64,000 nt of DNA from positions 384,001 to 448,000 of the forward strand of contig CAVPJU010000010.1 of assembly GCA_963705505.1 (NCBI GenBank), written 5' to 3'. The stretch is from an uncultured bacterium. GTDB taxonomy: Bacteria > Desulfobacterota_D > UBA1144 > Nemesobacterales > UBA2774. This document shows, one piece after another, positions 1 to 64,000 of the stretch (position 1 is its first letter; each line of letters opens with the position of its first letter). Position numbers and translations under genes: made by a program. The notes beneath the pieces are model-generated. The model saw nothing but the letters and a program-made list of their open reading frames with translations, was not told the DNA's origin and searched no databases.

Positions 1-95
1 TGAGTTCAGATAATAACATAACGATTCGAATTCTTGAATAAAAAAGGTGATTCCTTTATAATCTCCCATAAAAAAACAAAGGAGAATACCCGATC

Positions 96-857
96 ATGAA
101 ACTTCAGAATAAGGTGGCACTTATAACGGGCGGAAGTCTGGGGCTCGGAAAAGCGACGGCATTTCTATTCGCAGAGGAAGGGGCGAAGGTAATTATAACG
201 GGAAGGACCGAGAAAACGCTCAAGGCCGCAGTCGACGAAGCCAAGAAGAAAGGGCTCGAGATAGACTACCTCGTAAACGACGTGTCAAAGGAAGAGGACT
301 GCAAGAAAGCGGTTAACCATGCAATCAAAAAATACGGCAAAATCGACATACTCTTCAACAACGCAGGCATACTTCCTATTGGTTACACGCATGAAACGGA
401 TACGGATACATGGGATATGATCTTCGATATAAACGTGAAAGGGACATTTATGATGTCGAAGTACACTATCCCTCATATGATAAAGGAGGGATACGGATGC
501 ATAGTGAATAATTCCTCGGTGCTCGGGCTGAAAGCCGTACCGGGCGTCGCTGCTTATAACGCGACGAAAGGTGCGGTAACCCAGCTTACCAGGAGCATGG
601 CACTCGAATACGCGGACAAAGGGATACGGGTGAACGCAATATGCCCCGGTACGATAGATACGCCCATGGTGGACGGCCTTCTCGACAAGATGCCGGATAG
701 AGCGGAGGCTGAGAAGCTTTTCAAATCTTTTCACCCGGTCGGACGCTTCGGAACGGCTGAAGAGATTGCCCACTCGGTGTTGTTCCTCTGCGACGATAAG
801 GTGGGATTTATGACGGGAACCATGCTGTCCGTAGACGGCGGATGGATAGCCAAATAA
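96..857 (+). CDS. SDR family NAD(P)-dependent oxidoreductase
   Basis: TGGSLGLG cofactor motif, NNAG, YNATK (YxxxK), C-terminal VDGG; GGAG RBS upstream. Confidence 0.95.
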   Translation: MKLQNKVALITGGSLGLGKATAFLFAEEGAKVIITGRTEKTLKAAVDEAKKKGLEIDYLVNDVSKEEDCKKAVNHAIKKYGKIDILFNNAGILPIGYTHETDTDTWDMIFDINVKGTFMMSKYTIPHMIKEGYGCIVNNSSVLGLKAVPGVAAYNATKGAVTQLTRSMALEYADKGIRVNAICPGTIDTPMVDGLLDKMPDRAEAEKLFKSFHPVGRFGTAEEIAHSVLFLCDDKVGFMTGTMLSVDGGWIAK

Positions 858-982
858 TTCCGATAATTCAACAAAAGGATTATATTTTAGTAATAACTTT
901 ATATCAGCACTGGACAATTAGTACGAATTAGTGGTATAAATTATATGTGTTGATTTAAATCATCAATTTATAGGAGGGAAGG

Positions 983-1309
983 ATGAAATTTATAACATCC
1001 TTGACGCTTTCGGCAGCTTTGTTTTTCTCCGTTTTCACGATGAGCAGCCACGCTCTCAGCCAGTATTTTCCTCTTACGGCTTCACAGAACCACTTCACGC
1101 ATATCATTTCTCAATTGAAAACCTTCAAAACCGTTGAATGGGAGTCCCCGGTCACGATGTGGGTCAAGGTTCCGTCAAGTCAGAAGGCAAGGGCTCAGGA
1201 GCTGGCTGATACTATACAGGAGAGAGCGAGGGATGCGCTAATGCAGCCCTTCTGTGTTCATATATTCGTAACCGAAGGACAGTCACTGGCCAGGTCCTGC
1301 GTCTTTTAA
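983..1309 (+). CDS. hypothetical exported protein
   Basis: AGGAGG RBS; signal-peptide-like N-terminus ending SHA; two Cys near the C-terminus. Confidence 0.75.
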   Translation: MKFITSLTLSAALFFSVFTMSSHALSQYFPLTASQNHFTHIISQLKTFKTVEWESPVTMWVKVPSSQKARAQELADTIQERARDALMQPFCVHIFVTEGQSLARSCVF

Positions 1310-1487
1310 TTATTGATCTCTCGGCAGTGGCGGAAATTTAAGATCGGGGATAAGGTATCCTTCCAAGGGGCTTTGCAGTTTTTCAGCCGTGCGGTCACAA
1401 TCCCGTGATGTGTCGGACGCGTGCCGGCGGGTACTGGTTTCCGCTTCCATATAACGCCGAGGGTCAGGACCGAGGATTCACGAACGG

Positions 1488-1739
1488 TCAATGATGACTG
1501 CGGTCGACGAAAGGTATTGATATAGAAAGCTCATCCCTCTGGTTTCCTTCTTTGACGTTAATCTCAATATTGTTCACATTAAACTGAGGATATTTTTCAA
1601 AAAGATTGATCAAATCATTTTGAATCTTCTCCGTAAAATTCGGAGGCAGATCTTTTCTTTCATAAGACAAAACCATCCTGAGCCTTTCTTTCGCGACGTT
1701 CGCCGATTTTTTCCGTCTCAAAAATCCGAATAACGACAT
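1488..1739 (-). CDS. minE: cell division topological specificity factor MinE
   Basis: SANVAKERLRMVL motif, 83 aa, directly after minD. Confidence 0.92.
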   Translation of the reverse strand: MSLFGFLRRKKSANVAKERLRMVLSYERKDLPPNFTEKIQNDLINLFEKYPQFNVNNIEINVKEGNQRDELSISIPFVDRSHH

Positions 1740-1742
1740 AGG

Positions 1743-2525
1743 TCATCCCCCTAGCAATCTGCTGAAAAATCCTTTTTTGTCCGTGAGTTCATTAAAGGGT
1801 ATCTCCTCTCCCATGAGCCTCCTCGCTATATTCATGAGAGCCTCTCCCGCGCTTGAGTTGTCGGATAATACTATCGGCTCTCCCTTATTCGTAAAATCGA
1901 CCATCTTCTCCTCATCGGGGATTACTCCGATCTTCCTTATCCTCAGCACGTCTTCAATATCCTCGACCGAGAGCATCTCTCCCTTTTTCACCTGGTGTGA
2001 TCTAATTCTGTTCACGATCAGGTTGAGCTTGTCTTTGCCCATGGACTCCAGGAGGCCGATTACGCGGTCCGCATCCCTGACGGAGGAAACCTCGGGGTTC
2101 ACAACGACAAGCGCTTCTTCGGCAGGGGCCGCAGCTGTCCTGAACCCCCCCTCTATTCCCGCAGGCGAGTCTATGAATATGTAATTGAAGTTAAATTTCA
2201 CCCTCTCGACTATCGCCGAAAGCTGCTCTCCGCTTACCGATTCCTTGTTCTTTGTCTGCGCAGCGGGCAGGAGGTAAAGCGATTCGCTCCTCTTATCCTT
2301 TACGAATGCTTTTTCCGGAGGGATTACCCCTTCCACAACGTCAACGATATCGTAAACTATCCTGTTCTCCAGACCCAGAATCATATCCAGGTTCCTGAGG
2401 CCGATATCCGCGTCTATAGTCAGCACCCTGTTCCCTAAAGACGCAAGGGCAGCCGCAAGGTTGGCAGTCACGGTTGTCTTGCCTACCCCTCCCTTTCCGG
2501 ACGTTACAACAATTACTCTCGTCAT
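1743..2525 (-). CDS. minD: septum site-determining ATPase MinD
   Basis: KGGVGKTT deviant Walker A, DIGLRNLD, DSPAGIE, C-terminal amphipathic KGFFSRLLGG. Confidence 0.97.
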   Translation of the reverse strand: MTRVIVVTSGKGGVGKTTVTANLAAALASLGNRVLTIDADIGLRNLDMILGLENRIVYDIVDVVEGVIPPEKAFVKDKRSESLYLLPAAQTKNKESVSGEQLSAIVERVKFNFNYIFIDSPAGIEGGFRTAAAPAEEALVVVNPEVSSVRDADRVIGLLESMGKDKLNLIVNRIRSHQVKKGEMLSVEDIEDVLRIRKIGVIPDEEKMVDFTNKGEPIVLSDNSSAGEALMNIARRLMGEEIPFNELTDKKGFFSRLLGG

Positions 2526-2536
2526 ATCCTTACCCC

Positions 2537-3151
2537 TCAGCTTCGAATTTTTTCTATGAAAATCTGGTTGTTTTTAACATAGGCTTTCTCCGGATACTCG
2601 GGTGCGTCCGATTCATCGGGTGACCTGGCTATCCATCTCGCAATCCTCAATTGCTGAGGCCTGAGCTTTAATGCTATCACAATCGCACCGTCGTCACCCC
2701 CTGCCCCGGCATGGACTATGCCCCTCAGAGTGCCCATGACGACTATATTCCCCGACGCCGTAATGTAGGAGCCCGGATTAACGTCCCCAATCACGAGCAC
2801 ATCACCTTCGTGCTCAACGTTCTGACCGCTTCTCATATTCTTATTTATAAGCTTGAGTGTCCTGACATCCTGTTTTTGGTCCGAAAGAGGGGCTTTCGAG
2901 GGTTTATCCAGCTTAAGGGACGGCTTATACCCAAGAAACCTCGTGTTCGAACTCCTTACTGCTTCCTCTATCTTCTTCATATTATCTTCGGAAATCTTAG
3001 CGCCCTCATAGTCAATGACTGCGAGAGAGCCTTTGAAAAATTCGTCCGATAGTTTGTCTTTTATCTGCGAAATATTCTCTTCCACGGACAGATTTTCATC
3101 CAGTTTGACCAATAAGGCCGGTACCGTCATGCCTTTGACTGTTATTCCCAT
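2537..3151 (-). CDS. minC: septum site-determining protein MinC
   Basis: RSGQ...GDVNPGS...GNIVVMGTLRGIVHAG beta-helix C-domain; upstream of minD. Confidence 0.95.
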   Translation of the reverse strand: MGITVKGMTVPALLVKLDENLSVEENISQIKDKLSDEFFKGSLAVIDYEGAKISEDNMKKIEEAVRSSNTRFLGYKPSLKLDKPSKAPLSDQKQDVRTLKLINKNMRSGQNVEHEGDVLVIGDVNPGSYITASGNIVVMGTLRGIVHAGAGGDDGAIVIALKLRPQQLRIARWIARSPDESDAPEYPEKAYVKNNQIFIEKIRS

Positions 3152-3465
3152 ATGGTCTCTCTAAGGTATAGAATGAAAGGTTCCCTCTCCCCAGAAAACA
3201 AATTATCATATGTTGAAAGACAACACAAGGTTGATTCGACCGAATGAGGATATTTTGAATGTACGCTTTCACCCATAGCTAATTTTTAACACCTATCAAT
3301 GACAAAATTTGCCCATTAATAATTAATTATAATTATGAGCGCTTATGTTATACTCAATCCGGAAATTAAAAACTCTTTGCGATGACCAAGGGCGTCAAGC
3401 CCGTCGCATATTGTAACCGAGTACGCCTGAAGAAGGCGTTTTATCCTCGAGTATATTCAATAAAT

Positions 3466-4464
3466 ATGTTAATCGACATACACGGACTTGTGATCAAATG
3501 TCATTCGCAATCGCCGGAGCTCCTGACAGGGCTCCTGAGACCGTTTAAGCATTTCATAAAGGATTCCGGCCCCCCTTCCGTCAACATTTTCATAAACGAT
3601 ACAGAACCCCCCTATGAAAGCTTCCCCCGGCTGAAGGCGTGTTTCTCAACGCCCCGCAACATAGTATTCAAGGGCCGCGGTCTGAAAATAATCGATTACT
3701 TCGGCAGCGGCGTGGTACTTGAAGAGGACGGAGGGCAAAAATTCACTGTATACGGGAAAGACCCGAATTTTCTTCAGGAAGCATTCTACCTCCTCGTAAT
3801 GTCGCTCTTCGGCCAGTTCTGCGACAAGAAAGGCGTGCTGAGGATACACGCCCTCACCTTCTCCTTCCGCGATACGGCAATCATATTTTCAGCGCAGGCG
3901 GGCGGAGGCAAATCCACGATGGCGTTCGGCTTATTAGAGAACAACAACTTCAAGCTGATTTCGGATGACGAGGCCATCGTGACCGAGTCGGGCCATGTAC
4001 TCCCGCTTCCCTTGCGTGTCGGGACCCTGGATGAGGACAAAATAAAATCCATACCGGACAGATACGTGTACAGGATAGACAGAATGGAATTCGGAAGCAA
4101 ATACTTTGTGGATATGGAATACTGGAATGACAGACTCGAGACGAGGGAACTCGGGAAAAAGATATACTTCATAGCTCACAGGCTTATAAACGGAGGCCCT
4201 TATATCGAAAAATCTTCCCGGTATAAGGCTGTCGTTGACCTCATGGGATCCGCTGTCATCGGTTTCGGGCTCTACCAGGGAATGGAATTCGTGTTTAACA
4301 ATCCGCCGCGGGAACTGATATCGAGATTGCCGGTCTTTCTCAGGAGGATGACCTCCGCCATAAATTTCATTAAGGGAACCGAGAGTTATCAAATATACTT
4401 GTCCAGAGACACGGAGAAAAATATCAGGGTTTTCGAGGAATTTATCCAAAACCTGAAATTATAA
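3466..4464 (+). CDS. HPr kinase-related P-loop kinase (start ATG 3466 preferred, 3382 possible)
   Basis: LRIHA...AQAGGGKST...ISDD: His, Walker A and DD motifs of the HprK/PEPCK-like kinase fold. Confidence 0.75.
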   Translation: MLIDIHGLVIKCHSQSPELLTGLLRPFKHFIKDSGPPSVNIFINDTEPPYESFPRLKACFSTPRNIVFKGRGLKIIDYFGSGVVLEEDGGQKFTVYGKDPNFLQEAFYLLVMSLFGQFCDKKGVLRIHALTFSFRDTAIIFSAQAGGGKSTMAFGLLENNNFKLISDDEAIVTESGHVLPLPLRVGTLDEDKIKSIPDRYVYRIDRMEFGSKYFVDMEYWNDRLETRELGKKIYFIAHRLINGGPYIEKSSRYKAVVDLMGSAVIGFGLYQGMEFVFNNPPRELISRLPVFLRRMTSAINFIKGTESYQIYLSRDTEKNIRVFEEFIQNLKL

Positions 4465-4466
4465 AG

Positions 4467-5426
4467 ATGAAAGACGATAAAAAGATTGTCGAAATTTCAC
4501 TGGTCATACTCACATTTAACCGCAGAGAGGGTTTAAGAAGGTGCCTCGATTCGATTTTGAAAATGGAAAAGAGGGATATACGGTTTGAGGTTATAGTTGT
4601 CGATGACGGTTCGAAAACGGACAATATTTCCATAATAAACCAATTTAACGGGTCGCTAGATGTCAGGTACTTCAAAAAAGATAACGAGGGCGTAGCCTCG
4701 ACCAGAAACTTCGGGTTAAGAGCGGCGCGCGGGGATCTCGTTGCATTCATTGCGGACGACTACAGGCTTCCCGAAAACTATTTGCCGGACGTTATGGATT
4801 TCTTCGATGCGAATCCTCATGCCTATGTTATTACGCATAATATAAACCCTACGGGCCCGAGTATATTCAGGTACGTGCAGAGACTCTATTTCCAGATGAC
4901 CCTCCTTCAGAGATTCGATGACCGGGACCTCGGGAACGACGTGGTTAAGAGCCTTGAGCTTCCGCCTTCCAGGGGAGCCGTCTTCAGGAAAGAGCTTTTC
5001 CGGCTTCTCGGCAACTTTAACGAAGACTTTCTTACCGGAGAAGACGGGGAATTCGGAATGAGGATGGCGTCCGCGGATATACCCGTGTATTTCTTCATGC
5101 ACAAATATATAGACCACTGGGAAGACAAGGGGCTTCGGGGGTATCTCTGCCAGAGGATAAGGTACGGGGGCAGCTACTACAGGGCGCTCAAGGCGCAGAA
5201 TCCGGATTCAATGGGGAAGCAGTCTCTCGGGAATGTTCTATCCTCGACCATCGAGAGGTATTACCGCTGGCTGAAACTATCCTATAAACTCCGCCGCGGA
5301 CCCGAGTATCTGGCATTATCTCCTTTCATAATTCTATTCCTCATGTTTTATTACGGCAGCTTCTATTCGGAATCGAAAAAGACCGTCGTCTCATACGAGC
5401 GTCAGGAGTCGGGCATCGGCAGGTGA
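4467..5426 (+). CDS. glycosyltransferase family 2
   Basis: VIVVDDGS, STRNFG, FIADD, GEDGE motifs. Confidence 0.92.
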   Translation: MKDDKKIVEISLVILTFNRREGLRRCLDSILKMEKRDIRFEVIVVDDGSKTDNISIINQFNGSLDVRYFKKDNEGVASTRNFGLRAARGDLVAFIADDYRLPENYLPDVMDFFDANPHAYVITHNINPTGPSIFRYVQRLYFQMTLLQRFDDRDLGNDVVKSLELPPSRGAVFRKELFRLLGNFNEDFLTGEDGEFGMRMASADIPVYFFMHKYIDHWEDKGLRGYLCQRIRYGGSYYRALKAQNPDSMGKQSLGNVLSSTIERYYRWLKLSYKLRRGPEYLALSPFIILFLMFYYGSFYSESKKTVVSYERQESGIGR

Positions 5427-5479
5427 ATTCTTTCAGACTCTGACTGATTGACGGACGACTACTAAATCTTCTACGGATA

Positions 5480-6892
5480 ATGGATATAAAGGAATCTTTA
5501 TTCAGACTCAGCCGTAAAAAAGGGCTCGAATTCTCGGGCTCCGCAGCGTACTCCCTGTGCGCAGGAGCAGTATCGTTGATTTTTCGCACGACCCCTGAGA
5601 TTCGTTCCGCCTATCTGGCAGGCAGTATGGCGGGCGGGGACATAGTACCGGGCTTGAGCGATATCGATTTCGTCATAGTAGTAAAGGTGGCGGACGGTAA
5701 AAACGAGTATGAATTCCTCAGGAATCTCGAAAAAAAGATACGGTATTTATTACCCCCGTTCGGAAAGGACAAAATCGGAACCCATGTCGTCATATACTCC
5801 GACCGGGAGTGGGCTCTTCTGGGCGATATATTCCTGGGTAAAAGATTCGGCTCTCCCCTCAGGGTGTTCGAGAAGGATAAAATTATACTCACCAATTATT
5901 TCAGCCCGCCCGTCAAGGCGTTACACCATTTCTATAAGGCCTATTGGCGCCTCGAGACGATAGAGCAAGACATCGCAGTCCGTCCGAAAGACCGTTATGA
6001 GCTGCAATTGAGGGAGAGGCTCATGGAAAGGTGCTTCCGATCAATACTAAACGGGGTGAACGAGACCGGCAATAAATCCGGTCCCTCGTCTCGGCTTTCA
6101 GGAGTACGGAGTGAAATAGAAGAGATGCTCGTGAGATCCGGAGAATCGAAAAGCGACGGACTTCACCCCGATATTCTCGCAAGGCTGCTCTATTATTTTG
6201 ATCTGGCGGTCGGGGAGGCCCTTCCTCCTCCCGGGCTTCCCGAAGGAAAGGTCTTAAGTCCCGAGAATAACCAGGTATCGGAAGAACAAATACCTTCGGA
6301 GCGGGGATTCGTCCGGGACCCGTTCCTTTTGCTCGAGAGGGAAACGGAAAATTGTCCGGTTCTCTATTGCCCGATAAAAAATACCGACTATTTCGTTTAC
6401 GACCTCAGTCGTTATACCATCACGGATAAATTGATCGAATATTACAGGAGCAATAACGGTCGCGGGTTCAGAATGCTGTCAAAAGCGCTGATCGAGAACC
6501 TGTACCTGAACTTCCCCGAGCACCGGGTCGTATTTACGGGTCTCGGAGACCACAAACAGTACACGCTAAGAACACGTCTTGACGAGGACAGGTTTGTTTT
6601 AGAAGCCTACTCCATTTTTCCGCAGCTCAGGTCGCCTTACAATTTCAGGGATAGCGAGAGGTATGAAGCCTTCCGAGATAAAGCCCGGAAGCTAATACGG
6701 TTGTTGAGTCGGATTCAAACAGGAGGGAAGACCGCTAATGAAACGCTCGACAACGAGGGGATTCAAAATCCCGAAAATTCTCGAAAAGAACAAAGCGAGT
6801 TTGAAAGATTCAATAATTTGAGGGAAACCTCCATCGAGTTGAGAGATAAATTAAATTCATTTCTATCTTCTCCGGTAAATTCACATGCCTAG
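5480..6892 (+). CDS. protein with N-terminal pol-beta-like nucleotidyltransferase domain
   Basis: AYLAGS...SDIDFVIVV (hG[GS]..DxD signature); C-terminal region not recognised. Confidence 0.7.
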   Translation: MDIKESLFRLSRKKGLEFSGSAAYSLCAGAVSLIFRTTPEIRSAYLAGSMAGGDIVPGLSDIDFVIVVKVADGKNEYEFLRNLEKKIRYLLPPFGKDKIGTHVVIYSDREWALLGDIFLGKRFGSPLRVFEKDKIILTNYFSPPVKALHHFYKAYWRLETIEQDIAVRPKDRYELQLRERLMERCFRSILNGVNETGNKSGPSSRLSGVRSEIEEMLVRSGESKSDGLHPDILARLLYYFDLAVGEALPPPGLPEGKVLSPENNQVSEEQIPSERGFVRDPFLLLERETENCPVLYCPIKNTDYFVYDLSRYTITDKLIEYYRSNNGRGFRMLSKALIENLYLNFPEHRVVFTGLGDHKQYTLRTRLDEDRFVLEAYSIFPQLRSPYNFRDSERYEAFRDKARKLIRLLSRIQTGGKTANETLDNEGIQNPENSRKEQSEFERFNNLRETSIELRDKLNSFLSSPVNSHA

Positions 6893-6988
6893 CCCATAGC
6901 ATTTTTAAGAATGTATAATTCAGGTATATTCGTACGGTTTTGACGAGATCGTTCGAGCTTAAGACTATATCAGAAAAAAGGAAGGACC

Positions 6989-7642
6989 ATGAAATACAGG
7001 ATTAACAGATTATTCGTAAAACTTTCTATTTTAATTATTGTCGCTTTCCCGATTTATATGACCTCCGCCGGCGCAGACGAAACCGACAAATGCGCATCAA
7101 TAAAAAAGGACGTAAGCGTGGAATCGACTCTGGCGACGGCAGCCTTTCTCGCCAATGAGGAGAACAAACCGGGTTCCATACGCTATGAGTCCGACTCCTT
7201 AATGGATAGGGCGGAAGACGGAGCGTCAACTGCACAAAAACCGGGCGGCCTATGCCCTGCGGGATGCCAGCTCAATACAGAGCCCGTAGTAGTTTTCAAA
7301 GCTGTACCGCGTAAATTCCTAACCAGCTATTCAGATTACAATAAGTGCGAGAAGTTGCTCGAACAGACTGAAAAGAGTCCGTTTAGCTATAACGAGCAGT
7401 TCAACTCGATAACGGATGTGGAGAGCTGGTTTTCAAATTTCTCGAGAGGCAAAGGACCCGACGGACAGGACCTTTATAACAGGTGCAGCGGCCAGTGCAG
7501 CCCGCAATACGAATTCTTCATTACAAATGACGGCGGGAAACTCGGGCTCAACGCCGACGTCGTATGCGGACACGCCAGGGACAAAAGTGACGACAAGTAC
7601 ATAATTTCCTACAGCTACCGATGGAAATGCCAGAGCAAGTGA
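6989..7642 (+). CDS. Cys-rich exported hypothetical protein
   Basis: AAGGA RBS; signal peptide ending AGA; 8 Cys in the mature part. Confidence 0.75.
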   Translation: MKYRINRLFVKLSILIIVAFPIYMTSAGADETDKCASIKKDVSVESTLATAAFLANEENKPGSIRYESDSLMDRAEDGASTAQKPGGLCPAGCQLNTEPVVVFKAVPRKFLTSYSDYNKCEKLLEQTEKSPFSYNEQFNSITDVESWFSNFSRGKGPDGQDLYNRCSGQCSPQYEFFITNDGGKLGLNADVVCGHARDKSDDKYIISYSYRWKCQSK

Positions 7643-7799
7643 GCACGGGGCGCTTGTAATACTATTTTGGAAATCCGGCAACTTCGTATTATATTAAACT
7701 CATCATCCAAGCCGACGCGCAGGTACTGCTTCTTTATTATCAAGTTATTGTTCCCTCAGCCGAGATGCTGACCTCCGCCGATGAAAAGACATTCCCAGT

Positions 7800-8531
7800 T
7801 TACGTATGTTTATATTCGTTTCTGCTTGTGAACACGATAAAAATTCCAAGTATTAATGCAAGAATGAAAGATGAGCCGATCGTGCCGAAATCGAGGCCGC
7901 CCTTTTCATGCGGCTTGGTCAGGATGTCCCCTATTTGTGCGCCGAAAGGCCGCGTCAGAACGAACGCGATCCAGAACAGTGCGACGCGGGAAATCTCGGT
8001 GAAATATGCGGCCGCCAGCACGAGCGCCAGCAGACCGGCAACCAGCAGCGCACCGCCGGTAAATCCGAGCCCCGAGGTATCAGACAGGAAATCGCCCAGC
8101 GCGGTGCCCAGCGTGTTTGAAAACAGAATAGCGATCCAGTAAACGAATTCGACCTTGCGAGACCTGATCTCGCTGACGGACAGGGAACCGATGCGCAATC
8201 GCCAGAAGACGAGAATAGCCACGAGACAGCTCAGCAAAATGGCGGAGCCTTTCATATAGCCAAGCCCCAGCGTGCGGTCCATGAAGTCCGACATCGTCGT
8301 GCCGGCAGTGCTGGTGGTCAGGATGACCGACCAGTAAAGCAGGGGGTGATATCTTTTCGACACCAACTGCGCCGCGAACGTCACCAGAAACACGCTGAAC
8401 AATATGATGGTGCTGACGGCATAGCCCACATTCATTGTCATTGATAAAAGATCACCCGCCGTTTCACCCAGGGTGGTGGCGCATATCTTCATTATCCAGA
8501 AACAAATGGTGATTTGAGGAAGTTTATTCAT
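7800..8531 (-). CDS. DUF347/COG4705 repeat membrane protein
   Basis: FWIMKICATTLGETAGD, YWIAILFSNTLGTALGD and FWIAFVLTRPFGA repeats. Confidence 0.88.
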   Translation of the reverse strand: MNKLPQITICFWIMKICATTLGETAGDLLSMTMNVGYAVSTIILFSVFLVTFAAQLVSKRYHPLLYWSVILTTSTAGTTMSDFMDRTLGLGYMKGSAILLSCLVAILVFWRLRIGSLSVSEIRSRKVEFVYWIAILFSNTLGTALGDFLSDTSGLGFTGGALLVAGLLALVLAAAYFTEISRVALFWIAFVLTRPFGAQIGDILTKPHEKGGLDFGTIGSSFILALILGIFIVFTSRNEYKHT

Positions 8532-8684
8532 CGGGATGCCCTACCATAACAAGCCCATTCACCCGTCATGTTCTCCTGAGCCGAATGGGGGCTGCATGCC
8601 GGTCCTCGGATTAGAGGGAACACGAACAAGACGTCGAGTCTCGTCTTGGCGATCGGGGAATCTATATGTCCTGTACCATAATCT

Positions 8685-9519
8685 TCAGCTCTCGTTAGCG
8701 ATCCGGAAGTTGTCCGACAATGTCGAGGCGTCATTAAAAAACTCTATAGTCCTGTTTATCACGGTGTCCTTGTCGTTGTCTATCGTAACGATGTGATAAC
8801 TGTTTTTTAGTCTGACGAACTGCTTGTTGTCGGAACCGATATTTTCATATATATACTGCGCGTTCTTTATGTCGCAAATATCGTCCTCTTCCGGGTGCAT
8901 TATTATCGTCGGGGTTTTCACTTTATTCATATTCTTTTTTAAATGCTTTGAATATCTCAGGAGCTCGGCGAAGGTTACAGCGGGATACCTGTCGTACGCA
9001 CTGCTGTTACTGGACGAGAGTAAAGTAATTACCTTTTTTCTAACGTGCTCGTTCTTAACGCCGTAGGGCTCCCTTTCTATAAAGGAATAATCTAGAATAT
9101 CCGCTACGGGTGTAAATGCCAGAACTATAAGGAACCTGAACCACGGCAGGCTCCACCCATCAAGCGATAACGTCGGAGACAGTAGCGCCAGATGCTCGGG
9201 GAGTATTGTTTTCAATCGCTATGCTCAGACAAATGAGCGCTCCCAGGCAAAGGCCTGACAAATACACCTCCTCGTACGTCGAGGATAATCTCTCAAACTC
9301 GGCCTTCGCAAAATCGTCCCAATCCCGCCACTTTTTCGATTTCAGGTCCTCTATGCTCGTACAGTGTCCGGGCAGGCAGGGACAATGCACGTCGTAACCC
9401 ATTTTATGCATCTTACCTCCGTAATACCTCATCTCGAACGGGCTGCCCGTGAGACCGTGGAGCAAGAGTACGGCTCTTCTGTTATTAGCCGTGAGTGTAA
9501 AACTGTTCGGTTTGTTCAT
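8685..9519 (-). pseudogene. alpha/beta-hydrolase (carboxylesterase-like) split by one frameshift near 9200; possibly a sequencing error
   Basis: N-half LLLHGLTGSP...GLCLG (ORF 9160-9528) continues in another frame as LALLSPT...EDD...SYH (ORF 8685-9215); GGAGG RBS and ATGA overlap with the upstream gene. Confidence 0.85.
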
Positions 9520-10883
9520 TGTATGCACCTCCTGAATAGCTGGTCCAGCAATTCTATGGCCATGTCGATTTCTTGATCGTCTATGTGGAGCGACGGGGCC
9601 AAAGTAAGAACGTTTTTGTAATACCCTCCCACGTCAAGTATCAATCCGAATTTTTTACCCTTGTAGTCCAGATTTCCCGTAAGCCCTTCCTCGAGGAGCT
9701 TGTCGGTCAGTGCCTTACTCGGCGTGTATCCGTCCGCTTCACAAATTTCCACTCTCAAAGCAAGCCCGAGGCCGTCGACGTCCCCTATGTTTTTATACAT
9801 TTTCTTGAGCTCTTTTAATTCCCCGAGAAATTTTCGGCCCTTCTCCTCCACCGGGCTCTCGTAATCCGTCTCCTCCAACATGTTCATAACCTCGATGCCG
9901 GCTCTCACTCCTATCGGGTTCGATGAGAACGTAGAGTGTGTGGAGCCCGGCGGGAACACGGAGGGATCTATCAGCTCCTCTCTCGCCCACAATCCGGACA
10001 GCGGGTTCATTCCATTGGTGAGAGCTTTGCCGAATACGATGATATCGGGCTTTATATCGAAATGCTCTATAGCCCAGAGTTTTCCCGTACGGTAAAACCC
10101 CATCTGTATCTCGTCGTCGACGATTAATATGTTATGTCTGTCGGTTATCTCTTTTAACTTTTTGAAATAGTCTTTGGGCGGGATGGTGTATCCGCCGGTA
10201 CCCTGGACGGATTCTATGAAAAACGCCGAGAACTCGGCCTGCGCCGCCTTCGAATCGTAAAAGGAGTGGTACTCCGAATCGAACAGGAAATCGAATTGAT
10301 CAACGCAGTAATAGCCGCATTCGCCGAACTTCTTGCCGTAGGGACATCTGAAGCAGTACGGAAACGGCACGAAGTGCGCTCTTTCTGAAAAATGGCCGTA
10401 TCTCCTCCTGTACCTGTAGCTCGACGTTATGGACGAAGCGCCGAGCGTCCTGCCGTGATACCCGCCCATAAAAGCGAACATCAGGTTTTTGCCCGTGTAA
10501 TTTCTAATGAGTTTCAGCGCGTCTTCTACGGCCTGCGAGCCGCCTACGTTGAAGTGCACCCTGCCGTTCATGCCGAAACGTTTTCTGTTCGCCTCGCATA
10601 TTTTAGAAGCGAGGAGGGCCTTACTTTCGTGCAGAAACTGCGAAGCAACCTGCGGCAGTGTGTCCATCTGATCTTTTATCGCGTCATTTATGCGTTTATT
10701 TTTGTAGCCGAAACTGCACGCGGAGTACCACATCTGAAGATCGAGGTACGGCTTACCTTCCGTGTCATATACAAAACTCCCTTCGCACTCCCTGAAAACC
10801 TTTGGATGTTCCAGATAATGGACGGTATCGCCGAACGAGCTATACCGGTTATCCAGTTCTGATATTTCGTTATCGGTCAGCAT
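9516..10883 (-). CDS. class III PLP-dependent aminotransferase
   Basis: GYHGRT, ESVQGTGG, DDEIQMGFYRTG, FGKALTNG (PLP Lys), HSTF. Confidence 0.95.
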   Translation of the reverse strand: MLTDNEISELDNRYSSFGDTVHYLEHPKVFRECEGSFVYDTEGKPYLDLQMWYSACSFGYKNKRINDAIKDQMDTLPQVASQFLHESKALLASKICEANRKRFGMNGRVHFNVGGSQAVEDALKLIRNYTGKNLMFAFMGGYHGRTLGASSITSSYRYRRRYGHFSERAHFVPFPYCFRCPYGKKFGECGYYCVDQFDFLFDSEYHSFYDSKAAQAEFSAFFIESVQGTGGYTIPPKDYFKKLKEITDRHNILIVDDEIQMGFYRTGKLWAIEHFDIKPDIIVFGKALTNGMNPLSGLWAREELIDPSVFPPGSTHSTFSSNPIGVRAGIEVMNMLEETDYESPVEEKGRKFLGELKELKKMYKNIGDVDGLGLALRVEICEADGYTPSKALTDKLLEEGLTGNLDYKGKKFGLILDVGGYYKNVLTLAPSLHIDDQEIDMAIELLDQLFRRCIQ

Positions 10884-11622
10884 TCTTTTTCTCCTTGTTA
10901 AATAAAACCTTTCTTATATCATCGAAGCTCGAGAACTCGATGAAATCTATCGCGTTCTGCGTACAGTAATCCGAGAGTCTGTTCTTCGCGAAAACTATGT
11001 CGGCTTTCCTCACGGCGCATATATCCGATTCTCCATCCCCTATGTACGTCACTGTCTTCTTCCCTTCGTATTTATCGACAATCGAACACTTGCACATGCC
11101 GCTTTTCATATAGCACTCTTTTGTCTTAAAGGGAAATGAAGGGATGGGCCTGGAGTTTCTTATTCTCAGACGGTTCGCGAAAACGGGTACGGTCGATATA
11201 CCGTTATTCAGTAAAATCAGCTTGATCAGCCAGTCAAACCCGTCGCTGACAATGTAGAAATCGATTCCGTTCTTACTTACGGAGCTCAGGAAATCCGGAA
11301 AGTACGGATCTATTTCTATATCCAGGGCGAATCTGAGAAGCTCGCGCTCATTTAAATTCTCGATACATCGGAGCTGGAGCCTCAGACACTCCTCGGAACC
11401 TATTTTGCGCTGCTCCCAGAGTTTTTCGATCTCCTTCCAACGTCTATCAGCATAGATATTTAAAAGCTTGTCCACAACATCTTCTATCGTTATCGTTCCG
11501 TCGAAGTCGCAGAAAATAGCTTCACCTATTCCGGCGGATTCGGTCACTTCTTTCCGCGCATACGGCTCGGACGGCTCAAAGTTAGTATGGTTGAATGTTA
11601 AAGCGAGATTTTTATTACTCAT
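10870..11622 (-). CDS. MtnX-like HAD-IB family phosphatase
   Basis: DFDGTIT motif I, VSDGF motif II, CKC, IGDGESD motif IV. Confidence 0.9.
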   Translation of the reverse strand: MSNKNLALTFNHTNFEPSEPYARKEVTESAGIGEAIFCDFDGTITIEDVVDKLLNIYADRRWKEIEKLWEQRKIGSEECLRLQLRCIENLNERELLRFALDIEIDPYFPDFLSSVSKNGIDFYIVSDGFDWLIKLILLNNGISTVPVFANRLRIRNSRPIPSFPFKTKECYMKSGMCKCSIVDKYEGKKTVTYIGDGESDICAVRKADIVFAKNRLSDYCTQNAIDFIEFSSFDDIRKVLFNKEKKNADR

Positions 11623-12925
11623 CGAACCTCCTCAGGACCAGAGTCACGTTCGTCCCGCCGAATGCGAACGAATTGCTGAGAGCAATTTTTATCGCCATAT
11701 CCCTCGCCTCGTTCGGAACGTAATCCAGGTCGCACTCCGGGTCCATGCTCTCATAATTTATCGTGGGAGGCACGATCCCGTGATACAAGGCGAGAACGGT
11801 GAATACAGCCTCTACGCCGCCAGCGGCGCCCAAAAAATGACCGGTCATGGATTTTGTCGAGCTGATGGGAATAAGGTATGCGTCGCTATCGAATACCTCT
11901 TTCACGGCGCGTGTTTCATTGACGTCGTTCTGGAGGGTTGAAGTACCGTGAGCGTTTATGTAATCGACGTCTTCGGGGTTGATCCCCGCGTCTCTCAGAG
12001 CCATCCTCATGCACCTGACGGGCCCGTCCGTGCAGGGCGAGGTAATATGGTAGGCGTCGCTGCTCATACCGTACCCCGGAACCTCGGCATAAATCCTCGC
12101 CCCCCGTTTTTTTGCGAATTCCAGCTCCTCGAGTATCAGGATCCCTGCTCCCTCGCCGATCACGAAACCGTCGCGATCCCTGTCGAACGGGCGAGACGCC
12201 TGCTCGGGCTCGTCATTCCTGGTGGAGAGGGCGTGCATCGCGCCGAATCCGACTATCATCGCGGGATGGACAGAGGCTTCGGTCCCCCCGGCGATAATCA
12301 CATCCGCATCCCCCCTTTCAATAGTCCTAACCGCCTGACCTATGGAGTGTGAGCTGGCAGCACAGGCTGTAGTTATACACATGCTCGGCCCTTTCGCGTT
12401 AAAGAATATCGACACGTAACCCGCCGCCATGTTCGTGATAGTTGCGGCAAGGGAGAACGGCGATACGCGGCCCGGCCCTTTCTCATAGAGCTCCGACAAG
12501 CTTCTCCACAAGGTGTCGAGCCCCCCGACCGTCGAGCTGATAAATGTGCCTGCTTTGGGAGAGAGCTCTTCGTCGATTACTAGTCCGGCATCGTCCAGAG
12601 CGAGCCTTGCAGCGGCGACTGCGAACTGAATAAACCGGTCGCTCCTCCTGGCGTCCTTAGGGTCCATGAAATCCACGGGATTAAAATCCGTGACTTCTCC
12701 CGCAATCCGGGTCTTTAGAGAAGAGGTATCAAACTTCCGAATCTGTCTTATTCCTGAATGTCCCTCACAGATTCCGTTCCAGGTTTTTTGAGTACCCGTG
12801 CCGAGCGGTGTTATGAGCCCCACTCCGGTAACGACCACTCTCCTTTTTGTCAAGTCCCGTGATACGGACTCCTTCAGAACGCGGGAGGGTTTTACAAGCG
12901 TAATAGACTGTTTATCTATTAGCAT
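11615..12925 (-). CDS. fabF: beta-ketoacyl-ACP synthase II (start ATG 12925 preferred)
   Basis: RRVVVTGVG, TACAAS (Cys), NAHGTST and MTGHFLGA (His-His), SNSFAFGG; GAGGAG SD at 12940-12935. Confidence 0.93.
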   Translation of the reverse strand: MLIDKQSITLVKPSRVLKESVSRDLTKRRVVVTGVGLITPLGTGTQKTWNGICEGHSGIRQIRKFDTSSLKTRIAGEVTDFNPVDFMDPKDARRSDRFIQFAVAAARLALDDAGLVIDEELSPKAGTFISSTVGGLDTLWRSLSELYEKGPGRVSPFSLAATITNMAAGYVSIFFNAKGPSMCITTACAASSHSIGQAVRTIERGDADVIIAGGTEASVHPAMIVGFGAMHALSTRNDEPEQASRPFDRDRDGFVIGEGAGILILEELEFAKKRGARIYAEVPGYGMSSDAYHITSPCTDGPVRCMRMALRDAGINPEDVDYINAHGTSTLQNDVNETRAVKEVFDSDAYLIPISSTKSMTGHFLGAAGGVEAVFTVLALYHGIVPPTINYESMDPECDLDYVPNEARDMAIKIALSNSFAFGGTNVTLVLRRFDE

Positions 12926-12998
12926 TTCCACACACTCCTCAATTTCGTGAATTGATTGAGTCAAATGAAAAATTCAGATCTGTTGGAACTATCCGCAG

Positions 12999-13409
12999 TT
13001 AAAGCGTGAAATAAGGAGGCGACCTTAAAGGTAGTGAAGTAAGGAACAGTACATCGGAGGGAGGCTCCATTTTATCGAACAGAGTTTCCCAGTATGGATT
13101 GATCAAAGGACGGTTAAAAATCTTAAATGCGATTTTTGAAAATATTCTGGATTGCTTTTGTACGCTATCTTGAGCTAGATTTAGTCTGGGATCTTCATTT
13201 ACGAATACGAGATCCATATCCTGGTCGTCGGCGTCGTTATCTTCAACACCGCATTTATCTCGTTTGTCCAGGGTCAATACCGAGGTGTCATAGCTTGAGC
13301 CAGTCTGCCAGAGATCCTCCTGGACATCCTGTTGCAAACTAGCCAGTCTGAATGTGCCGGTAAAAACGATTAAAGCTAAAAAAGTTAATGATCTGGTTAT
13401 ATTACTCAA
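12999..13409 (-). CDS. putative leader/arrest peptide with N-terminal hydrophobic segment and C-terminal LRSPP
   Basis: 136-aa ORF (TTG start), hydrophobic LTFLALIVF, acidic patch, ends LPLRSPPYFTL; stop 73 nt before the fabF ATG. Confidence 0.6.
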   Translation of the reverse strand: MSNITRSLTFLALIVFTGTFRLASLQQDVQEDLWQTGSSYDTSVLTLDKRDKCGVEDNDADDQDMDLVFVNEDPRLNLAQDSVQKQSRIFSKIAFKIFNRPLINPYWETLFDKMEPPSDVLFLTSLPLRSPPYFTL

Positions 13410-13710
13410 ACAAGTGGTTTCCTGAGACTCCGGAATAAAGACATATTTTCTTTCTAAATATTACTCCTAAGTTTACTTGCTAATTTTTCTTAGGAGAATA
13501 AAGTATTTTACTTAATTGTCAAGATAAATATTTCCCCGGTAACGATCTGACCCGCCCCATCAGGCCACCGTATTTAAGTCCATCTTTTGAGTTATTTCTT
13601 TCACTATGAGCCTCTCAGAAGGGAAATAATTTGGGTGATGAAATAGAGTTGTCTCCGGATAGGAAATGGCCTTGATTTACTGAGAATTTATAATAAGCTA
13701 ACAGCATTAA

Positions 13711-13785
13711 GCCGACGTAGCTCAGTGGTAGAGCAGCTCACTCGTAATGAGCAGGTCGGAGGTTCAAATCCTCTCGTCGGCTCCA
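13711..13785 (+). tRNA. tRNA-Thr(CGT)
   Basis: GCCGACG/CGTCGGC acceptor stem, GCTCA-CTCGTAA-TGAGC anticodon arm, GGTTCAAATCC T-arm, encoded CCA. Confidence 0.97.
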
Positions 13786-13973
13786 ATGAAAACTGTGGGT
13801 TACGTAAATATTCACTAAATAACATCAACCGCTAAATTTGTTACGTCATCAAACTCTTTATCTTAAGTAAATATTTAAACGTAACCTCTTTCATGAAATC
13901 AGCAAGCTTGGAATTTATAGACAGGTATTTACCAATATTTAATTGGTCTCAGGAATTTCATAATCTTGGTTAA

Positions 13974-15125
13974 TTAGTGGTCATGCATATATATCATTTT
14001 AAGATCCCAATTTTTTGCATCGAGTAAATCCAAACCTTGAAATTCAATTTTATTATTATGTTTGCCGATTGGTCGAATCAAAATAGTTCGAGGAGGGTCT
14101 TTTACGCTTTTTGCCGAATTGTTGTCGTTAAATCCTTGTGATACTAAAAATTCATAGCTATCTTGGTCCAATATATTTGCCCAAATTGATATTGATCCGG
14201 AATTCATTAGCGATATCAAAGATTTCAGCAGCTCAATTTTTATTGAGGAGTTGGTTGCTTCTAATTCTAATATATTATGTGTGCCTCCGGATTCCACACT
14301 GTATAAATGGCTTTGTAATACCAGATAGCCTTTTAAGCCGTCATCGTACCAGTATAGGAAAAGATATTTTGAAAGCGGGTTATTGTATCTCCAACGGAAG
14401 TACGCTTCATCTCGTACCAGGGTGATTTTATTTTCTGGAATTGTACTTCTAACGAGAATAGCCATTTCCGCCGGTTTGGGTTTATTGTCTAACAAAATAT
14501 GGGGAGGCAGCTGAGTCCTCGTGTTGTGATAAATCATATCGATTCTTTCTGAATTGTCTCTTTTTCTCCTTTTTAAGATCATGTTGATCCCGGTTTTTCT
14601 CAATAATTTTCTAGCGTATGGACCCGCTAATTTCTTGGCGAGTGCGATCGCATTTGATCCTTTACTTTGGAATTGTTTATTAATGATTTTAATTTCTCCG
14701 ATGCTCTTCCAACCCATGAATAAAGAAATTATGGCATTTGAGGGCGTTGCATTGAAACTTAGAATGTATTGAACGCCCATCTTTTCCAAATCGTCCATGA
14801 CGAAGTCCGCTAGCTCTTTATATATTCCTTTGTTTCTGTATTCCTCGAGTATTAACAAATCCGCACCACATAACGCATTAAATCTTGATGATGCGCTTTT
14901 TAGCTGCCATGTTGTTTCATACGCGCCTCTCATGGCTACGACCTCTTCTCCGTCACGAACAAAATATATTATGGGTGGTTTAGAATGAGGTCGATCTATG
15001 TAGTTCCATTTTACATAGGATCTGAACACATCTAAGTCCAGACCCCAGTTGATTGTTTTGAGTCTGGCGATTTGATCTATATGGTTTTCAAAGTCGTCAG
15101 AATATTTTAATATTACACGGTCCAT
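13974..15125 (-). CDS. GNAT-family acyltransferase (likely two GNAT-like domains)
   Basis: DLLILEEYRNKGIY motif A; RDEAYFRWRY-NP motif opening the second domain. Confidence 0.8.
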   Translation of the reverse strand: MDRVILKYSDDFENHIDQIARLKTINWGLDLDVFRSYVKWNYIDRPHSKPPIIYFVRDGEEVVAMRGAYETTWQLKSASSRFNALCGADLLILEEYRNKGIYKELADFVMDDLEKMGVQYILSFNATPSNAIISLFMGWKSIGEIKIINKQFQSKGSNAIALAKKLAGPYARKLLRKTGINMILKRRKRDNSERIDMIYHNTRTQLPPHILLDNKPKPAEMAILVRSTIPENKITLVRDEAYFRWRYNNPLSKYLFLYWYDDGLKGYLVLQSHLYSVESGGTHNILELEATNSSIKIELLKSLISLMNSGSISIWANILDQDSYEFLVSQGFNDNNSAKSVKDPPRTILIRPIGKHNNKIEFQGLDLLDAKNWDLKMIYMHDH

Positions 15126-15163
15126 TTTGGTGTAGTTGAATCAGTGTTGGTTGTATTGAAAAG

Positions 15164-15424
15164 TTATGGTTTGCAATCCTTTACGAAATTTAAAATGCCA
15201 TTTATGGTGTCCCATTCAATAGTGAAGTCCAAAATCGTCAGCTCCAATGGAGAGCCGACTTCCTCCTCCACCAGTAACGCCAGCTCAAGTAATTGCAGAG
15301 ATTCTAAAAGACCTGAAGTTATAAGTGGTGTGTTATCGTCGTAGTTTTCAGGAATGGATTTCCCTGAGTCTTTAATTTTAGCATCGATAAAGTCTATGAG
15401 TCTTTGTCTTAAATGTTCTGACAT
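15164..15424 (-). CDS. acyl/peptidyl carrier protein
   Basis: 86 aa, acidic; PLITSGLLESLQLLEL (GxxDSL-like Ppant Ser); WDTINGI. Confidence 0.85.
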   Translation of the reverse strand: MSEHLRQRLIDFIDAKIKDSGKSIPENYDDNTPLITSGLLESLQLLELALLVEEEVGSPLELTILDFTIEWDTINGILNFVKDCKP

Positions 15425-15434
15425 CTGAAAGTTC

Positions 15435-16442
15435 TTAGTCCGACGTGTCGAGCTCCTTCCAGCTTACTTGTTTTGCCATTGCGACGACGACCTTTCTCTT
15501 GCCGGAGAATGGCTTCCTGCCGTGAGCGACGAGCATATTGTCGAGCATAAGGACATCTCCAGGTTCCCATCTGAAAGCAATTGTCGCAGCATCGTAGGCT
15601 TTCCGCAGTTCTTCAATCACGTCTTTACTGATGCTCGTTCCGTCGCCGTAGTATGTATTGTTCGGCAAATCCTTCTCTTTGAATAATTTAAGAAGCATTT
15701 TCTGCAACTTGGGCTCAATTGCGAATACATTAAGCAGGGTGGCGTGATTCATCCACAATAACTCTCCTGTAACGGGATGCTTCGCAATTGCCGGCCTCAG
15801 CTGCTTAGTTCTTACTTTGTTCTCGTCTATCCAATCATAATCTGTTTCGGATTCTTTACAGAACCTCTCCATCTCGGCTTTATCCTGTGTTTGGTATACT
15901 TCCTGCCACGTGAAGCCGAACGGTCCTCCGCTCAAGTTCCTCACATATAAAACACCTTTTTCCTCGAAACGTTTCCTGATCGAGGGGTCGATTTGCTTGT
16001 ATACCCGCCTCACGTCCGCTATGGGTGTTTCCCCTCCTTTCTCCGCGGATTCGATGCAGTAAAAGAAAATTCTCATCGGGAATTGTGCTGCGAAAGAGTG
16101 TTCGTTATGTAGAATGATCTCAAGTTCTGGAGGGAAATCTGTGGCGGTATAAATCTTTCCCTGGACCTGAGTTCTGTGTGTGATTCTGTCGTTATAATCG
16201 ATCAAGCTGCCGTAACTGCTTTCCACCGTAGCTTCGAAGTCTTCGACCCCGCCTACCTTAAACCCTCTGAATAATATGCCGCCGTATTTTAATAAATTTG
16301 TTTCTATTTCCTTTTGGTTTGCTTTGAAAAACTCTCTTATCGGTAAATCTTGGTGCTTTGGAGTAATCACAAGCGGCAGTTTTTTCTCTTCGTCAATAAA
16401 TCCTGTAAGAATTTCAACGTTTTCACCAAATCCAACTGTCAT
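15435..16442 (-). CDS. TauD/TfdA-family Fe(II)/2OG dioxygenase, SyrP-like
   Basis: LPLVITP, GGILFRGF, HNE (HxE), GGETPIAD, DNMLVAHGR. Confidence 0.9.
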   Translation of the reverse strand: MTVGFGENVEILTGFIDEEKKLPLVITPKHQDLPIREFFKANQKEIETNLLKYGGILFRGFKVGGVEDFEATVESSYGSLIDYNDRITHRTQVQGKIYTATDFPPELEIILHNEHSFAAQFPMRIFFYCIESAEKGGETPIADVRRVYKQIDPSIRKRFEEKGVLYVRNLSGGPFGFTWQEVYQTQDKAEMERFCKESETDYDWIDENKVRTKQLRPAIAKHPVTGELLWMNHATLLNVFAIEPKLQKMLLKLFKEKDLPNNTYYGDGTSISKDVIEELRKAYDAATIAFRWEPGDVLMLDNMLVAHGRKPFSGKRKVVVAMAKQVSWKELDTSD

Positions 16443-16638
16443 ACTCTACTCCTATCTTCAAACTTCGAGAATAAGAATAAGTAGTGTAGAATCACACAAT
16501 TCTTAACTACTTTTCGATAAGTTTGATGATCTAGGGTATTTATACATGAATTGTACAACGTTATTTACATTTATCAAAGATTCCTACAAACGCGAACCAC
16601 TGTCTGTTTCCCTCCTCTATAAGTTGCATAATATCGAG

Positions 16639-16687
16639 TGACCTGCCTCCTATAATCGGACCATAGTATAAGTTAGATTTTCGATAA
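16639..16687 (+). repeat. IS3-family (IS407-like) terminal-repeat-like remnant, copy 1
   Basis: TGACCTGCC-N3-TATAAT...ATAAGTTAGATT...GATAA; 41 of 50 aligned columns match the copy at 20662. Confidence 0.5.
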
Positions 16688-16955
16688 CGAACCCTATATA
16701 CAGGAGGTCATCGGGAGGGTGCGGTCAACCTTGACGCACACTTTTCCTTCTCCTTACTTATACGTAATTATAGACATAAAATCACCTCGGCTTTAGCTAC
16801 AAAATAAGTAAAAATAAGTAAACTAGCTGGTTTCAAAACTCGCAAAACCCTAATGTTTCGCTTGTATACTACGTAAAGTAAGTCAAGACCTTGAAAACAA
16901 GAGATATTTTGTCATGACTCGTAGTTCTTACACACACATCTTAAAACAGTCGTAC

Positions 16956-17005
16956 GCTCACTCGTAATGAGCAGGTCGGAGGTTCAAATCCTCTCGTCGG
17001 CTCCA
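16956..17005 (+). repeat. att direct repeat: 3' 50 bp of tRNA-Thr
   Basis: identical to 13736-13785. Confidence 0.95.
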
Positions 17006-17286
17006 AATTAAACCAAGAACTTACAACGCATGTATTAAGTAGCCTTAGCAGTGTTTTCATCCGATATCGTGAGATGTCCCATGAAACGAGCTTCTATAGA
17101 CTTATAGGAGAAGTCTTACTTAATTGCTTTTTTCTCCTACAAGCAAATTATCCCCTGTTTGCGGAGTGTTGCAGCTTTACAGAGGTATGTCATTGGTATG
17201 TGCTGACAAAAAACTACTTGCGGTGAGATAATACGAATAGAAAACTTTAATTAATAAAATGGGTGATTTTCAGATAGATTATTCGA

Positions 17287-17757
17287 ATGACCACACAGCA
17301 AAATCAACCAACAAATTTAAGCCTGAAGGAATTAAAAAAGCTCCGCAAACCTGTTCGCAATATCAATATCGAACATAAAGAAAGCCTTAGTCGTCTTCAA
17401 AAATTTGCAGTCTGGATAACCGAGCATGTGGGCACCATGGGTTTCTTCCTGATAATCTTTGCTTGGAGCTTATCATGGCTTTGCTGGAATGCATTGGCAC
17501 CGAAAGAATTAAGATTTGACCCTTACCCAGGTTTTATTCTTTGGCTTTTCATATCCAACATGATTCAGATTCTTCTGCTGCCCCTTATCATGATAGGCCA
17601 AAATTTACAGGGTCGTCATTCTGAAGCGAGGGCTGAAGCTGATTACGAGGTAAACACTATTGCGGAGAGAGAAATTGAAGCCATTCTCCAACATTTGGAA
17701 AATCAAAACGAGTTAATAGTGAAAATACTCAATCATCTGGAACAGGATAAACCCTAA
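17287..17757 (+). CDS. DUF1003 family membrane protein
   Basis: VGTMGFF, FDPYPGFILW, PLIMIGQN, RAEADYEVN..AEREI. Confidence 0.88.
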   Translation: MTTQQNQPTNLSLKELKKLRKPVRNINIEHKESLSRLQKFAVWITEHVGTMGFFLIIFAWSLSWLCWNALAPKELRFDPYPGFILWLFISNMIQILLLPLIMIGQNLQGRHSEARAEADYEVNTIAEREIEAILQHLENQNELIVKILNHLEQDKP

Positions 17758-17770
17758 AATGAAGTTGTTA

Positions 17771-17790
17771 TTTTTTCGGTTGCCGAAAAA
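17771..17790. terminator. possible bidirectional terminator hairpin
   Basis: TTTTTCGG-TTG-CCGAAAAA between convergent genes. Confidence 0.4.
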
Positions 17791-17799
17791 CCCCTTTCC

Positions 17800-19282
17800 T
17801 TACCCCGCCCTCTTAAAGTCGATATATCCGCGCTCCACATCCGTGCGGACCAGTTGCACGCGGAGCCTGTGGCCGACGTCCAGCCTTCAAAACCGCTCAC
17901 CAGTCTTCCTTCAATGGGCGGATGCAGAAGACGGACCCACGTGCCTTTGTCAGATGCGCCGGTGACGATGGCATCGAACTGCTCTCCGATCCTCGATTCC
18001 AGCAGCATTGCTGCGGCGGATTTTCCGACCTGCCGTTCGACTCTTCTTGCGCTGCGTCTTCCTGCTTCGGTGCAGTGCTTTGCGAGCGCCTCCAATTCAT
18101 CGTTCTCATAGGGCGGGGAACGTCCCGCCATTGCTGCTTTCAGCAACCGCTGCGTGATCAGATCGGGGTATCGGCGGTTCGGGGCGGTGGAGTGAGCATA
18201 GTCCTTGACCGCAAGACCGAAGTGCCCGGCGACACTTGCCTCCCGGAAGTTCGACGACGTATTCACCGCGCCCAAGCAGCTTGATGACGCTGAGGGAAAG
18301 ATCGGGAAAGCGGAGAGGATCGGCGGCTTTCGCCGATACCAGGAATTGCTCCAGGGCCTTTGAGTCGGGCTCCTGGGGCAACGTGAAGCCCCGCTCTGCG
18401 GCAAGCTCGACGATCCGGTCCCAGCGTTTGGGCGTGCGGACAACGCGCCGCAGCGACGGAAACATTTTGGACGCGAGGTATCGTGCGGTAACGCCGTTGG
18501 CGGCGATCATGAAGTCCTCAATAATGATCTTTGGCCCTGTTCTTTCTTTCGGCTTCCAAGTCCTTGAGCTCATCTCCGTCAAATACCGGACGCGCTTCGA
18601 TTGTTTCGAGATCAAGCGCACCGTGCAGGTGCCGGAGGGCCTTCAGTTTTTGGGCCACGCGGTCCTGGAGTCGAAGGTTCTCGTCGAGACCGTCGACCGC
18701 TGCCGATCCCTTGCGGCATCGGCCCGTTACCCTCCAGCCAGCCGGCCAACGCTGTTGTAGGCAAGCTTTGCACGATTGCGGACCGTCGCTCCATAAATGT
18801 CCGAACTCTGAAGCGATCCATCCCCGGCGACGACCATTTCAATGACGATGGCAAGGCGGTCTGATTCATAGTTGAGAGAGGTAAGATCGGTCGAGAGTTT
18901 CTCGGGCAGCATCGGAAATATCTCGGCAGCGGTGTAGACCGAGGTGGTGTTTTGCCGCGCATGATCGTCAAGTGCCGACTGCTTCTTGACGACCGCGTCA
19001 ACATCGGCAATGGCGACAAGGATCTTTGCGGCCCCTTCGGGCATGGCTTCGGCAACGGTAAGCTGGTCCAGATCGCGCGAATCATCGTTGTCGATGGAGC
19101 ACCAGAGAAGGTTTCTGAGATCACGCGTCGATTCCTCAGCTCGCGTCGCAGGCCCGTGGATTCCGTCGAGCTCGGCGAGCGCCTCGAGCGGAAAATCCGG
19201 AACAAGTCCTCTTTCAAGCATCGCCCGATCGGGCAATTCTTTGCAAGATGGAGCGGTGTTGTCTGTCGTCTGTGTCCGTCAT
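17800..19282 (-). pseudogene. RNB-domain exoribonuclease (RNase II/R family) with about 7-8 indels
   Basis: GGAGG RBS then MTDTDDRQ; SIDNDDSRDLDQ, IEDFMIAAN and HFGLAVKDYAHSTAPNRRYPDL occur in different frames; ends GYIDFKRAG*. Confidence 0.88.
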
Positions 19283-19551
19283 AATTTCACCTCCCTAAAA
19301 AATTACCTCGCCATTTACGCTCTGATAACGTAAACCATAATAATTATTCCTAGCCCAGTATAATCGCGATTATCTGTTTATAGAACTGCCGGAGACATGT
19401 AACACATGTTGTGCACAACATAAGAATATTATAACGCTAAGGTTGGCAGCAGTCGTGGAAACCTATGGAACTTTAGGCCCACAGACCAACGTTTAACCTT
19501 GCTCGATATAAACACGCCAGGATTGATTGTAGTGGTTTACTACTGCTGTGA

Positions 19552-19707
19552 CTATCTAGTAAAATATTTGCCAGCCCTGAGCATATCCCTACAGTATTGA
19601 AACGTCCTATTCCAACTCTCTCTGAGTGGGGGATGATTTCAGCCGCCGCGGGATTGGCCGGAGTTTTCTTCGCGGTGAGGAGAAGAAAGGCTGCCGTGAA
19701 CACATAG
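19552..19707 (+). pseudogene. orphan or degraded IPTL-CTERM sorting-signal fragment
   Basis: reads RPIPTLSEWGMISAAAGLAGVFFAVRRRKAAVNT*; in-frame TGA at 19549-19551 upstream. Confidence 0.7.
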
Positions 19708-19982
19708 AATGAGAAAAAAGCGAATAAAGCGAACTAACCACCATTACCTCGGTAAGGGGAAGCAAGCCTTTTCTCCGCGCTCTTATGGTGATATAATTAA
19801 TATACCTTTACTCATAGGTACTCTTGACTAAGCCCCTAACCATATTCCTCCCGAACGTTGGCCTGGGGCTTCCTATTAATGCAGCACCCTCTCTGGCTTT
19901 CAGGGAATTGACATAAGTTTAATTCCATGCAAATGTAATATTAAAGAGTTCATTTAATTCAGCTGTGCTAGGAGGGTTAATT

Positions 19983-20177
19983 ATGAGGAAAATTATCGCA
20001 ATTACAGCCGTTATCGTTTTATCTGGCGCAGATGCGTTTGCGGGCACCGTAGTTCCTCTACCAATATTAAACGTCCCCACCCTTAGCGAATGGGGGATAG
20101 TCGGCGCAGTAATGGTATTGGGGCTTGTCGGCGTTTTCTACCTCGTAAGACGTAAAAAGCACGGCTGCTGCAGCTGA
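19983..20177 (+). CDS. minimal IPTL-CTERM protein (signal peptide + ~10 aa + VPTLSEWG-TM-RRKK)
   Basis: GGAGG RBS; MRKIIAITAVIVLSGADAFA|GTVVPLPILNVPTLSEWGIVG...RRKKHGCCS. Confidence 0.8.
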   Translation: MRKIIAITAVIVLSGADAFAGTVVPLPILNVPTLSEWGIVGAVMVLGLVGVFYLVRRKKHGCCS

Positions 20178-20661
20178 AGCCTCGGATCACGTCCGCTATG
20201 GTCCGGACGGCTTCCCCTCAGTACAATTACTCTATTCATTGTTACGCTTGCGGATTAGGCGGACTGGCCCCTTATTTTAGAAATACCTGGTACGAATTAA
20301 CCCCCTCTTTCCTGCTTAGAATGGGGCCTTCGCCCTTAATATCCCTTCCCGGTTTATTGTATAACTGGGGGACAATATAGCCCGCCTCATACCCCACGGT
20401 CTTTCATAGCCAGAGGCCCCCGACCCCATTGTAAGTTCATGCCAAAAGATTCTACTGGCACTAATTAATATAATGTTCTAGAATATTAGTTAGAATAAAC
20501 ATGGAGGTTATGGTGGCTACAAAAAAAGCCTTCCTCAAGCACCTAGGTAATAGGAAATGGAGAAAAGTTAGTAATTCAATGATCACTATGCGAAAAAACT
20601 ACCTGATATATGCAGGGAACAGGAAATGGAAGAGAAAAGAAGGAGGAATTGAGAGAGCGGC

Positions 20662-20711
20662 TGACCTGCCCCCCTATAATAGGCCCTTGGAATAAGTTAG
20701 ATTGTTGATAA
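20662..20711 (+). repeat. IS3-family (IS407-like) terminal-repeat-like remnant, copy 2
   Basis: TGACCTGCCCCCCTATAATAGGCCC...; homologous to 16639-16687; ends 16 nt before the USP ATG. Confidence 0.5.
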
Positions 20712-20727
20712 GGGAACAACAATTATT

Positions 20728-21657
20728 ATGAGAGAAATAAAAAAGATAATATGGGCTAGTGATGGTTCAAAGGAATCCGAGGAAGCTCTAAACTATGCTG
20801 TATTTCTTGCCCAAATCTTCAACTCCGAAATAATAGGAATCTTTGTAATCGAATTGCATCCAAGACTACTATACGACTATGCCAGAGACCCTGATAGCGA
20901 ACTCTATAAATGGGTGGAAGAAGCAGCCGAATACCACAAGTCAAGACTTACTACGAAAGCTAAAAATTTGGGTATTCCATGGATTCCTTTCCGAGAAACA
21001 GTTTTAATTGGAGAACCGAGTGAGGAGATCGTTAAAGTTGCACGTCGGAAAAAGGCCGACCTCATAGTGATGGGGGTACGAGGACTAGGTCTTATTGACA
21101 GGATGCTTGTCGGAAGCACTGCTCTCAAAGTTTTAAGACAATCCCATATACCTGTTCTTACTGTTAAGAAAAGGGATAAAGAGAGTACAATAGACATACG
21201 TAATATCCTTGTTCCATTGGACATATATGAAAAAGAAGATTCCGCTCTAAATTATGCAATTGATTTAGCACAAAAGATAAAAGCAAATATATCGGTTGTG
21301 TATGGCTATAGGCTGTTTGCTTACGCCACGCTTGAAATCGGAAAACCCCCGGTTGGAATAAATGAATTAGGGGAGGATGCACTAAAGTTTTTTTCCACTG
21401 AACTTACAACGAGGGTCGATGAGGCATTAAGGATTAAGACCGACAAAAAAGAAACTGATAAATTGGAGATCAACACAGACTTAATTGAGGGAATAAACCC
21501 TTCAATGAGGATAGTTGAGTATGCGGCTAGTAAGAATATGGATCTAATAGTGATAAATACTCACGGAAGAAAGGGGATTAAGAAGTTTATGTTGGGAAGT
21601 ATAACAGAGAAAATAATTCAAGAATCTCCTTGTGCGGTACTAGCACTAAGACCATAA
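20728..21657 (+). CDS. universal stress protein with tandem USP domains
   Basis: KKIIWASDGS...ADLIVMGVRG...VGSTA and RNILVPLD...DLIVINTHGRKG...LGSITEK. Confidence 0.95.
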   Translation: MREIKKIIWASDGSKESEEALNYAVFLAQIFNSEIIGIFVIELHPRLLYDYARDPDSELYKWVEEAAEYHKSRLTTKAKNLGIPWIPFRETVLIGEPSEEIVKVARRKKADLIVMGVRGLGLIDRMLVGSTALKVLRQSHIPVLTVKKRDKESTIDIRNILVPLDIYEKEDSALNYAIDLAQKIKANISVVYGYRLFAYATLEIGKPPVGINELGEDALKFFSTELTTRVDEALRIKTDKKETDKLEINTDLIEGINPSMRIVEYAASKNMDLIVINTHGRKGIKKFMLGSITEKIIQESPCAVLALRP

Positions 21658-21699
21658 ATATGTGCTTTTTCAAGACATGCTAACAAATGCGATACTAAT

Positions 21700-21745
21700 A
21701 CTCGTAATGAGCAGGTCGGAGGTCCAAATCCTCTCGTCGGCTCCA
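21700..21745 (+). repeat. att direct repeat: 3' 46 bp of tRNA-Thr, one mismatch
   Basis: matches 13740-13785 except T>C at 21724. Confidence 0.93.
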
Positions 21746-21886
21746 TAAAACACACCCCCCTGCCCTTCATAATACCGTTCACAACCAGGCTCACTTGTTA
21801 AATAAACTTTAGTTAAGGTAGAATGAGATTAATCTCCGGTGAATATATAATATTCAAAATGCAGAATCTCATGACAGCTAAATAAT

Positions 21887-22924
21887 ATGCCAGCAAGTAT
21901 CAACGTCGGTCTCATAGGCTGCGGGCGTATCGCAAGGCTCGTGCATCTGAGCACCCTTAAAAATCTCCCGGGTGTAAGGCTTAAAGCCGTTGCGGATTCG
22001 GACCCGGAGTGTAGAGAAAACGCCCGGCGCGCCGCGCCTGAGGCGGCTTTGTACTCAGACTACAACGATCTCTTGAGAGACCCGGCCATAAACGCCGTAA
22101 TCATCTGCCTGCCGAACCACCTCCATGCCGAGTCGGCCGTTGCCGCCTTCGAGCACGGCAAACACGTGTATCTCGAGAAGCCAATAGCGGTGAGCAAAGG
22201 CGAAGCGGAAGAGGTTATCAGGGTGTGGAAAGAGAGTAACCTAACGGGAATGATGGGCTTCAATCTACGCTTCAACCCGATCTACGGGGCTCTGAAAGAC
22301 TATATAAGATCGGGTGTAATCGGGGATGTGACTGCAGTGCGGACCGTATTCTCATCCTCGGGGCGCGCTTTGCCCGAATGGAAAAAGCACCGCAAGACCG
22401 GCGGCGGGGCGCTTTTAGACCTCGCTTCCCACCATGTCGACCTCATACGGCACATTTTCGAAACAGACATTATTGAAATATCCGCCCGGGTCAGGTCGCA
22501 TAAAACAGAGGACGATAACGCCCTGCTCGAATTTAGAACTTCGGCTCATATCGATATCCAGTCCTATTTCTCCATAAATTCAGCGGACGAAGATAAAATC
22601 GAGGTCTACGGCACCCGGGGAAAGCTCGCTGCGGACAGGTACCGCTCGCTCAATGTCGAAGTCGAAACCACGGATTCCCCCCGCCCGGGCAGGCTCCGTC
22701 ATCTGAAAAGAGGTATTCATTCCTTACTACGAAGCCCCAACCTGCCGGATAAGATAATCGCTCCGGGCAGAGAGCCGTCATTTGAAATCGCGCTCGGTCA
22801 TTTTGTTTCATCCGTGAGAGAAAATCACGCGGCTAGTCCCGATCTTTTTGACGGATACAAATGTCTCTCGGTCCTCCTAGCCGCAGAAGAATCCGCGAGA
22901 GCGGGCCTTGTAATTTCATTATGA
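21887..22924 (+). CDS. Gfo/Idh/MocA family oxidoreductase
   Basis: GLIGCGRIA, HVYLEKP, GGGALLDLASHHVD. Confidence 0.93.
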   Translation: MPASINVGLIGCGRIARLVHLSTLKNLPGVRLKAVADSDPECRENARRAAPEAALYSDYNDLLRDPAINAVIICLPNHLHAESAVAAFEHGKHVYLEKPIAVSKGEAEEVIRVWKESNLTGMMGFNLRFNPIYGALKDYIRSGVIGDVTAVRTVFSSSGRALPEWKKHRKTGGGALLDLASHHVDLIRHIFETDIIEISARVRSHKTEDDNALLEFRTSAHIDIQSYFSINSADEDKIEVYGTRGKLAADRYRSLNVEVETTDSPRPGRLRHLKRGIHSLLRSPNLPDKIIAPGREPSFEIALGHFVSSVRENHAASPDLFDGYKCLSVLLAAEESARAGLVISL

Positions 22925-22996
22925 GGTTACGAAATTCAAGGCCCTGAGTTATCGACATATCCGATTAAAAATGATTAAATTATATCAGGGCATACC

Positions 22997-23980
22997 ATGA
23001 AAGAAGAGCGATCCCCTCTTATGTCGGTAATTATTACAACAGGTTCCGGTTATGAATCGGTCCGAACGACGATCGAATACCTGAGAAGGCAGACAGTAAA
23101 GGAAAGCCTCGAAGTTATAATCATATCTCCGGCTATGAAGTGGTCGGCCCCCATCGAAGCCGAATTCAAGGGCTTTTACAACACAATCCTGATTGAAGCC
23201 GATATCGACAATGAGCTATACGAAGCCTGGGTAACCGCTATACACCGGTCTAGCGCGCCGGTTGTGGTGTTCGGAGAAAACCATGCATTTCCCGAACCCT
23301 ACTGGGCAGAGGCATTAATAGAGGCACACAAAGGACCGTGGGCAGGTGTGGGCTGCGTTATCAAAAATGCCAACCCCGACGGTATTAAAAGCTGGGCCCA
23401 GCAGTACATGACATACGGACGATATACCGAACCTGTCGAGTCGGGGGAAATCGACGACCTTGCCGGACACAATACCTCTTACAAACGCTCGATCCTGCTC
23501 GATTACGGAAGCGATCTCAAGTATAAGCTGATCAGAACCAACATCATGCATATGGACCTCCGCTCGCGGGGTTATCGCCTTTATCTAGAGAGCAAAGCCC
23601 GAATCGATCATATCAACGTATCTAAAACCGTATCTATTCCGCTGGACTTGTTTTATAACGGTCAGTTATACACGGCTGCCCTAGCTCATTATAAAGGATG
23701 GTCGCCCTCGAAACGGTTTCTTTACGCACTCCTCGAACCTCTGATAATCTTCAAACATTTCCGTGGCACTTTACGGAACATCAGGCGCACCGGACGATGG
23801 GACAAACTCATGCCCGCCGCGCTGCCGATTATAGTGTTGGGGCTTACAGCTCATTTGTTGGGAAAATTACGGGGCTACGCAGCTGGTTTCGGAAATACAC
23901 AGCAGAAAATAAACAGCTTTGAGTTCGACAGATTTAAATACATCACGGAGCAGGACATCAAACGTGTATCGAATCTATAA
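22997..23980 (+). CDS. GT2-like glycosyltransferase (divergent)
   Basis: MSVII...LRRQT..LEVIII, VVFGENH at the DxD position, GHNTSYKR. Confidence 0.72.
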   Translation: MKEERSPLMSVIITTGSGYESVRTTIEYLRRQTVKESLEVIIISPAMKWSAPIEAEFKGFYNTILIEADIDNELYEAWVTAIHRSSAPVVVFGENHAFPEPYWAEALIEAHKGPWAGVGCVIKNANPDGIKSWAQQYMTYGRYTEPVESGEIDDLAGHNTSYKRSILLDYGSDLKYKLIRTNIMHMDLRSRGYRLYLESKARIDHINVSKTVSIPLDLFYNGQLYTAALAHYKGWSPSKRFLYALLEPLIIFKHFRGTLRNIRRTGRWDKLMPAALPIIVLGLTAHLLGKLRGYAAGFGNTQQKINSFEFDRFKYITEQDIKRVSNL

Positions 23981-24004
23981 AAAAGTGCTTCCCGAATCCC
24001 GGAT

Positions 24005-25198
24005 ATGAAAATCCTACTTGTTAATGATTACGGGATTCCTCAGGGCGGCGCCGAGATACAAATGTTAAGGCTGCGCCGGCTGCTGAGGGAGAAGGGACAC
24101 GATGCCAGATTATTCACGAGTGATGCACAAAACGGAGACCAGAAGAATGAAGCGGATTACAGATGCTTAGGGACCGTCTCGTCATTCCGCACATTGATTC
24201 AGACTTTGAATCCATGGGCATATTTCAGACTCAGGGAAGTAATAAGAGAATTCAGACCCGACATAGTCCATGTAAAAATATTTCTGACACAGCTCTCCCC
24301 GCTCATCCTGCCCCTTTTGAAAGACATACCCTCTCTTTATCACGTGGCCTGGTACCGCCCGGTCTGTCCCACCGGGACCAAATTGCTTCCGGACGGAAAC
24401 ATCTGCACGGTAAGGGCGGGTATCCCTTGCTACAGGAACGGGTGCCTGCCCATAAGGGACTGGCTGCCTCTCATGACTCAACTGAAACTATTAAGACACT
24501 GGCGGGGCGCTTTCGACATGATATTAGCCAACAGTGAATCGGTCAGGGATACATTATTACAAAATGGAATCGATGGGGTGGAAGTGCTTCACTACGGCAT
24601 TCCCGCAAAACCGGAAGGCGCTACATTATCCGGGACGCCGACCGTTGCATTCGCAGGGCGGCTCGTCAGGGAAAAAGGCGCCGATATATTGCTTCGCGCG
24701 TTCGCTAAAGTCACCGTGCAAATACCCTCAGCCAGGCTTCTAATCGCAGGAGAAGGACCGGAAAGGGATAATATAAACCTACTGATTTCCGATTTGAATA
24801 TATCCTCGAACGTTACCATTCTCGGTCATCTCCCCCCTTCGGAAATCGATAATACATTCAGCCGGGCATGGGTGCAGGCGGTGCCTTCGGTCTGGGCGGA
24901 GCCGTTCGGAATTGCGGCTGTTGAAGCGATGATGAGGGGCACGGCGGTAACGGCAAGCGACTTGGGTGGGCCAAAAGAAATTATCGAGAACGGAAAGAGC
25001 GGTTTTCTGGTGCCTCCGGGGGATGTCGATGCACTCGCCGAGAAAATCACCCTGCTGCTGAAAGATAAAGAACTATCCGAATCGCTTGGAAAAGCAGGAC
25101 GCGAAAGAGCGCAATCGGGGTTCGGAGAAGGGCTGTTCCTGAAGAAACTCCTGGATATGTATGACTCACTTTACAGAACTTATAATAAAAATAAGTGA
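24005..25198 (+). CDS. glycosyltransferase family 4
   Basis: GGAE, FAGRLVREKG, EPFGIAAVEAM. Confidence 0.95.
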   Translation: MKILLVNDYGIPQGGAEIQMLRLRRLLREKGHDARLFTSDAQNGDQKNEADYRCLGTVSSFRTLIQTLNPWAYFRLREVIREFRPDIVHVKIFLTQLSPLILPLLKDIPSLYHVAWYRPVCPTGTKLLPDGNICTVRAGIPCYRNGCLPIRDWLPLMTQLKLLRHWRGAFDMILANSESVRDTLLQNGIDGVEVLHYGIPAKPEGATLSGTPTVAFAGRLVREKGADILLRAFAKVTVQIPSARLLIAGEGPERDNINLLISDLNISSNVTILGHLPPSEIDNTFSRAWVQAVPSVWAEPFGIAAVEAMMRGTAVTASDLGGPKEIIENGKSGFLVPPGDVDALAEKITLLLKDKELSESLGKAGRERAQSGFGEGLFLKKLLDMYDSLYRTYNKNK

Positions 25199-25291
25199 GC
25201 TTTTTCAACTCAAGCGGAAATCGCTTTTTTCCGAGGCTATGATGAGCGGTTAAATAAATCATAGTGTTTAAAAAACAGGCCGGTTCCGCCT

Positions 25292-26767
25292 ATGACACTG
25301 CGCACCGTTTCAGAAGACAGACTCACGATATTTTCATTCCTCTGGGCCGCAGCTGTAATTTTTCATCTCGGCAAATGGAACATCTGGCTTTATTCCCCCG
25401 TATCTTTTGTCCTCGCTATTTCTGCCGTGCTCGTGATACTCAAACCCTCCTCGCTTAACAGGCTCTATATATTAATTTTTCTTCAGCTTATCGACTCTTT
25501 TGAAAAGATGCCGTGGATTGCCAACCACTGGCTCTTTGCGACATTTGTCGATCTTACAATTCTCATCTCGGCACTGACCCTGATTATTTCATCGAGGAAC
25601 CTCCACGTCGCCAAATCCAAACTTTTCGGCGCGTTCGCTCCGGCCGTCAGACTTGAACTGATATTACTCTACCTGCTCGCCTTTTTTCATAAGCTCAATA
25701 CGGACTGGCTCGATCCCCGGGTAAGCTGCGGAACAAAGTTATATTTGCTGATGACAGGCGATTTAGGCTTTCTTCAAACTCCGATCTTCTCGGAATACAC
25801 GGCAATATACGGCCCACTCATAGTGGAGCTTATGATACCCATCTTCCTCATCATACGGAGACTGCGCATAGCGGGCATAATTATTGCTCTCCTCTTTCAT
25901 TTCATCCTCGGGACAGATGAGTACTACAACTTTTCTGCGGTGACTTTCGCAGCACTCTTCCTGTTCACTCCCGCAAATTTTCCAGACCGCATGCGGGAGT
26001 GGTGGACTTCCTCCGCTATCGGCAGAACTTATAGAATTTTGATTGTGAAACTTTCCATAGAAAAGGTAAAAACACCGGTTCTCACAGCTATCGGAGTCAT
26101 AGCAGCGGCTATTTTTATCTACTCGCAATTTTCGGAACGCTACATCGGACAGCACATAGAGTTGAGAGAATCGGGCAGTATTGGTAAAACAAGGCTATAT
26201 TATCTCTTCCTCGGCCTCTGGTGGTTATACGGTCTTTCGATTATCGCCGTATTCCTCCTTTCGATCAGGAAAGGAAAATGCGTCTCGTGCGATAGAATCT
26301 CTTATTTCATTCCACGATACAAAATTTTAATGATAATACCGTTACTTGTCTTCATAAACGGCATTTCACCCTATCTGGGGCTCAAAACACAAACGTCCTG
26401 GTCTATGTTCAGCAACCTCCGTACCGAAGGCGGCATATCGAATCATTTGCTTATCAGGCATCCGTATTATCTCGCGAATTTTGAAAATGACCTGGTGGAA
26501 ATAAAGCATTCATCAGACCCCTTCCTGAATTCGTTCGTCGAGAAAGGGTATCTTATCCCGTATTTCGAGCTGCGATATTATATGAGCCTGAAAACAGGCC
26601 TGTCCGGATCCAATAGCGAGATTACGTATATTCGTAACGGCTCAGTTAAGTCGGTTATGAAGCCGGGGGATGACCCCGGACTTTTCGAACCGGGCAGTTT
26701 ACTGCTTAGGAAGCTATTATCATTCAGGCCCGTCCCCGCGGGCAAAAGCAGCACGTGCCAGCAGTGA
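25292..26767 (+). CDS. HTTM-like polytopic membrane protein
   Basis: multiple TM segments; ANH, FFHKLNTDW, FHFILG, SMFSNLRTE motifs. Confidence 0.65.
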   Translation: MTLRTVSEDRLTIFSFLWAAAVIFHLGKWNIWLYSPVSFVLAISAVLVILKPSSLNRLYILIFLQLIDSFEKMPWIANHWLFATFVDLTILISALTLIISSRNLHVAKSKLFGAFAPAVRLELILLYLLAFFHKLNTDWLDPRVSCGTKLYLLMTGDLGFLQTPIFSEYTAIYGPLIVELMIPIFLIIRRLRIAGIIIALLFHFILGTDEYYNFSAVTFAALFLFTPANFPDRMREWWTSSAIGRTYRILIVKLSIEKVKTPVLTAIGVIAAAIFIYSQFSERYIGQHIELRESGSIGKTRLYYLFLGLWWLYGLSIIAVFLLSIRKGKCVSCDRISYFIPRYKILMIIPLLVFINGISPYLGLKTQTSWSMFSNLRTEGGISNHLLIRHPYYLANFENDLVEIKHSSDPFLNSFVEKGYLIPYFELRYYMSLKTGLSGSNSEITYIRNGSVKSVMKPGDDPGLFEPGSLLLRKLLSFRPVPAGKSSTCQQ

Positions 26768-26842
26768 TGCAGTAAGCAAGAACGAACGGTCTATCCCTAA
26801 ATTGAAAGCGCATGAAAACCAATTATAATTGAGGTCAATCAA

Positions 26843-28366
26843 ATGGCGTCAGATATTAAAACCCCTCCTCTAACTATAATAGGTATCGATGCAGGCGACC
26901 CCGGATTCATAGAAGAGTGGGCCGGGCAAGGTCATCTGCCGATTATTTCCTCCATCATGAAAAACGGGTTCTGGGGAAAAACAGCGGGACCGGAGCTGGT
27001 CACCGAGCACGGAGTATGGATCTCGCTTTTGAGCGGCATCTCCCGGGGCGGGCACGGGTACTATTATTTCAGGCAGCTAAAGCCCGGATCATACGAGCTG
27101 GAATCGGTTACGGGACTCGACATAGACGCTCCGCCGTTCTGGTCATATCTGATCGGCACGAATAAGAAATCTCTTATTATCGACGCCGCCGACACACGTC
27201 TTTATAGGGGGCTGCCCGGAATCCAGGTTGCAAACTGGGCGACTCACCACAATTGGGACCCTTACCATTTTGCTACGGGCTCCGAGCCGCCTGAAATCAT
27301 CGGCGAAATAAGCAGGCTATTCGGGCCCAAGCTTTTAACCATAGAGAACCACGGCAGCACCTTTGAAGAAGATAAAGCGATATACAAAAAGTTATTGGAA
27401 AATGTCAGGAAAAAAGGCGAAATGTGCCGTTACCTCCTCAGGCGGGACAGATTCGACCTCTCCTTAATTATTTTTGCCGAGTCGCATGCGGCGAACCACC
27501 AATTCTGGAAATATCATCCGAAAAACCGAGGGAAAGGCGAAGGAGATTGCGAGCTCACATACGCCATAAGAGATATATACGAGGCCATCGATGCCGAAAT
27601 CGGACGTATAATGGAACTATTCGATAACCCTAATATTTGCATCGTGTCTTCAGTCGGCATGGAAGACGATTACCCGAATGCGGCCCTTGGTGAGGCGTTT
27701 TGCAGAGAACTCGGATATCAGGCCTCGCCCGGACCTGACGGAATATCGCTAAGGCCTATAGATATTGCGCGCAGACTGCTCCCGGAGTCCCTGCGTATTG
27801 CGCTCAGCAAGCGTATGCCGAGGGAAAAGAGAGAGCAACTGGTTTCCGACAGGTTCAGGAGCGGCACGGACTGGAGCCGGACGACCGCATTTTCAATGCC
27901 TGTCTCATATACAAGCTTCATACGCGTTAACCTCAGGGGACGGGAGCCCGAGGGCATTGTTGAACCCGGGGATGAATATCATGCCCTCATCGACAGGATC
28001 GGGGACGAACTAAAAAGGCTGATCGACCCCGTAACAGGAGAGCCGGCAGTGGTCTCCGTTAACAAAACGGTCGAGATCTTTAAGTGCGGCCCTCACAGAC
28101 ATCTCCCGGATATCTTCGTCGAATGGAAGCCAGGAAGCTTCATGGAGCGGGTACTGCACCCCGAAGCCGAGCTAACGCAAAAAAAACCCGAATTCTTCAG
28201 AAGGAGCGACCATTCGTCGTACGGTTTTTTCGCTCTTGCCGGGCCGTCCGTAAGAACCGGGGGGAAAATCGACAATATCGAAGTACTGGACATTGCCCCG
28301 ACTTTCCTGTCACTTTTGGGAGAACCCGTTCCCGGCTTAATGACCGGCCGCGAACTCATCCTCTAG
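26843..28366 (+). CDS. alkaline phosphatase superfamily (nucleotide pyrophosphatase/phosphodiesterase-like) protein
   Basis: IIGIDAG, WISLLSG...HG, IRVNLRGREPEGIV, DIAPTFL. Confidence 0.85.
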   Translation: MASDIKTPPLTIIGIDAGDPGFIEEWAGQGHLPIISSIMKNGFWGKTAGPELVTEHGVWISLLSGISRGGHGYYYFRQLKPGSYELESVTGLDIDAPPFWSYLIGTNKKSLIIDAADTRLYRGLPGIQVANWATHHNWDPYHFATGSEPPEIIGEISRLFGPKLLTIENHGSTFEEDKAIYKKLLENVRKKGEMCRYLLRRDRFDLSLIIFAESHAANHQFWKYHPKNRGKGEGDCELTYAIRDIYEAIDAEIGRIMELFDNPNICIVSSVGMEDDYPNAALGEAFCRELGYQASPGPDGISLRPIDIARRLLPESLRIALSKRMPREKREQLVSDRFRSGTDWSRTTAFSMPVSYTSFIRVNLRGREPEGIVEPGDEYHALIDRIGDELKRLIDPVTGEPAVVSVNKTVEIFKCGPHRHLPDIFVEWKPGSFMERVLHPEAELTQKKPEFFRRSDHSSYGFFALAGPSVRTGGKIDNIEVLDIAPTFLSLLGEPVPGLMTGRELIL

Positions 28367-28508
28367 CCGGATTATTATATTTACATACGGCCGGTTGCGT
28401 TAATCCGAAACAAGGTGTTAGTCTATGTTAGAAATGCGGGCATAAATCAGCAGGTACAGATGCGGACATCCATGTTCAGAGAAAGTTTCAAATGCCGTTC
28501 TTAAACCC

Positions 28509-29999
28509 TTGATGATTGACGAAAAAACGGAACCCAAACATTCTACAGGCGCACGTCACATGCTCGACGGGACGATCCGCGTGTTCCTCTCGGAATCGCT
28601 CCTGATACCGACGGGACTTATTACCACCATATTCCTCACGCGCATTCTGGGACCCGAGAGCTACGGAATTTACGGCCTGGCAGTAGGCATAGTGCTCTGG
28701 ATCGAATACAGCGTCTGCAATATGTTCGGCGGAACGAGCATAAAGTTCATAGGAGAAACAGACGACTGGGAGCCTATCGCGACGACTGTGCTCAAATTGT
28801 ATTTGATAGTCAGCGCTGCGGCAGTGATAGCGTTGTGGCTGGTATCCGGAGAAATAGCGAAACTACTGAATGCCCCGAAATTGGGGTCGTACCTCTCACT
28901 GCTGGCGATAGACATACCGATTTTTGTTCTTTCTACCGCGCACCGGCACATACTCGTAGGGTTAGGAAAATTCAGGGCGAGAGCCCTGACAAGCGCCGTG
29001 CGCTGGTTAAGCAGACTGGTTCTGATCGTGGTACTTGTCGAGATCGGGCTTTCGGTCGAAGGCGCCATACTGGGAATAATAGCCTCGTCGCTCCTCGAAT
29101 TGATAATAGTCCGCTCATACATCCGCCCTCCTATATTCAAGCATTCCGATTTTGATACACGGAAGCTGTGGGGCTTTGTAGCTCCTCTATTCTTATTTTC
29201 GATAAGCATGAGACTCTACGACAAGCTGGATTTGCTGCTTTTAAAAGGTCTGGGAGGCACGGCGGAGCAGGCGGGTATTTATGTCGCGGCACAGAATTTA
29301 TCTATCGTTCCGGGTCTTTTCGCACTTTCATTCTCTCCTCTGCTGCTGGCGACAATAAGCAGGACCATCAGTTCCGGCAATAAGGCGTCGGTCGCGCATC
29401 TGGTAGAGACGTCGTACCGGATTGTGATCTTGTTTTTACCCTTCGCCGCTATGACGGCGGGCTGTTCGAATGAAGTCGTCAAGCTTATACTAGGACCCGA
29501 ATATGAAGGATCGGCCCCGCTCCTGTCGCTTCTTATCTTCGGTTCAATAGCCACGATTTTCATATCGGTAAACTACGCAGTACTCACTGCAAGCGGTAAA
29601 CCGGGATTGCCGTTCTTGCTCGCGGGTCCGATCGTACCCTTATCCATTCTCGCTTATTTCTTCGTGATTCCGAAGTTCGGAATGATCGGGGCATCTTTCG
29701 TTTATACGTCTTTTGCGTGGCTCGGGGCTGTCGTAACTATCACCGCGGTTTATTATCTCTGGCAAACTTACCCCCCGGGAAAAACTATCTTATGGAGTGT
29801 CTTAATCTCGGTAGCTGCGTATATCGCCGCTCAGATGTGGAGCACCCCCGGGTTATTGGTTATCGTTAAAGTGTGCGTAATAACCTTAATTATTTTAGTC
29901 TGTTATTTCATAACAAACGCAGTTAAAATAAGCGAGATTCGGCTCCTCAGCTCGGGATTGATAAGCCGCGACGTTATAACAAAAAATACGGAAACGTGA
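28509..29999 (+). CDS. Wzx/MOP-type oligosaccharide flippase
   Basis: LTRILGPESYGIY, DKLDLLLLK, AGIYVAA, IPKFGMIGAS; many TM segments. Confidence 0.88.
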   Translation: MMIDEKTEPKHSTGARHMLDGTIRVFLSESLLIPTGLITTIFLTRILGPESYGIYGLAVGIVLWIEYSVCNMFGGTSIKFIGETDDWEPIATTVLKLYLIVSAAAVIALWLVSGEIAKLLNAPKLGSYLSLLAIDIPIFVLSTAHRHILVGLGKFRARALTSAVRWLSRLVLIVVLVEIGLSVEGAILGIIASSLLELIIVRSYIRPPIFKHSDFDTRKLWGFVAPLFLFSISMRLYDKLDLLLLKGLGGTAEQAGIYVAAQNLSIVPGLFALSFSPLLLATISRTISSGNKASVAHLVETSYRIVILFLPFAAMTAGCSNEVVKLILGPEYEGSAPLLSLLIFGSIATIFISVNYAVLTASGKPGLPFLLAGPIVPLSILAYFFVIPKFGMIGASFVYTSFAWLGAVVTITAVYYLWQTYPPGKTILWSVLISVAAYIAAQMWSTPGLLVIVKVCVITLIILVCYFITNAVKISEIRLLSSGLISRDVITKNTET

Positions 30000-30180
30000 T
30001 CGTGAAGAAAACGTGAGATGTTTTATGGTGAGCATCAAGCATTACCAGCAAACGAATATGATACTCGTGCCGGATGATAGAGCCGTTCGGAGCCGGGCAA
30101 GCAATTTAAAATCCTATGATTATCAATAGGGTCCTTCTCCATTGGTCTTCATGGCTTACACCCCTTTCTAACAATGATTT

Positions 30181-31068
30181 ATGATGAGCAACGATAAACC
30201 GGTGTTTTCAATTATCATACCCACCTACGGAAGACCCAGGCAGTTAAGAGAGTGCCTTGACTCGATTACCGGTCTCGAGTATCCCAAAGATAATTTTGAA
30301 GTGATCGTGATAGATGACGGCAGCAAAACCTCGCTCGGAGACATCGTCGGGGCATTTCAGAAAAAGATCAACGTGAAACTTTTCAGGCAGGATAATGCGG
30401 GGCCGGCGACCGCGAGAAACAGAGGCGCAGAGGAATCGAGCGGCAAATACCTCGCATTTACCGACGATGACTGCAAACCCTCGCCCGACTGGCTCCGGAG
30501 ACTGGAAGAGCTGCTAAACAAGAATCCGGGACTTCTAGTCGCAGGACGGACAGTCAATGATTTACCGGACAACTCCTATTCGACGGCGAGCCAGCTGATT
30601 GCCGATTTCCTTTGTTCCTACTATAACAAAAGGGAGGCCAGGTTTTTAACTTCGAACAACATGGCGCTCTCCAAAGAGCAATTTCTTAAAGTCGGGGGAT
30701 TCGATATAACGTTTCCGCTTGCCGCTGCCGAGGACAGGGAGTTCTGCGACAGGTACCTCTATTGCGGATATAAAACGGTTTATTCCCCGGAAGCTATAGT
30801 GCGCCACGCCCACCCGCTTACTTTAGGTAAATTCTTCAGACAGCATTTTAATTACGGCCAGGGCGCACATAAGTTCCACAATATTCGGGCGAGCCGCAGC
30901 CTGAACGTAATGAAGATTGAACCCATTAATTTTTACACCGGGTTGATACTTTATCCCCGGAAGACTTCATGCCGTTATAAGACCTTGCTCTCTTTGTTAA
31001 TAGCACTATCCCAAGCTGCAAACGCTTCGGGATATTTACTGGCAAAAATAAGCCCGTATATTAAATAA
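30181..31068 (+). CDS. glycosyltransferase family 2
   Basis: SIIIPTY, VIDDGS, NAGPATARN, FTDDDC, AEDREF. Confidence 0.95.
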   Translation: MMSNDKPVFSIIIPTYGRPRQLRECLDSITGLEYPKDNFEVIVIDDGSKTSLGDIVGAFQKKINVKLFRQDNAGPATARNRGAEESSGKYLAFTDDDCKPSPDWLRRLEELLNKNPGLLVAGRTVNDLPDNSYSTASQLIADFLCSYYNKREARFLTSNNMALSKEQFLKVGGFDITFPLAAAEDREFCDRYLYCGYKTVYSPEAIVRHAHPLTLGKFFRQHFNYGQGAHKFHNIRASRSLNVMKIEPINFYTGLILYPRKTSCRYKTLLSLLIALSQAANASGYLLAKISPYIK

Positions 31069-31159
31069 ACCGAACGACAGCCCGATTGCACTCATGCTAA
31101 ATCAGTTACATCTCCATAATATTAAATATTCGAGAATCGACCCGAATCCGCTCCTAGTC

Positions 31160-31203
31160 AAGAAAGCCGCCCTTTCCCCCGGGTTAATGGGGAAAAGAGC
31201 GGC
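31160..31203 (-). terminator. probable intrinsic terminator downstream of the CsbD-family gene
   Basis: GCCGC..TTTCCCC / GGGGAAA..GCGGC stem followed by TTTCTT on the minus strand. Confidence 0.5.
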
Positions 31204-31248
31204 CAGAGGTATGGGGTAAATAGGTCAGAAAACACAACTCAAACCAGC

Positions 31249-31446
31249 TCAATGGTTTTTAGACCAGTTATCGGCAGCCTTTTGAGCCTGCTCTTTCGTG
31301 TACCCGTATCTCTCCTGTAACTTTCCTACGAGCTGATCGCGTTTGCCGTTTATGACATCGAGATCATCGTCCGTCAGCTTTCCCCATTTTTCCTTCGCCT
31401 TTCCCTTAAGCTGCATCCAGTTACCTTGTACTTGGTCCCAGTTCAT
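31249..31446 (-). CDS. CsbD/YjbJ family stress protein
   Basis: MNWDQVQGNWMQLKGKAKEKWGKLTDDDL...LVGKLQERYG. Confidence 0.95.
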   Translation of the reverse strand: MNWDQVQGNWMQLKGKAKEKWGKLTDDDLDVINGKRDQLVGKLQERYGYTKEQAQKAADNWSKNH

Positions 31447-31484
31447 TTATATCACCTCCCATTTTCTTCGATGTCGATTGTTAT

Positions 31485-31727
31485 TTATTGCATTACCCCG
31501 CGTCGTCCGAGAATCAGAGAGATTACAAAAAGCACGAAGAAAACCAGTAATAGAATTTTTGCTGTCCAAGCCGCAGCAGCTCCAATTCCAGTGAATCCCA
31601 GCACTACGAGAATCAGCGTAATCATCAGAAAAGTGAATGCCAACAACGCGATTATCAGGAAAGTAACCGATAACCCGAATACTACTGCGACATCCCTGAT
31701 GGTAATTGCTTTCTTCATGTCAATCAT
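31485..31727 (-). CDS. DUF1328 family small membrane protein (extended N-terminus, start uncertain)
   Basis: LGFTGIGAAAAWTAKILLLVFFVLFVISLILGRR. Confidence 0.75.
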   Translation of the reverse strand: MIDMKKAITIRDVAVVFGLSVTFLIIALLAFTFLMITLILVVLGFTGIGAAAAWTAKILLLVFFVLFVISLILGRRGVMQ

Positions 31728-32424
31728 AAGGGCAACATGCGTGCCAACTTTCGGGAGATGAAGATAATTTTTAAAATTCAGAGTGAGTTATAATCCATTT
31801 TAATATCTATGATGTGACAGGAATTAACCCGGATTGTTCCATTCCAGACAGTGTTTATTGGAGATTCTCAAACAACGTCGACAAAATTGACTTTAGTTCG
31901 ATAGTCGTTCGAGGGAATAATTCAGATACCGAATTATGGTATATAAAATGAGTAACGGGTTACCTCTCACGGTGCATGCAAGAGCGGTGGATTTTCGAAT
32001 ATCACAACCCGCTCATGCAGTGATTATTCAGGCTTCGCTACTCATAATTTCCCCCAGATCTCTCCCGATAAATAATCAATGGATTCTTGACGCTAAGTTA
32101 TACTCGTGTATCTTAATTATGCCGACTTTGACATTCATTATCATATCGAGTCTTTTGAAACAATGTATCCAGCTCATCGAAATATCAGGCCCGAAGATTC
32201 CGGTTCAGTCATCATAGATAATGCTGCGCGGCGGAAGATTTCAACTCCAACATTTTACGAGCATCTCACGGATCGAAAACCGATTCGTAGGAATTAATTT
32301 TTTCACGCATACTTTTATCAGCGATTGAGGAAAGGATTGTTTAGGATATGATTATGATAGAACCGTTATACTTTCAAACTAAAGCTGCTAACTTAAAGTG
32401 ACCGGACTTACGAGGTGACCGAAT

Positions 32425-33078
32425 ATGGAGAGTTTAAATTTACTGGAGCTGGTTAAACAGGGCTGGATCGCCACCTACCCTCTTATTCTATGCTCCGTTG
32501 TTATGGTAGCTATCCTGGGGGAAAGAATATTCGCTTTCAGCGGAATAGCTTCTTCCACACGAAAGCTCACGAGCCTAATAGTCCCCCCACTGACGAGAGG
32601 CGACTTCAATACCGCGCTCTCGGTATGCAATAAACACAGGAAAAGTTTACAGGCAAGACTTTATCATTCCATCCTCGCGGAAGAGACCAGAATAAATCCC
32701 ATCGATGTGACAGAGCGTTTGGAAGACAACAGGTACGAGGAGGTCCAGGACCTAAAGCAAAATATCTGGGTACTCGGAACTATAGCCAGCAGCGCCCCGT
32801 TTATCGGCCTTTTCGGGACTGTCATGGGTATCATCAAATCCTTCCATAGTATGTCCATAGCCGGAACGGGCGGATTCTCCGTTGTAGCGGGCGGGATTTC
32901 GGAAGCGCTCGTCGCAACCGCCGCGGGACTCATCGTGGCTATCATCGCTGTCGTTGCGTACAATTATCTGCAAATTAAAATCGCGGGTATTAACGCAGAG
33001 CTGAAAATCAACCATTCCAAATTCATCCAGGCTTATAAACAGGGGAGTATGAACTACCATGGCGATCGGGAAATTTGA
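32425..33078 (+). CDS. exbB: MotA/TolQ/ExbB proton channel protein
   Basis: LGTIASSAPFIGLFGTVMGII...GISEALVATAAGL. Confidence 0.9.
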   Translation: MESLNLLELVKQGWIATYPLILCSVVMVAILGERIFAFSGIASSTRKLTSLIVPPLTRGDFNTALSVCNKHRKSLQARLYHSILAEETRINPIDVTERLEDNRYEEVQDLKQNIWVLGTIASSAPFIGLFGTVMGIIKSFHSMSIAGTGGFSVVAGGISEALVATAAGLIVAIIAVVAYNYLQIKIAGINAELKINHSKFIQAYKQGSMNYHGDREI

Positions 33079-33478
33079 GGAAAAGACGGACGAGGATATC
33101 GTAGCGGAAATTAATATTACGCCGCTCACGGACATATTCCTCGTACTGCTGATTATTTTCATGATCACGAGCTCGGCGCTTATCGAATCCGGCGCGAACA
33201 TAAAACTCCCCGAAGTCTCGAAAACCGAGACGGTATCGAGAAACGTCGTGGTAACCCTCACCACGTCCGGGCAAATATTCATCAACCAGAAAGAGATCAA
33301 CAAGAATGCGTTCGAAGAGGAATTAAAAAAAGCCCTATCCGAAAGCAACACCAAAGTCGTCATACTCGAAGGAGACAAGGACGCGCTTCTCGGCGACGCG
33401 GTCAAACTGATTAGCCAGGCAAAGGATGCCGGAGCCAAAGAGATAGCTATCGCCGCAGAAAAATCGCAGACACCCTGA
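33059..33478 (+). CDS. exbD: ExbD/TolR biopolymer transporter
   Basis: EINITPLTDIFLVLLIIFMI. Confidence 0.92.
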   Translation: MAIGKFEEKTDEDIVAEINITPLTDIFLVLLIIFMITSSALIESGANIKLPEVSKTETVSRNVVVTLTTSGQIFINQKEINKNAFEEELKKALSESNTKVVILEGDKDALLGDAVKLISQAKDAGAKEIAIAAEKSQTP

Positions 33479-33494
33479 ACCCGGAGAAAATCGC

Positions 33495-34238
33495 ATGCTC
33501 TCCTCGCGGCTAAAAGCATTCATAATACTGTCACTGATACTACACGCCGCGGGCTTCGGTCTGGTCGCTTTCCTCACACCCGGAGAAGTGGACGAAAAAG
33601 CTCAGCCGCTCACGGTCGGCGTCACCACACAGTATGCCGATCCCGGGAAAGGAAAAGGGAACTCGCTCGCCCCCGCACCAATGAATCAACCCGAGCCTGA
33701 AAAAAAAGAAGTGAAGCCCCCCGAGAAGAAGGCTTTTAAGAGAGTCGTCAGGAAAACGCCGGCTAAGGAACCCGAAAAGAAAGAGATAATAAGCCGGGAT
33801 AATAACCCTGTTAACGAGCAAACGGCAGTGACGAGCGCGATCTCGTCCTCCGCAAACACCGGAGAGACGGACAACGTTTCGCCCGGGGGCACTCAGAAAG
33901 GGAGCGGAATCGGAGACAGGGGTACGGGGCTCGATACAAAGGGTTCCGGCAACGGCACTGAAATCGGCTATCCGAATTATGGACTTAACCCCAAACCTAC
34001 TTATCCCACGATAGCGAAGCGGCACGGGTATGAGGGACTCGTCGTCCTTAACGTTTTCGTCCTTGAGAGCGGAAACGTGGGAAAGATAGAAATACGGAAA
34101 TCTTCCGGATATGACGTGCTCGACAATTCCGCGCTCGATGCAGTAAGGAACTGGGTATTCATTCCGGGAAAGAGGAACGGTCAGGCGATGTCGAGCTGGG
34201 TAGTAGTACCGATAAGGTTCGACCTCACTAACGGTTAA
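33495..34238 (+). CDS. tonB: energy transducer TonB
   Basis: N-terminal TM with SxxxH, Pro/Lys/Glu-rich linker, YPTIAKRHGYEG...SSGYDVLDNSA C-domain. Confidence 0.92.
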   Translation: MLSSRLKAFIILSLILHAAGFGLVAFLTPGEVDEKAQPLTVGVTTQYADPGKGKGNSLAPAPMNQPEPEKKEVKPPEKKAFKRVVRKTPAKEPEKKEIISRDNNPVNEQTAVTSAISSSANTGETDNVSPGGTQKGSGIGDRGTGLDTKGSGNGTEIGYPNYGLNPKPTYPTIAKRHGYEGLVVLNVFVLESGNVGKIEIRKSSGYDVLDNSALDAVRNWVFIPGKRNGQAMSSWVVVPIRFDLTNG

Positions 34239-34402
34239 GTTCGATATTAGTCCCGAAGGCGGGATTAACATGACGAATTAACAGCCGCCGATAAATCTTT
34301 ACTACACCTTACCGAACCAAGCATGCCGCACTCATAATAATTGAGCCGGGATAGTATGACAAATAAATTCCGCTTGATATCGCGAAAACATAACTTACAC
34401 TA

Positions 34403-34828
34403 TTGTTACTAGAGCGTCTGAGCCAATCGATGAAAAGATTTTGCGCTTTAGAAAATCCGCGGGAATTCAGTATTAAACAACCAATAATACTTTTGTTATA
34501 TATCAGCCTTATCGGCGTTATTTCACATTACGCCTTACCCCCCGCGTCCATGGGGGAAATACGGCATCCGAGACCTATACACCTTCATGACAACATCAAT
34601 TACCCGAATTATATGGTAGAGGGAGACAATTTTATCCTCGACGACGAAACCACCAATGACTCCGATACTAAAAAAACGTTTATTCTGTTTCTTACCTTAG
34701 TTGCCAGTCTCATGACATCTTCCGAGCCCGGGTCGAAACGCGGCGCATTAAAAAGCTCGGTAAATTCGTTACATTACGATTCGACATTCGGGTATTCCCA
34801 CTTAAGATCACCTCCGTTGATCAAATAA
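34403..34828 (+). CDS. putative leader/arrest peptide with hydrophobic segment and C-terminal LRSPP (start 34403 TTG or 34430 ATG)
   Basis: IILLLYISLIGVI segment, acidic LDDETTNDSD, ends SHLRSPPLIK. Confidence 0.6.
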   Translation: MLLERLSQSMKRFCALENPREFSIKQPIILLLYISLIGVISHYALPPASMGEIRHPRPIHLHDNINYPNYMVEGDNFILDDETTNDSDTKKTFILFLTLVASLMTSSEPGSKRGALKSSVNSLHYDSTFGYSHLRSPPLIK

Positions 34829-34923
34829 AATTAATCTGGATTCAAACTTCAAACGAGATTGTCTGCGGAGGCTTTATGAGCCTATTTAAGGGTTTTATAC
34901 AAAAAACGGAGGTTTTAACAATC

Positions 34924-35253
34924 ATGAATAGAATAATCACATGTATGTTAGTAGCAGCGATGCTTTCAGTAGGAGCGCTTAATTCATTTGCCGTACAGCA
35001 CCAGCAGGGGCAGCAAGTCGCGGCCGCTGCGGCGACTACGATCACGGGTCAAATTACCAAAATAAGGAGCCATAACTTGACCGTCAAGGACCAGGCGGGG
35101 AAATTCCATGTAATAAATTACAGCAGTTCCTCGATGGTTCAGGGACTTAAGAGCGGCGACGAAGTGACCGTGGCATTCGAGAACGGAAAAGCGACTTCAA
35201 TTAAAAAGGTTGAAGGATACACTCCGGCTGCAAGCAGCAACAAACCCATGTAA
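34924..35253 (+). CDS. exported small beta-barrel (OB-like) protein (start 34924 or 34876)
   Basis: signal peptide ending SFA; TITGQITKI...LTVKD...GLKSGDEVTV; GGAGG before both possible ATGs. Confidence 0.8.
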   Translation: MNRIITCMLVAAMLSVGALNSFAVQHQQGQQVAAAAATTITGQITKIRSHNLTVKDQAGKFHVINYSSSSMVQGLKSGDEVTVAFENGKATSIKKVEGYTPAASSNKPM

Positions 35254-35264
35254 GTAAACTTTCC

Positions 35265-35296
35265 GGGAGGGGCGGGATTTAAACACCGCCCCTCCC
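35265..35296 (+). terminator. GC-rich hairpin, probable terminator
   Basis: GGGAGGGGCGG / CCGCCCCTCCC 11-bp stem just after the stop; weak U-tract. Confidence 0.55.
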
Positions 35297-35405
35297 CCCT
35301 CGATTTTCGCATATAAATCCGTAATCACTCGATACATCCAAATGTAATACACTTAAAAACGGTATAATTTCCCGGAGAGACTAAACCAAATAAAGGAGGC
35401 CCGCA

Positions 35406-35736
35406 ATGGCATTCGACGAAAAACTCGCAGGTCGTATAAGGGGGATATTTACGGGAAGGAAAGACGCGAGGGAAAAGAAGATGTTCGGGGGTATCGCTTT
35501 CATGCTGAACGGCAACATGTGCTGCGGTGTCATCAACGACCTGCTGATGGCGAGGGTGGGAGCCGACCGGTACGAAGCCGCCCTGTCTCTAGCCACATAC
35601 GAAACCCATGGACTTCACGGGCAAGCCGATGAAAGGGTATGTCTATGTCGAGCCCGAAGGCTATAAATCAGACGAAGAATTAAAAAGATGGGTCGAAAGA
35701 TGTATGGAGTTTGTCTCGACGCTGCCGGAGAAGTAA
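35406..35736 (+). pseudogene. TfoX/Sxy N-terminal domain protein with one +1 frameshift near 35591; possibly a sequencing error
   Basis: EKKMFGGIAFMLNGNMCCGV, then PHTKPMDFTGKPMKGYVYV...WVERCMEFVSTLPEK* in the next frame. Confidence 0.85.
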
Positions 35737-35804
35737 CTGACAAATACCCTATCGATCATACCTATCTATAAAATGATTTTTGAACGGACTCTTGAATTTT
35801 TTCA

Positions 35805-36205
35805 TCACCATACCCTGTATGGCTTACATATACAGACAACATTTAGATCCGGGGTATTTTCGGGCCAGTCCTCTCCCGAGAGCTCGGTGACATCGAGCAC
35901 CTCGTCTCCGTTTCCATACGCTGCGATCCAGATTATTCTATACACACCGTCAACAACGATGTGACGGTCGCAACCCGAGCAACGGAAAACAATAATCTCG
36001 GCTTTCGTTATCCTTCCAAGCGATACTTCATACCAATCAGAGTCAGAGAGAACTGAATCCACGAATCCTGGATACTTTACAAACTCGCAAACGGCAATCG
36101 GGGCTGCCTTGGGTCATAATAGTCGAGGATTCTGCTGCGCATTTTATCTTTTACCCTTTCTAAAAACTCCGGTTCGGTTATTTCTATCTTTTTTATCGGA
36201 TTCAT
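35805..36205 (-). pseudogene. hypothetical protein, apparently split by one indel near 36110
   Basis: MNPIKKIEITEPEFLERVK...YYD joins PKAAPIAVCEFVKYPGFVDSV...CSGC..VVDGVYR if one base is added in a C-run. Confidence 0.5.
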
Positions 36206-36246
36206 AGAATTATCGAACCGCAATCGATACAATAAAACCCGTATGA

Positions 36247-36741
36247 TTAAAGGGCTTTCTTAATCAACACCACAACCGGAATTTTTCTTCCCCCTGCCCT
36301 TTTGCGGTATTTTTCATAACCCGAATAAAGCCCGACGGCTTTATTCCAGAGCCTTTCGCGCTCCTGCCCTTCCGCATCCCCCGCAATATACCGTGCGGAT
36401 TTCCCGTCTACGAAGACCTCGACCTCCGGATCGGCGCGGAGGTTCAGATACCACGACGGATGGCTGGGGTTTCCGCCCTTGGACGCTATGAGGACGAGGT
36501 TTTCCCCGTCCCGCACAAAAACGAGAGGGATCGTCCTCGGCTTCCCCGTCTTCGCCCCCTTTGTCGTCAGGAGGAGGCATGGCCATGCAAACGTCGTGTT
36601 GTACTTCCCGCCAGTCGCCCGGATAAGCCGGTTATCGACATGCGAGCCCAGGTTGATAATCGCCCAGGCCCCCGCCCTCGTGGAGCCGAACCATGCCAGG
36701 AATCTCTTGAACGAGCTGTTTTTATCAGACGAGTTTGTCAT
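36247..36741 (-). CDS. deazaflavin (F420)-dependent nitroreductase family protein (Ddn-like)
   Basis: LLLTTKGAKTGKPRTIPL, ASKGGNPSHPSWYLNLRADP, YEKYRKRAGGRKIPVV. Confidence 0.92.
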   Translation of the reverse strand: MTNSSDKNSSFKRFLAWFGSTRAGAWAIINLGSHVDNRLIRATGGKYNTTFAWPCLLLTTKGAKTGKPRTIPLVFVRDGENLVLIASKGGNPSHPSWYLNLRADPEVEVFVDGKSARYIAGDAEGQERERLWNKAVGLYSGYEKYRKRAGGRKIPVVVLIKKAL

Positions 36742-36866
36742 TTGTGCCGGGTATTTAATTTATACTACACTGAACATTTAATAAACAGGAAGACCCGGAC
36801 ACTTAAGCCGAATTTACGGGCGTGAACCGTCTTTAATCCGGGTAGGTTATATTTTTTATTCAAGTT

Positions 36867-37364
36867 ATGAGAATCGGGATCCCGGCTCTTGTTCTCCTTC
36901 TTTTTACAGTCACAGCATGCGCCAATATGGGGCGCTTCAGTCAGGTAATGCACCCGGAAGAGCTGAGTAAGGACGATTTAAAGAAAATGCCTTATGAAAC
37001 AACCCCGAAATACGGGTTCAAGGTAAGCGTGGGAAGAAATCTCCCGGGGCAGGAGGATTTAATACTCCGGAATGTGGACGAACAGTTCTCCGAGTTCAGC
37101 GCGTGTTTCGATATCAGGGACCGCGGAAAGGAAGCGAGGGAATACCTGATAGCCGTCGTAAACGGGACATTCGAATGTGAATACCACAACGGCAGATGCA
37201 ATGGGGAATACGATCCGGAATACCCTCTATTAATAGTAACCTATAAGGCGTTTAACAGGAGAGGTATAATGCCGCTCCTTAAACACGAATGGGCGCATAT
37301 ATACGGTATCTTAAGGAACGACCACCGGAACCTGAAGGAAGTGCAGGAATGCACGAAATACTGA
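36867..37364 (+). CDS. lipoprotein with HExxH zinc-metalloprotease motif
   Basis: lipobox VTAC; LKHEWAHIYG. Confidence 0.65.
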   Translation: MRIGIPALVLLLFTVTACANMGRFSQVMHPEELSKDDLKKMPYETTPKYGFKVSVGRNLPGQEDLILRNVDEQFSEFSACFDIRDRGKEAREYLIAVVNGTFECEYHNGRCNGEYDPEYPLLIVTYKAFNRRGIMPLLKHEWAHIYGILRNDHRNLKEVQECTKY

Positions 37365-37411
37365 TTTATATCCCTGCCGGTATGTACCGAATTACAGGTT
37401 AAACAAGATTA

Positions 37412-38047
37412 CTAGTGCGACTCATCGTAACCGGTCGGCTTGCTGTAATCCCCCTTCTCGAACATCTGCGTCGCGGGATCGGTCCTTTCGATGCCCCGTG
37501 CCTTATCGAGCTCGTCATCGACCTTCGCCTGGTTTACGGGCTCATAGGTATATTGGACCTTAACGACGTTATCCTTCTGGTTCGTATGGAAAACCAGCTT
37601 CACATCGGGCATATGCCATGTCCAGCTCTTAAAATAGAGCATGCTGTCCGAGCTGGCCGGTTCGCCGTATTTCCCCGTAAGGTATTTCATTATCTCATTC
37701 TGAAGCTGGGACTCTTCGACAGGGTCTTTGGCGGTCAGGATTAGCGAAGACGAAAGCAGCTTCTTATCATAGAATTCGAGGCCGGTGCTCACGTCCCTGC
37801 CGTCGAGATCGAGGGGGAGCGCAACAATCAGCCCCTGCATCAATATGAATCTTATCTTTTTGGAATCGACATTATTCTCTATTATCCTCTTGCCGTTCGT
37901 GTCGATGATATTCCTGGCGTCTTTGTCCGATATACCGAACGTGAAACCGAGAGGCGCCATGTCCGTGTTCTGTTGGGCGCCCGCATAGACCGGTGTGACA
38001 AAGGCCATGAGCGCCATCAAGACGTATGCTTTCCTTAATATTTTCAT
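37412..38047 (-). CDS. hypothetical exported protein
   Basis: signal peptide MKILRKAYVLMALMAFVTPVYA; PLGFTFG...KYGEP pattern. Confidence 0.75.
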   Translation of the reverse strand: MKILRKAYVLMALMAFVTPVYAGAQQNTDMAPLGFTFGISDKDARNIIDTNGKRIIENNVDSKKIRFILMQGLIVALPLDLDGRDVSTGLEFYDKKLLSSSLILTAKDPVEESQLQNEIMKYLTGKYGEPASSDSMLYFKSWTWHMPDVKLVFHTNQKDNVVKVQYTYEPVNQAKVDDELDKARGIERTDPATQMFEKGDYSKPTGYDESH

Positions 38048-38292
38048 TACTCGCCCCCCTTTTTGCATTTACCGGCAACCGTAAGTTTCATTATAAAAGT
38101 TATAAGATGACGGGGTTGAAATCAAGTCCTAATTATACCCTGCCCGGATGCTCCGCCCAAACGGAGACCCCGTGCGGGAGACATATTTACCGGCAGCTGC
38201 CCCTTCCCGTCAACACCGATAACGAAGGAGTGCATACAATTTAGCGCGTCGACGGCCGTTTATAAGCCCGGACCGCGGGGACGCTGCATGGT

Positions 38293-38321
38293 TTGAGTCT
38301 CCCAGAGAAAAGACATATAAT
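38293..38321 (+). promoter_or_regulatory. sigma70-like promoter
   Basis: TTGAGT-17 nt-TATAAT, 10 nt before ATG 38332. Confidence 0.5.
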
Positions 38322-38331
38322 CTTGCCGGAT

Positions 38332-38808
38332 ATGGAGACCGTAATAGGAGTCATAGGGGCGGGTGAAGCCACGGAAGAGGAATACCTGACGGCGCTTGAG
38401 GTCGGGAGGGAGATCGCGCGGAGAAAATGCACGCTCTTATGCGGGGGCCTTGGCGGGGTCATGGAGGCCTCTTGTAAGGGCGCGAAATCGGAAGGGGGGC
38501 TGACTGTGGGAATAATCCCTGGGGATCTAAAAGAAGATGCCAATCCCTACGTCGATATCCCGATCGTCACCGGAATGGGACACGGCAGGAACATAATCGT
38601 CGTCCGGTCGAGCGATGCCGTCATTGCAATAGGCGGGAGCTTCGGTACATTATCTGAAATTGCCTTCGCTCTCAGATTGGAAATTCCGGTCATAGGGATA
38701 AAAACTTGGGATGTATCACCCGAAATTAAACAGGCAGCGGATCCCAGAGAGGCAGTGGAAATGGCTATCGGGCTTGCTGTTCCTGGCGCTGCTCGGGGCC
38801 TGCGCTAA
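38332..38808 (+). CDS. TIGR00725 family LOG/DprA-like Rossmann-fold protein
   Basis: IGVIGAG, CGGLGGVMEA, TGMGHGRN, GGSFGTLSEIA. Confidence 0.88.
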   Translation: METVIGVIGAGEATEEEYLTALEVGREIARRKCTLLCGGLGGVMEASCKGAKSEGGLTVGIIPGDLKEDANPYVDIPIVTGMGHGRNIIVVRSSDAVIAIGGSFGTLSEIAFALRLEIPVIGIKTWDVSPEIKQAADPREAVEMAIGLAVPGAARGLR

Positions 38809-39427
38809 AACTACGCCGCCCCCCCCCGCTCCGAGAGTGAGTGAAAAAGACATCGAAAGGTGCCTGACGGGGAAATTAACTGTCAAAGAAGGCTACAGGT
38901 ACCACATGATGGAAGAGGGAGAGACTTTATACCGGGTATCAAAAATGTACGGTACGACGGTCGAGGAGCTGATCGAGGTAAATAACATCACCGACTACAC
39001 GGATATCCCCGCAGGGACAATGCTCAAAATCCCGGGCGCCGTAGTTTCCTCAGGGCTCATTTGGCCCCTTCCGGGCAAGATATCCTCTGGCTTCGGAAAG
39101 CGGGGCAGAGGATTCCACTGGGGGATAGACATACCGGCGCCCAAAGGCACACCGATAAGAGCGGCAGCCGACGGGCTTGTTCTCGTAAGCGCAGACAGCT
39201 TCAGGGGATTTTCCGGATACGGAAGGATAGTTATAATAGAGCACGGCGGGGGGATAAGCACCCTCTATGCACACAACAGCAAGAACGACGTACAAGCCGG
39301 CACCTGTATCAGATCCGGCGAGGTGATAGGAGAGGTCGGAGCCACCGGAAACGCCACGGGCAGCCATCTCCACTTCGAAATAAGAAAGAACGGCAAGCCT
39401 GTAAACCCGATCAATTACCTGCCGTAA
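38711..39427 (+). CDS. LysM + M23 peptidase lipoprotein (NlpD-like)
   Basis: lipobox LLGAC; GETLYRVSKMYG LysM; HWGID, LYAH, HLHFE. Confidence 0.9.
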   Translation: MYHPKLNRQRIPERQWKWLSGLLFLALLGACAKTTPPPPAPRVSEKDIERCLTGKLTVKEGYRYHMMEEGETLYRVSKMYGTTVEELIEVNNITDYTDIPAGTMLKIPGAVVSSGLIWPLPGKISSGFGKRGRGFHWGIDIPAPKGTPIRAAADGLVLVSADSFRGFSGYGRIVIIEHGGGISTLYAHNSKNDVQAGTCIRSGEVIGEVGATGNATGSHLHFEIRKNGKPVNPINYLP

Positions 39428-39446
39428 GACGAAAGGAGAACAGTAA

Positions 39447-39968
39447 ATGATGGATTTCAAGCACTACATACGGGACATACCGGATTTCCCGAAAGATGGG
39501 ATTATATTCCACGACATCACGCCCCTGCTTCAGAACGCGAAGGCATTCGAGAACGCAATCGAAAGTATGGCGGATATGCTCGGCGGTAAGAAAATCGACT
39601 ACCTAGTGGGCATAGAATCGCGGGGGTTCATATTCGCATCGGCCCTCGCTATTAAGCTCCGTACGGGGCTCGTCATCGTCAGGAAACCCGGGAAGCTCCC
39701 ATACGTAACGATAAACGCCTCCTACGACCTCGAATACGGGTCGGACTCGCTCGAGGTTCACAGGGACGCCATACACGACAAGAGCAGGGTCGTATTGATA
39801 GACGACCTCCTGGCGACAGGCGGAACGGCCAAAGCGGCGGGCGATCTCGTGGAGAGGCTGGGAGGTGAGATCGCGGGGTACTGTTTTCTCGTCGAGCTTA
39901 CGGAGCTCCACGGCGTGAAAAAACTTTCACCCCATCCCGTGTGGTCGCTGATCAAATATCCGGTATGA
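39447..39968 (+). CDS. apt: adenine phosphoribosyltransferase
   Basis: PDFPKDGIIFHDITP, ESRGF, RKPGKLP, LEYG, IDDLLATGGT. Confidence 0.97.
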   Translation: MMDFKHYIRDIPDFPKDGIIFHDITPLLQNAKAFENAIESMADMLGGKKIDYLVGIESRGFIFASALAIKLRTGLVIVRKPGKLPYVTINASYDLEYGSDSLEVHRDAIHDKSRVVLIDDLLATGGTAKAAGDLVERLGGEIAGYCFLVELTELHGVKKLSPHPVWSLIKYPV

Positions 39969-40939
39969 AACAAATAGGGATCATTCTAAACCCGTCGGCC
40001 AAGATAAACAGCAGGAAGACAGCCGCCGTCATAAAGAAATTGGACGAAATATTCGGCGGAAGGGCACTTCTCCGCGCAACCAGGAACAAGCAGGAGATCC
40101 CGGGAGTGATGAACGAATTCGAGAAAGCAGGCGTGAAGCTCCTCCTCATAAGCGGAGGGGACGGGACTATATGCAACGTACTGAGCACGTATATAAAACT
40201 CTTCGGAGAGGAGAAGCTCCCCGTGATTCTGCCCCTCATGGGCGGTACGATCAATATGATCGGCTCGGACGCCGGACTCAGAAACAACCAGTTCGCAATT
40301 TGCCGGAGATTGAGTGATATCGTAAAGAGGGGGGGACCGGTAAGCGTTATAGAGAGGGGACTGCTTCGGATATACGATTCAAGATCCGAGGGGCCTTATT
40401 ACGGCTTTTCGTGGATAGACGGCTTCCTCCACAGGTTCCTCATCGACTACTACAGACAGGGCGCCGGAATTCAGGTCGCATCCGTCATGACAATCAAAAC
40501 GATATTGACGCTCCTTTCGAACGGGGAGCGTAACCTCTTCAATGATATAGATTCGACCGTTTACGCGGACGGGGAGAAACTCCCCTTCGACGGTCACGTT
40601 TTCATAATCGCATCCAGTCTTAAAAAATTCGTCTTCGGTTTCGATATATTCGCCGAAGAATCGGTACCGGGTGAATCGTTTAATATGGTTTATGTCAGGG
40701 AAAGCTACATAAAGAAGGAGCGCCACAAGCTGCCTCTGGGTCTCTACATGAGCCTCAAATCGGATAAATCCGGAAACTTCGTAAATAAGTCGGTCAGGAC
40801 CCTCAGGGTCGAAAGGAACAGGGGGTATATAATTGACGGAGAAATATTTACAGGCGACGAGCCCGGCGACATAATCATCGAGGCGGGGCCTAAAGTAAGG
40901 ATATTCTCGTTCAGGGGCGAAAAAGAGCTGGAGATATAA
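39965..40939 (+). CDS. diacylglycerol/lipid kinase family protein
   Basis: ILNPSA, SGGDGT, GGTINMI, IDGE; ATGA overlap with apt. Confidence 0.85.
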   Translation: MKQIGIILNPSAKINSRKTAAVIKKLDEIFGGRALLRATRNKQEIPGVMNEFEKAGVKLLLISGGDGTICNVLSTYIKLFGEEKLPVILPLMGGTINMIGSDAGLRNNQFAICRRLSDIVKRGGPVSVIERGLLRIYDSRSEGPYYGFSWIDGFLHRFLIDYYRQGAGIQVASVMTIKTILTLLSNGERNLFNDIDSTVYADGEKLPFDGHVFIIASSLKKFVFGFDIFAEESVPGESFNMVYVRESYIKKERHKLPLGLYMSLKSDKSGNFVNKSVRTLRVERNRGYIIDGEIFTGDEPGDIIIEAGPKVRIFSFRGEKELEI

Positions 40940-40943
40940 TATT

Positions 40944-42056
40944 ATGAAGGCGGCGGCTGACATGGAAAGGATCAGAGTAAACCTCAAGATAAGCGTGGAC
41001 AAATCATACGACATAGTTATCGGCGAGGGCCTCTTAAACCGTATCCCCGGAGAAATAAAGGATGCGGGGCTCGCCTATAAATTCGCGATCGTTACAGATT
41101 CCACCGTCGATGCGCTCTACGGGAAGATGCTCCATAAGGAATTCGAGCGGGCGGGGCTCAATACGCACATCATCGCCTTCCCCGCGGGCGAAAAGCATAA
41201 AAACAGAGAGACGAAAGCCCGGATAGAAGACCGCATGCTCGAGGAAAAATTCGGACGGGACTCGGCCGTGGTAGCGCTCGGGGGGGGAGTCGTCGGGGAT
41301 ATAGCCGGATACGTGGCAGCCACATACACGCGCGGCCTCCCGTACGTACAGGTGCCGACCACACTGGTCGCATGTGTTGACAGCTCTATAGGGGGTAAGA
41401 CGGCCGTGGACACACCGCACGGGAAAAACCTGATCGGGGCGTTCCATCAGCCCTGGAGGGTGTACATAGACGTGAATACGCTCCTGACCCTCCACGAAAA
41501 GGAGATAAGGGAAGGGCTCGCCGAGGTGATAAAGTACGGCGTGATCAGAGACGATAAACTCTTTTCCTATCTGGAAGAGAATATGGACCGCATATTCTCC
41601 TACGATAAGGAGACGCTAACTCATATAATTAAAAGAGGGTGCGAAATCAAGGGAGAGGTCGTCGAGCTTGACGAAAGGGAATCTAACTTAAGGAAGATAT
41701 TGAACTTCGGCCACACCATAGGACACGCGGTCGAGAACCTCTCCGACTATAAGATCACGCACGGGGAAGCGATTTCAATCGGTATGGCGGCTGAGGGGAA
41801 GCTCGCCGCCAGGATGGGTTTGTGGAAGGAAAGCGAGCTCAAGAGGCTCACCGCGCTGATATCGAAAGCGGGGCTCCCGACACGGATGCCGGAATATATG
41901 AAAGTGCAGGATATAACCGATACCATGAAGCTCGACAAAAAATCAAGGGGCGGGAAAATCGAGATGGTCCTTCCCCGGACTATGGGCGAGATGGCGGAGA
42001 TCGACGGAAGCTACGGAATAAAAATTGAAGACCGACTCATTGCCGATGCCATATAG
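40944..42056 (+). CDS. aroB: 3-dehydroquinate synthase
   Basis: ALGGGVVGD, PTTL..VDSSIGGKT, KNLIGAFHQP, LNFGHTIGHA, HGEAI. Confidence 0.97.
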   Translation: MKAAADMERIRVNLKISVDKSYDIVIGEGLLNRIPGEIKDAGLAYKFAIVTDSTVDALYGKMLHKEFERAGLNTHIIAFPAGEKHKNRETKARIEDRMLEEKFGRDSAVVALGGGVVGDIAGYVAATYTRGLPYVQVPTTLVACVDSSIGGKTAVDTPHGKNLIGAFHQPWRVYIDVNTLLTLHEKEIREGLAEVIKYGVIRDDKLFSYLEENMDRIFSYDKETLTHIIKRGCEIKGEVVELDERESNLRKILNFGHTIGHAVENLSDYKITHGEAISIGMAAEGKLAARMGLWKESELKRLTALISKAGLPTRMPEYMKVQDITDTMKLDKKSRGGKIEMVLPRTMGEMAEIDGSYGIKIEDRLIADAI

Positions 42057-42718
42057 CAACACCCCCCCGTTAATCGAGACTTCTAAAATCAGCGCGGGCA
42101 CGGGCGATCCCGCGACTGTGAAGTCCGGGGCTCGATATATCCATACACCTCTTACCGCTCGATCTCGAGGGAGTGTTCGGGAACGGGAACGACTGCCTGC
42201 TCGAGATCGGATTCGGGGACGGGGATTTTCTTATAGAAAACGCCCTGAAGAACCCGGGAAGAAATTACCTGGGAATAGAAATAAAGAAGAAAAGATTTAA
42301 CAAGGCGGTCAGGAAATCAAACCGGGCGAAGGCGGGGAACGTTAAGTTTATTCACATGGACGCGGAAATCGCCGCAGAGGATATTTTCCACCAGGGTTCC
42401 TTCGCCACGGTATATATCAATTTCCCCGACCCCTGGCCGAAGGACAGGCACCGGAAGCACAGGGTAATCAACCGCGGTTTCCTGAAGAAGCTTTCACGGA
42501 TTATGAAAAGCGGAGCGAGCCTCGAGATAGCGAGCGACCACAGGGAATATGTTTTAACCGCGCTCGAAACAATGAAAAAAATTGACGCGTTCGAATGCGT
42601 ATACCCCGCCCCCGGCTACGTGCTTCACGTTCCAGGCAGAGCCGAAACACGCTACGAAAGGGAGTTCAGGGCCGAGGGAAAAGAAATCTATTACCTGAGG
42701 TATAAAAACATTAAATGA
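42046..42718 (+). CDS. trmB: tRNA (guanine-N7)-methyltransferase; likely an extra G near 42130, otherwise a GTG start at 42173
   Basis: LPLDLEGVFGN..LEIGFGDG, GIEI, NFPDPWPKDRHRKHR, SDH, TRYE. Confidence 0.9.
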
Positions 42719-42801
42719 CACCTGATAACACACGTTCGCACCCCCGGTTGATTACTCAGGTAAAATATGGGTGAGATTAAATACCAAGGAGGAATAGAGT
42801 A

Positions 42802-43077
42802 ATGAGGAGGGTCATATTTTTATCCGCAATAATATATACGGGCTTATTCCTGAGCGGCTGCTCGGAAAACGGACCCGGATACCTTTTTCAGCTTATATTC
42901 ATCGTCGCTCCGCTCGTCGGGCTCGGGGTTATGCTGCTCAAGCGGACGGACAGCACAAATGACTCACTTTACATTCTGGAAGGACAAATTAAGAGACTCT
43001 CCGCGAAATTGGAAAACCTGGAAGAAAAGGTTTCGGAGCTGACGGAAAAAGATAATAAAACCAGAAATAAGAAATAG
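42802..43077 (+). CDS. small lipoprotein/membrane protein with coiled coil
   Basis: AGGAGG RBS; LSGC lipobox; second TM segment; heptad-rich C-terminus. Confidence 0.7.
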   Translation: MRRVIFLSAIIYTGLFLSGCSENGPGYLFQLIFIVAPLVGLGVMLLKRTDSTNDSLYILEGQIKRLSAKLENLEEKVSELTEKDNKTRNKK

Positions 43078-43123
43078 CGGATCCGAATTAGACAGAATCG
43101 ACCCCGCATAAAGCGGACAGCTT

Positions 43124-43741
43124 TTAGTTGGTGTTTCTTTTCTTAGTATTATTGTTATTCAAGTCGACGCTCTTTGAGCTCTCGATCGCCTTGATTTGAT
43201 ATTCGATCGGGACCTTTCCGATGTCGTTTGTGGCGTGGAGCACACCCTTCTCGTCCGTCCATGTGAATAGCCCGCCCCTAACTCCGGGAGTTTCCAGGCT
43301 CTTTGCGGAATCCCCGAGCTGGGGCTCCTGAGCCGGCGTTATTTCTTCTCCGGGCGGAATTTGCTCTCCCTCTTCTTCGCCGGGTTTCACAGCTGACTTC
43401 GCTTGAGCCTCCTGAGCGGCTTTCTGTCTTTCTTCTCTTTTCTTCTGGAGCGCTTGATTAACCTCTATGTTGCTTGAACGCTCCACGGTCGTACCGAGCG
43501 TGCCCGTCCCGGTCCTGTAATTCGTTTCTGTGCTCTTCTGCATTGTTGATAGGTCATACGGGTTCAAATCTTCACTGGGGGTAACGATATATGACGGGAA
43601 GTCGGCCGGAGCAGGTGCAGGTGCAGGAGCAGGTGCCGGAGGTGCAACAGGGGCCGTCGATTGTGAAAACGCAAATAAAGGGGATAAAAATAAGATTCCT
43701 ACCGTTGCGTATAACAACCCTGATATCAAGCGCCGCATTCC
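43124..43741 (-). CDS. exported protein with Pro/Ala linker and C-terminal DUF4124-like motif
   Basis: GAGGAGG RBS; signal peptide; (PA)n run; FTWTDEKGVLHATND..KVP. Confidence 0.7.
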   Translation of the reverse strand, partial: GMRRLISGLLYATVGILFLSPLFAFSQSTAPVAPPAPAPAPAPAPADFPSYIVTPSEDLNPYDLSTMQKSTETNYRTGTGTLGTTVERSSNIEVNQALQKKREERQKAAQEAQAKSAVKPGEEEGEQIPPGEEITPAQEPQLGDSAKSLETPGVRGGLFTWTDEKGVLHATNDIGKVPIEYQIKAIESSKSVDLNNNNTKKRNTN

Positions 43742-43900
43742 CTGCCTCCTCAATAGCTCCTTGCTCAATATCTATAAATATACACCCGCCTGAGTGAATG
43801 CACAACCTCGAAATATAATGTATAAAGTGAGCCTCAGCAAAAACTTAAAGCTGCTTCTTAAAGGTATTAATAACATATTTATGAGTCCCGGAGCCGGAAA

Positions 43901-44443
43901 TCAGTAGGAATTATAAAGACAAAACCAGTAAAATGCCGCGACGACGAGTGAATGTGTAATCTTCCTCTCCGCAACCATCTTCGGAATCTCAGAAACAGGC
44001 GCGGTGTATGTCACTATATACTCCGTGGAATCGAAGAGTGGATCCCCCGCCTTCCGTGAATTTCGGGCAAGGAAAGTATGACATTTATTGTTCTGTATGG
44101 CAGGATTGGGTATCACTTCGCCTATCAATGTCCAGTTATCGGAAACATAACCCGTTTCTTCGAGGAGCTCCCTCTTCGCGGTCTCAAGCGGGGTCTCCCC
44201 CGGATCGATGACACCGCCCGGAATCTCTATGGTCTCCGATCTTATCCCGTGCCTGTACTGTTTAATCAACAGCACCTCTTCGTTCTCCGTGACCGCTACT
44301 ACATTTATCCAGTCGGGGGCTTCTATCACGAAAAAATCGTGCTCTTTCCCCGTGACGGGGGATATGCTCGTATCCACCCTCGTCGAGAAAACCCTGTTTG
44401 AGGAGAGGTGTTCTGACTTTATGACTTCCCACTTTTTTATCAT
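43901..44443 (-). CDS. NUDIX hydrolase (ADP-ribose pyrophosphatase-like)
   Basis: QYRH, EIPGGVIDPGETPLETAKRELLEETG Nudix box. Confidence 0.93.
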   Translation of the reverse strand: MIKKWEVIKSEHLSSNRVFSTRVDTSISPVTGKEHDFFVIEAPDWINVVAVTENEEVLLIKQYRHGIRSETIEIPGGVIDPGETPLETAKRELLEETGYVSDNWTLIGEVIPNPAIQNNKCHTFLARNSRKAGDPLFDSTEYIVTYTAPVSEIPKMVAERKITHSLVVAAFYWFCLYNSY

Positions 44444-44484
44444 AGCCGTCTAATTTGCCCCGGAGATTATATACAGCTCGGAGA

Positions 44485-45237
44485 TCAACTTCGGATTTCG
44501 ATCTTTTTCAACTTCTCCCATGTATTTTGAGAGTACCAAATATCGACGAAATCCGAAACGGAGCCTTTTTCATCCCTCTCGATCCTATCGAGGGCGTCCT
44601 TCCTGAGAAGCCTTTTAATGCTCCCGAACGCCTCTCCATCCCTCTCGGCAAGATCACGCGCACAACGGAGCACCGCGTCATCGAGCCCTTCCCCGGTATG
44701 CGCTTCGTCCACGAGGCCCAGGGCCAAAGCCTCTTCCGCTGAATTCATTTTCCCCGAGTAGAGGAGGTGCTGAGCGCTCCTCGAGCCGACTGTGAATCTC
44801 AGAATCTCCGCAATGCTCGTAAATACCGAAGCGCCGAGTGTGATCTCGTTTAAGGCGATCTTCGCCTTCCCGGCAGCCATAACCCTCCGGTCGCAGGCAA
44901 TGGCCAGGATGCACCCACCGGCAACGGTATGCCCGTTCAAAGCGGCGATTACAGGCTTCGGAAAGACGAAAATACGCCGGACGAGGTCAGAAAAGCTCAA
45001 GACAAACCTGTGAAACGCCTCCTTCGGATAATCCATGAACCCGGGAATATCGAACCCGAACGAAAAAAAGCTTCCCCGCCCGGTCAATATCACCGCTCTT
45101 ACCCGCGTATCCGACGCCAATTCCCTAAAGACATCCCTCAATTCCGATACGACCTGCTCGTTTATCGCATTCACTTTAGGCCTGGCTAGAGTGACGGTAG
45201 CAATGCCGTCTTTAAGTGATAATTCGATAAAATCCAT
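44485..45237 (-). CDS. enoyl-CoA hydratase/isomerase family protein
   Basis: FFSFGFDI, PKPVIAALNGHTVAGGC, ALNEI. Confidence 0.92.
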   Translation of the reverse strand: MDFIELSLKDGIATVTLARPKVNAINEQVVSELRDVFRELASDTRVRAVILTGRGSFFSFGFDIPGFMDYPKEAFHRFVLSFSDLVRRIFVFPKPVIAALNGHTVAGGCILAIACDRRVMAAGKAKIALNEITLGASVFTSIAEILRFTVGSRSAQHLLYSGKMNSAEEALALGLVDEAHTGEGLDDAVLRCARDLAERDGEAFGSIKRLLRKDALDRIERDEKGSVSDFVDIWYSQNTWEKLKKIEIRS

Positions 45238-45382
45238 CCGGGTCCTCCTACCGAATTTTTGTCCTGATTGATTATCGCATTTAGAATGAAAACCTGCAAC
45301 ATTTTCCTCTATACAAAAGGCTCAATACAGTTAAAATTAAGACTGCAAAAAATCTCGTCTGCAGAATTCGGGAGGTTCTGAA

Positions 45383-45769
45383 ATGAGAAAGCTTATTTTA
45401 ACGATGCTTTTTTTAGTAGCCTGTACCGCGGTATCGCTGACGTTAGGCTCGGCGGCTGAAAAAGGGGATGCAGCTAAAGGAAAGGAAACTTTTCAAAATA
45501 CATGCTCTCCGTGTCACGGACCGGGGGGTAAAGGCGACGGAGCAGCCGCAGCCGCTCTTAACCCTAAGCCGAGGAACCTGACCGACGCCGCATATATGTC
45601 GACAAAAAGCAACGATCATTTGCACAAGGTCATCAGTGAAGGCGGAGCGTCGGTAGGGCTCTCGCCAATGATGGCCGCATGGGGGGGCGTACTTTCCGAG
45701 CAGGACATATGGAACGTCATAGCCTATATAAGGCAGGATCTCTGCAAGTGTCAGTATAACGGGAAATAA
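45383..45769 (+). CDS. monoheme cytochrome c
   Basis: signal peptide, CSPCH heme motif, distal Met in SPMMAAW. Confidence 0.93.
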   Translation: MRKLILTMLFLVACTAVSLTLGSAAEKGDAAKGKETFQNTCSPCHGPGGKGDGAAAAALNPKPRNLTDAAYMSTKSNDHLHKVISEGGASVGLSPMMAAWGGVLSEQDIWNVIAYIRQDLCKCQYNGK

Positions 45770-45782
45770 ATTTCAAGATCCG

Positions 45783-45811
45783 GGGCGGAAGCCTTAGCTT
45801 CCGCCCTTTTT
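45783..45811 (+). terminator. intrinsic terminator
   Basis: GGGCGGAAGC-CTTA-GCTTCCGCCC followed by TTTTT. Confidence 0.85.
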
Positions 45812-45915
45812 CATATAAATTCAAAGAAATTTATCCCTGACACCTCATCACTCCCCGTAATTGGTATATATTTATATGCGACACAATCTCAGAAATGAGA
45901 CTCGAGGGAAACAAT

Positions 45916-46125
45916 ATGAAGAAGATATTAGCAGACATGATGAAGCTTTACGGACTAGTCGTCATCCTGACGATGCCGATCTTTACCGCGTGCTCCTGGG
46001 TCGAGCCCGGCTCTGAAAATGACCCCGGTCAGGCAGTCGGGGCTCCTACCGATACTCAAGCCGAAGACCTTACATATCAAGAGGGACTGCAAAACCCCGA
46101 GGAACAGGACAATCAGAACGAGTAA
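45916..46125 (+). CDS. small acidic lipoprotein
   Basis: GAGG RBS; hydrophobic stretch plus FTAC lipobox. Confidence 0.6.
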   Translation: MKKILADMMKLYGLVVILTMPIFTACSWVEPGSENDPGQAVGAPTDTQAEDLTYQEGLQNPEEQDNQNE

Positions 46126-46222
46126 TCCCCAAGGGAATGTTATCCGTATTGAGTCGGAATTCCTTTCTTTTTGAAGAATTTTCAGCAGATGTTAAAATCT
46201 TGTCCAATTCCACAATACAACC

Positions 46223-46314
46223 GGAGAGGTGACCGAGCGGCCGAAGGTGCACGCCTGGAAAGTGTGTAGGGGGTTAACGCTCCCTCGTGGGTTCAAATCC
46301 CACCCTCTCCGCCA
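46223..46314 (+). tRNA. tRNA-Ser(GGA)
   Basis: GGAGAGG/CCTCTCC acceptor stem, CTGGAAA anticodon loop, long variable arm, GGTTCAAATCC, GCCA end. Confidence 0.96.
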
Positions 46315-46451
46315 GTTTTTAGCTGATTTTACGGGTATAAGTATTGGTGCAACCGGCGGTGGAAGGATTATTTCGGGAATAGCTATTAATTTTCGGGTAT
46401 TTTATAATATAGGCTGAAGCTCATTTAGAACTATTAGGTTTCAATAAATTC

Positions 46452-46559
<108 letters not shown>

Positions 46560-46572
46560 TCTAAGGTGATAG

Positions 46573-48231
46573 ATGTCCTACCTGGTACTCGCGAGAAAAT
46601 GGAGACCTCAAACCTTTGACGATATCATAAGCCAGGAATACGTAACCCTGAGCCTCAGGAACGCGGTATCCACGGGGAAGATCGCCCACGCGTTCATATT
46701 TTCGGGACCGAGAGGAGTAGGCAAGACCTCGACCGCGAGGATCCTGGCAAAAGCGCTCAACTGTCAGAAAGGTCCGACCCCGGAGCCCTGCTCGGAATGT
46801 GTTTTCTGCAGGGAGATAGCCGAGGGCAAATCACTCGACGTGATCGAAATTGACGCCGCTTCGCACACGGGCGTAAATGACATCCGGGAAATTATCGAGA
46901 ATATCAAATACCTCCCCGCATCCGGAAAATATAAAATTTACATAATAGACGAAGCGCACATGCTTTCCCAATCGGCGTTCAACGCGCTGCTCAAGACCCT
47001 CGAGGAGCCCCCGCCCCGTGTGCTCTTCATACTCGCTACGACAGAAGTTCACAAGATCCCGGTGACGATCCTCTCAAGGTGCCAGAGGTATGATTTCAAG
47101 AAGGTGCCTGTCGAGAAGATCAAGGAGAAGCTCGCCTCGATAACGGCGCGGGAGAATATAAGCGTGGAAGAGGAAACTCTCTATACCGTCGCCCAGGAGT
47201 CGGACGGAAGCATGAGGGACGCACTCAGCCTGATGGACCAGCTGCTCGCGACATTCGGGAGCGAGATCGTGCACGACGACGCGGTAAGGATTCTCGGCAT
47301 CCTGGACAGGACGCTGCTCAAATCCGCCGTCGGGGGGATACTAAATAAAAGCCCTAAATCCTGCATCGAAACACTGAACACGGCACTAGAGAAGGGAATA
47401 AACCCCAAACGCTTCGCCGAGGACCTGCTCAGGACACTGAGATACGCCCTTCTGATCAAAACCTGCGGAAAAGAAGCGGTGACGGAGCTCTCGGAGGAAG
47501 ACAAGGACGAGATCGCAAGACTCACGGGGACCGAGAGCGTAGAGACTCTGGAGTCCCTTTTCAACCTGATGCTCGAAGGGGCCGAAAGCGTGCAGAGGTC
47601 GTTCTATCCGCAGATGGCCCTCGAATTCATACTGATAAAGCTTTCAACCCTCGAAAGGACAGTGCCGATAGAAGACATAATAAAGAGATTAGAGACCCTG
47701 TCGGGATCCGTCAAAGCGGGAAGGGAGCCGGGGGGGGGACGTCTCGACGAGCCGCGCGGGGATTATCAGAAAAGACCGGCTGCCTCCGAAGAGAACACCG
47801 TTTCGAAGTCTTCAGACGGGGAGAGCGATCCGCCGGTAAAAAAGCCCCGGACGGACACCGGAAATTTGAGCGACCTCGTTAAATTCATAAAATCCAGGAA
47901 CGCCATCATGGGAACGAGGCTCGAGCAGGCGAAGAAAATTACGGTAGAGAACGATACGCTCAGGATATTATTCAACAATCCGCTCCACTCGGTCCATTTC
48001 AAGAAGAAAGAAACCCAGAATTCACTCGGGGACTATTTGAATGAATTCTATTCCCGGAGCCTGAATATAGAAATCGCAGATGACGAGTCCGCGCAAGCCG
48101 GTGAAACAGGCGGTGGAAAACCGGATAGGAACGAAAACAAGAAGAAAATCCAGAACGACCCCACGCTTAAGGACGCGATAGAAATCTTCGGGGGCAGGGT
48201 CGTAAGCGTGAAACCCAAACAAAAGGAGTAA
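46573..48231 (+). CDS. dnaX: DNA polymerase III subunit gamma/tau
   Basis: LARKWRPQTF, GPRGVGKT, Cys4 zinc site, DEAHML, SRC. Confidence 0.98.
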   Translation: MSYLVLARKWRPQTFDDIISQEYVTLSLRNAVSTGKIAHAFIFSGPRGVGKTSTARILAKALNCQKGPTPEPCSECVFCREIAEGKSLDVIEIDAASHTGVNDIREIIENIKYLPASGKYKIYIIDEAHMLSQSAFNALLKTLEEPPPRVLFILATTEVHKIPVTILSRCQRYDFKKVPVEKIKEKLASITARENISVEEETLYTVAQESDGSMRDALSLMDQLLATFGSEIVHDDAVRILGILDRTLLKSAVGGILNKSPKSCIETLNTALEKGINPKRFAEDLLRTLRYALLIKTCGKEAVTELSEEDKDEIARLTGTESVETLESLFNLMLEGAESVQRSFYPQMALEFILIKLSTLERTVPIEDIIKRLETLSGSVKAGREPGGGRLDEPRGDYQKRPAASEENTVSKSSDGESDPPVKKPRTDTGNLSDLVKFIKSRNAIMGTRLEQAKKITVENDTLRILFNNPLHSVHFKKKETQNSLGDYLNEFYSRSLNIEIADDESAQAGETGGGKPDRNENKKKIQNDPTLKDAIEIFGGRVVSVKPKQKE

Positions 48232-48235
48232 ACCC

Positions 48236-48562
48236 ATGAAATTCGGGGGCGGAAACATAAAGAACCTGCTGAAACAAGCGGGCAAAATGAAAGAGCAAAT
48301 GGAAAAGCTGCAGGCCGAAGCCGGTGAGAAGACAGTAGAAGCCTCCTCGGGCGGGGGAATGGTCACGGTTGTCGCAAAGGCGAAGGGTGAGGTCGTTTCC
48401 ATTAAGATCGAGCCGGAAATAGTCAGGGACGACGACATAGAGATGCTCCAGGACCTTATAACGGCGGCGGTAAATGAAGCACTCACGCGGGGACAGGATC
48501 TGATGAGGGACGAGGTAGCAAAACTAGCAGGGGGTTTGGGTCTTCCCCCCGGACTTATTTAA
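48236..48562 (+). CDS. ybaB: YbaB/EbfC nucleoid-associated protein
   Basis: SSGGGMVTV, DIEMLQDLITAAVNEA; between dnaX and recR. Confidence 0.95.
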   Translation: MKFGGGNIKNLLKQAGKMKEQMEKLQAEAGEKTVEASSGGGMVTVVAKAKGEVVSIKIEPEIVRDDDIEMLQDLITAAVNEALTRGQDLMRDEVAKLAGGLGLPPGLI

Positions 48563-48565
48563 CGA

Positions 48566-49171
48566 ATGCTGCAAAAAGGTATACCGGAATCGATAGCGAG
48601 ACTGATAAACGAACTCTCCAAGCTCCCCGGAATCGGGGAAAAGAATGCAACGAGGCTGGCTTTCCACATATTCAGGTCCCCGAAGGAAAATGCGGAAAAC
48701 CTCTCCAGAGCGATAATCGATACGAAGTCAAAGGTAGTTCTATGCGATACCTGTTTCAATTTCGCAAACGAATCACCCTGTGAATTGTGCAGGGATAAAG
48801 AGAGAGACCAATCCATAATTTGTGTCGTGGAGGAGCCCCTGGACCAGCTCGCCATAGAAAGGAGCAGGGAGTTCAACGGCGTATATCACATACTCCACGG
48901 CGTAATATCCCCGATCGAGGGCATAGGGCCAGAGGACCTCAAGATAAAGGAGCTCATCAGGAGGTTGGAAGGGAATGATGTGAAAGAGGTAATAATCGCG
49001 ACCAATCCCAGTGTCGAGGGCGAGGCCACGGCCCTTTACCTCTCGAAGCTCATAAAGCCGATGGGCGTGGGGGTGAGCAGGATCGCCCACGGGATACCCA
49101 TGGGAGGGGATATTGAATATATCGACGAGATAACATTACGCAAAGCAATACGGGATAGAAAGTATATTTAG
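48566..49171 (+). CDS. recR: recombination mediator RecR
   Basis: LPGIGEKNA HhH, C4 zinc finger, TOPRIM ATNPSVEGEAT. Confidence 0.97.
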   Translation: MLQKGIPESIARLINELSKLPGIGEKNATRLAFHIFRSPKENAENLSRAIIDTKSKVVLCDTCFNFANESPCELCRDKERDQSIICVVEEPLDQLAIERSREFNGVYHILHGVISPIEGIGPEDLKIKELIRRLEGNDVKEVIIATNPSVEGEATALYLSKLIKPMGVGVSRIAHGIPMGGDIEYIDEITLRKAIRDRKYI

Positions 49172-49259
49172 TTATAATAGAATAATATAGACATCTTAAT
49201 AATATAGAATATATAGCCTATGTCTATAATCCCGGAGACAGGTTTTCAAGGAGGACGTA

Positions 49260-49706
49260 ATGCCGAGGATCGGAAGAGCGTTTAACGAGCTCAAGATCGG
49301 GGACAAGCTCTCCGAGAGAATCACCGTTACGGAAACACATGTGGTGAAGGCGGCGGGTCTTTTCAACGATTACAACGCGCTCCACACGAACGAGCCCGAC
49401 ATGAAAAATTCGAGGTTCGGCACGAGGATAGTCCACGGGGCGCTTACGTTCAGCCTCGCGGTCGGGGTTTACAGCAAGGCCTTCCACGATACCGACATTT
49501 CCACGGTCGAGGCTTCGATAAAGTTCACCGCGCCCGTATTCATGAACGACACCATAACGATGGAGTGGACAGTGAAAGAGCTCGACGAAAAACCAAAACT
49601 GAACGGCGGACTGGTGGCGCTTTCGGGAGAGGTAAGGAATATGGAGGACAAAACCCTCGCGACTCTGGAAGCCAAGATCCTCGTGGGCAACGAGACGATC
49701 TATTAA
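49260..49706 (+). CDS. MaoC family dehydratase
   Basis: DYNALH...RIVHG hydratase motif, FTAPVF. Confidence 0.88.
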   Translation: MPRIGRAFNELKIGDKLSERITVTETHVVKAAGLFNDYNALHTNEPDMKNSRFGTRIVHGALTFSLAVGVYSKAFHDTDISTVEASIKFTAPVFMNDTITMEWTVKELDEKPKLNGGLVALSGEVRNMEDKTLATLEAKILVGNETIY

Positions 49707-49727
49707 TCGGGTTTTCCGACGAAGGGA

Positions 49728-50771
49728 ATGGACAAGAAGCTTAAATTCAGCAGGTCACGCTTATCCAAACTATTCCTCGCGCTGATTACCGTCTTAATAA
49801 CCATAGGCGCAATAGAGCTTGGAATCAGGTTAACATCCGACAGCGACAAGTACTCTCTAATTGATAACATCCGCAGCCTCCAAACACTCAAGAACCCCGT
49901 CGGATATAAGCTCAGGGAAAAGGCCTGGAAATCGAGCTTTTCCGAAAGGGGCCTCGGGATACCGCCCGGCGGACCGAGGGAGGGATTACGGGGCGAGGGA
50001 ATAACCCCGGTCAACTGCGCCGTCTCGGATTGTAATTTCAAAAAAAACATACCGGGCCTGATAGAAGTTGACGCGAACGGATTTCAGAGGCTCGGTAAAT
50101 TAGAAAAGCCCTACCCTAGCATACTCATCATCGGAGGAAGCGTCGCATGGGGAGCCGGGGCTTCGGATATAGCGAATACATACTTCTCAAGACTATACGA
50201 TATGCTCAAAGACGAATATCCCGATACCGGTATATCCGTCCTGGCCGCTTATGCTTCGACAAGCGGCACGGATTTAAGCTACTTCGTTAATAAAGGGTTG
50301 GACACAAAGCCGGACATAGTCGTATTTTTAAACGGCCTCAACGACATTACGGTCAAAGGGAGCTTAAGGCAGTCCGACGCCTCCGATTACATACTTAACA
50401 TGAAGATTGCAGAGCGTCTGGCGGAGCGTAACGGCATCACGACCGTTATTGTCAGACAGCCCTTCCCCGGCGGGAAAAAACACAAGACCGAGCTCGAAGA
50501 GAGGATACTGGGTTTGAGCCGCGATGATTACGATAAAACAATCGTGCCGCTCTACAATTACATCGGGCATGCACTGGAAAAGATGGCGGAAACGGAGGGG
50601 ATTTATTATATAGACGCCGCCGATTGTTTTGAAAACGAAACGGCCACGACTTTTAACGACCAGTGGCATTTCTCGGACCCGGGTCACCGACTCCTCGCTG
50701 AGAAGATCTACTCAGGGCTTAATCCGGTTCTACAAAAACTTCGCGACAAGAAAGAGCTTCAACCGAAATGA
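49728..50771 (+). CDS. membrane-anchored SGNH/GDSL hydrolase
   Basis: N-terminal TM; GGSVAWG, GLND, DQWH. Confidence 0.82.
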   Translation: MDKKLKFSRSRLSKLFLALITVLITIGAIELGIRLTSDSDKYSLIDNIRSLQTLKNPVGYKLREKAWKSSFSERGLGIPPGGPREGLRGEGITPVNCAVSDCNFKKNIPGLIEVDANGFQRLGKLEKPYPSILIIGGSVAWGAGASDIANTYFSRLYDMLKDEYPDTGISVLAAYASTSGTDLSYFVNKGLDTKPDIVVFLNGLNDITVKGSLRQSDASDYILNMKIAERLAERNGITTVIVRQPFPGGKKHKTELEERILGLSRDDYDKTIVPLYNYIGHALEKMAETEGIYYIDAADCFENETATTFNDQWHFSDPGHRLLAEKIYSGLNPVLQKLRDKKELQPK

Positions 50772-50850
50772 TTTCAGGGCTCGTGTGCCGGCCGCTGACA
50801 GACCTGTCCGAATCGATGTGAACCGGCGTGTTGGTATTAAATTCTAATCC

Positions 50851-51792
50851 TTAAACCGTCGTAACCCTTCTGCGGCGTATCAAAACAAAGAGACTTCCCG
50901 AAAGCAGAACTAAACCCATCACGACCATGCCGACCTCGGAGAGTGTCGGGATTGCGGACACAAACGGAGGGTTCAAAAACGCGATCGCCTCCAGTCCGTC
51001 TACGGTTTCACCGATATTTGTAACTTCGCCGGTCGTAGTATTTATTGTTACGAGATAATTTTCATACGAAAAGGCCTGGTTATCAAGTGAACCGAACATC
51101 ACACCGGTCTCCGGGTTTAAATCCAACGAATTGATTAGCGGCACGCCCTCGTCGAGCGGAGGAAGCGTGAGGTCTGTAATCAGGCTGGCAACCCCTGTAG
51201 ACTGGTTTAATAAGTAAAGCGACGGAATGGAGGGCACAAAATCCGTATCCGCGAGGAACAGGTCGTTAGATTGACCGAACCCGATCCCGTTACCGCCGCC
51301 GAAAAGACCCGAATATCCTACAAAATGAACCGCTCCCGTATCAATATCGATGGTTGTGAGAAAATTACCGGGCTTGCTGATATAGTATGCGAACAATGTC
51401 CCGTCCCCCCTGAACGAAATGTCCTGGATCGGACCTTCTACGGATAACATGGCAACTTCGGTCCCCGCTCCGGTAAGCGGATCGATGGTTATCAGCACCT
51501 GGTTATCGCCGGCATCGAAACACACGGCATAGAGCACATTAGTTATGGGGTGAAAATCGAGGCCCGTGCAGAAGGCGAAGCCCGTGGGACCTATAGGCGT
51601 CGCGGCTCCGGAATCAGGATCTATTGAATACAGGGTGCTTTCTCCAATAAGGACAACCACCTTCGTATTCGTATCAGCTGATTTAAGATCTTCTTCAGTG
51701 GCGACTCCGTAGAGCTGCGCCCGTGCTGCTCCGGCAAAGAATAGTAAAATTGTCAAAGCATAGAAAAAGTGTTTTGCCCTAGCCATTTCCAC
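50851..51792 (-). CDS. IPTL-CTERM sorted surface protein, beta-propeller-like
   Basis: signal peptide; repeated IDPxTG blades; AIPTLSEVGMVVMG-TM-RRRR. Confidence 0.88.
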   Translation of the reverse strand: MEMARAKHFFYALTILLFFAGAARAQLYGVATEEDLKSADTNTKVVVLIGESTLYSIDPDSGAATPIGPTGFAFCTGLDFHPITNVLYAVCFDAGDNQVLITIDPLTGAGTEVAMLSVEGPIQDISFRGDGTLFAYYISKPGNFLTTIDIDTGAVHFVGYSGLFGGGNGIGFGQSNDLFLADTDFVPSIPSLYLLNQSTGVASLITDLTLPPLDEGVPLINSLDLNPETGVMFGSLDNQAFSYENYLVTINTTTGEVTNIGETVDGLEAIAFLNPPFVSAIPTLSEVGMVVMGLVLLSGSLFVLIRRRRVTTV

Positions 51793-51970
51793 ATCCTCCT
51801 CAAAAATGACTCAATTGTTACAAAATATTAACATAGCCGACAAACGATTATCAAGCGGTATTGGCTATTAAGATTCACAAACAAAGCAAACACTTTCCAT
51901 TTTGACATCACTCCTAGCCTGTGCTAATTTCTGTTTTGTAAGTGGAAGCACGAACTAGCCGGAGGTAAAA

Positions 51971-52354
51971 ATGCGCTTTCTACACACGATGATAAGAGTA
52001 GGCGATCTGGAAAAATCGAAAAAGTTTTATACCGAAGTCCTCGGACTTAAATTCAACAGACAGAAAGATTATCCTGAGGGTGAATTCACGCTCGCATTCC
52101 TCGGGACTGAAGACCAGCCCGAGACACTGGAGCTGACACACAACTGGGGGACAGATAAATACGACCTCGGGAACGCTTACGGCCACATGGCCTTCGGGGT
52201 GGACGACATATACGCCACATGCGAGAAGATAAAGGCCGCCGGGGGAAAAGTAGTCCGCCCGCCCGGGCCGATGAAGCACGGGACGACGGTGATAGCGTTC
52301 GTCGAGGACCCGGACTCTTACAAGATCGAGCTTATAGAAAGGCGGGGGGCATAA
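51971..52354 (+). CDS. gloA: lactoylglutathione lyase (glyoxalase I)
   Basis: MRFLHTMIRVGDLEKS, LELTHNW, YGHMA, FVEDPDSYKIELIE. Confidence 0.96.
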   Translation: MRFLHTMIRVGDLEKSKKFYTEVLGLKFNRQKDYPEGEFTLAFLGTEDQPETLELTHNWGTDKYDLGNAYGHMAFGVDDIYATCEKIKAAGGKVVRPPGPMKHGTTVIAFVEDPDSYKIELIERRGA

Positions 52355-52358
52355 AGCA

Positions 52359-53696
52359 TCATGTTTCTTTCTTTCTGCGCTTTTTCCATTTCTCCGTCAG
52401 GTACTTCCTGAGCCCGGCTTCTCTCCCGATTTCAGTGGGCTCGTAATAAATCATTTCCTTCAGCTCTTCCGGCAGAAAGTTCTGCTCGATGAAATGGTCT
52501 TCGGAGTCATGGGAGTATTTGTAGTCCTTCCCGTAGCCGATCTCCTTCATGAGCTTCGTAGGGGCGTTACGGAGGTGCATCGGGATAGCGATACCGGGTC
52601 TCTTCCTGACCTCCGACAGAGCGGCGCTTATAGCCGTGTATGACGCGTTGCTCTTGGGACAGCTCGACAGATAAGTAGCTGCCTGCGCCAGAATGAGGCT
52701 CGCCTCGGGCATGCCGACATAATCTACCGCAGTGAACGCCGCGGTCGCGAGAGTGAGCGCGTAAGGCTCGGCATTGCCGATATCTTCCGAGGCAAGGATT
52801 ATGAGCCTCCTCGCTATGAACTTCGGGTCTTCTCCGGCCTCGAGCATCCTCGCAAGATAATAAACCGCCGCATCGGGGTCGCTCCCCCTCACGCTCTTAA
52901 TGAATGCAGAAATCGTATTGTAATGCTCCTCCCCTCCCCTGTCGTACCTGTAATGATGAGTCTGATAGGCCTCGCGTACCAACTCCCTCGTTATTTCAAC
53001 CGGACCGTCGGAGGAGGTGATATCGACCGCTATTTCAAGCGCGTTCAGCATTATACGGGCATCGCCTCCGCTCTGGGCTATAAGCTCTTCTTTCGCTTCG
53101 GGGGTGAGGGTAGTGCCTTTTATTACCTCGTCGTCGAGGAGCGCTCTTTCGAGAAGGGTCTCGAGGTCTTCCTTGGATAATGATTCCAGGACATAGACGC
53201 TCGAGCGGGAAAGGAGAGGCGATATAACTTCAAACGATGGGTTTTCGGTCGTAGCGCCTATGAGGACGAGCGTCCCGTTCTCGACACTTTTAAGCAACGC
53301 CGCCTGCTGGGACTTATTGAACCTGTGTATCTCGTCGATGAAGAGGACCGTCCTCCTCCCCGTATCGAGGGACTTTTCCGCCTGCGTGATAATATCCCGG
53401 AGCTCCTTTACCCCGGAGGATATGGCGTTAATCTGGACGAAATCCGCATTCAGCTTCGTAGCGAGGAGCCTGGCAAGCGTAGTCTTTCCGCTTCCCGGGG
53501 GTCCCCAGAATATCATTGACCTGATATTTTTCCCCCGGAGCATCTTCCGGATCACGCCGTCGGGACCGATAAGGTGTGCCTGACCAGCAAACTCTTCGAA
53601 GCTCTGCGGCCGCATCCTCTCCGCGAGGGGAGCCGCCTCTTTCGGGGGCTTGAACAGCGAAGGCTCGCCGCCCTCTTTATATATCTTATTCGCCAT
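52359..53696 (-). CDS. rarA: replication-associated recombination protein A (MgsA)
   Basis: PLAERMRP, GPPGSGKTT, DEIHRFNKSQQ, SAFIKSVRGSDPDAA. Confidence 0.96.
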   Translation of the reverse strand: MANKIYKEGGEPSLFKPPKEAAPLAERMRPQSFEEFAGQAHLIGPDGVIRKMLRGKNIRSMIFWGPPGSGKTTLARLLATKLNADFVQINAISSGVKELRDIITQAEKSLDTGRRTVLFIDEIHRFNKSQQAALLKSVENGTLVLIGATTENPSFEVISPLLSRSSVYVLESLSKEDLETLLERALLDDEVIKGTTLTPEAKEELIAQSGGDARIMLNALEIAVDITSSDGPVEITRELVREAYQTHHYRYDRGGEEHYNTISAFIKSVRGSDPDAAVYYLARMLEAGEDPKFIARRLIILASEDIGNAEPYALTLATAAFTAVDYVGMPEASLILAQAATYLSSCPKSNASYTAISAALSEVRKRPGIAIPMHLRNAPTKLMKEIGYGKDYKYSHDSEDHFIEQNFLPEELKEMIYYEPTEIGREAGLRKYLTEKWKKRRKKET

Positions 53697-53792
53697 GAAA
53701 AAAGGGTAGTGGGTGCGGGATAAGAAATCAATAGCAAAGATATTCGGAATTACATAAGATATATCTATTAAACCCGAGGGGAGCCGAACAGG

Positions 53793-55430
53793 ATGACCAG
53801 ACCTAAAAGCAGCAAGTATGAATTGGGACTCGATAAGAACCCCGCTAACTATACGCAGCTCTCGCCCCTCACGTTCATAGAACGGGCTGCGTCAGTCTTT
53901 CCCCGGCGCACATCCTTAATCCACGGGAAAGTCCGCTACACATGGGAAGAGACATACGAGCGCTCGCGCCTTCTCGCCTCCGCTCTCGGAAAGATAGGAA
54001 TAGAAAAGGGAGACACCGTGGCCGTAATGGCGCCCAACATACCGCCGCACTTCGAGGCGCACTTCGGCGTGCCCGCGACGGGCGGAGTGCTCAACTCCCT
54101 CAATATCCGGCAGGACGCCGACAACATCGCGTTCATACTCGAGCACGGAGAGGCAAAGGCGCTGATCACGGACAGGGAATACTCGGACGTGATACGGAAG
54201 GCGCTAAATATGCTCGACCGCAAACCCGTCGTTATAGATATCGACGACCCTGAGGCGCGGCACGGAGAGCCCGTCGGAGATATGGCATACGAGGAGTTTT
54301 TAAAAACAGGGGACGCCGGTCCTAAATGGGATGGGCCTGAAGACGAGTGGGATGCCATTTCTCTCAACTACACGTCCGGCACCACGGGGAACCCCAAGGG
54401 TGTGGTCTATCACCATAGGGGGGCATACCTGAACGCGCTCGGGAATATCATCGCCTGGGGCATGACCGGGCACCCCGTATATCTCTGGACGCTGCCCATG
54501 TTCCACTGCAACGGATGGTGCTTTACCTGGTCTATCGCCGCGCTCGCCGGAACGTCCGTTTGCCTGAGGCACTTCGACGCCCGAAAAATTTTTAGCTCAA
54601 TCGCTGAGCACGGGGTTACGCATCTCTGCGGCGCACCCGTCGTAATGAACATGATAATAAACTCGAAAGAAGAAGAGCGGCGTAAATTCGGGCACCGGGT
54701 CAATTTCATGACCGCGGCGGCGGCGCCTCCGGCGGCAGTCCTGGAGAGAATAGAGAAGATGGGCTTCGCGGTCACGCACGTCTACGGCCTCACGGAGACA
54801 TACGGGCCTGCGGCCATATGCGAATGGCATAGCGAATGGGACGAGCTGCCGTCACAGGAGAGGTCTCTCATGAAGGCGCGGCAGGGAGTGAGGTACACAC
54901 TGCAGGAGGGTCTTACGATAGGGAATCCTGAAACATCGGAGCCGGTCCCCGCCGATTCGAAAACTATAGGCGAAGCGCTCTTTCGCGGAAATATAGTGAT
55001 GAAGGGTTATCTCAAGAACCCGACAGCAACCGATAAGGCGTTTGCGGGCGGGTGGTTCCACACGGGCGACCTGGGTGTGATGCACCCGGACCGATATATA
55101 GAGCTCAAGGACCGCTCGAAGGATATAATAATTTCGGGGGGCGAGAACATTTCGACGCTCGAAGTGGAGTCAGTCCTTTATCAGCACCCCGGGGTTCTCG
55201 AAGCGGCTGTTGTGGCGCGCCCGGACGAGAAGTGGGGAGAGATACCCTGCGCGTTCGTAACACTCAAGCCCGAATCGCAGGAGATAAACGAGCAGGAAAT
55301 AATCGAATTCTGCCGGAGCCGCCTCGCTCATTTCAAATGCCCGAAGACGGTAGTCTTCATGGAGCTGCCCAAGACCTCGACGGGGAAGATCCAGAAATAC
55401 GTGCTCAGGGATATTGTAAAGAAACTATGA
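53793..55430 (+). CDS. acyl-CoA synthetase (AMP-forming)
   Basis: YTSGTTGNPKG, YGLTE, FHTGD, DRSKDIIISGGENI, PKTSTGKIQK. Confidence 0.95.
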   Translation: MTRPKSSKYELGLDKNPANYTQLSPLTFIERAASVFPRRTSLIHGKVRYTWEETYERSRLLASALGKIGIEKGDTVAVMAPNIPPHFEAHFGVPATGGVLNSLNIRQDADNIAFILEHGEAKALITDREYSDVIRKALNMLDRKPVVIDIDDPEARHGEPVGDMAYEEFLKTGDAGPKWDGPEDEWDAISLNYTSGTTGNPKGVVYHHRGAYLNALGNIIAWGMTGHPVYLWTLPMFHCNGWCFTWSIAALAGTSVCLRHFDARKIFSSIAEHGVTHLCGAPVVMNMIINSKEEERRKFGHRVNFMTAAAAPPAAVLERIEKMGFAVTHVYGLTETYGPAAICEWHSEWDELPSQERSLMKARQGVRYTLQEGLTIGNPETSEPVPADSKTIGEALFRGNIVMKGYLKNPTATDKAFAGGWFHTGDLGVMHPDRYIELKDRSKDIIISGGENISTLEVESVLYQHPGVLEAAVVARPDEKWGEIPCAFVTLKPESQEINEQEIIEFCRSRLAHFKCPKTVVFMELPKTSTGKIQKYVLRDIVKKL

Positions 55431-55540
55431 TTGAGTCCGGGTGAATGAAGGGGAATTAAGCCTGGTAAAGGATAAACACGGCGATAAGATCGAAAGCGCC
55501 TGTATCATAAGTGAGCAGGTGAAAGTTACGGAGAGATTAT

Positions 55541-56773
55541 TTACCTACCTCCGCCAACGTGGAAAATTGCTCCCTTGCCGTAATCCAGTATATAAATCTC
55601 TCCGTCCTCGTCCTCTCCGAAGCTGCTGACCGAAAGACCCGTATCGAGAAATTTCGCCCATTCCCATGAGCCGCCCGGCTTTCTCCTGAGTCCCCAAAGC
55701 TTTCCCGAGCAGAAGTCGGCGAAAAAGTATGTGCCGTTTATTCCGGGATATTTTTTTCCCCTGTACACATAACCTCCGGTTACGGAGCATCCCTGGTCAT
55801 GATTATATTCGACTACGGGGAATGTAAGGCTCCCCGTATCGTAGCCTTCGGGGAGTTTATATCCATAAGAACCCTCAAGCAGGCTCCAGCCGTAATTCTC
55901 CCCACCCTTGCTGTTCGCCGGCTGGAAATCGACCTCCTCCCACTTGCCCTCCCCGACGTCCGCTATATACATATCCCGCGTCTCGGGGTCGAATGAAAAT
56001 CGCCAGGGGTTTCTCAGACCATAGGCCCAAACCTCGGGGCGCGTGCCGGGCACTCCCTTGAACGGATTATCTTCGGGAATTCCATACGGCTCTCCGTCGT
56101 CCACATCGATCCTCAGCATTTTTGCGAGGAGCACGTTTTTATTCTGTCCGTTCCCGGAGGGGTCGCCCGAGAAGCCTCCGTCCCCCATGCCGATATAGAG
56201 ATAGCCGTCCGGGCCGAACTGAAGCTGCCCCCCGTTATGATTCCATGCAGGCTGTTTTATATTAAGCAGTACCCTCTCGCTATTCCCGTCGCTCCGGTCA
56301 GGGTCTTTGCCGGCTTTAAATTCCGAGATGACCGTATTGCCGTCGAGGTCGGTGTAGTCGACGAAAAATCTGCCGTTTTCCCTGTACCGGGGATGGAAAG
56401 CCACGCTCAGGAGACCGCGCTCGCTCTCCTTCGATCTCACTTTTGCAACGATATCCAAAAAGGGCTCGCCCAGGACTTTACCGTCCTTAATAACCTTTAT
56501 GCGTCCCGCCTTTTCCACGACGAAGGTTCTTCCCGAGCCGTCATGGGCGCTCGTGAGATAAACCGGGAGCTCGAAGCCTGACTCGAAAGGTATAAGCTGC
56601 ACGCGTGCCCACGGATCGACAAAGCTCGCGTTCTCGGAACCTTTGACAGGCCTCTCGGGAAAAAGTCTCGCCCTCGCATACTCGAATCCGCCTCTGAGCT
56701 CGCGGCGATAATAATAAGTCAGAACCAGCATCAAGATTATTAAAAGAAATAATATCCTGGCTATTTTATACAT
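55541..56773 (-). CDS. PQQ-dependent sugar dehydrogenase (GSDH family)
   Basis: ERGLLSVAFHP, NHNGGQLQFGPDGYLY, GLRNPWRFSFD; GAGG RBS before ATG 56773. Confidence 0.92.
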   Translation of the reverse strand: MYKIARILFLLIILMLVLTYYYRRELRGGFEYARARLFPERPVKGSENASFVDPWARVQLIPFESGFELPVYLTSAHDGSGRTFVVEKAGRIKVIKDGKVLGEPFLDIVAKVRSKESERGLLSVAFHPRYRENGRFFVDYTDLDGNTVISEFKAGKDPDRSDGNSERVLLNIKQPAWNHNGGQLQFGPDGYLYIGMGDGGFSGDPSGNGQNKNVLLAKMLRIDVDDGEPYGIPEDNPFKGVPGTRPEVWAYGLRNPWRFSFDPETRDMYIADVGEGKWEEVDFQPANSKGGENYGWSLLEGSYGYKLPEGYDTGSLTFPVVEYNHDQGCSVTGGYVYRGKKYPGINGTYFFADFCSGKLWGLRRKPGGSWEWAKFLDTGLSVSSFGEDEDGEIYILDYGKGAIFHVGGGR

Positions 56774-56926
56774 ATGAACCTCTATAACGGATGCGCCCGA
56801 ACACTGCATAAACGGATAATATTTTACTTGATATAAAAACATTCAAGCTCTATCATTTACCTGAAATCCGGAAAATTAATAAAGTATCCGCTTTCGCAGA
56901 ATAAACAACTTATCCTGTGCCCCGTC

Positions 56927-58429
56927 ATGGAAAAAACACACGATAACCTGAAGGACCTCGAGCTGCTGATACGCTCCCATTACAGCCTCATTTTCATCGA
57001 AACGGCTGAGGAGGAACGGGCAGACTCGCTCCTGAAACTACTGGCCGGCCGTCTGCATATCCCTTACTTCTATTGGACGCGGACGAAGGGGCTTAACCGC
57101 GGGGACATAGAATCAAAGGGGCCCGTTTACGGATCGACTGATATAGCGCAGGCGCTGAGACACATCGAGGCGTCCGGGTTTCGGGCAATCTATCATTTAA
57201 AAGACGCGGGGGACCTGTTCGAGGATAAGACAGCCGCGGAAATGCTCAAGGACTCATCGGCCCCGTATTCCAAAAATTCCGGGGCTATCATAATCACGGG
57301 ACAAAACCTAAAAGTCCCCGACAGCATTAAGCCGGTAACAGCGTATTTCAAGCTGACAGGACCCGGTCAGGACGAATACAGAGACCTTCTCGGACGCATA
57401 GTCAGGGACCTCTACCCCAAGATGAGCGTGGATGTGAAGCTCTCCGAGGAGGACACGAACCGGCTCTTAAACAATATCAGGGGGCTCACGCTGACCGAAG
57501 CCGAGAAAATTATTACAAGGATCATAGTCGAAGACGGTACGCTCAGCTCCGAAGACATCAGAAAGGTGATTGAAGCGAAGAAAGAGATTATAGAGCGCGA
57601 GGGCGTGCTCGAGTATTATCCCGTCGAAGAGGGCCTGTCCGATATCGCAGACCTGAGGACGCTGAAATCTTGGCTCTCAAAAAGAAAAGAGATAATTGAC
57701 AACCCCGAGAAAGCGGCGGGGTTCGGACTTTCATTCCCCAAAGGAGTCCTGCTCCTCGGGGTGCCGGGATGCGGGAAGAGCCTTTCGGCAAAGGCTGTCG
57801 CGGCGGAATGGGGGCTCCCGCTCCTCAAGATGGACCCTTCTCACCTCTACAACAAATACATCGGGGAAAGCGAGAAGAATTTCAAGAGGGCGATGGACAC
57901 AGCCGAAAAGATGTCCCCGGTCGTGCTATGGATAGACGAGATTGAAAAGGCCTTTTCCGCGGGCGGAGAATCGGAGGACGGAGGTGTTTCGATGAGGATA
58001 TTCGGGACGTTCCTCTCGTGGCTCCAGGACAGGAACGGGGACGTCTTCATCGTCGCGACTGCGAACGACGTTGAAAAGCTGCCCCCCGAGTTTCTTAGGA
58101 AAGGGCGTTTCGACGAAATATTTTTTGTCGATCTGCCGGACGAGGAAACACGCAAATCGATATTTGAGATTCATCTCAAGAAAAGGGGCAAGGACCCCTC
58201 CGGTTTCGACCTCACTTCGCTCGTGAGGATGACGGAAGGATTCAGCGGTTCCGAGATCGAGCAGGTGATCGTATCGGGGCTTTACACCGCTTACTCAGCA
58301 AAAAAGGAACTGGATACCCAGACGCTCTCGGGTGAGATATCCGCTACATGCCCGCTATCGCAGACAATGGCCGAAAAAATAGCCCGTTTGAGGGAATGGG
58401 CCTCCGGCAGGACCGTGAGCGCCCACTGA
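56927..58429 (+). CDS. AAA+ ATPase, Ycf46-like
   Basis: GVPGCGKS, WIDEIEK, ATAN..LPPEFLRKGRFDEIFFVDLP. Confidence 0.9.
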   Translation: MEKTHDNLKDLELLIRSHYSLIFIETAEEERADSLLKLLAGRLHIPYFYWTRTKGLNRGDIESKGPVYGSTDIAQALRHIEASGFRAIYHLKDAGDLFEDKTAAEMLKDSSAPYSKNSGAIIITGQNLKVPDSIKPVTAYFKLTGPGQDEYRDLLGRIVRDLYPKMSVDVKLSEEDTNRLLNNIRGLTLTEAEKIITRIIVEDGTLSSEDIRKVIEAKKEIIEREGVLEYYPVEEGLSDIADLRTLKSWLSKRKEIIDNPEKAAGFGLSFPKGVLLLGVPGCGKSLSAKAVAAEWGLPLLKMDPSHLYNKYIGESEKNFKRAMDTAEKMSPVVLWIDEIEKAFSAGGESEDGGVSMRIFGTFLSWLQDRNGDVFIVATANDVEKLPPEFLRKGRFDEIFFVDLPDEETRKSIFEIHLKKRGKDPSGFDLTSLVRMTEGFSGSEIEQVIVSGLYTAYSAKKELDTQTLSGEISATCPLSQTMAEKIARLREWASGRTVSAH

Positions 58430-58459
58430 GTTTTAAACCCTGACCGCGTCTCTCCGGCC

Positions 58460-59003
58460 CTATTTGCTTTTAATCGCAAAAGAAAACATAACCATGGTTA
58501 TGCCGTTAATGAGGAAGTAAATCCCTACGAGGAGTCCTATGATAAACGAGCTGCTCTGCGGAAACCCTCCCCATACCATGACTCCCAGTATGACGGATGC
58601 GGCACCGCTCACGAGCAGCCATACCCAGTTGGGAGCCGGTTTCATCTGGAACGCGTGAATGATCTTGAAAAAACCCTCTACGAGTAAAAACGCCGCCAGC
58701 AGGATAGTCAGCGTAAGCACCCCTTGCATCGGATTTTTCAGCAGAAGCACGCCCACGACAAGGTAGAGAATACCGCTTAAAAGTATCAGTAACAGTCTTT
58801 GCCAGTTCCCCGAAAAAAACGCGCCGATTATGGAGATAATGCCGCCGACTATCAATACAAAACCGATGAGTATCTCAACGGCGATCGTGGCAGCCATCGG
58901 GGAGCCCGTTATTACCAAACCCATGATTATATATGCGATCCCCAGGGCAAGAAGCCATCCCCAGTTTTCTCTGATACTTTCTAGCTACTGATGTACCGTT
59001 CAT
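58460..59003 (-). pseudogene. HdeD/DUF308 membrane protein with one extra base near 58982; possibly a sequencing error
   Basis: GGAGG RBS and MNGTSVA, then ESIRENWGWLLALG continuing into ORF 58460-58924 in another frame. Confidence 0.82.
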
Positions 59004-59307
59004 AATTTCCACCTCCTCTAGGAATTTAGCGGATCATTCCCGATTGGTAAATTATAAGCCTGTTTTCGGGACAGATACAAATTGTACCGCACCGGAAAAG
59101 ATAATGTCATAATCATATAATTACAATCCGCCGGATCTGACTTGCGCCGTGCATGCATGATCAATAACATGCGGACGATATAGTGACGATATAGTTAAGG
59201 CTATTCATGTCTTCTATTTTTATTGATTATCTGTTAGCATCTCTACCGGGAGTGAATGGTAGAGCTTAATTATCTTCGATTCTAATTTGGAATACGGAGC
59301 TTACACA

Positions 59308-60929
59308 TTGAAAAACGGATCAATTATCTTTTCCGTGCTGGCCCTTCTGATTCTCGCATGTCTCTCGTCGGGCGGCTGCAACGATTCTCGATAATCAGGG
59401 AAGACCTATACCCGATGCGATACTCGAAGTAATGGCAAAGACCACGATACACGGACGCCATCTGGAGCCTGAGTGTGGTTGACCTGGATACCGGGGAAGT
59501 AATCTATGATCTTAAACCGAACATTCTCGCCTTTACAGGTTCGGTGAGGAAGCTTTATTCAGTCGGACTTGCGTTAAATGAATTAGGGCCTGAACACAGA
59601 TTTAAAACCCCTGTCTATCGGCGAGGGGATGTTAGCCAAGACGGTACTCTGACCGGGGATTTAATTCTTGTGGCGAAAGGCGACCTCACAATGGGCGGGC
59701 GGAACACGCCGCAGGGCACAGTGGCGTTTACGAGCTTCGATCACACCGAGGCGAACTCGCTCGGCAGCGCAATTCTCACGGAGCCCGACCCGCTGGCCGG
59801 TATCGATGAGCTGGCCGAGCAGGTGGCGGCAGCCGGTATAAAGACGGTCGAAGGGGACGTCATAATCGATGACAGGCTCTTTGATCACTTCAGGGTTCCG
59901 AATGGTAACGTATTAATAACGCCTATTATCATCAATGATAATCTCATAGACGTGACAATAATACCCACAGAGCCCGGTAAGCCTGCGATCGTTGACTGGC
60001 GCCCCAAATCCGTTGCTTTCGATGTTGAAGCCGACGTTACCACTGTTCCCGCAGGGGAGAAGGAGGATATAACGCTTTTCTCTTTCAATCCGAGCTGCAT
60101 AGGTTTTGAGGGCTGCACGGGCAAAGTGCAGGGACAAATACCCGTTGATTTTAAACCCGGGTTACCCGGGGTGGATACTTTAGTCCAGACTTTTAGAGTT
60201 GAAGACCCCTCATCCTATGCCCGGATAGTGTTCATCGAAGCATTGGAGAGGGCCGGGGTCGAGGTTACAGCAAATACCATAGCGCAGAACCCATCTGATA
60301 ATCTGCCCCCTCAGAATTCATACACAGAAGACACCAAGGTTGCCGAGCTCGTATCGCTTCCCTATTCGGAATATTCGAAGCTGATATTGAAAGTGAGCCA
60401 TAATCTCGGCGCGAACATGAGTCTCATGCTGTTCGGTCTCGCCAAGGGTGTGAGAACTATAGACGACGCCCTGGCCGTGGAAAGAGAGACCTTGATAAAT
60501 GATTTCGGTCTTAAAGGCTCGGAGTTCAATTTCCCCACGAACGGGAGCGGGAGCCCTGACAGCCAGGCGGCTCCGAGCGCGACGGTAAAACTTTTGATAG
60601 AGATGAGCAATCGGGGGGTTTTCATCCCTTATTTCGATTCGTTTCCGATACTGGGCGTCGACGGCTCTCTCGCCGCAGTGGGTGTTGACCCGCCCAACCC
60701 TGTTATTGAGCCCGCGATAGGGAGCGTTTTTGCCAAGACGGGAACAACGGTACTCGACGGGTTTTTCAAGGCGCAGGTCTTTGCCGGTTATATCGACGCG
60801 AAGAGCGGCAGGCGTCTCGCTTACGGACTATACGTGAACGATATAGGCCAGCTGCAGAACATAGCCGAGGCAATTGCGGTTTTTAACGACGAGGGAGAAA
60901 TATCGGCTATTATCTACGACCTGAATTAA
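59308..60929 (+). CDS. D-Ala-D-Ala carboxypeptidase/endopeptidase (peptidase S13, DacB-like) lipoprotein; indels in 59388-59445
   Basis: SVRK, SHN and KTG PBP motifs; upstream TTG, signal with SGGC lipobox and IPDAILEVMAK in shifted frames. Confidence 0.85.
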
Positions 60930-61033
60930 AAGGCAGGCGCCGGTTTCATGCGAATAACAGCTATCCGGTGGTCCCTGCTTTGAGCGGAAGTCATTCCCCG
61001 GGACCCGTTTCATTCGAACTTTATTGAAGTGAA

Positions 61034-62275
61034 TCACTCGCCCGTTTCGGGGAATACGACCACGCTCTGGTCGAGCGGCAGCTCGTTACTGTGTATTCCC
61101 GGCTTATCCACCGGCACCACTTCGAGCGGCGTCCCTTCAAGCTCGGCTTTGTTGAACGCATCCGTCGAGGGTGCTTTCTCAATGAGACCGAAGCTGTCTA
61201 TCACATACGGGAGCCCGTTCGAGCCCATGGCCGAGGGACCTTCCGTCACGTGAAAATGGAGATGCGGAGCCGATGAGTTCCCGGTATTACCGACGATCCC
61301 CATAATCTGCCCGAGTTTTACGGTATCGCCTGTTTTAACTTTCACGCTCCCCGGTTTCAAGTGGGCGTACAGGGCATATTCCCCGCCACCGAGATCGAGC
61401 ACGATATGGTTGCCGTCGGCTTCTTCGAGCGTCATGCCGGGGGGCAGCTCCCCGGGTATCTGATCTTTGTACTTGTCCACCGCAGCTATGACTTTCGCGT
61501 CCGCCACCGCGAGCACGTTCTTTCCATAGGCGAAATAACTCTTTACGTCCTTCGGGTCTCCTACGTATATCTTTCTTTCTCCGTTTATCATCTCCCAGTC
61601 TATGGCAAAACGCTGTGCGATGCGGAGCTTGTCGCTGATCGGCATAATGGCGCGCACGTGCCTCGTCGAATCGCAGCACCCGTCCGCCGCCACCCAGCCC
61701 TTCCCTTCGAGGGGGGGCCCGATAACTATCGCGTCAGCCGGACCGACATTTACCGCGTCCGACGTGTAAGAGTATGTTTCCTCACCTTCGGGCAGGCCGG
61801 CGAATTTTAAAAACCCTGCCGGTATGCCGCCCGGAACAGTTATAGCTATTCTATGACCGATGCTGGCCGGGATTCCGCTTTCATCTTCGACCGGAAAATG
61901 AATAAAAATGACTGCCGTCTCTCCGGGAGGGAGGGCGCTGGTCTTCGATTTATCCTTTATGAGCTCGGTCCTGTCCCCAAGCTCTTTCCCTTTCAATGAA
62001 TTGAGAACATGCCCGCTTTCGTCCGTTACGTCGAGGGAGCTTATCTCCCACGTTAGGCCGGTGGCGTTTACCGCCGTGAGCTCATAGACAAGGTGATATT
62101 TGCCGTCCGAGCCCCTCACGGGATTGGGGGCGTCGAGCACGGATAGGAGAATAGGGGTGAACAAGGGACTTTGCCCTGCAGGAGTCTCGGCTAACGCCCG
62201 TATGCCGGCGCCGAGAGCAAGAGCGCCTATGATCATTACAGATATGAAAAAACGAGCATGGTGTGAATTAATCAT
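61034..62275 (-). CDS. exported M23 family peptidase-domain protein
   Basis: QRFAID, YAHL, GNTGNSSAPHLHFH; signal peptide. Confidence 0.85.
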   Translation of the reverse strand: MINSHHARFFISVMIIGALALGAGIRALAETPAGQSPLFTPILLSVLDAPNPVRGSDGKYHLVYELTAVNATGLTWEISSLDVTDESGHVLNSLKGKELGDRTELIKDKSKTSALPPGETAVIFIHFPVEDESGIPASIGHRIAITVPGGIPAGFLKFAGLPEGEETYSYTSDAVNVGPADAIVIGPPLEGKGWVAADGCCDSTRHVRAIMPISDKLRIAQRFAIDWEMINGERKIYVGDPKDVKSYFAYGKNVLAVADAKVIAAVDKYKDQIPGELPPGMTLEEADGNHIVLDLGGGEYALYAHLKPGSVKVKTGDTVKLGQIMGIVGNTGNSSAPHLHFHVTEGPSAMGSNGLPYVIDSFGLIEKAPSTDAFNKAELEGTPLEVVPVDKPGIHSNELPLDQSVVVFPETGE

Positions 62276-62464
62276 TTGATATAGCCCTCCGGGAAGCTTA
62301 TTCAGAAATATGAAATACATAGTATCATCATTATTACTTTTGTAATAGTTGATTTCTTACGTTGATTCGGTCTGATGTGTACTAGAAGCGTCCGCCCAGA
62401 CCATTTTTTTAGAGTGAAATAAACTTTAACGAATTATGTATAACGGACATCATGCTGAGAACTT

Positions 62465-62507
62465 AAAAAAGCGGGAATATTCCATTGAGTTATGGATATA
62501 TTCCCGC
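62465..62507 (-). terminator. intrinsic terminator
   Basis: GCGGGAATAT...ATATTCCCGC stem followed by T6 on the minus strand. Confidence 0.75.
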
Positions 62508-62590
62508 AATCTCAAGGGCATCTTGAGTCCAATTCCTGAACAGAAGCAACGATTTGAGGCTAAGTTATTTACATAGCTAGCGACAAATAT

Positions 62591-63142
62591 TCACTGCTGC
62601 GCGCGCGTAAAGGTGAAAGTGCTGACTTCCTTTTCCTTTCCGTTCTGAAAAGAAGTCCACTCCTGAACCATATTGTTATTGTCCTTGAACTCGAAGCTCA
62701 CGTCGTGCATGTACGCGTCTTTCGTCGGGTTCATGTTCGTGCCGTTCGTAAAGACGAGGTCAATTTCATTTCCGGTCGAGTCTTCGAGGGTGAGGTGAGG
62801 CTGGTTGTCCATGGCACAGTAATGCGTCATGCCCAATTTCCCGTTTTCATCGTAATATACGGACACCATTTCGTGAGGAGTACCGGGGAAAAGTGTCTCC
62901 ACCACGATGCTGCCGTTTGAAGACGTTTTGTAAATAACAGTGACGGGCATCTCTTTGCCTTCCATCACGGTCGTACCCTGCCAAGTGCCGGCAAGAGTCT
63001 TTAGCTTCTCTAGCTCCTTTGAACCTGTAACGGGACTCATGTGATGCTCGCCCTGCCCGCCCGTTTGGTCAGCATACGTCCACCCCGAAAAGGACAAGAG
63101 CGTTAATGCGGTTAAAACCGCCAGAGTTGATAAATATCTCAT
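62591..63142 (-). CDS. exported hypothetical beta-barrel protein
   Basis: GGAGG RBS; signal peptide; LAGTWQG, EMVSVY, THYCAMDNQP. Confidence 0.8.
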   Translation of the reverse strand: MRYLSTLAVLTALTLLSFSGWTYADQTGGQGEHHMSPVTGSKELEKLKTLAGTWQGTTVMEGKEMPVTVIYKTSSNGSIVVETLFPGTPHEMVSVYYDENGKLGMTHYCAMDNQPHLTLEDSTGNEIDLVFTNGTNMNPTKDAYMHDVSFEFKDNNNMVQEWTSFQNGKEKEVSTFTFTRAQQ

Positions 63143-63287
63143 TTCAAGCCTCCCATGAAATAATTAATGTATGTACATGCATATATATTAACAGATACCA
63201 ACCGCATTCATGCAAACAATTTCTCAAGATTGTTAAGACAGACCGTCCATCCCTTCCTGTGGTCCTCGCCCGCTTTCACTGTGCCGT

Positions 63288-63647
63288 CTATTTCATTCTG
63301 GATCTCAGCGTGATGAAGCAGCGCGCATGTCTCGATGCAAGGAATAATAGCGACGACGCACACAGGATCACGACCACCATCCGCAGCGACGACGCGGTCG
63401 ATACCGAAATCCCGACTCCGGTTCCCAACGCAACGTAAGCCGCAAGACAGATTGGACATTTTGGCAGGAGCGCAAGCACTGCGCCCGGAACGACCCATCC
63501 GGCTATGCCCAGAAAACGCTGAAAGAACGCCGGCGGGCGCGTGCCGCCGCTCGCGGTCTGCGTCGCAGTCGTCTCGCGGTGCGAGCTGCTCAATGGGACT
63601 CCGCAACAATGACGAGAGCTCACGAGTGTCCCTCTTCCGAATGGCAT
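63288..63647 (-). CDS. hypothetical membrane protein with PKCPxC motif
   Basis: [14 protein letters not shown]; directly downstream of the DUF899 gene. Confidence 0.65.
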
Positions 63648-64000
63648 GATGATTCCGAACCCTTAGGAGGCTGCTCCTTCGGGTCGACGATGTAGTCGTT
63701 ACCGTACCTATCGTGGTGGCGAACCCACGCCATCGTAAATGCCAGGGCGTCTTCGTCGCGGCCCTTCGGCACAAGGTCGAGATAGTTGTAGGTACCCATC
63801 AGCATGTCGAGCCCTCTCGTGTAAGTGGAGTACGTATGGAAGACTTCGCCATTCTCATTCCTGCAGAAAACGCTGATACCGGGGGCTTCCTCGCTCGGGA
63901 ATTCCTGCAATTCGTAGTTGTAGTACACCTTACCATTCTTCAATTCATTTTTGGCGAACGACACGTGATAGTCGTAATTGAAGTCGTTCCCGTATGACGA
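63620..64000 (-). CDS. DUF899 (thioredoxin-like) family protein, 5' end outside the window
   Basis: [50 protein letters not shown]. Confidence 0.9.

Follow-up and report, generated by a model that had tools for sequence, protein, structure and literature searches.

A 136-aa open reading frame (ORF) on the minus strand of the window, that is, the whole 64,000-nucleotide stretch of DNA analyzed here, probably encodes an arrest-type leader peptide. Judged from its sequence, it presents all the hallmarks of a RAPP-like arrest leader, namely an export signal, a C-terminal block with fixed spacing, a near-terminal LRSPP motif and a position at the head of an operon. More broadly, the LRSPP leaders look like a new family of ribosome-stalling peptides that switch on cell-envelope genes. 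An earlier note on this DNA had described the ORF as having a hydrophobic N-terminus, an acidic patch and a C-terminal LRSPP-YFTL, and every one of these sequence statements was correct. The ORF, its parts and the site upstream of it are as follows:

12999..13409, minus strand: leader ORF of 136 aa, with a TTG start, a TAA stop at 13001-12999 and conserved homologs
13350..13388, minus strand: N-terminal hydrophobic segment LTFLALIVFTGTF, residues 8-20, read from the sequence
13212..13244, minus strand: acidic patch EDNDADDQDMD, residues 56-66, from the sequence and the homolog alignment
13014..13091, minus strand: conserved C-terminal block W107..P132 (W-E-x-x-F-D ... LPLRSPP), ungapped and with fixed motif spacing
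13014..13028, minus strand: LRSPP core (TTA AGG TCG CCT CCT), the proposed arrest site, from the family alignment
13495..13522, minus strand: promoter-like site TTGACA-16-TATTCT, about 85 nt 5' of the leader start, a consensus match only

The N-terminal hydrophobic segment is a probable signal peptide or membrane anchor; the best hydrophobic 17-mer of the ORF scored 1.65, with a short h-region resembling that of signal peptides. The Pro-Pro-Tyr-Phe codons (CCT CCT TAT TTC) occupy positions 13019-13008 of the minus strand, and the single cysteine (C53) is kept in the close subfamily only. Scans of the leader against Pfam and NCBIfam returned zero matches. Promoter-like sites were found three times, versus 3.7 expected in shuffles.

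The earlier note had made its proposal depend on conservation of the ORF and its motif, and both the ORF and RSPP are conserved in relatives. Nine close homologs among metagenome proteins (61-98% identity) share an invariant LPLRSPP, and a profile search of 1.84 billion protein representatives recovered 41 family members at E ≤ 0.001. Lengths ranged from 32 to 173 aa, with 40 of the 41 at 103-173 aa and a single 32-aa fragment, and the profile match reached the C-terminus or close to it. This family, present in 19 of the 120 genomes of the class, is an unnamed one without a Pfam or NCBIfam match. LRSPP was found in 41 of 42 family sequences and LRAPP in the remaining one. Three or four residues separate PP from the stop codon in 37/42 members (range, 3-9), and these tails differ in length and sequence, often ending in Ser. 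A hydrophobic 17-mer (score of at least 1.8) lies near the N-terminus of 37/42 members; 27/42 carry an acidic window (at least 4 D/E per 10 residues) within an otherwise variable middle region. Counting from the Arg, information content climbs without gaps between positions -22 and +3, approximately the length of the exit tunnel. Such conservation of ORF and motif is far beyond what chance would be expected to leave. LPXTG and PEP-CTERM are C-terminal sorting signals, and a signal of this kind was considered and rejected for the LRSPP ORFs, only 3-9 residues and no membrane helix following the motif.

L, R, S, P and P are invariant although the sequences are overall only 12-63% identical and the wobble position of the Ser codon is fully randomized. 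Together with a 22-residue upstream block held at fixed spacing, this is not expected for a neutral pause. We thus consider it very improbable that the motif reflects a weak EF-P-dependent polyproline pause without regulatory role, conserved by descent and with RNA pairing as a by-product of the complementarity between CCU CCU and the Shine-Dalgarno (SD) sequence, even if CCUCC is complementary to any GGAGG, the local RNA fold is unexceptional (see below) and the proline-rich tail of CutF gave no detectable stalled product in the E. coli reporters described (PMC9973294). RSPP is depleted in the host proteome: its observed/expected ratio in the long ORFs of the host genome was 0.31 (RAPP, 0.14; RGPP, 0.26), versus 0.93-1.18 for seven control motifs in the same ORFs. 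Like the published RSPP variants discussed below, this depletion supports arrest at the motif indirectly.

The window also contains a second family member:

34430..34828, plus strand: "leader 2", ending in SHLRSPPLIK before its stop, family profile E 3.1e-24

Leader 2 follows ExbB/ExbD/TonB, and the next gene encodes a small secreted protein. BLASTP of the 136-aa leader against leader 2 aligned LRSPP only (E 0.35); linking the two took the family profile. Two more RSPP-ended ORFs of the genome lie 5' of CopC/CopD/PCu(A)C and ZnuA/ABC genes, respectively. Across the family, 29 of 32 loci gave a downstream ORF on the same strand (spacer, 34-165 nt; one call unconvincing), the other three running off contigs or yielding no downstream call; the loci are related to one another, so that counts across them overstate independence. 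All 28 typed loci precede a same-strand gene, mostly one of the cell envelope. The partners comprise 14 'REWENIR' proteins, seven to nine small secreted proteins and three KAS II enzymes and, more rarely, sulfotransferases (two), a cupredoxin (one) and a Wza-like exporter (one). For the 'REWENIR' protein, the commonest of these partners, an Atlas search yielded no useful lead: every score was under 0.9 and every structural TM value under 0.4. When three 'REWENIR' loci were extended, two continued into an HtrA-like protease (Trypsin_2 + PDZ), and one of these two continued further to a P-type ATPase.

This protease bears on a different reading, which we regard as unlikely, in which the ORF encodes an ordinary small membrane-anchored or periplasmic protein whose LPLRSPP-x-F tail is a binding or processing motif (for an HtrA-like PDZ domain, for example) and which is co-expressed with its neighbors without controlling them. 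In its favor, the gene is conserved and protein-coding, and at 115-150 aa its product exceeds classical leader peptides in length; it carries a semi-conserved acidic patch in its middle region and moderately conserved positions (L/Y, F, S) after PP. However, the invariant part is L-R-S-P-P and the extreme C-terminus varies, the sole natural substitution gives RAPP, the canonical arrest core, and RSPP is depleted elsewhere in the proteome. Furthermore, an AF2 model of the 136-aa ORF (pTM 0.29) was confident only for the N-terminal helix, indicating no globular fold past it. The partners vary, but the ORF always lies 5' of a same-strand gene, and no PDZ protease is encoded near the fabF-type loci.

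Downstream of the leader studied here, the following features were identified:

12926..12998, minus strand: intergenic region of 73 nt from the leader stop to the fabF start (A22 C12 G16 T23, not C-rich)
12935..12940, minus strand: SD sequence GAGGAG of fabF, read from the sequence
11615..12925, minus strand: accessory beta-ketoacyl-ACP synthase II (KAS II; fabF paralog), TIGR03150, 615.2 bits against a cut-off of 493.75
10870..11622, minus strand: HAD-IB (MtnX-like) phosphatase, overlapping the end of fabF
9516..10883, minus strand: class-III aminotransferase, overlapping the end of the phosphatase gene

The best start of fabF is the ATG at 12925-12923. Two fabF genes in the genome score above the TIGR03150 cut-off, the leader-associated copy being the second; the housekeeping copy, elsewhere in the genome, adjoins ORFs that read as fabD, fabG and acpP, named from sequence. 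The earlier note had placed the leader on "the fabF lipid operon". The assignment of fabF stands, but the gene is a second, accessory KAS II beside a phosphatase, an aminotransferase and a hydrolase. A related-locus search using the close-homolog alignment returned one genome locus and two metagenome loci, and the order leader-fabF-phosphatase is retained in one genome of the same genus and in one metagenome contig.

SecM, VemP and MifM combine an export signal with a C-terminal arrest sequence, and the stalled ribosome alters the mRNA such that the next gene is translated, the targets being the export machinery itself. The logic proposed for the LRSPP leader resembles theirs, with arrest sequences that are unrelated except for the RAGP of SecM; unlike in these systems, the predicted SD-occluding hairpin at fabF is not clearly opened by a modelled stalled ribosome. 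ApdA/ApdP and the 'RQH' RAPP-like peptides are described as small proteins with an N-terminal localization signal and a same-strand gene 3' of them, as is the LRSPP ORF (PMC7897499, PMC10987492, PMC10951233). They also share with it an R-x-P-P core a few residues before the stop, overall similarity being lacking outside this core as these proteins are presented there. The LRSPP family has no sequence homology to them, and, unlike theirs, its native, invariant core is RSPP and follows an invariant Leu. Whereas ApdA/ApdP and 'RQH' proteins precede secA, secDF or yidC, the LRSPP family precedes the accessory KAS II and other envelope genes. RSPP variants of ApdA/ApdP are reported to keep partial arrest, weaker than that of the native sequences (Sakiyama 2021, PMC7897499), and random arrest screens selected RSPP, which is under-represented in proteomes (Fujiwara 2025, PMC12992588). 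RSPP was among the query motifs of Fujiwara 2024 (PMC10987492), where most proteins with RAPP-like motifs are described as not stalling, the upstream context being decisive.

CruR/DUF2946 (Bordetella pertussis Bp2923, PMC9426467) and CutF (Rhodobacter capsulatus, PMC9973294), as described in these reports, share with the LRSPP ORF that they are exported, about 120-145 aa long and poorly structured, with an R-x-P-P or proline-rich motif about three residues from the C-terminus. Leaders of this type control the next gene in cis and form portable families 5' of envelope and metal genes, and the LRSPP ORF would resemble them in this. CruR, the closest characterized non-Sec RAPP leader, requires RAPP three residues from its end and acts transcriptionally, by protection from premature termination, according to PMC9426467. 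The two features of the CruR/CutF class, a C-terminal motif about three residues from the end and an export signal, are both present in the 136-aa ORF, with Ser replacing Ala. A language-model search gave the DUF2946/CzcI cluster as the nearest named neighbor, with a score of 0.93, a level flagged as often due to chance. The leader ORF is not a member of DUF2946 (PF11162), a family that the earlier note had named for comparison: it has no Pfam match at E ≤ 10. The DUF2946 profile likewise matched none of three other RSPP ORFs at E ≤ 10 and nothing in the whole genome at E ≤ 1. CxxC or CxxxC, which DUF2946 places about 45 residues before RAPP, occurs in 0/42 family members, leaving no evident copper-sensing motif in the family. 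Also unlike CruR, the spacer between leader and fabF (73 nt) is not rut-like, and the core is RSPP instead of RAPP.

The small secretory uORFs with RAPP or RGPP reported 5' of diverse genes in PMC12992588 match the LRSPP ORF in their C-terminal RAPP-like motif, in being small secretory or membrane proteins and in having targets beyond protein localization. That class covers TonB-related and copper (PCu(A)C) genes, and both contexts occur in the host genome. The survey, as described there, extracted RAPP and RGPP only, and an RSPP family would thus escape it. Section 13 of the same paper does not include the fatty-acid synthase, HtrA-operon and sulfotransferase contexts that are found in the LRSPP family.

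In the mechanism that we propose, the transcription unit would begin with the leader as its first gene and continue with the accessory KAS II, the HAD phosphatase, the aminotransferase and the hydrolase. The leader peptide would be exported co-translationally or anchored in the membrane, and its last ~25 residues, ending in L-R-S-P-P, would serve, within the exit tunnel of the ribosome, as an arrest sequence of the RAPP type. By analogy with RAPP, as described in PMC7897499, PMC12992588 and PMC10951233, during the pause the P site would contain Pro131 and the A site Pro132-tRNA. The export signal at the N-terminus would tie the length of the pause to the fate of the nascent chain at or beyond the membrane, and the paused ribosome would raise expression of the accessory fabF operon. 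Stalling, its relief and the coupling to fabF are each steps that we infer. As a first guess, coupling might proceed by remodelling of a structure that occludes the fabF initiation region, given that the last codons of the leader are predicted to pair next to the SD. Two predicted elements are relevant here:

12934..12961, minus strand: predicted local hairpin pairing the fabF SD (ACUC..AUCAAU / AUUGA.GGAGU)
13004..13011, minus strand: last leader codons UUUCACGC, predicted partner of 12926-12933 (the SD-AUG spacer), from the pair table

The earlier note had pointed to a different, anti-SD helix, in which 13018-13008 can pair with the fabF SD region at 12946-12935. This helix can form (11 bp, one G-U pair and one bulged U), but it does not hold as the dominant fold. 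The CCUCCUUA:SD helix reaches -7.7 kcal/mol when taken alone, with an ensemble probability of about 0.05. The most stable fold that includes it lies at -21.3 versus -23.7 kcal/mol for the MFE; the helix is thus predicted to be a minor conformer at the fabF locus. The folding of the region, which the note had pointed to as informative, was ordinary, the 136-nt region showing a z-score of -0.12, with 86 of 200 shuffles folding equally well or better. The fabF SD core is predicted to be paired locally (P 0.76-0.78), and positions 13004-13011 fall within the footprint of a ribosome located at either RSPP or the stop codon. Within 12500-14000, Rfam matched only a tRNA, and none of its cis-regulatory RNAs.

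With a ribosome modelled as stalled at RSPP, opening the fabF initiation region was no less costly (12.4 vs 12.5 kcal/mol). That stalling is not predicted to open the fabF SD would suit an arrest leader with transcriptional coupling, CruR- or TnaC-like, in which the paused ribosome keeps Rho, or some other factor for termination or decay, away from the RNA. This alternative coupling, protection from premature termination by analogy with CruR, which is described as operating so (PMC9426467), appears to us rather improbable. Intergenic regions in the family are mostly long (130-165 nt), in line with such a design; at the locus studied here, however, the 73-nt spacer is neither C-rich nor G-poor (C12, G16), leaving no evident rut site, so that a Rho-dependent design is kept only as a rival, and no terminator-like site was found in this spacer. 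In addition, the SD cores 3' of family members showed a median predicted pairing of 0.93, versus 0.66 in 250 control genes, all drawn from one genome only, and in 12/29 family loci the SD has the Pro-Pro codons as its predicted partner. This unusually high SD pairing, including that with the Pro-Pro codons, points to translational control, in line with our first guess; the pairing of the fabF SD itself (0.78) only moderately exceeds the control median.

Arrest peptides have long been regarded as policing only the Sec/YidC machinery, and studies from 2022 to 2025 that searched for RAPP and RGPP have since added copper, TonB and other genes. What is new here is a homologous family with a native, invariant RSPP core, earlier met mainly in mutants and random screens, a host from an uncultured anaerobic lineage, and candidate targets that include an accessory fatty-acid condensing enzyme cluster and HtrA-protease operons. 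Confirmation of stalling would link membrane-lipid remodelling and periplasmic proteolysis to co-translational sensing and provide many natural variants of one arrest module, including the 42 sequences analyzed here, for structure-function work; without it, the LRSPP ORFs would be a conserved family of small envelope proteins.

A bolder view, to which we give little credence at this stage, is that the LRSPP leaders are portable, lineage-specific sensors of envelope state in Thermodesulfobacteriota that act by ribosome arrest, with up to four copies per genome forming a translational 'envelope-stress regulon'. Were this true, the cue would be export or insertion capacity, or a periplasmic signal read by the acidic patch. 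The regulon would comprise an HtrA-type protease operon with a P-type ATPase, TonB-adjacent small periplasmic proteins, polysaccharide export and a sulfotransferase, and in this genus it would also cover the accessory KAS II/aminotransferase lipid pathway, which would make the leader the first arrest peptide linked to the synthesis of membrane lipids. In many members, the CCU CCN codons for Pro-Pro would then double as an anti-SD masking the next gene.

At the nucleotide level, DNA contigs from four runs showed eight variable positions, too few for a test of selection, none of which fell in the LRSPP codons, covered by three of the four runs. The first Pro codon is CCU in 24/32 loci, versus 35% CCU elsewhere in the same ORFs. 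The Arg codon of the motif is AGR in 32/32 loci and the Leu codon is often TTA, and both of these preferences may reflect descent in AT-rich genes.

Re-reading of the window sequence bore out every sequence statement that the earlier note had made on the leader, a 136-aa ORF located 5′ of an accessory fabF and interpreted there as a candidate RSPP arrest leader acting on the fabF operon. The predicted protein begins with a short basic stretch and a hydrophobic segment (residues 8-20), carries an acidic patch, EDNDADDQDMD, at residues 56-66, and ends in ...LINPYWETLFDKMEPPSDVLFLTSLPLRSPPYFTL. Since a promoter-like site and an opposite-strand tRNA gene lie upstream, the leader heads its own unit.

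Features of the leader locus (window positions)
13711-13785, plus strand: tRNA-Thr(CGT) gene, upstream of the leader
13522-13495, minus strand: promoter-like site, upstream of the leader
12999-13409, minus strand: leader ORF, 136 aa, TTG start
13028-13014, minus strand: L-R-S-P-P codons of the leader, TTA AGG TCG CCT CCT
13001-12999, minus strand: TAA stop codon of the leader
12940-12935, minus strand: SD of fabF, GAGGAG
12925, minus strand: ATG start of fabF, 73 nt downstream of the leader

A word-indexed search with the leader returned nine proteins (61-98% identity), all metagenomic and unnamed, in which L126-P132 (LPLRSPP) and the string LINPYWETLF were invariant. Searching the whole genomes of 61 relatives added more distant leader copies, from a different family within the order, and a profile search against 1.84 billion representatives yielded 41 proteins at E<=0.001, including 28 at E<=1e-10. 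The latter search gave lengths of 32-173 aa (40 of the 41 being 103-173 aa and one a 32-aa fragment), with the profile match extending to or near the C-terminus. When these were aligned with the leader (42 sequences, 12-63% identity to it), LRSPP was present in 41 and LRAPP in the remaining one, three to four residues followed the PP in 37/42, and a strongly hydrophobic 17-mer lay close to the N-terminus in 37/42, while neither CxxC nor CxxxC occurred in any of the 42. Conservation of RSPP in relatives, named as a check by the earlier note, thus holds in the close homologs and in the wider family; the leader gene is almost certainly real and its motif under strong selection. With the family sequences anchored without gaps on the motif Arg, information content was ~1 bit at positions -45 to -23, rose to 2-3 bits at -22 to -2 (conserved W-22, E-21, F-18, D-17, Y-10, F-6, and P-2), and was highest at L-R-S-P-P itself. 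Judged by sequence, a block of ~25 residues that keeps a fixed spacing and stops at the motif matches what would be expected of a tunnel-read peptide. AF2 modeling of the leader with the family alignment (pTM 0.29) was confident in the N-terminal helix only, which argues against a folded domain.

The family profile matched 19 of 120 genomes of the class (f1, 7/32; f7, 10/15; f8, 1/37), and a single genome carried as many as four copies. The downstream same-strand gene was typed over 32 family loci, where spacers ranged from 34 to 165 nt.

Genes downstream of LRSPP leaders
14 loci: 'REWENIR...CGDIGEFDS' protein, unknown, ~200 aa (one locus, truncated by its contig, was read separately)
7-9 loci: small secreted protein with sub-threshold CusF/DUF1344/ExtJ similarity
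3 loci: KAS II (this genome, a same-genus genome, and a metagenome contig)
2 loci: sulfotransferase
1 locus: cupredoxin
1 locus: Wza-like polysaccharide exporter
2 loci: downstream gene uncallable

The commonest partner, defined by the motif REWENIRxSLExCGDIGEFDS, had no Pfam or NCBIfam match. Three of its loci were extended (L044, L045, and L046, from genomes G056, G052, and G067), and a Trypsin_2 plus PDZ (HtrA-like) protease followed in both loci scanned past the partner, L044 and L046; the L044 operon also encodes a small secreted protein and a P-type cation ATPase. On one contig of another genome (G065, contig C5), two leader-'REWENIR' modules lie in tandem. What is constant across the family is the position before a same-strand gene, the gene itself varying and almost always having an envelope function, which is the behavior of a portable cis-regulatory leader.

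Further RSPP-ended ORFs are present in this genome. The family profile matched leader 2, the second member in the window, at E 3.1e-24, and a six-frame scan of the genome gave 12 ORFs (at least 60 codons) in which RSPP lies no more than 10 residues from the stop. Four of these, namely both window leaders and a pair of ORFs from contig C6, combine an N-terminal hydrophobic segment with a same-strand gene behind.

Leader 2 and the contig C6 ORFs
32425-34238: ExbB, ExbD, and TonB genes, upstream of leader 2
34430-34828, plus strand: leader 2, ending ...SHLRSPPLIK
34876/34924-35253: small secreted protein gene, downstream of leader 2
Contig C6, ~316974-317360, minus strand: L049, 128-aa ORF ending ...NRSPPFLIS
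Contig C6, ~364216-364542, plus strand: L050, ORF with ...CSAC, 44 residues, then terminal RSPPAV

L049 received no match from the family profile; it precedes an unknown secreted protein followed by CopC, CopD, and PCu(A)C, a copper context resembling that reported for RAPP/RGPP uORFs. L050, which precedes an unknown 461-aa protein, ZnuA, and an ABC ATPase, has a CxxC-to-RxPP spacing of 44 residues, matching the 45 +/- 2 given for DUF2946 (PMC9426467); it was not recognized by Pfam, and no ATG, GTG, or TTG precedes its hydrophobic segment. Among 1957 long ORFs of this genome, RSPP occurred twice against 6.5 expected (ratio 0.31), and RAPP and RGPP gave ratios of 0.14 and 0.26, all three based on small numbers, versus 0.93-1.18 for seven control motifs (KSPP, ASPP, LSPP, ESPP, RSPA, RSAP, and RSPG). 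This depletion, together with the RSPP-ended ORFs before genes, suggests that RSPP takes the role of RAPP in this organism.

Several known leaders offer a comparison. CruR (DUF2946) has a CxxC motif and, three residues before its C-terminus, a RAPP motif on which expression of the TonB-dependent transporter encoded downstream depends, by way of protection against Rho (PMC9426467). CutF, which combines a signal peptide with CxxxC and a proline-rich tail, opens a stem-loop masking the cutO SD (PMC9973294). ApdA and ApdP stall the ribosome at RAPP; changing the motif to RSPP weakens the arrest without abolishing it (PMC7897499). RSPP was among the query motifs of a 2024 survey of sec/yidC uORFs (PMC10987492), and a 2025 study reports that it emerged from random arrest screens, that it ranks among the most under-represented tetrapeptides, and that small secretory RAPP/RGPP uORFs sit before TonB, PCu(A)C, YcnI, DsbA, and further genes (PMC12992588). 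A full-text search on LRSPP strings brought up nothing but optics papers, and no description of the LRSPP family turned up in the literature searched. The leader is not a DUF2946 member; within the known class of RAPP-like arrest leaders, it is best treated as a new family whose native core is RSPP and whose targets are new. The observation behind the earlier note is thus confirmed and its interpretation supported in part: the leader is probably, with appreciable doubt, an arrest-type leader peptide.

The proposed coupling to fabF fared less well. The earlier note had paired the Pro-Pro-Tyr-Phe codons with the fabF SD region; this helix (13018-13008 with 12946-12935) can be written, at -7.7 kcal/mol, but has an ensemble probability of ~0.05, and any structure that includes it lies at least 2.4 kcal/mol above the MFE. 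The predicted fold is another one, in which the SD pairs with a local segment (12961-12950) and the SD-AUG spacer (12933-12926) with the last leader codons (13011-13004), the SD core being paired at P = 0.76-0.78. The 136-nt leader-fabF region folded no better than shuffles (z -0.12). We also modeled a stalled ribosome with its footprint at the first Pro codon and computed the energy needed to open -15..+3 of the downstream gene. At fabF this energy was unaffected (12.4 kcal/mol in the free state, 12.5 in the stalled state, and 12.3 for a ribosome at the stop), and in nine of ten other family loci the stalled state lowered it, by 0.7 to 14.5 kcal/mol. Coupling through the originally proposed helix is, on these models, very unlikely, and coupling through some remodeling of an occluded fabF initiation region would be possible, if rather doubtful.

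An SD-led start could be called in 29 family loci. Predicted pairing between the SD core and the Ser-Pro-Pro window reached P>=0.5 in 12 of them (11/22 with CCUCC and 1/7 without), and pairing of the core with any partner reached P>=0.7 in 25. Median SD pairing was 0.93, versus 0.66 in a control set of 250 genes from this genome (Mann-Whitney p 4e-7, an overstatement given the relatedness of the family loci and the single genome behind the controls). Predicted SD masking is therefore a family tendency, and predicted Pro-Pro:SD pairing is common. For leader 2, UCACCUCCG was predicted to pair with the CGGAGG of the next gene (P 0.57-0.86). The first Pro codon was CCU in 24/32 loci, compared with 35% of other Pro codons in the same ORFs, and all four bases occurred at the Ser wobble position; the bias hints at selection for CCUCC, as anti-SD or for a particular tRNA-Pro, with shared descent as the alternative. 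Shared descent may likewise account for the motif Arg, encoded by AGA/AGG in 32/32 (family loci L010-L039) versus 50% AGR elsewhere in the same ORFs, and for the preceding Leu, TTA in 20/32.

The gene starting at ATG 12925 encodes a beta-ketoacyl-ACP synthase II (TIGR03150, 615 bits, cut-off 494). Next come genes for a HAD-IB phosphatase, overlapping the synthase gene, and for a class-III aminotransferase, overlapping the phosphatase gene. Two genes of this genome exceeded the FabF cut-off, and the other directly follows ORFs read from sequence as fabD, fabG, and acpP; the leader-linked copy is therefore an accessory KAS II. Beyond the tRNA gene, the same strand encodes a TauD-family dioxygenase, an 86-aa carrier protein (sub-threshold ACP matches), and a 383-aa GNAT-like protein. 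The tRNA-Thr(CGT) gene splits these from the leader in what otherwise looks like one lipid-type cluster, whose product, as a guess, would be an amino-lipid or some other acylated compound of the envelope. The alpha/beta-hydrolase gene that closes the leader-fabF unit (8685-9528, minus strand) is broken into two frames (122 and 176 aa) that overlap, reflecting either a frameshift or an assembly error; the same region forms one frame in a same-genus relative (L007).

Follow-up and report, generated by a model that had tools for sequence, protein, structure and literature searches.

A lineage-restricted family of PLRSPP-ending proteins as candidate RAPP-like ribosome-arrest leaders in an uncultured bacterium

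Two small genes, here called ORF1 and ORF2, are located in a window of 64,000 nucleotides of an uncultured bacterium (the whole stretch analysed; GCA_963705505.1 CAVPJU010000010.1:384001-448000), and by analogy with published arrest peptides they are probably RAPP-like ribosome-arrest leaders which free the strong Shine-Dalgarno (SD) sequence of the next gene. Regulation of this type has been described before; the protein family and the bacterial lineage are new for it. A preliminary description of the window had correctly placed the two leaders on opposite strands (ORF1, 12999-13409, minus; ORF2, 34403-34828, plus) and had correctly reported a hydrophobic N-terminal region, a central Asp/Glu patch, LRSPP 4 (ORF1) or 3 (ORF2) residues before the stop, the codon choice CCT-CC (CCT-CCT in ORF1, CCT-CCG in ORF2), and SD-like boxes further downstream. 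The proposed common length of about 140 aa applies to ORF1; ORF2 is more likely 132 aa long and starts at the ATG at 34430 rather than at the in-frame upstream TTG at 34403, because its homologues begin there. The features of ORF1 and its surroundings are the following:

12999-13409, minus strand: ORF1, a 136-aa PLRSPP-family leader protein with a TTG start, ending in SLPLRSPPYFTL and the stop
13350-13391, minus strand: N-terminal hydrophobic segment, residues 7-20, SLTFLALIVFTGTF, read from the translation
13212-13244, minus strand: acidic patch EDNDADDQDMD, residues 56-66
13014-13025, minus strand: R-S-P-P codons AGG TCG CCT CCT, followed by 4 codons and TAA at 12999-13001
12935-12940, minus strand: GAGGAG, serving as SD for the fabF copy downstream and preceding its ATG at 12923-12925
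11615-12925, minus strand: fabF-type beta-ketoacyl-ACP synthase II (TIGR03150, 615 bits, above cut-off)
13495-13522, minus strand: promoter-like site TTGACA-16-TATTCT ahead of ORF1, 10 of 12 matches

The corresponding features of ORF2 are:

34430-34828, plus strand: ORF2, a 132-aa PLRSPP-family leader protein with an ATG start, ending in YSHLRSPPLIK and the stop
34475-34534, plus strand: membrane helix, residues 16-35 (AlphaFold model)
34640-34666, plus strand: acidic patch DDETTNDSD, residues 71-79
34658-34720, plus strand: second hydrophobic helix, residues 77-97 (AlphaFold model)
34763-34816, plus strand: conserved C-terminal block NSLHYDSTFGYSHLRSPP (alignment)
34805-34816, plus strand: R-S-P-P codons AGA TCA CCT CCG
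34806-34815, plus strand: GATCACCTCC, identical to the 16S rRNA 3' end of this genome
34810-34818, plus strand: predicted anti-SD ACCTCCGTT, forming a 9-bp helix with 34905-34913
34867-34871, plus strand: additional GGAGG box within the spacer, followed after 4 nt by an in-frame ATG (34876)
34905-34913, plus strand: AACGGAGGT, the true SD, serving the small secreted protein gene that starts with the ATG at 34924
34924-35253, plus strand: small secreted protein of 109 aa with a signal peptide (synteny)
35406-35666, plus strand: TfoX_N gene after the small secreted protein gene
34374-34401, plus strand: promoter-like site TTGATA-16-TACACT ahead of ORF2, 9 of 12 matches

The spacer in a related genome (G006) likewise has a ACGGAGGT box, there without a start codon.

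ORF1 and ORF2 are real genes. That they stand above chance is shown by conservation and not by counts: in relatives with roughly 70% nucleotide identity both frames are uninterrupted and retain RSPP, the homologue of ORF1 in G006 is an open frame (61-62% identical) upstream of the same fabF, and the frames of the family are open across genera at 13-60% identity. The dN/dS ratio is 0.29 for ORF1, 0.32-0.33 for ORF2 and 0.21-0.41 in seven pairs, with purifying selection over the whole length of the family. With the ORF1 pair left out of its construction, a family profile still matches ORF1 over its full length (E=7e-12), 52 representative clusters among 1.84 billion proteins match the family at E<=1e-3, and 49 family-sized clusters are present in a protein library. 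That the two are chance ORFs, or elements acting at the RNA level alone, within long intergenic stretches might be suspected from the TTG or weak starts, from the lack of Pfam and NCBIfam matches for both ORFs and of Rfam matches for both regions, and from the shadow frames that account for 6 of the genome's 10 RSPP-ending ORFs, but the frames open across genera, the dN/dS values, the motif residues kept through synonymous changes and the 49 library clusters make this explanation scarcely credible. It is refuted by the open frames in relatives, the profile match, the 52 clusters and the dN/dS values.

The preliminary description saw no overall similarity between the two leaders, which is true of the pairwise comparison (13% identity) but not of the profile search, by which ORF1 and ORF2 are judged to be paralogues of one family and not independent designs. 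Its idea that the design is reused stands insofar as the module precedes unrelated genes and recurs in two further unrelated families, but not for ORF1 and ORF2 themselves. Members of the family measure about 130 aa; they have a membrane helix at the N-terminus and an acidic patch, and the PLRSPP at their C-terminus has 2-9 residues behind it. L-R-S-P-P are the sole invariant columns in alignments of 18 and of 57 sequences; RSPP is found in 57/57 aligned sequences, 2-9 residues from the end, with a tail of 3 residues in 41 of them (a full-length match lacking RSPP, P0043, was excluded from the 57-sequence alignment). The codons of these invariant residues vary, Leu being encoded by five, Ser by four and each Pro by four different codons, and therefore selection acts on the peptide; strong amino-acid-level selection on the RSPP ending is thus supported. 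An N-terminal hydrophobic segment, defined as a 19-aa window with a Kyte-Doolittle mean of >=1.6 starting within the first 60 residues, is present in 51/57 sequences, and the distance from the acidic patch to the Arg has a median of 52 residues across the family (IQR 49-55), D72 and E73 of the ORF2 patch being invariant in the ORF2-type alignment. The AlphaFold model of ORF2 (mean pLDDT 62.4, pTM 0.27) contains the two helices only and no folded domain, the remainder, including the conserved C-terminal 20 or so residues, being unstructured. Matches to the family come from MAGs titled Dadabacteria, Thermodesulfobacteriota or Deltaproteobacteria, and the family is lineage-restricted.

The leaders' own SDs are weak or absent, and a same-strand gene with a strong SD follows 73-165 nt downstream in 30 of 31 family loci, the remaining locus stopping at a contig edge. 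The downstream genes encode the second of the genome's two FabF copies, the small secreted protein, a protein of about 200 aa without a family, or a cupredoxin; none of them encodes a Sec or YidC component, which, like the weak or absent SDs of the leaders, counts against the arrest-leader reading. The fabF copy next to ORF1 is followed by genes for HAD, class III aminotransferase, alpha/beta hydrolase and DUF347 proteins (Pfam matches). The small secreted protein is the conserved partner of ORF2-type leaders as judged by synteny and has no Pfam match, with weak leads to ExtJ (27 bits, below cut-off) and to DUF5666-like clusters. Terminator-like sites were sought in 12700-13800 and, on the plus strand, in 34100-35500, and none was found. 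Since there is no terminator between leader and gene, the label of attenuator given in the preliminary description had to be dropped in its classical sense, and any control would be translational or of the Rho type. Classical transcription attenuation as in trpL was rejected on the length of the leaders (132-136 aa), the missing intrinsic terminator and the missing Rfam match.

A scan of the genome for C-terminal R[SAG]PP, as suggested in the preliminary description, covered 19,098 ORFs (>=60 aa, stop to stop). Of these, 19 end in R[SAG]PP-x(0-6)-stop, and 15 of the 19 are shadow frames (>50% covered by longer ORFs). The four stand-alone cases are ORF1, ORF2 and members of two further families (ORF3 and ORF4) unrelated to the PLRSPP family; all four have RSPP, none RAPP or RGPP, and all are conserved. 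The three unrelated families of this one genome have only the N-terminal anchor and RSPP 2-4 residues before the stop in common. In ORF4, a CxxC motif is located precisely 44 residues before RSPP in 10/10 homologues, which have no match to Pfam DUF2946 (PF11162) even at E<=10. Outside the leaders the motif is costly: in long ORFs, R[SAGD]PP is about six-fold depleted (2 observed vs 12.9 expected), with the control tetrapeptides ASPP, RSPA, RSAP and RTPP near their expected frequency and KSPP (2 vs 3.3 expected) and SRPP (1 vs 3.0 expected) somewhat low. These results bear on the view that the leaders are ordinary small membrane proteins, in which PLRSPP serves as a contact or processing motif and the SD complementarity is a by-product of Pro-Pro codons and a strong SD. 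Purifying selection along the full family length would be expected from such proteins, the conserved spacings of acidic patch and anchor might be needed by the mature protein too, and the mixed folding results and largely inherent complementarity described below agree with it. We nevertheless consider this view unlikely, as it is at odds with three unrelated families having just an anchor and a near-terminal RSPP in common, with the depletion of R[SAGD]PP elsewhere in the genome, with the unstructured state of the conserved C-terminus in the model, with the same-strand gene 73-165 nt downstream at all loci with readable downstream DNA (30/31), and with ORF4 repeating the layout of CruR, in which the motif acts during translation (PMC9426467).

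RSPP is a published arrest-permissive variant of RxPP (PMC7897499, PMC12992588, PMC10951233) and is depleted in proteomes (PMC12992588). For stalling, switch and signal in the PLRSPP family we infer the following course of events. The proteins would be held by the N-terminal membrane anchor, with the acidic patch facing the periplasm and the remaining chain unstructured up to the PLRSPP ending, which probably acts like the published RAPP-type arrest motifs. In the free mRNA, base pairing is predicted between the leader ORF's 3' end and the GGAGG SD of the gene that follows. A stalled ribosome would cover the Pro-Pro codons and the short tail to the stop, possibly also the codons just behind, and stalling would in this way expose the SD, so that the downstream gene would be translated more strongly. 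The duration of the stall would be set by the fate of the nascent chain's N-terminal portion, for instance membrane insertion or periplasmic binding.

The RNA side of this proposal, namely the role of the leader as an anti-SD, could be upheld in part. In its favour, the first Pro codon is CCU in 43/51 loci vs a background of 17-32%, an enrichment of the kind that the preliminary description had proposed to test. The 9-bp anti-SD:SD helix of ORF2 is present in both the MFE and the centroid structure (z -2.45), and 11 ORF2-type spacers have no consensus structure besides this helix, of which AACGGAGGT forms the 3' half. For the ORF3 family, pairing between the SD and the region from R to stop is predicted in 10/10 loci (P>=0.89). 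Against it, such pairing reaches P>=0.5 in only 13/30 loci of the PLRSPP family (8/16 lineages), it varies with the folding window (from 0.95 to 0.00 in locus G017 and from 0.79 to 0.01 in G057), and it is not predicted for ORF1: the fabF GAGGAG is complementary to the leader's CUCCUUA (7 pairs, one G-U), but folding puts it into a local hairpin, P for the SD pairing is 0.21-0.35, and the fold is no better than that of shuffles (z -0.47). The covariation with the downstream SD proposed in the preliminary description was not found, with 0/7 compensatory pairs in the consensus helix of the 11 spacers. Its caveat that Pro-Pro codons bring some SD complementarity with them proved justified, as synonymous recodings of the same peptide still pair with the SD region at about -9.6 kcal/mol and much of the complementarity is therefore inherent; cognate leader-SD pairs are better than non-cognate ones by 1.2 kcal/mol (Wilcoxon p=0.037, 16 lineages). 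In favour of SD sequestration, the mean probability of SD pairing across the 30 loci is 0.42, 0.22 and 0.11 for three adjacent windows in the last part of the leader and 0.02 for the spacer, with which the SD thus hardly ever pairs.

From these sequence data, dual coding, in which one stretch would serve as arrest peptide and RNA anti-SD, receives moderate support; a ribosome parked on the RSPP codons would then hide the anti-SD within its own decoding centre. Its wider form, in which about 12 nt of R-S-P-P would be shaped synonymously as a copy of the 16S 3' end, doubling as arrest signal and anti-SD, in a switch adopted by at least three unrelated leader families of this lineage, is put forward tentatively and is rather doubtful; ORF2 carries GAUCACCUCC, 10/10 identical to the 16S rRNA 3' end. 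Two other outputs of the leaders have to be weighed here. RSPP might stall the ribosome and, instead of unmasking the SD, control mRNA stability or Rho-dependent termination within the spacer, in the manner of CruR or TnaC. CruR does so with a 162-nt spacer (PMC9426467), the spacers here measure 73-165 nt, in 17/30 loci the prediction does not pair the SD with the R-to-stop region, and at ORF4, whose spacer is about 215 nt long, the Pro codons have a nearby non-SD sequence, CCGGAG, as their pairing partner; the anti-SD:SD helix as the sole conserved structure of ORF2-type spacers and the consistent pairing in the ORF3 family nevertheless speak against this output, which we regard as distinctly unlikely. 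Alternatively, plain translational coupling may operate, any ribosome on the last leader codons melting the SD helix and RSPP merely slowing it with no signal being sensed. The predicted pairing of the SD with the leader ORF 3' end in most loci and the slight advantage of cognate pairs would suit such coupling, which is nonetheless improbable, as it leaves unexplained the invariant R and S, the roughly 20 conserved residues before them, the N-terminal anchor and the fixed spacings.

The proposed arrest leaders resemble several known systems. ApdA, ApdP and the 'RQH family', encoded upstream of secDF, secA and yidC (PMC7897499, PMC10987492, PMC10951233), are likewise small, have an N-terminal localisation signal and a conserved R-x-P-P shortly ahead of the stop, other positions being poorly conserved, and are encoded directly upstream of the regulated gene, as proposed here; the search motifs of these authors included RSPP. 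In contrast, they have Ala or Gly where the PLRSPP family has an invariant Ser, they precede Sec/YidC genes, which PLRSPP leaders do not, and stalling is a prediction in the present case. The main text of these three papers does not contain the PLRSPP family or its lineage, and a literature search for PLRSPP and Dadabacteria arrest peptides gave nothing relevant. RAPP/RGPP small secreted or membrane proteins located upstream of diverse genes, seven of them tested in Streptomyces lividans, are described in PMC12992588; according to its text they are <300 aa with a signal or TM segment and the motif near the C-terminus, as here, and precede genes with other roles than protein localisation, some of them related to TonB or to copper, just as the leaders here precede non-localisation genes, and the RxPP depletion of proteomes reported there is also found in this genome. 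That survey took RAPP and RGPP only, whereas all four stand-alone cases here are RSPP, and its downstream genes differ from the second fabF copy, the DUF5666-like small protein and the protein of about 200 aa.

CruR of Bordetella pertussis (DUF2946; PMC9426467) has a sensor motif 45 residues before RAPP, which is three residues from the end, and a long spacer, comparable to the CxxC of ORF4 (44 residues) and the acidic patch of ORF1/ORF2-type leaders (median 52 residues before RSPP) and to the spacers here. Unlike CruR, ORF1 and ORF2 have no CxxC and no member matches Pfam DUF2946, and CruR acts through Rho-dependent termination. CutF of Rhodobacter capsulatus (PMC9973294) is also a Sec-exported leader with a proline-rich C-terminus, and the SD of the following gene is shielded by a stem-loop that pausing of the ribosome is presumed to open, a logic similar to that proposed here; its anti-SD, however, is located in the cutF-cutO intergenic stem-loop, whereas here the predicted anti-SD is formed by the leader's own last codons, and it carries a CxxxC copper site, whereas ORF1 and ORF2 lack CxxC. 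In SecM, MifM and VemP (PMC7897499, PMC10951233), arrest is released by membrane events and the downstream SD is exposed, the same logic as suggested for the PLRSPP family; their arrest sequences and regulated genes differ from those of the family, in which force-dependent release would be conjectural.

The annotation of the window is corrected by this analysis; because of their weak starts and the lack of family matches, such ORFs could be missed or mis-started. If stalling is confirmed, a lineage-wide Ser-type (RSPP) branch would join the RAPP-like arrest peptides, a branch that would escape the published RAPP/RGPP survey as its text describes it (PMC12992588), and a single genome would have three unrelated leader families sharing one four-residue module, ahead of genes for lipid synthesis, periplasmic and outer-membrane proteins. 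If the wider form of dual coding is true, ORF1 would make translation of the second FabF copy depend on the condition of the membrane or on how protein insertion proceeds. The family offers a clean natural test of why Ser, and not Ala or Gly, could be fixed at the second motif position, and of whether the codon choice of an arrest motif may have been co-opted to hide the SD of the next gene.

The two PLRSPP-family leader proteins of the window, both membrane-anchored and with RSPP close to the C-terminus, are encoded at the following positions:

ORF1, 12999-13409, minus strand: 136 aa from a TTG start, C-terminal end ...SLPLRSPPYFTL and stop
ORF2, 34403-34828, plus strand: C-terminal end ...YSHLRSPPLIK and stop

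ORF1 has on one side a tRNA-Thr gene in divergent orientation (13711-13785) and on the other a gene for a beta-ketoacyl-ACP synthase, and ORF2 is placed 3' of exbB-exbD-tonB and 5' of a gene for a small secreted protein; the start used in ORF2 homologues is the ATG at 34430, which gives a protein of 132 aa. Both show the features listed in the preliminary description, namely a hydrophobic N-region, an acidic patch, CCT-CC codons and GGAGG-type boxes further downstream. ORF1 and ORF2 are genuine genes: both frames are open in same-genus genomes at about 70% nucleotide identity with the ending retained (LPLRSPPYCPL for ORF1, YSHLRSPPSK and YSPLRSPPSIK for ORF2, each followed by the stop), and dN/dS was 0.21-0.41 in seven pairs (Nei-Gojobori). 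An Rfam scan of the whole window returned two tRNAs and the SRP RNA only and matched neither leader region; the bacterial small SRP RNA (46458-46556, plus strand) adjoins a tRNA-Ser(GGA) gene (46223-46314, plus strand).

The two leaders had been taken for separate designs. This was not borne out, as a profile of 16 members built without the ORF1 pair recovered ORF1 over its full length at E=7e-12 among the 36,179 ORFs of the source genome, which makes ORF1 and ORF2 one family; the same search gave no third member in this genome. With a five-sequence ORF2-type profile, 15 of 101 genomes from the order gave a match; the one in G061 is interrupted by stops and probably spurious. Three members occur in the genome G054, two about 1.8 kb apart on contig C5 (108-470 and 2271-2618; loci L026 and L032) and one on contig C15 (L033) upstream of a cupredoxin gene. 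When 1.84 billion representative proteins were searched with a profile, 52 matches were obtained at E<=1e-3, three of them long proteins aligned in their middle part only and the other 49 of 32-173 aa. An alignment of 57 rows was composed of 46 of these 49 and 11 genome sequences, some rows being near-duplicates of genome loci; P0043 (119 aa, without the motif), P0053 (a 32-aa fragment) and the truncated P0055 were left out. Its sole invariant columns are L, R, S, P and P; PLRSPP occurs in 49 rows, the tail beyond RSPP has three residues in 41 (range 2-9), and an N-terminal hydrophobic segment is found in 51. The Arg follows the acidic patch at a median of 52 residues (IQR 49-55) and the end of the anchor at a median of 89 (IQR 88-93). 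The AlphaFold model of ORF2 computed from this alignment contains two helices only (16-35 and 77-97) and is of low confidence (mean pLDDT 62.4, pTM 0.27), with the conserved C-terminal block unstructured.

Further loci were sought with degenerate DNA patterns for the C-terminal block. One genome each of 185,579 species yielded 13 stretches, 11 of which were family loci already found; the other two, a 31-aa chance ORF and a stretch lacking an in-frame LRSPP-stop, were rejected. Metagenomes yielded 100 stretches, and the 80 that were fetched held 13 true family members, while 16 were dropped as short chance ORFs in which the motif was the sole match. The genome records hit by the first pattern are MAGs named as Candidatus Dadabacteria, Thermodesulfobacteriota, Deltaproteobacteria or, in two cases, Spirochaetia.

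Altogether 31 family loci (18 from genomes and 13 from metagenomes) were available for the analysis of gene context, and in 30 of them a same-strand gene with a strong GGAGG-type Shine-Dalgarno sequence (SD) starts 73-165 nt past the leader stop; the remaining one ends at a contig edge. The downstream partners are diverse: for ORF1, a fabF-type synthase (TIGR03150, 615 bits), the genome's second such gene, followed by HAD, class III aminotransferase, alpha/beta hydrolase and DUF347 genes; for ORF2-type leaders, a small secreted protein with only weak leads to ExtJ and DUF5666-like proteins; elsewhere a cupredoxin (PF00127, 1.7e-17) or a protein of about 200 aa without family, often followed by the small secreted protein just named. 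The Protein Atlas gave unnamed entries or weak leads only for the small secreted protein and the protein of about 200 aa. The upstream neighbours differ among loci (TonB, ABC ATPase, VIT1, TonB-receptor plug, peptidase and others), and the leader and its downstream gene therefore behave as a movable unit.

Several features were noted near these genes. The alpha/beta hydrolase 3' of the aminotransferase (8685-9528, minus strand) is broken into two ORFs that overlap (9160-9528 and 8685-9215), which may reflect a frameshift or an assembly error. A TfoX_N-domain gene (35406-35666, plus strand) lies 3' of the small secreted protein gene, and several genomes from two genera share this arrangement of leader, small secreted protein and TfoX_N. 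At 34865-34878 (plus strand), an extra GGAGG box precedes by 4 nt an in-frame ATG at 34876, from which the small secreted protein would be lengthened by 16 residues; in a related genome the second box is present and the start codon absent.

Promoter-like sites were found ahead of both leaders. A classical attenuator was rejected, because no terminator-like site was found between the leader and the next gene for either ORF1 or ORF2. Ahead of ORF1, a 28-nt promoter-like motif, CTTGACA...TATTC (13496-13523, minus strand), recurs at 77-97% identity in 11 further genomes from several genera and families, some of them with two or three copies; the idea that it is a control element common to the leader family was discarded, since it occurs once in the source genome and is present in genera without the family. 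The ORF1 5' leader further contains an 8-bp hairpin, CUCCUAAG(N17)CUUAGGAG, burying AGGAG (13462-13494, minus strand), and 3' of it a 12-codon mini-ORF encoding MSLFRSLRKPLV (13406-13444, minus strand), whose stop overlaps the TTG start of ORF1.

The genome-wide scan for R[SAG]PP-x(0-6)-stop endings called for in the preliminary description returned 19 ORFs among the 19,098 stop-to-stop ORFs with 60 aa or more. Fifteen of these are shadow frames, overlapped by longer ORFs over more than half of their length, and all four stand-alone ORFs carry RSPP, namely ORF1, ORF2 and two representatives of further leader families:

ORF3, source genome (G000) contig C6 316977-317360 (L148/L149), minus strand: 128 aa, N-terminally anchored, ends NRSPPFLIS and stop
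ORF4, source genome (G000) contig C6 364216-364539 (L147/L159), plus strand: CruR-like small protein

The ORF1/ORF2-family profile matched neither ORF3 nor ORF4, and none of the four proteins had a match in Pfam or NCBIfam. The ORF3 frame is open in 14 of 33 genomes of the family to which the source organism belongs; ten fetched homologues end in N/G-R-S-P-P plus four residues, one of them carrying the variant RAPP and one KSPP, and ORF3 lies 84-91 nt upstream of a gene for a secreted or outer-membrane-type protein. The ORF4 frame is open in 29 of the 33, with the ending SRSPP plus two residues in nine of ten fetched homologues (the remaining one being longer) and an H...CSAC...HG motif exactly 44 residues ahead of the Arg in all ten. 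ORF4 is flanked by an ABC ATPase and a putative beta-barrel porin; near its frame start the source genome has no ATG, GTG or TTG, and the homologues begin with M. In long ORFs of the source genome R[SAGD]PP was observed twice versus 12.9 times expected; the control tetrapeptides ASPP, RSPA, RSAP and RTPP were near expectation, and KSPP (2 vs 3.3) and SRPP (1 vs 3.0) somewhat low.

A ribosome stall at RSPP of the RAPP kind would free the SD of the next gene, and according to the preliminary description the RSPP codons would at the same time serve as anti-SD. The codon enrichment predicted from this dual coding was found: the first Pro is encoded by CCU in 43 of the 51 loci, which are not independent (family genome loci 14/18, metagenome loci 10/13, ORF3 10/10, ORF4 9/10), versus 28.5% of first codons in Pro-Pro pairs of long ORFs, 17% of all Pro codons and 32% inside the family ORFs. 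The second Pro codon in the family is free to vary (CCG 8, CCU 7, CCC 2, CCA 1), as would be expected if only CCUCC were required. The preference for CCU may alternatively be due to a tRNA-specific effect on stalling, as all three tRNA-Pro species are present in the source genome. Arg is encoded by AGR in all 31 ORF1/ORF2-family loci, the metagenome pattern having allowed CGR too, and by CGN in ORF3 and ORF4; the Arg codon is therefore not a general feature.

For ORF2, whose GAUCACCUCC equals the 3' end of the source genome's own 16S rRNA, the MFE and centroid folds (-33.1 kcal/mol, z -2.45) pair ACCUCCGUU (34810-34818) with AACGGAGGU (34905-34913). In 11 ORF2-type spacers this anti-SD:SD helix, at 7 bp, is the sole consensus structure (RNAalifold), and the approximately 100 nt separating its halves are not conserved; the covariation anticipated for this helix was absent, with no pair showing a compensatory change. 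Predicted pairing of the SD with the R-to-stop region reaches P>=0.89 in all ten loci of the ORF3 family; in the ORF1/ORF2 family, folded with 90 nt of upstream context, the picture is mixed, and P>=0.5 is reached in 13 of the 30 loci and 8 of 16 lineages. Over the 30 loci, the mean SD pairing probability is 0.42 with the R-to-stop region, 0.22 and 0.11 with the two windows just upstream, and 0.02 with the spacer. With shorter context, the S-P-P(+1) codons pair above 0.75 in 7 of 17 loci; the pairing depends on the folding context, and single loci flip (e.g. from 0.95 to 0.00 in G017). The duplex of the last codons with the SD region averages -12.0 kcal/mol as observed and -9.6 kcal/mol after synonymous recoding; in 12 of the 17 loci the observed duplex exceeds the null mean in stability, with a per-locus fraction below 0.05 in three. 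Cognate leader-SD pairs are 1.2 kcal/mol better than non-cognate ones (Wilcoxon p=0.037, 16 lineages). The dual coding has moderate statistical support, but there are clear counter-examples including ORF1, whose predicted fold does not surpass those of shuffled sequences (z -0.47) and whose SD lies within a local hairpin.

A metatranscriptome contig at least 99% alike (34736-34886) spans the 3' end of the ORF2 leader and the spacer, and two contigs from cDNA-labelled libraries, 34668-34975 and 34779-34941, both probably DNA, extend as far as the beginning of the following gene. The sequencing-run contigs cover 34668-34975 only, and lack of RNA cover elsewhere proves nothing. For co-transcription of leader and next gene they give at most a weak hint, because they show neither strand nor level.

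Several published reports provide a frame for these observations. The Ala of RAPP contributes through its backbone, and an Ala-to-Ser exchange lowers stalling just partly (PMC10951233, PMC7897499); RSPP came up in random screens, is depleted from proteomes and served as a motif in searches for sec/yidC uORFs (PMC12992588, PMC10987492). According to a 2025 survey, small proteins with RAPP or RGPP that are secreted or membrane-bound are encoded 5' of diverse genes, TonB- and copper-related ones among them (PMC12992588). In CutF, a stem-loop conceals the SD of the next gene (PMC9973294), and CruR is an exported uORF product with a CxxC motif 45 residues ahead of RAPP, which is three residues from the end (PMC9426467). 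ORF4 resembles CruR in layout (CxxC 44 vs 45 residues ahead of RxPP), but it does not match Pfam DUF2946, the family of CruR, even at E<=10. Literature searches for PLRSPP, or for Dadabacteria with 'arrest peptide', gave no match; paper supplements could list related ORFs.

The observation made in the preliminary description is confirmed and extended. By analogy, the ORF1/ORF2 family appears to fit the known kind of RAPP-like arrest leaders, and a ribosome stall at RSPP that frees the SD of the next gene is the best-supported explanation, which we regard as rather probable. New here are the family itself, its lineage, Ser as the fixed second residue and the downstream genes; a further novelty would possibly be that the arrest codons themselves act as the anti-SD.

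Follow-up and report, generated by a model that had tools for sequence, protein, structure and literature searches.

A small leader gene ending in RSPP and a predicted helix that would mask the Shine-Dalgarno sequence of the following exported-protein gene

Results

Organization of the locus

The window analysed here is a stretch of 64,000 nucleotides, positions 384001-448000 of contig C10, from the genome of an uncultured bacterium. On its forward strand the genes exbB (32425-33078), exbD (33059-33478) and tonB (33495-34238) are followed, after a gap of 190 nt, by a short gene to which we refer as leader 2 (34430-34828). This gene encodes a protein of 132 residues that ends in ...FGYSHLRSPPLIK before a TAA stop codon, and relatives retain it as an open frame in syntenic position, with 47-95% identity. 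A spacer of 95 nt separates it from a 109-codon ORF on the same strand (34924-35253), which is the gene predicted to be regulated and the product of which is probably exported. Beyond this ORF lie a GC-rich hairpin, GGGAGGGGCGG...CCGCCCCTCCC (35265-35296, forward strand; read from the sequence), a TfoX_N gene and, on the opposite strand, a gene for an F420H2-dependent reductase. The gene order exbB-exbD-tonB-leader-OB protein-TfoX_N-F420H2 reductase is common to two congeneric species and the metagenome contig L009.

A consensus scan predicted a sigma-70-like promoter (TTGATA, 16 nt, TACACT; 34374-34401, forward strand) ahead of the leader, and the block CCGCTTGATAT...TA(C/G)ACTATT is kept 5' of the leader in all six loci that hold this region. 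We infer that the TTGATA/TACACT element is the promoter of the leader. A conserved promoter at this position makes it probable that the leader and the exported-protein gene form a self-contained two-gene unit, of which the hairpin at 35265-35296 is the probable end. This hairpin was missed by the terminator scan because just four T residues come after it, and the scan called no terminator-like site on the forward strand between the leader and the next gene. A search of positions 34150-35450 against Rfam (E up to 1) gave no match, and therefore no known riboswitch or leader RNA is present there. A search for a regulator site shared by the regions 5' of the three RSPP-ending leaders of this genome (see below) recovered the conserved promoter block at the leader 2 locus alone, against a background of many one-mismatch chance matches.

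In the metatranscriptome run X19, one contig of 151 nt spans positions 34736-34886; such contigs carry no information on strand, ends or single transcripts. Contigs from two runs that are labelled as cDNA but probably represent DNA bridge the end of the leader and the start of the next gene. None of these contigs was given any weight.

The leader gene and its relatives

The first-pass annotation had let the leader ORF begin at TTG 34403. This is unlikely, as one orthologue (G006) has a TAG codon directly before the conserved ATG, which places the start at ATG 34430. When 41 genomes (the source genome G000 and 40 relatives) were searched in six frames, the leader was found in three, namely the source genome and the two congeneric species, to whose leaders it is 53% and 49% identical. 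A three-sequence profile, used in a word-indexed search against 5.8 billion proteins, returned 13 relatives, all of them unnamed, and only four clusters were found when 1.84 billion cluster representatives were searched exhaustively by profile, so that no large family was at hand for statistics. No family was assigned to the leader in Pfam (E up to 0.01) or NCBIfam. Judged by these searches, the leader family is small and lineage-restricted. The frame is open at about 40-55% identity across more than ten loci, with indels in multiples of three, and on this comparative evidence the leader ORF is a real conserved gene.

With its 132 residues (119-158 in its relatives), the leader falls within the limit of fewer than 300 residues that is applied to RAPP-like arrest peptides. 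It also has, judged from hydropathy alone, the N-terminal localisation signal of such peptides, in the form of a putative signal-anchor at residues 17-36 (34478-34537; Kyte-Doolittle windows up to 2.47). A second hydrophobic segment comprises residues 82-98 (34673-34723; windows up to 1.97), and no indels occur between this segment and RSPP in an alignment of 14 leader sequences. Between the two segments lies the acidic motif EGDNFILDDE (residues 64-73; 34619-34648; like both segments, on the forward strand), which is conserved in the same alignment. Invariant among the 14 sequences are G65, D72 and three Leu residues of the second hydrophobic segment, while D66 and D71 are nearly so. The hydrophobic segment, the His-rich stretch RHPRPIHLH and the acidic patch that had been described in the first-pass annotation are thus all present, and the acidic patch is conserved in the relatives. 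RHPRPIHLH is not conserved in the 14-sequence alignment; we therefore rejected it as a metal site, and the suggestion that it provides a metal cue is unlikely to hold. No conserved Cys residue was found in this alignment.

The C-terminal RSPP module

The sole invariant block of the leader family is the C-terminal YS-x-LRSPP. The best conserved part of the protein is formed by the approximately 19 residues that precede RSPP, and K108, N112, Y116, Y122, S123, L125, R126, S127, P128 and P129 are identical in all 14 leaders. On the basis of this C-terminal conservation, we regard KSSVNSLHYDSTFGYSHLRSPP (residues 108-129; 34751-34816, forward strand) as a candidate arrest module. RSPP is present in 14 of the 14 sequences and is located 2-5 residues before the stop codon in 13 of them, the remaining sequence being without that stop; in the window, the C-terminus reads HLRSPPLIK. 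A distant branch (P0010-P0013; 38-39% identity to the window leader) still has KGSVNSFRYDSTFGYSPLRSPPSV. The module also ends leaders with unalignable N-termini, namely two tandem leaders on contig L015, P0016, and a leader of 131 residues at locus L023 of another genus. The motif is absent from the database representative P0015.

RSPP occurs six times in a crude set of 2721 ORFs of the source genome. In three of these cases it is located 3-4 residues from the end of ORFs of 128-141 residues whose N-terminus is hydrophobic and which are followed by a gene in the same direction. Besides leader 2, these are leader 1 (window positions 12999-13409, reverse strand), which precedes a gene for a fabF-type synthase, and the C6 leader (C6:316974-317360, reverse strand), which precedes an exported-protein gene that is followed by a CopC gene.

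RAPP-like C-terminal motifs are reported to define a widespread class of bacterial arrest peptides. RSPP came up in random stalling screens and is described as strongly under-represented in proteomes; it is among the RAPP-like query motifs of a published survey (PMC10987492), where it was included because natural uORFs carry it. In the contexts of ApdA and ApdP, RSPP is reported to cause partial arrest only. The small proteins with RAPP or RGPP are commonly secreted or membrane-bound and carry the motif close to the C-terminus, and the genes downstream of them are described as diverse, including genes for TonB-dependent receptors and copper factors. No characterised RSPP family was found in the portions of the RAPP-like arrest-peptide literature that were covered. 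A full-text literature search likewise gave no natural RSPP leader family outside sec/yidC, although the supplementary tables of Fujiwara may list some, and in the main texts that it covered there was no report of Pro-Pro codons acting as an anti-Shine-Dalgarno (anti-SD) sequence.

The downstream gene

The conserved start of the downstream gene in the relatives is ATG 34924, and the N-terminus of the 109-residue product resembles a signal peptide. The protein has no Pfam family; a weak ExtJ match lies below the cut-off (E 3e-6; 27 bits versus 52.5), and further leads are DUF5666/DUF1344-like. In an AlphaFold model, residues 38-95 form a core with pLDDT values above 90 that is folded as a five-strand, OB-like barrel. 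A Foldseek search of the PDB gave no match at E 0.001 or better, and the weak matches (best E 5e-3) are all OB folds, including the periplasmic metal chaperones SilF and CusF as well as YgiW. The OB-fold identity of the predicted protein is therefore a lead rather than an assignment. The gene does not encode a Sec or YidC component, which counts against a clear secretion-monitor logic.

Complementarity between the leader 3' end and the downstream Shine-Dalgarno sequence

The final codons of leader 2 include AGA (34805-34807), TCA (34808-34810), CCT (34811-34813), CCG (34814-34816) and TTG (34817-34819), and all sequence strings quoted in the first-pass annotation were found at their coordinates. 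The strand ACCTCCGTT (34810-34818, forward strand; ACCUCCGUU in the RNA) consists of the last base of the Ser codon, CCU CCG and two bases of the next codon. As had been claimed, it is the exact complement of AACGGAGGT (34905-34913, forward strand; AACGGAGGU in the RNA), which serves ATG 34924 as its Shine-Dalgarno (SD) sequence and ends 10 nt before this codon. When positions 34790-34930 (141 nt) were folded, ACCUCCGUU paired with AACGGAGGU in a structure of -33.1 kcal/mol (z -2.55), and 0 of 200 shuffled sequences folded as well. In the whole predicted transcript of the source genome, the helix has a probability of 0.84-0.99.

The background for such pairing was taken from co-directional gene pairs of the source genome with gaps of 40-200 nt and an SD-like motif, considering the last 45 nt of the upstream gene. 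The SD sequence paired with this stretch at P>0.9 in 18 of 388 pairs (4.6%), the median P being 0.05. In a single genome this is an approximately 1-in-20 event, and the case therefore rests on the comparison with relatives.

This comparison revealed a constraint on both strands. Among 21 degenerate codon columns at which the amino acid is invariant in seven diverged loci, only four are uniform in their codon, namely F TTC, S TCC and, at the motif prolines, CCT and CCG, whereas another invariant Pro column of the leader uses three codons. In the source genome, CCT accounts for 18% of the Pro codons and for 28% of the first codons of Pro-Pro, and CCT-CCG represents 11% of the Pro-Pro dicodons. 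The motif Ser codon is TCA or TCG only, and its third base faces a U, giving AU in five cases and GU in four. The conservation of CCT CCG could instead mark a codon or tRNA requirement. On the SD side, ACGGAGGT is found directly 5' of the start in nine of ten loci (eight of the nine orthologous loci and L023) and, in the source genome, ahead of 8 of 2126 long-ORF starts; in G006 this flank is located about 45 nt further upstream. The C of the ACG flank mismatches the 16S tail, and the flank is therefore not explained by ribosome binding.

When the nine orthologous sequences were folded singly, the helix between the leader strand and the SD sequence was part of the minimum free energy (MFE) structure at eight of the nine loci (per-base P 0.53-1.0; z -1.3 to -3.6). 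The nine sequences include two near-identical pairs and thus represent about seven lineages. The RNAalifold consensus is the 8-bp leader-SD helix, with no compensatory covariation in the alignment; since both strands are invariant, the covariation test is uninformative. Judged by this conservation across relatives, the RSPP/SD feature is above chance.

Several loci depart from this pattern. In G006 the SD sequence is AAGGAGA and unpaired (P 0.0 with the leader strand; z -0.2), and the leader strand pairs with a ACGGAGGU copy about 45 nt upstream of the SD sequence. Both elements are conserved in L023, where the probability of the helix varied with the folded window (0.06, 0.99 and 0.0). One of the two remote leaders on L015 has the Pro codons CCG CCT and shows no pairing with the SD sequence. 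In the source genome itself, leader 1 pairs at a P of only 0.14-0.19 and the C6 leader at 0.8-1.0.

A second copy of CGGAGG (34866-34871, forward strand) lies 4 nt before ATG 34876. The first-pass annotation had pointed to its complementarity with CCTCCG, and it is indeed complementary and an alternative pairing partner, but its role is that of a competing helix and not that of the SD sequence of a second regulated start. In the MFE structure it is contained in a small hairpin of its own; in G006, the corresponding copy pairs with the leader strand. ATG 34876 was rejected as a second regulated start, as neither this ATG nor its frame is conserved in the relatives.

The effect of a stalled ribosome was approximated by forbidding pairing at 34796-34826, a stretch that corresponds to the size of a ribosome footprint. 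This shifted the probability of 34905-34913 being unpaired from 0.12 or less to 0.09-0.92. The predicted SD-masking helix thus overlaps the footprint of a ribosome stalled at RSPP, with G006 and L023 as exceptions. The start-codon region was still paired with downstream sequence in the 'stalled' fold, and this counts against a switch.

The leader 3' end had further been described as a mimic of the 16S rRNA 3' end. The single detected 16S rRNA of the genome ends in ...GGATCACCTCCTTT, so that GATCACCTCC (34806-34815) is indeed identical to 10 nt at the 3' end of the 16S rRNA of the source genome. However, the idea of a mimic over-reads this identity, as CCUCC follows from encoding Pro-Pro as CCU-CCN. 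GATCACCTCC occurs once in the window, where at least one match was seen in 16 of 100 shuffles, and 10 times on both strands of the 2.88-Mb genome, where about 5.5 occurrences are expected from length alone; considered in isolation, then, the match to 16S rRNA does not exceed chance. Just the A of the GAUCA part pairs with the SD region, so that the pairing portion of the 10-mer is A-CCUCC, and in four of ten loci the 10-mer is replaced by GATCGCCTCC or GGTCGCCTCC. Similarity to the 16S tail is unavoidable for any strand that masks an SD sequence, and it is thus an outcome of the masking, not a further mechanism. The cis helix comprises 8-9 bp, as compared to 6 bp for the duplex with 16S rRNA (GGAGGU) that is available to the downstream SD sequence.

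Discussion

With moderate confidence, we propose that leader 2 is a stall-operated switch that masks the SD belonging to the gene for the small exported OB-fold protein. This view is supported by an RSPP module that does not vary, by the constancy of the CCT CCG codons, by conservation of the ACGGAGGT flank and by the presence of the helix in the MFE structures of eight of nine loci. The core of the first-pass proposal, that a stall at RSPP frees the SD sequence of the exported-protein gene, is thereby supported by comparison and folding, while the His-rich metal cue that had been attached to it is lost with the lack of conservation of that stretch.

We infer that the leader undergoes an arrest which is released in response to a controlling signal. 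In the free mRNA, ACCUCCGUU would pair with AACGGAGGU, and the downstream gene would be poorly translated. The nascent leader, ending in ...NS-x-x-Y-x-S-x-F-G-Y-S-x-L-R-S-P-P, would act as a RAPP-like arrest sequence, at which the ribosome would pause at R-S-P/P with its P site on CCU and its A site on CCG; this placement follows by analogy the RAP/P state described for ApdA and ApdP. The paused ribosome would keep the anti-SD strand in its mRNA channel, so that the helix could not form and the SD sequence would be open to another ribosome. The length of the pause would probably be set by the fate of the exported or inserted N-terminal part of the leader chain. One candidate input is a pulling force generated when the chain is secreted or inserted into the membrane; another is a ligand, which may be a metal, bound at the conserved acidic loop. 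The second hydrophobic segment ends 28-30 residues ahead of the stall site with its P-site Pro, which in work on translocon pulling forces is reportedly the distance at which a membrane segment can pull an arrested chain. The neighbourhoods of the leader family contain exbBD-tonB, a TonB-dependent receptor plug domain (L023), VIT1 (L015) and CopC (C6 leader), and these genes make a metal-related input plausible.

The components of such a switch have precedents. Opening of an SD-masking stem-loop by a stalled ribosome is reported as proven for an RGPP uORF before secDF2 and for CutF-cutO (PMC9973294), and anti-SD-like sequences distant from a ribosome-binding site are reported to pair with that site in vivo. 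At the level of sequence, leader 2 has the features of the RAPP-like RxPP peptides (ApdA, ApdP, RQH and the Streptomyces lividans set; PMC7897499, PMC10987492, PMC12992588), which are described as small, with an N-terminal localisation signal, a conserved stretch preceding an R-x-P-P motif near the C-terminus and a co-directional downstream gene. As in leader 2, a stem-loop masks the downstream SD sequence in uDF_RQH_Enterobacterales, whereas no SD hairpin is reported to be predictable for ApcA, ApdA and ApdP. Leader 2 differs from the published accounts of these systems in carrying RSPP instead of RAPP or RGPP, in preceding a gene for a small periplasmic OB-fold protein instead of sec/yidC, and in having an anti-SD strand that consists of the Pro-Pro codons themselves.

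The CutF-cutO system of Rhodobacter capsulatus (PMC9973294) shares with leader 2 an exported leader, an SD-shielding stem-loop and a periplasmic protein as target. CutF has a Pro-rich C-terminus, and co-translational export and ligand sensing are reported to govern the unfolding of the stem-loop in metal homeostasis. However, CutF contains a CxxxC copper site, whereas leader 2 is without a conserved Cys motif, and the CutF-cutO anti-SD sequence (CTTC) is located in an intergenic stem-loop, whereas that of leader 2 is part of the leader's coding region, at the position of the proposed stall. CruR (Bp2923, DUF2946), which precedes the TonB-dependent transporter BfrG in Bordetella pertussis (PMC9426467), is likewise a small exported protein with a TonB-system neighbourhood and with R-x-P-P three residues from its C-terminus, at a fixed distance from the sensing part. 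In contrast to the conserved predicted SD-masking helix of leader 2, CruR is described as acting by Rho-dependent termination and has a CXXC copper site. Since leader 2 shows no DUF2946 homology and no conserved CxxC or CxxxC, it is not a member of the DUF2946 family, nor is it a Sec/YidC monitor. SecM-secA (PMC10987492, PMC7897499) resembles leader 2 in that a stall near the 3' end of the leader disrupts an SD-sequestering stem-loop, and the SecM arrest is reported to be released when the nascent chain engages the export machinery. The SecM arrest sequence is …GIRAGP, its regulated gene encodes the export ATPase, and there is no homology to leader 2.

Among the alternatives, plain translational coupling survives best, although we consider it unlikely. 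In this case there would be no programmed arrest, translation of the downstream gene would merely track that of the leader, and the RSPP tail would be kept for a reason at the protein level. The helix ends 8-10 nt before the stop codon of the leader, and therefore every terminating ribosome must unwind it; moreover, a non-arresting mutant of the published RGPP system is reported to have still opened the stem transiently. However, coupling gives no account of why a stalling motif that is depleted in proteomes, together with about 19 residues, should be the invariant part of fast-diverging proteins, or of why this motif should recur at the C-terminus of unrelated leaders.

It is rather improbable that the arrest acts on transcription, by blocking Rho or through an intergenic attenuator, with the SD pairing being secondary. 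Such a mode of action is known from CruR, in which RAPP three residues from the C-terminus works through Rho-dependent termination (PMC9426467). In addition, the spacer of several relatives contains a strong GC-rich hairpin, which in L009 and L010 is followed by CUUUUC. This spacer hairpin is, however, absent from the source genome and variable among the loci, conservation falls precisely on the two complementary strands that include the SD sequence, and the terminator scan called no forward-strand site between the genes.

No more credit is due to the idea that the leader is an ordinary small membrane protein, in which LRSPP mediates protein-protein contacts or processing and the complementarity in the RNA is without regulatory function. 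The leader's lack of a family assignment, the reported context dependence of RSPP arrest and the comparable predicted SD pairing in 18 of 388 gene pairs would all agree with this. The invariance of the minority codons CCT CCG, the fact that ACG, which does not belong to the SD sequence, is kept ahead of GGAGG in diverged loci and even outside the genus, and the conserved adjacency to the OB-fold gene argue against it. Finally, the view that the ORF is spurious and that CCTCC occurs by chance in an AT-rich spacer would agree with the GC content of the leader region (41-44%, lower than in the adjoining genes) and with the chance level of the 16S 10-mer, but is effectively refuted by the open frames and triplet indels of the relatives.

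The proposed switch is of interest because RAPP-like arrest peptides are now thought to control many genes beyond protein export, while the link from stalling to downstream expression is missing for most candidates. The leader family offers a compact and easily testable case, in which stall codons that are themselves the anti-SD sequence, a conserved predicted helix and the less studied RSPP variant are combined in two genes with a putative promoter of their own. An unannotated gene family would thereby gain a likely regulatory role, and the OB-fold periplasmic protein beside exbBD-tonB would be marked as a conditionally expressed factor.

A wider reading, which extends the proposed switch and which we regard as doubtful, is that NSF-x-Y-x-S-x-FG(Y/F)SPLRSPP, encoded with CCU-CCN, represents a portable arrest cassette of this lineage with a built-in anti-SD sequence that has repeatedly been joined to varied sensors and targets. 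Leader 2 might then use its conserved acidic periplasmic loop to sense that the membrane is energised, that insertion has occurred or that a metal is present. If this were true, it would amount to nascent-chain sensing at the scale of a regulon. The targets of such a cassette would include OB-fold periplasmic proteins beside TonB systems, a fabF-like synthase, a CopC cluster and cytoplasmic proteins.

RSPP-ending leaders at other loci

The leader that precedes the OB-fold exported protein gene in the window has a counterpart in a relative from another genus (G012), where a leader and an OB-fold protein gene are located at positions 979-1374 and 1477-1797 of locus L023. This leader, which was overlooked by the protein search, carries the same arrest module (...HFGFSPLRSPPHLS), and the codons AGA TCA CCT CCG are identical. 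It is followed by the SD AAACGGAGGT and by an OB-fold protein that is 45% identical. A divergently oriented gene for a TonB-dependent receptor plug domain adjoins the L023 leader.

Two tandem leaders, both bearing the common ...SPLRSPP module, were found on the metagenome contig L015 (ORFs at 1798-2199, 2345-2893, 2969-3310, 3393-3710, 3875-4372 and 4490-5158). Downstream of each leader is the gene for one member of a pair of paralogues (182 and 222 aa) for which a family search gave no match, and two OB-fold exported proteins are encoded between these paralogues. A VIT1 transporter gene is present in the vicinity.

A third RSPP-ending ORF of the source genome, encoding 128 aa and ending in ...NTNRSPPFLIS, is located on another contig (G000:C6:316974-317360, corresponding to L019 1975-2361; (-) strand). 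Its Pro-Pro codons are CCT CCT, and its CCUCCUU is predicted to pair with the downstream SD at probabilities of 0.8-1.0. Downstream of this leader are genes for a 254-aa exported protein and, subsequently, a CopC-domain protein.

Leader 1 of the window (12999-13409, (-) strand) encodes 136 aa; its product is hydrophobic at the N-terminus and ends in ...SLPLRSPPYFTL, the end motif being encoded by AGG TCG CCT CCT. Directly downstream lies a gene for a fabF-type beta-ketoacyl-ACP synthase II (11615-12964, (-) strand). An orthologue in the same-genus relative G006 (61% identity, ending in ...SLPLRSPPYCPL) precedes the same fabF-type gene. Pairing of the leader 1 Pro codons with the downstream SD is predicted at probabilities of only 0.14-0.19; instead, the spacer and start region are predicted to pair with codons just 3' of the Pro codons.

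Variants and flanking regions of the main locus

Two population variants were observed in public runs and in L007, namely an additional A at window position 34900, in the A-run ahead of the SD, and a T>C change at 34874. Neither of them touches the predicted helix strands. The TfoX_N gene (35406-35736, (+) strand) consists of two overlapping ORFs of 86 and 42 aa and appears to be broken by a frameshift in this assembly, the gene being a single intact 109-aa ORF in relatives. The low-GC stretch 5' of exbB (about 31750-32420; about 670 nt, 38-41% GC) contains no convincing ORF; several promoter-like matches are present within it.
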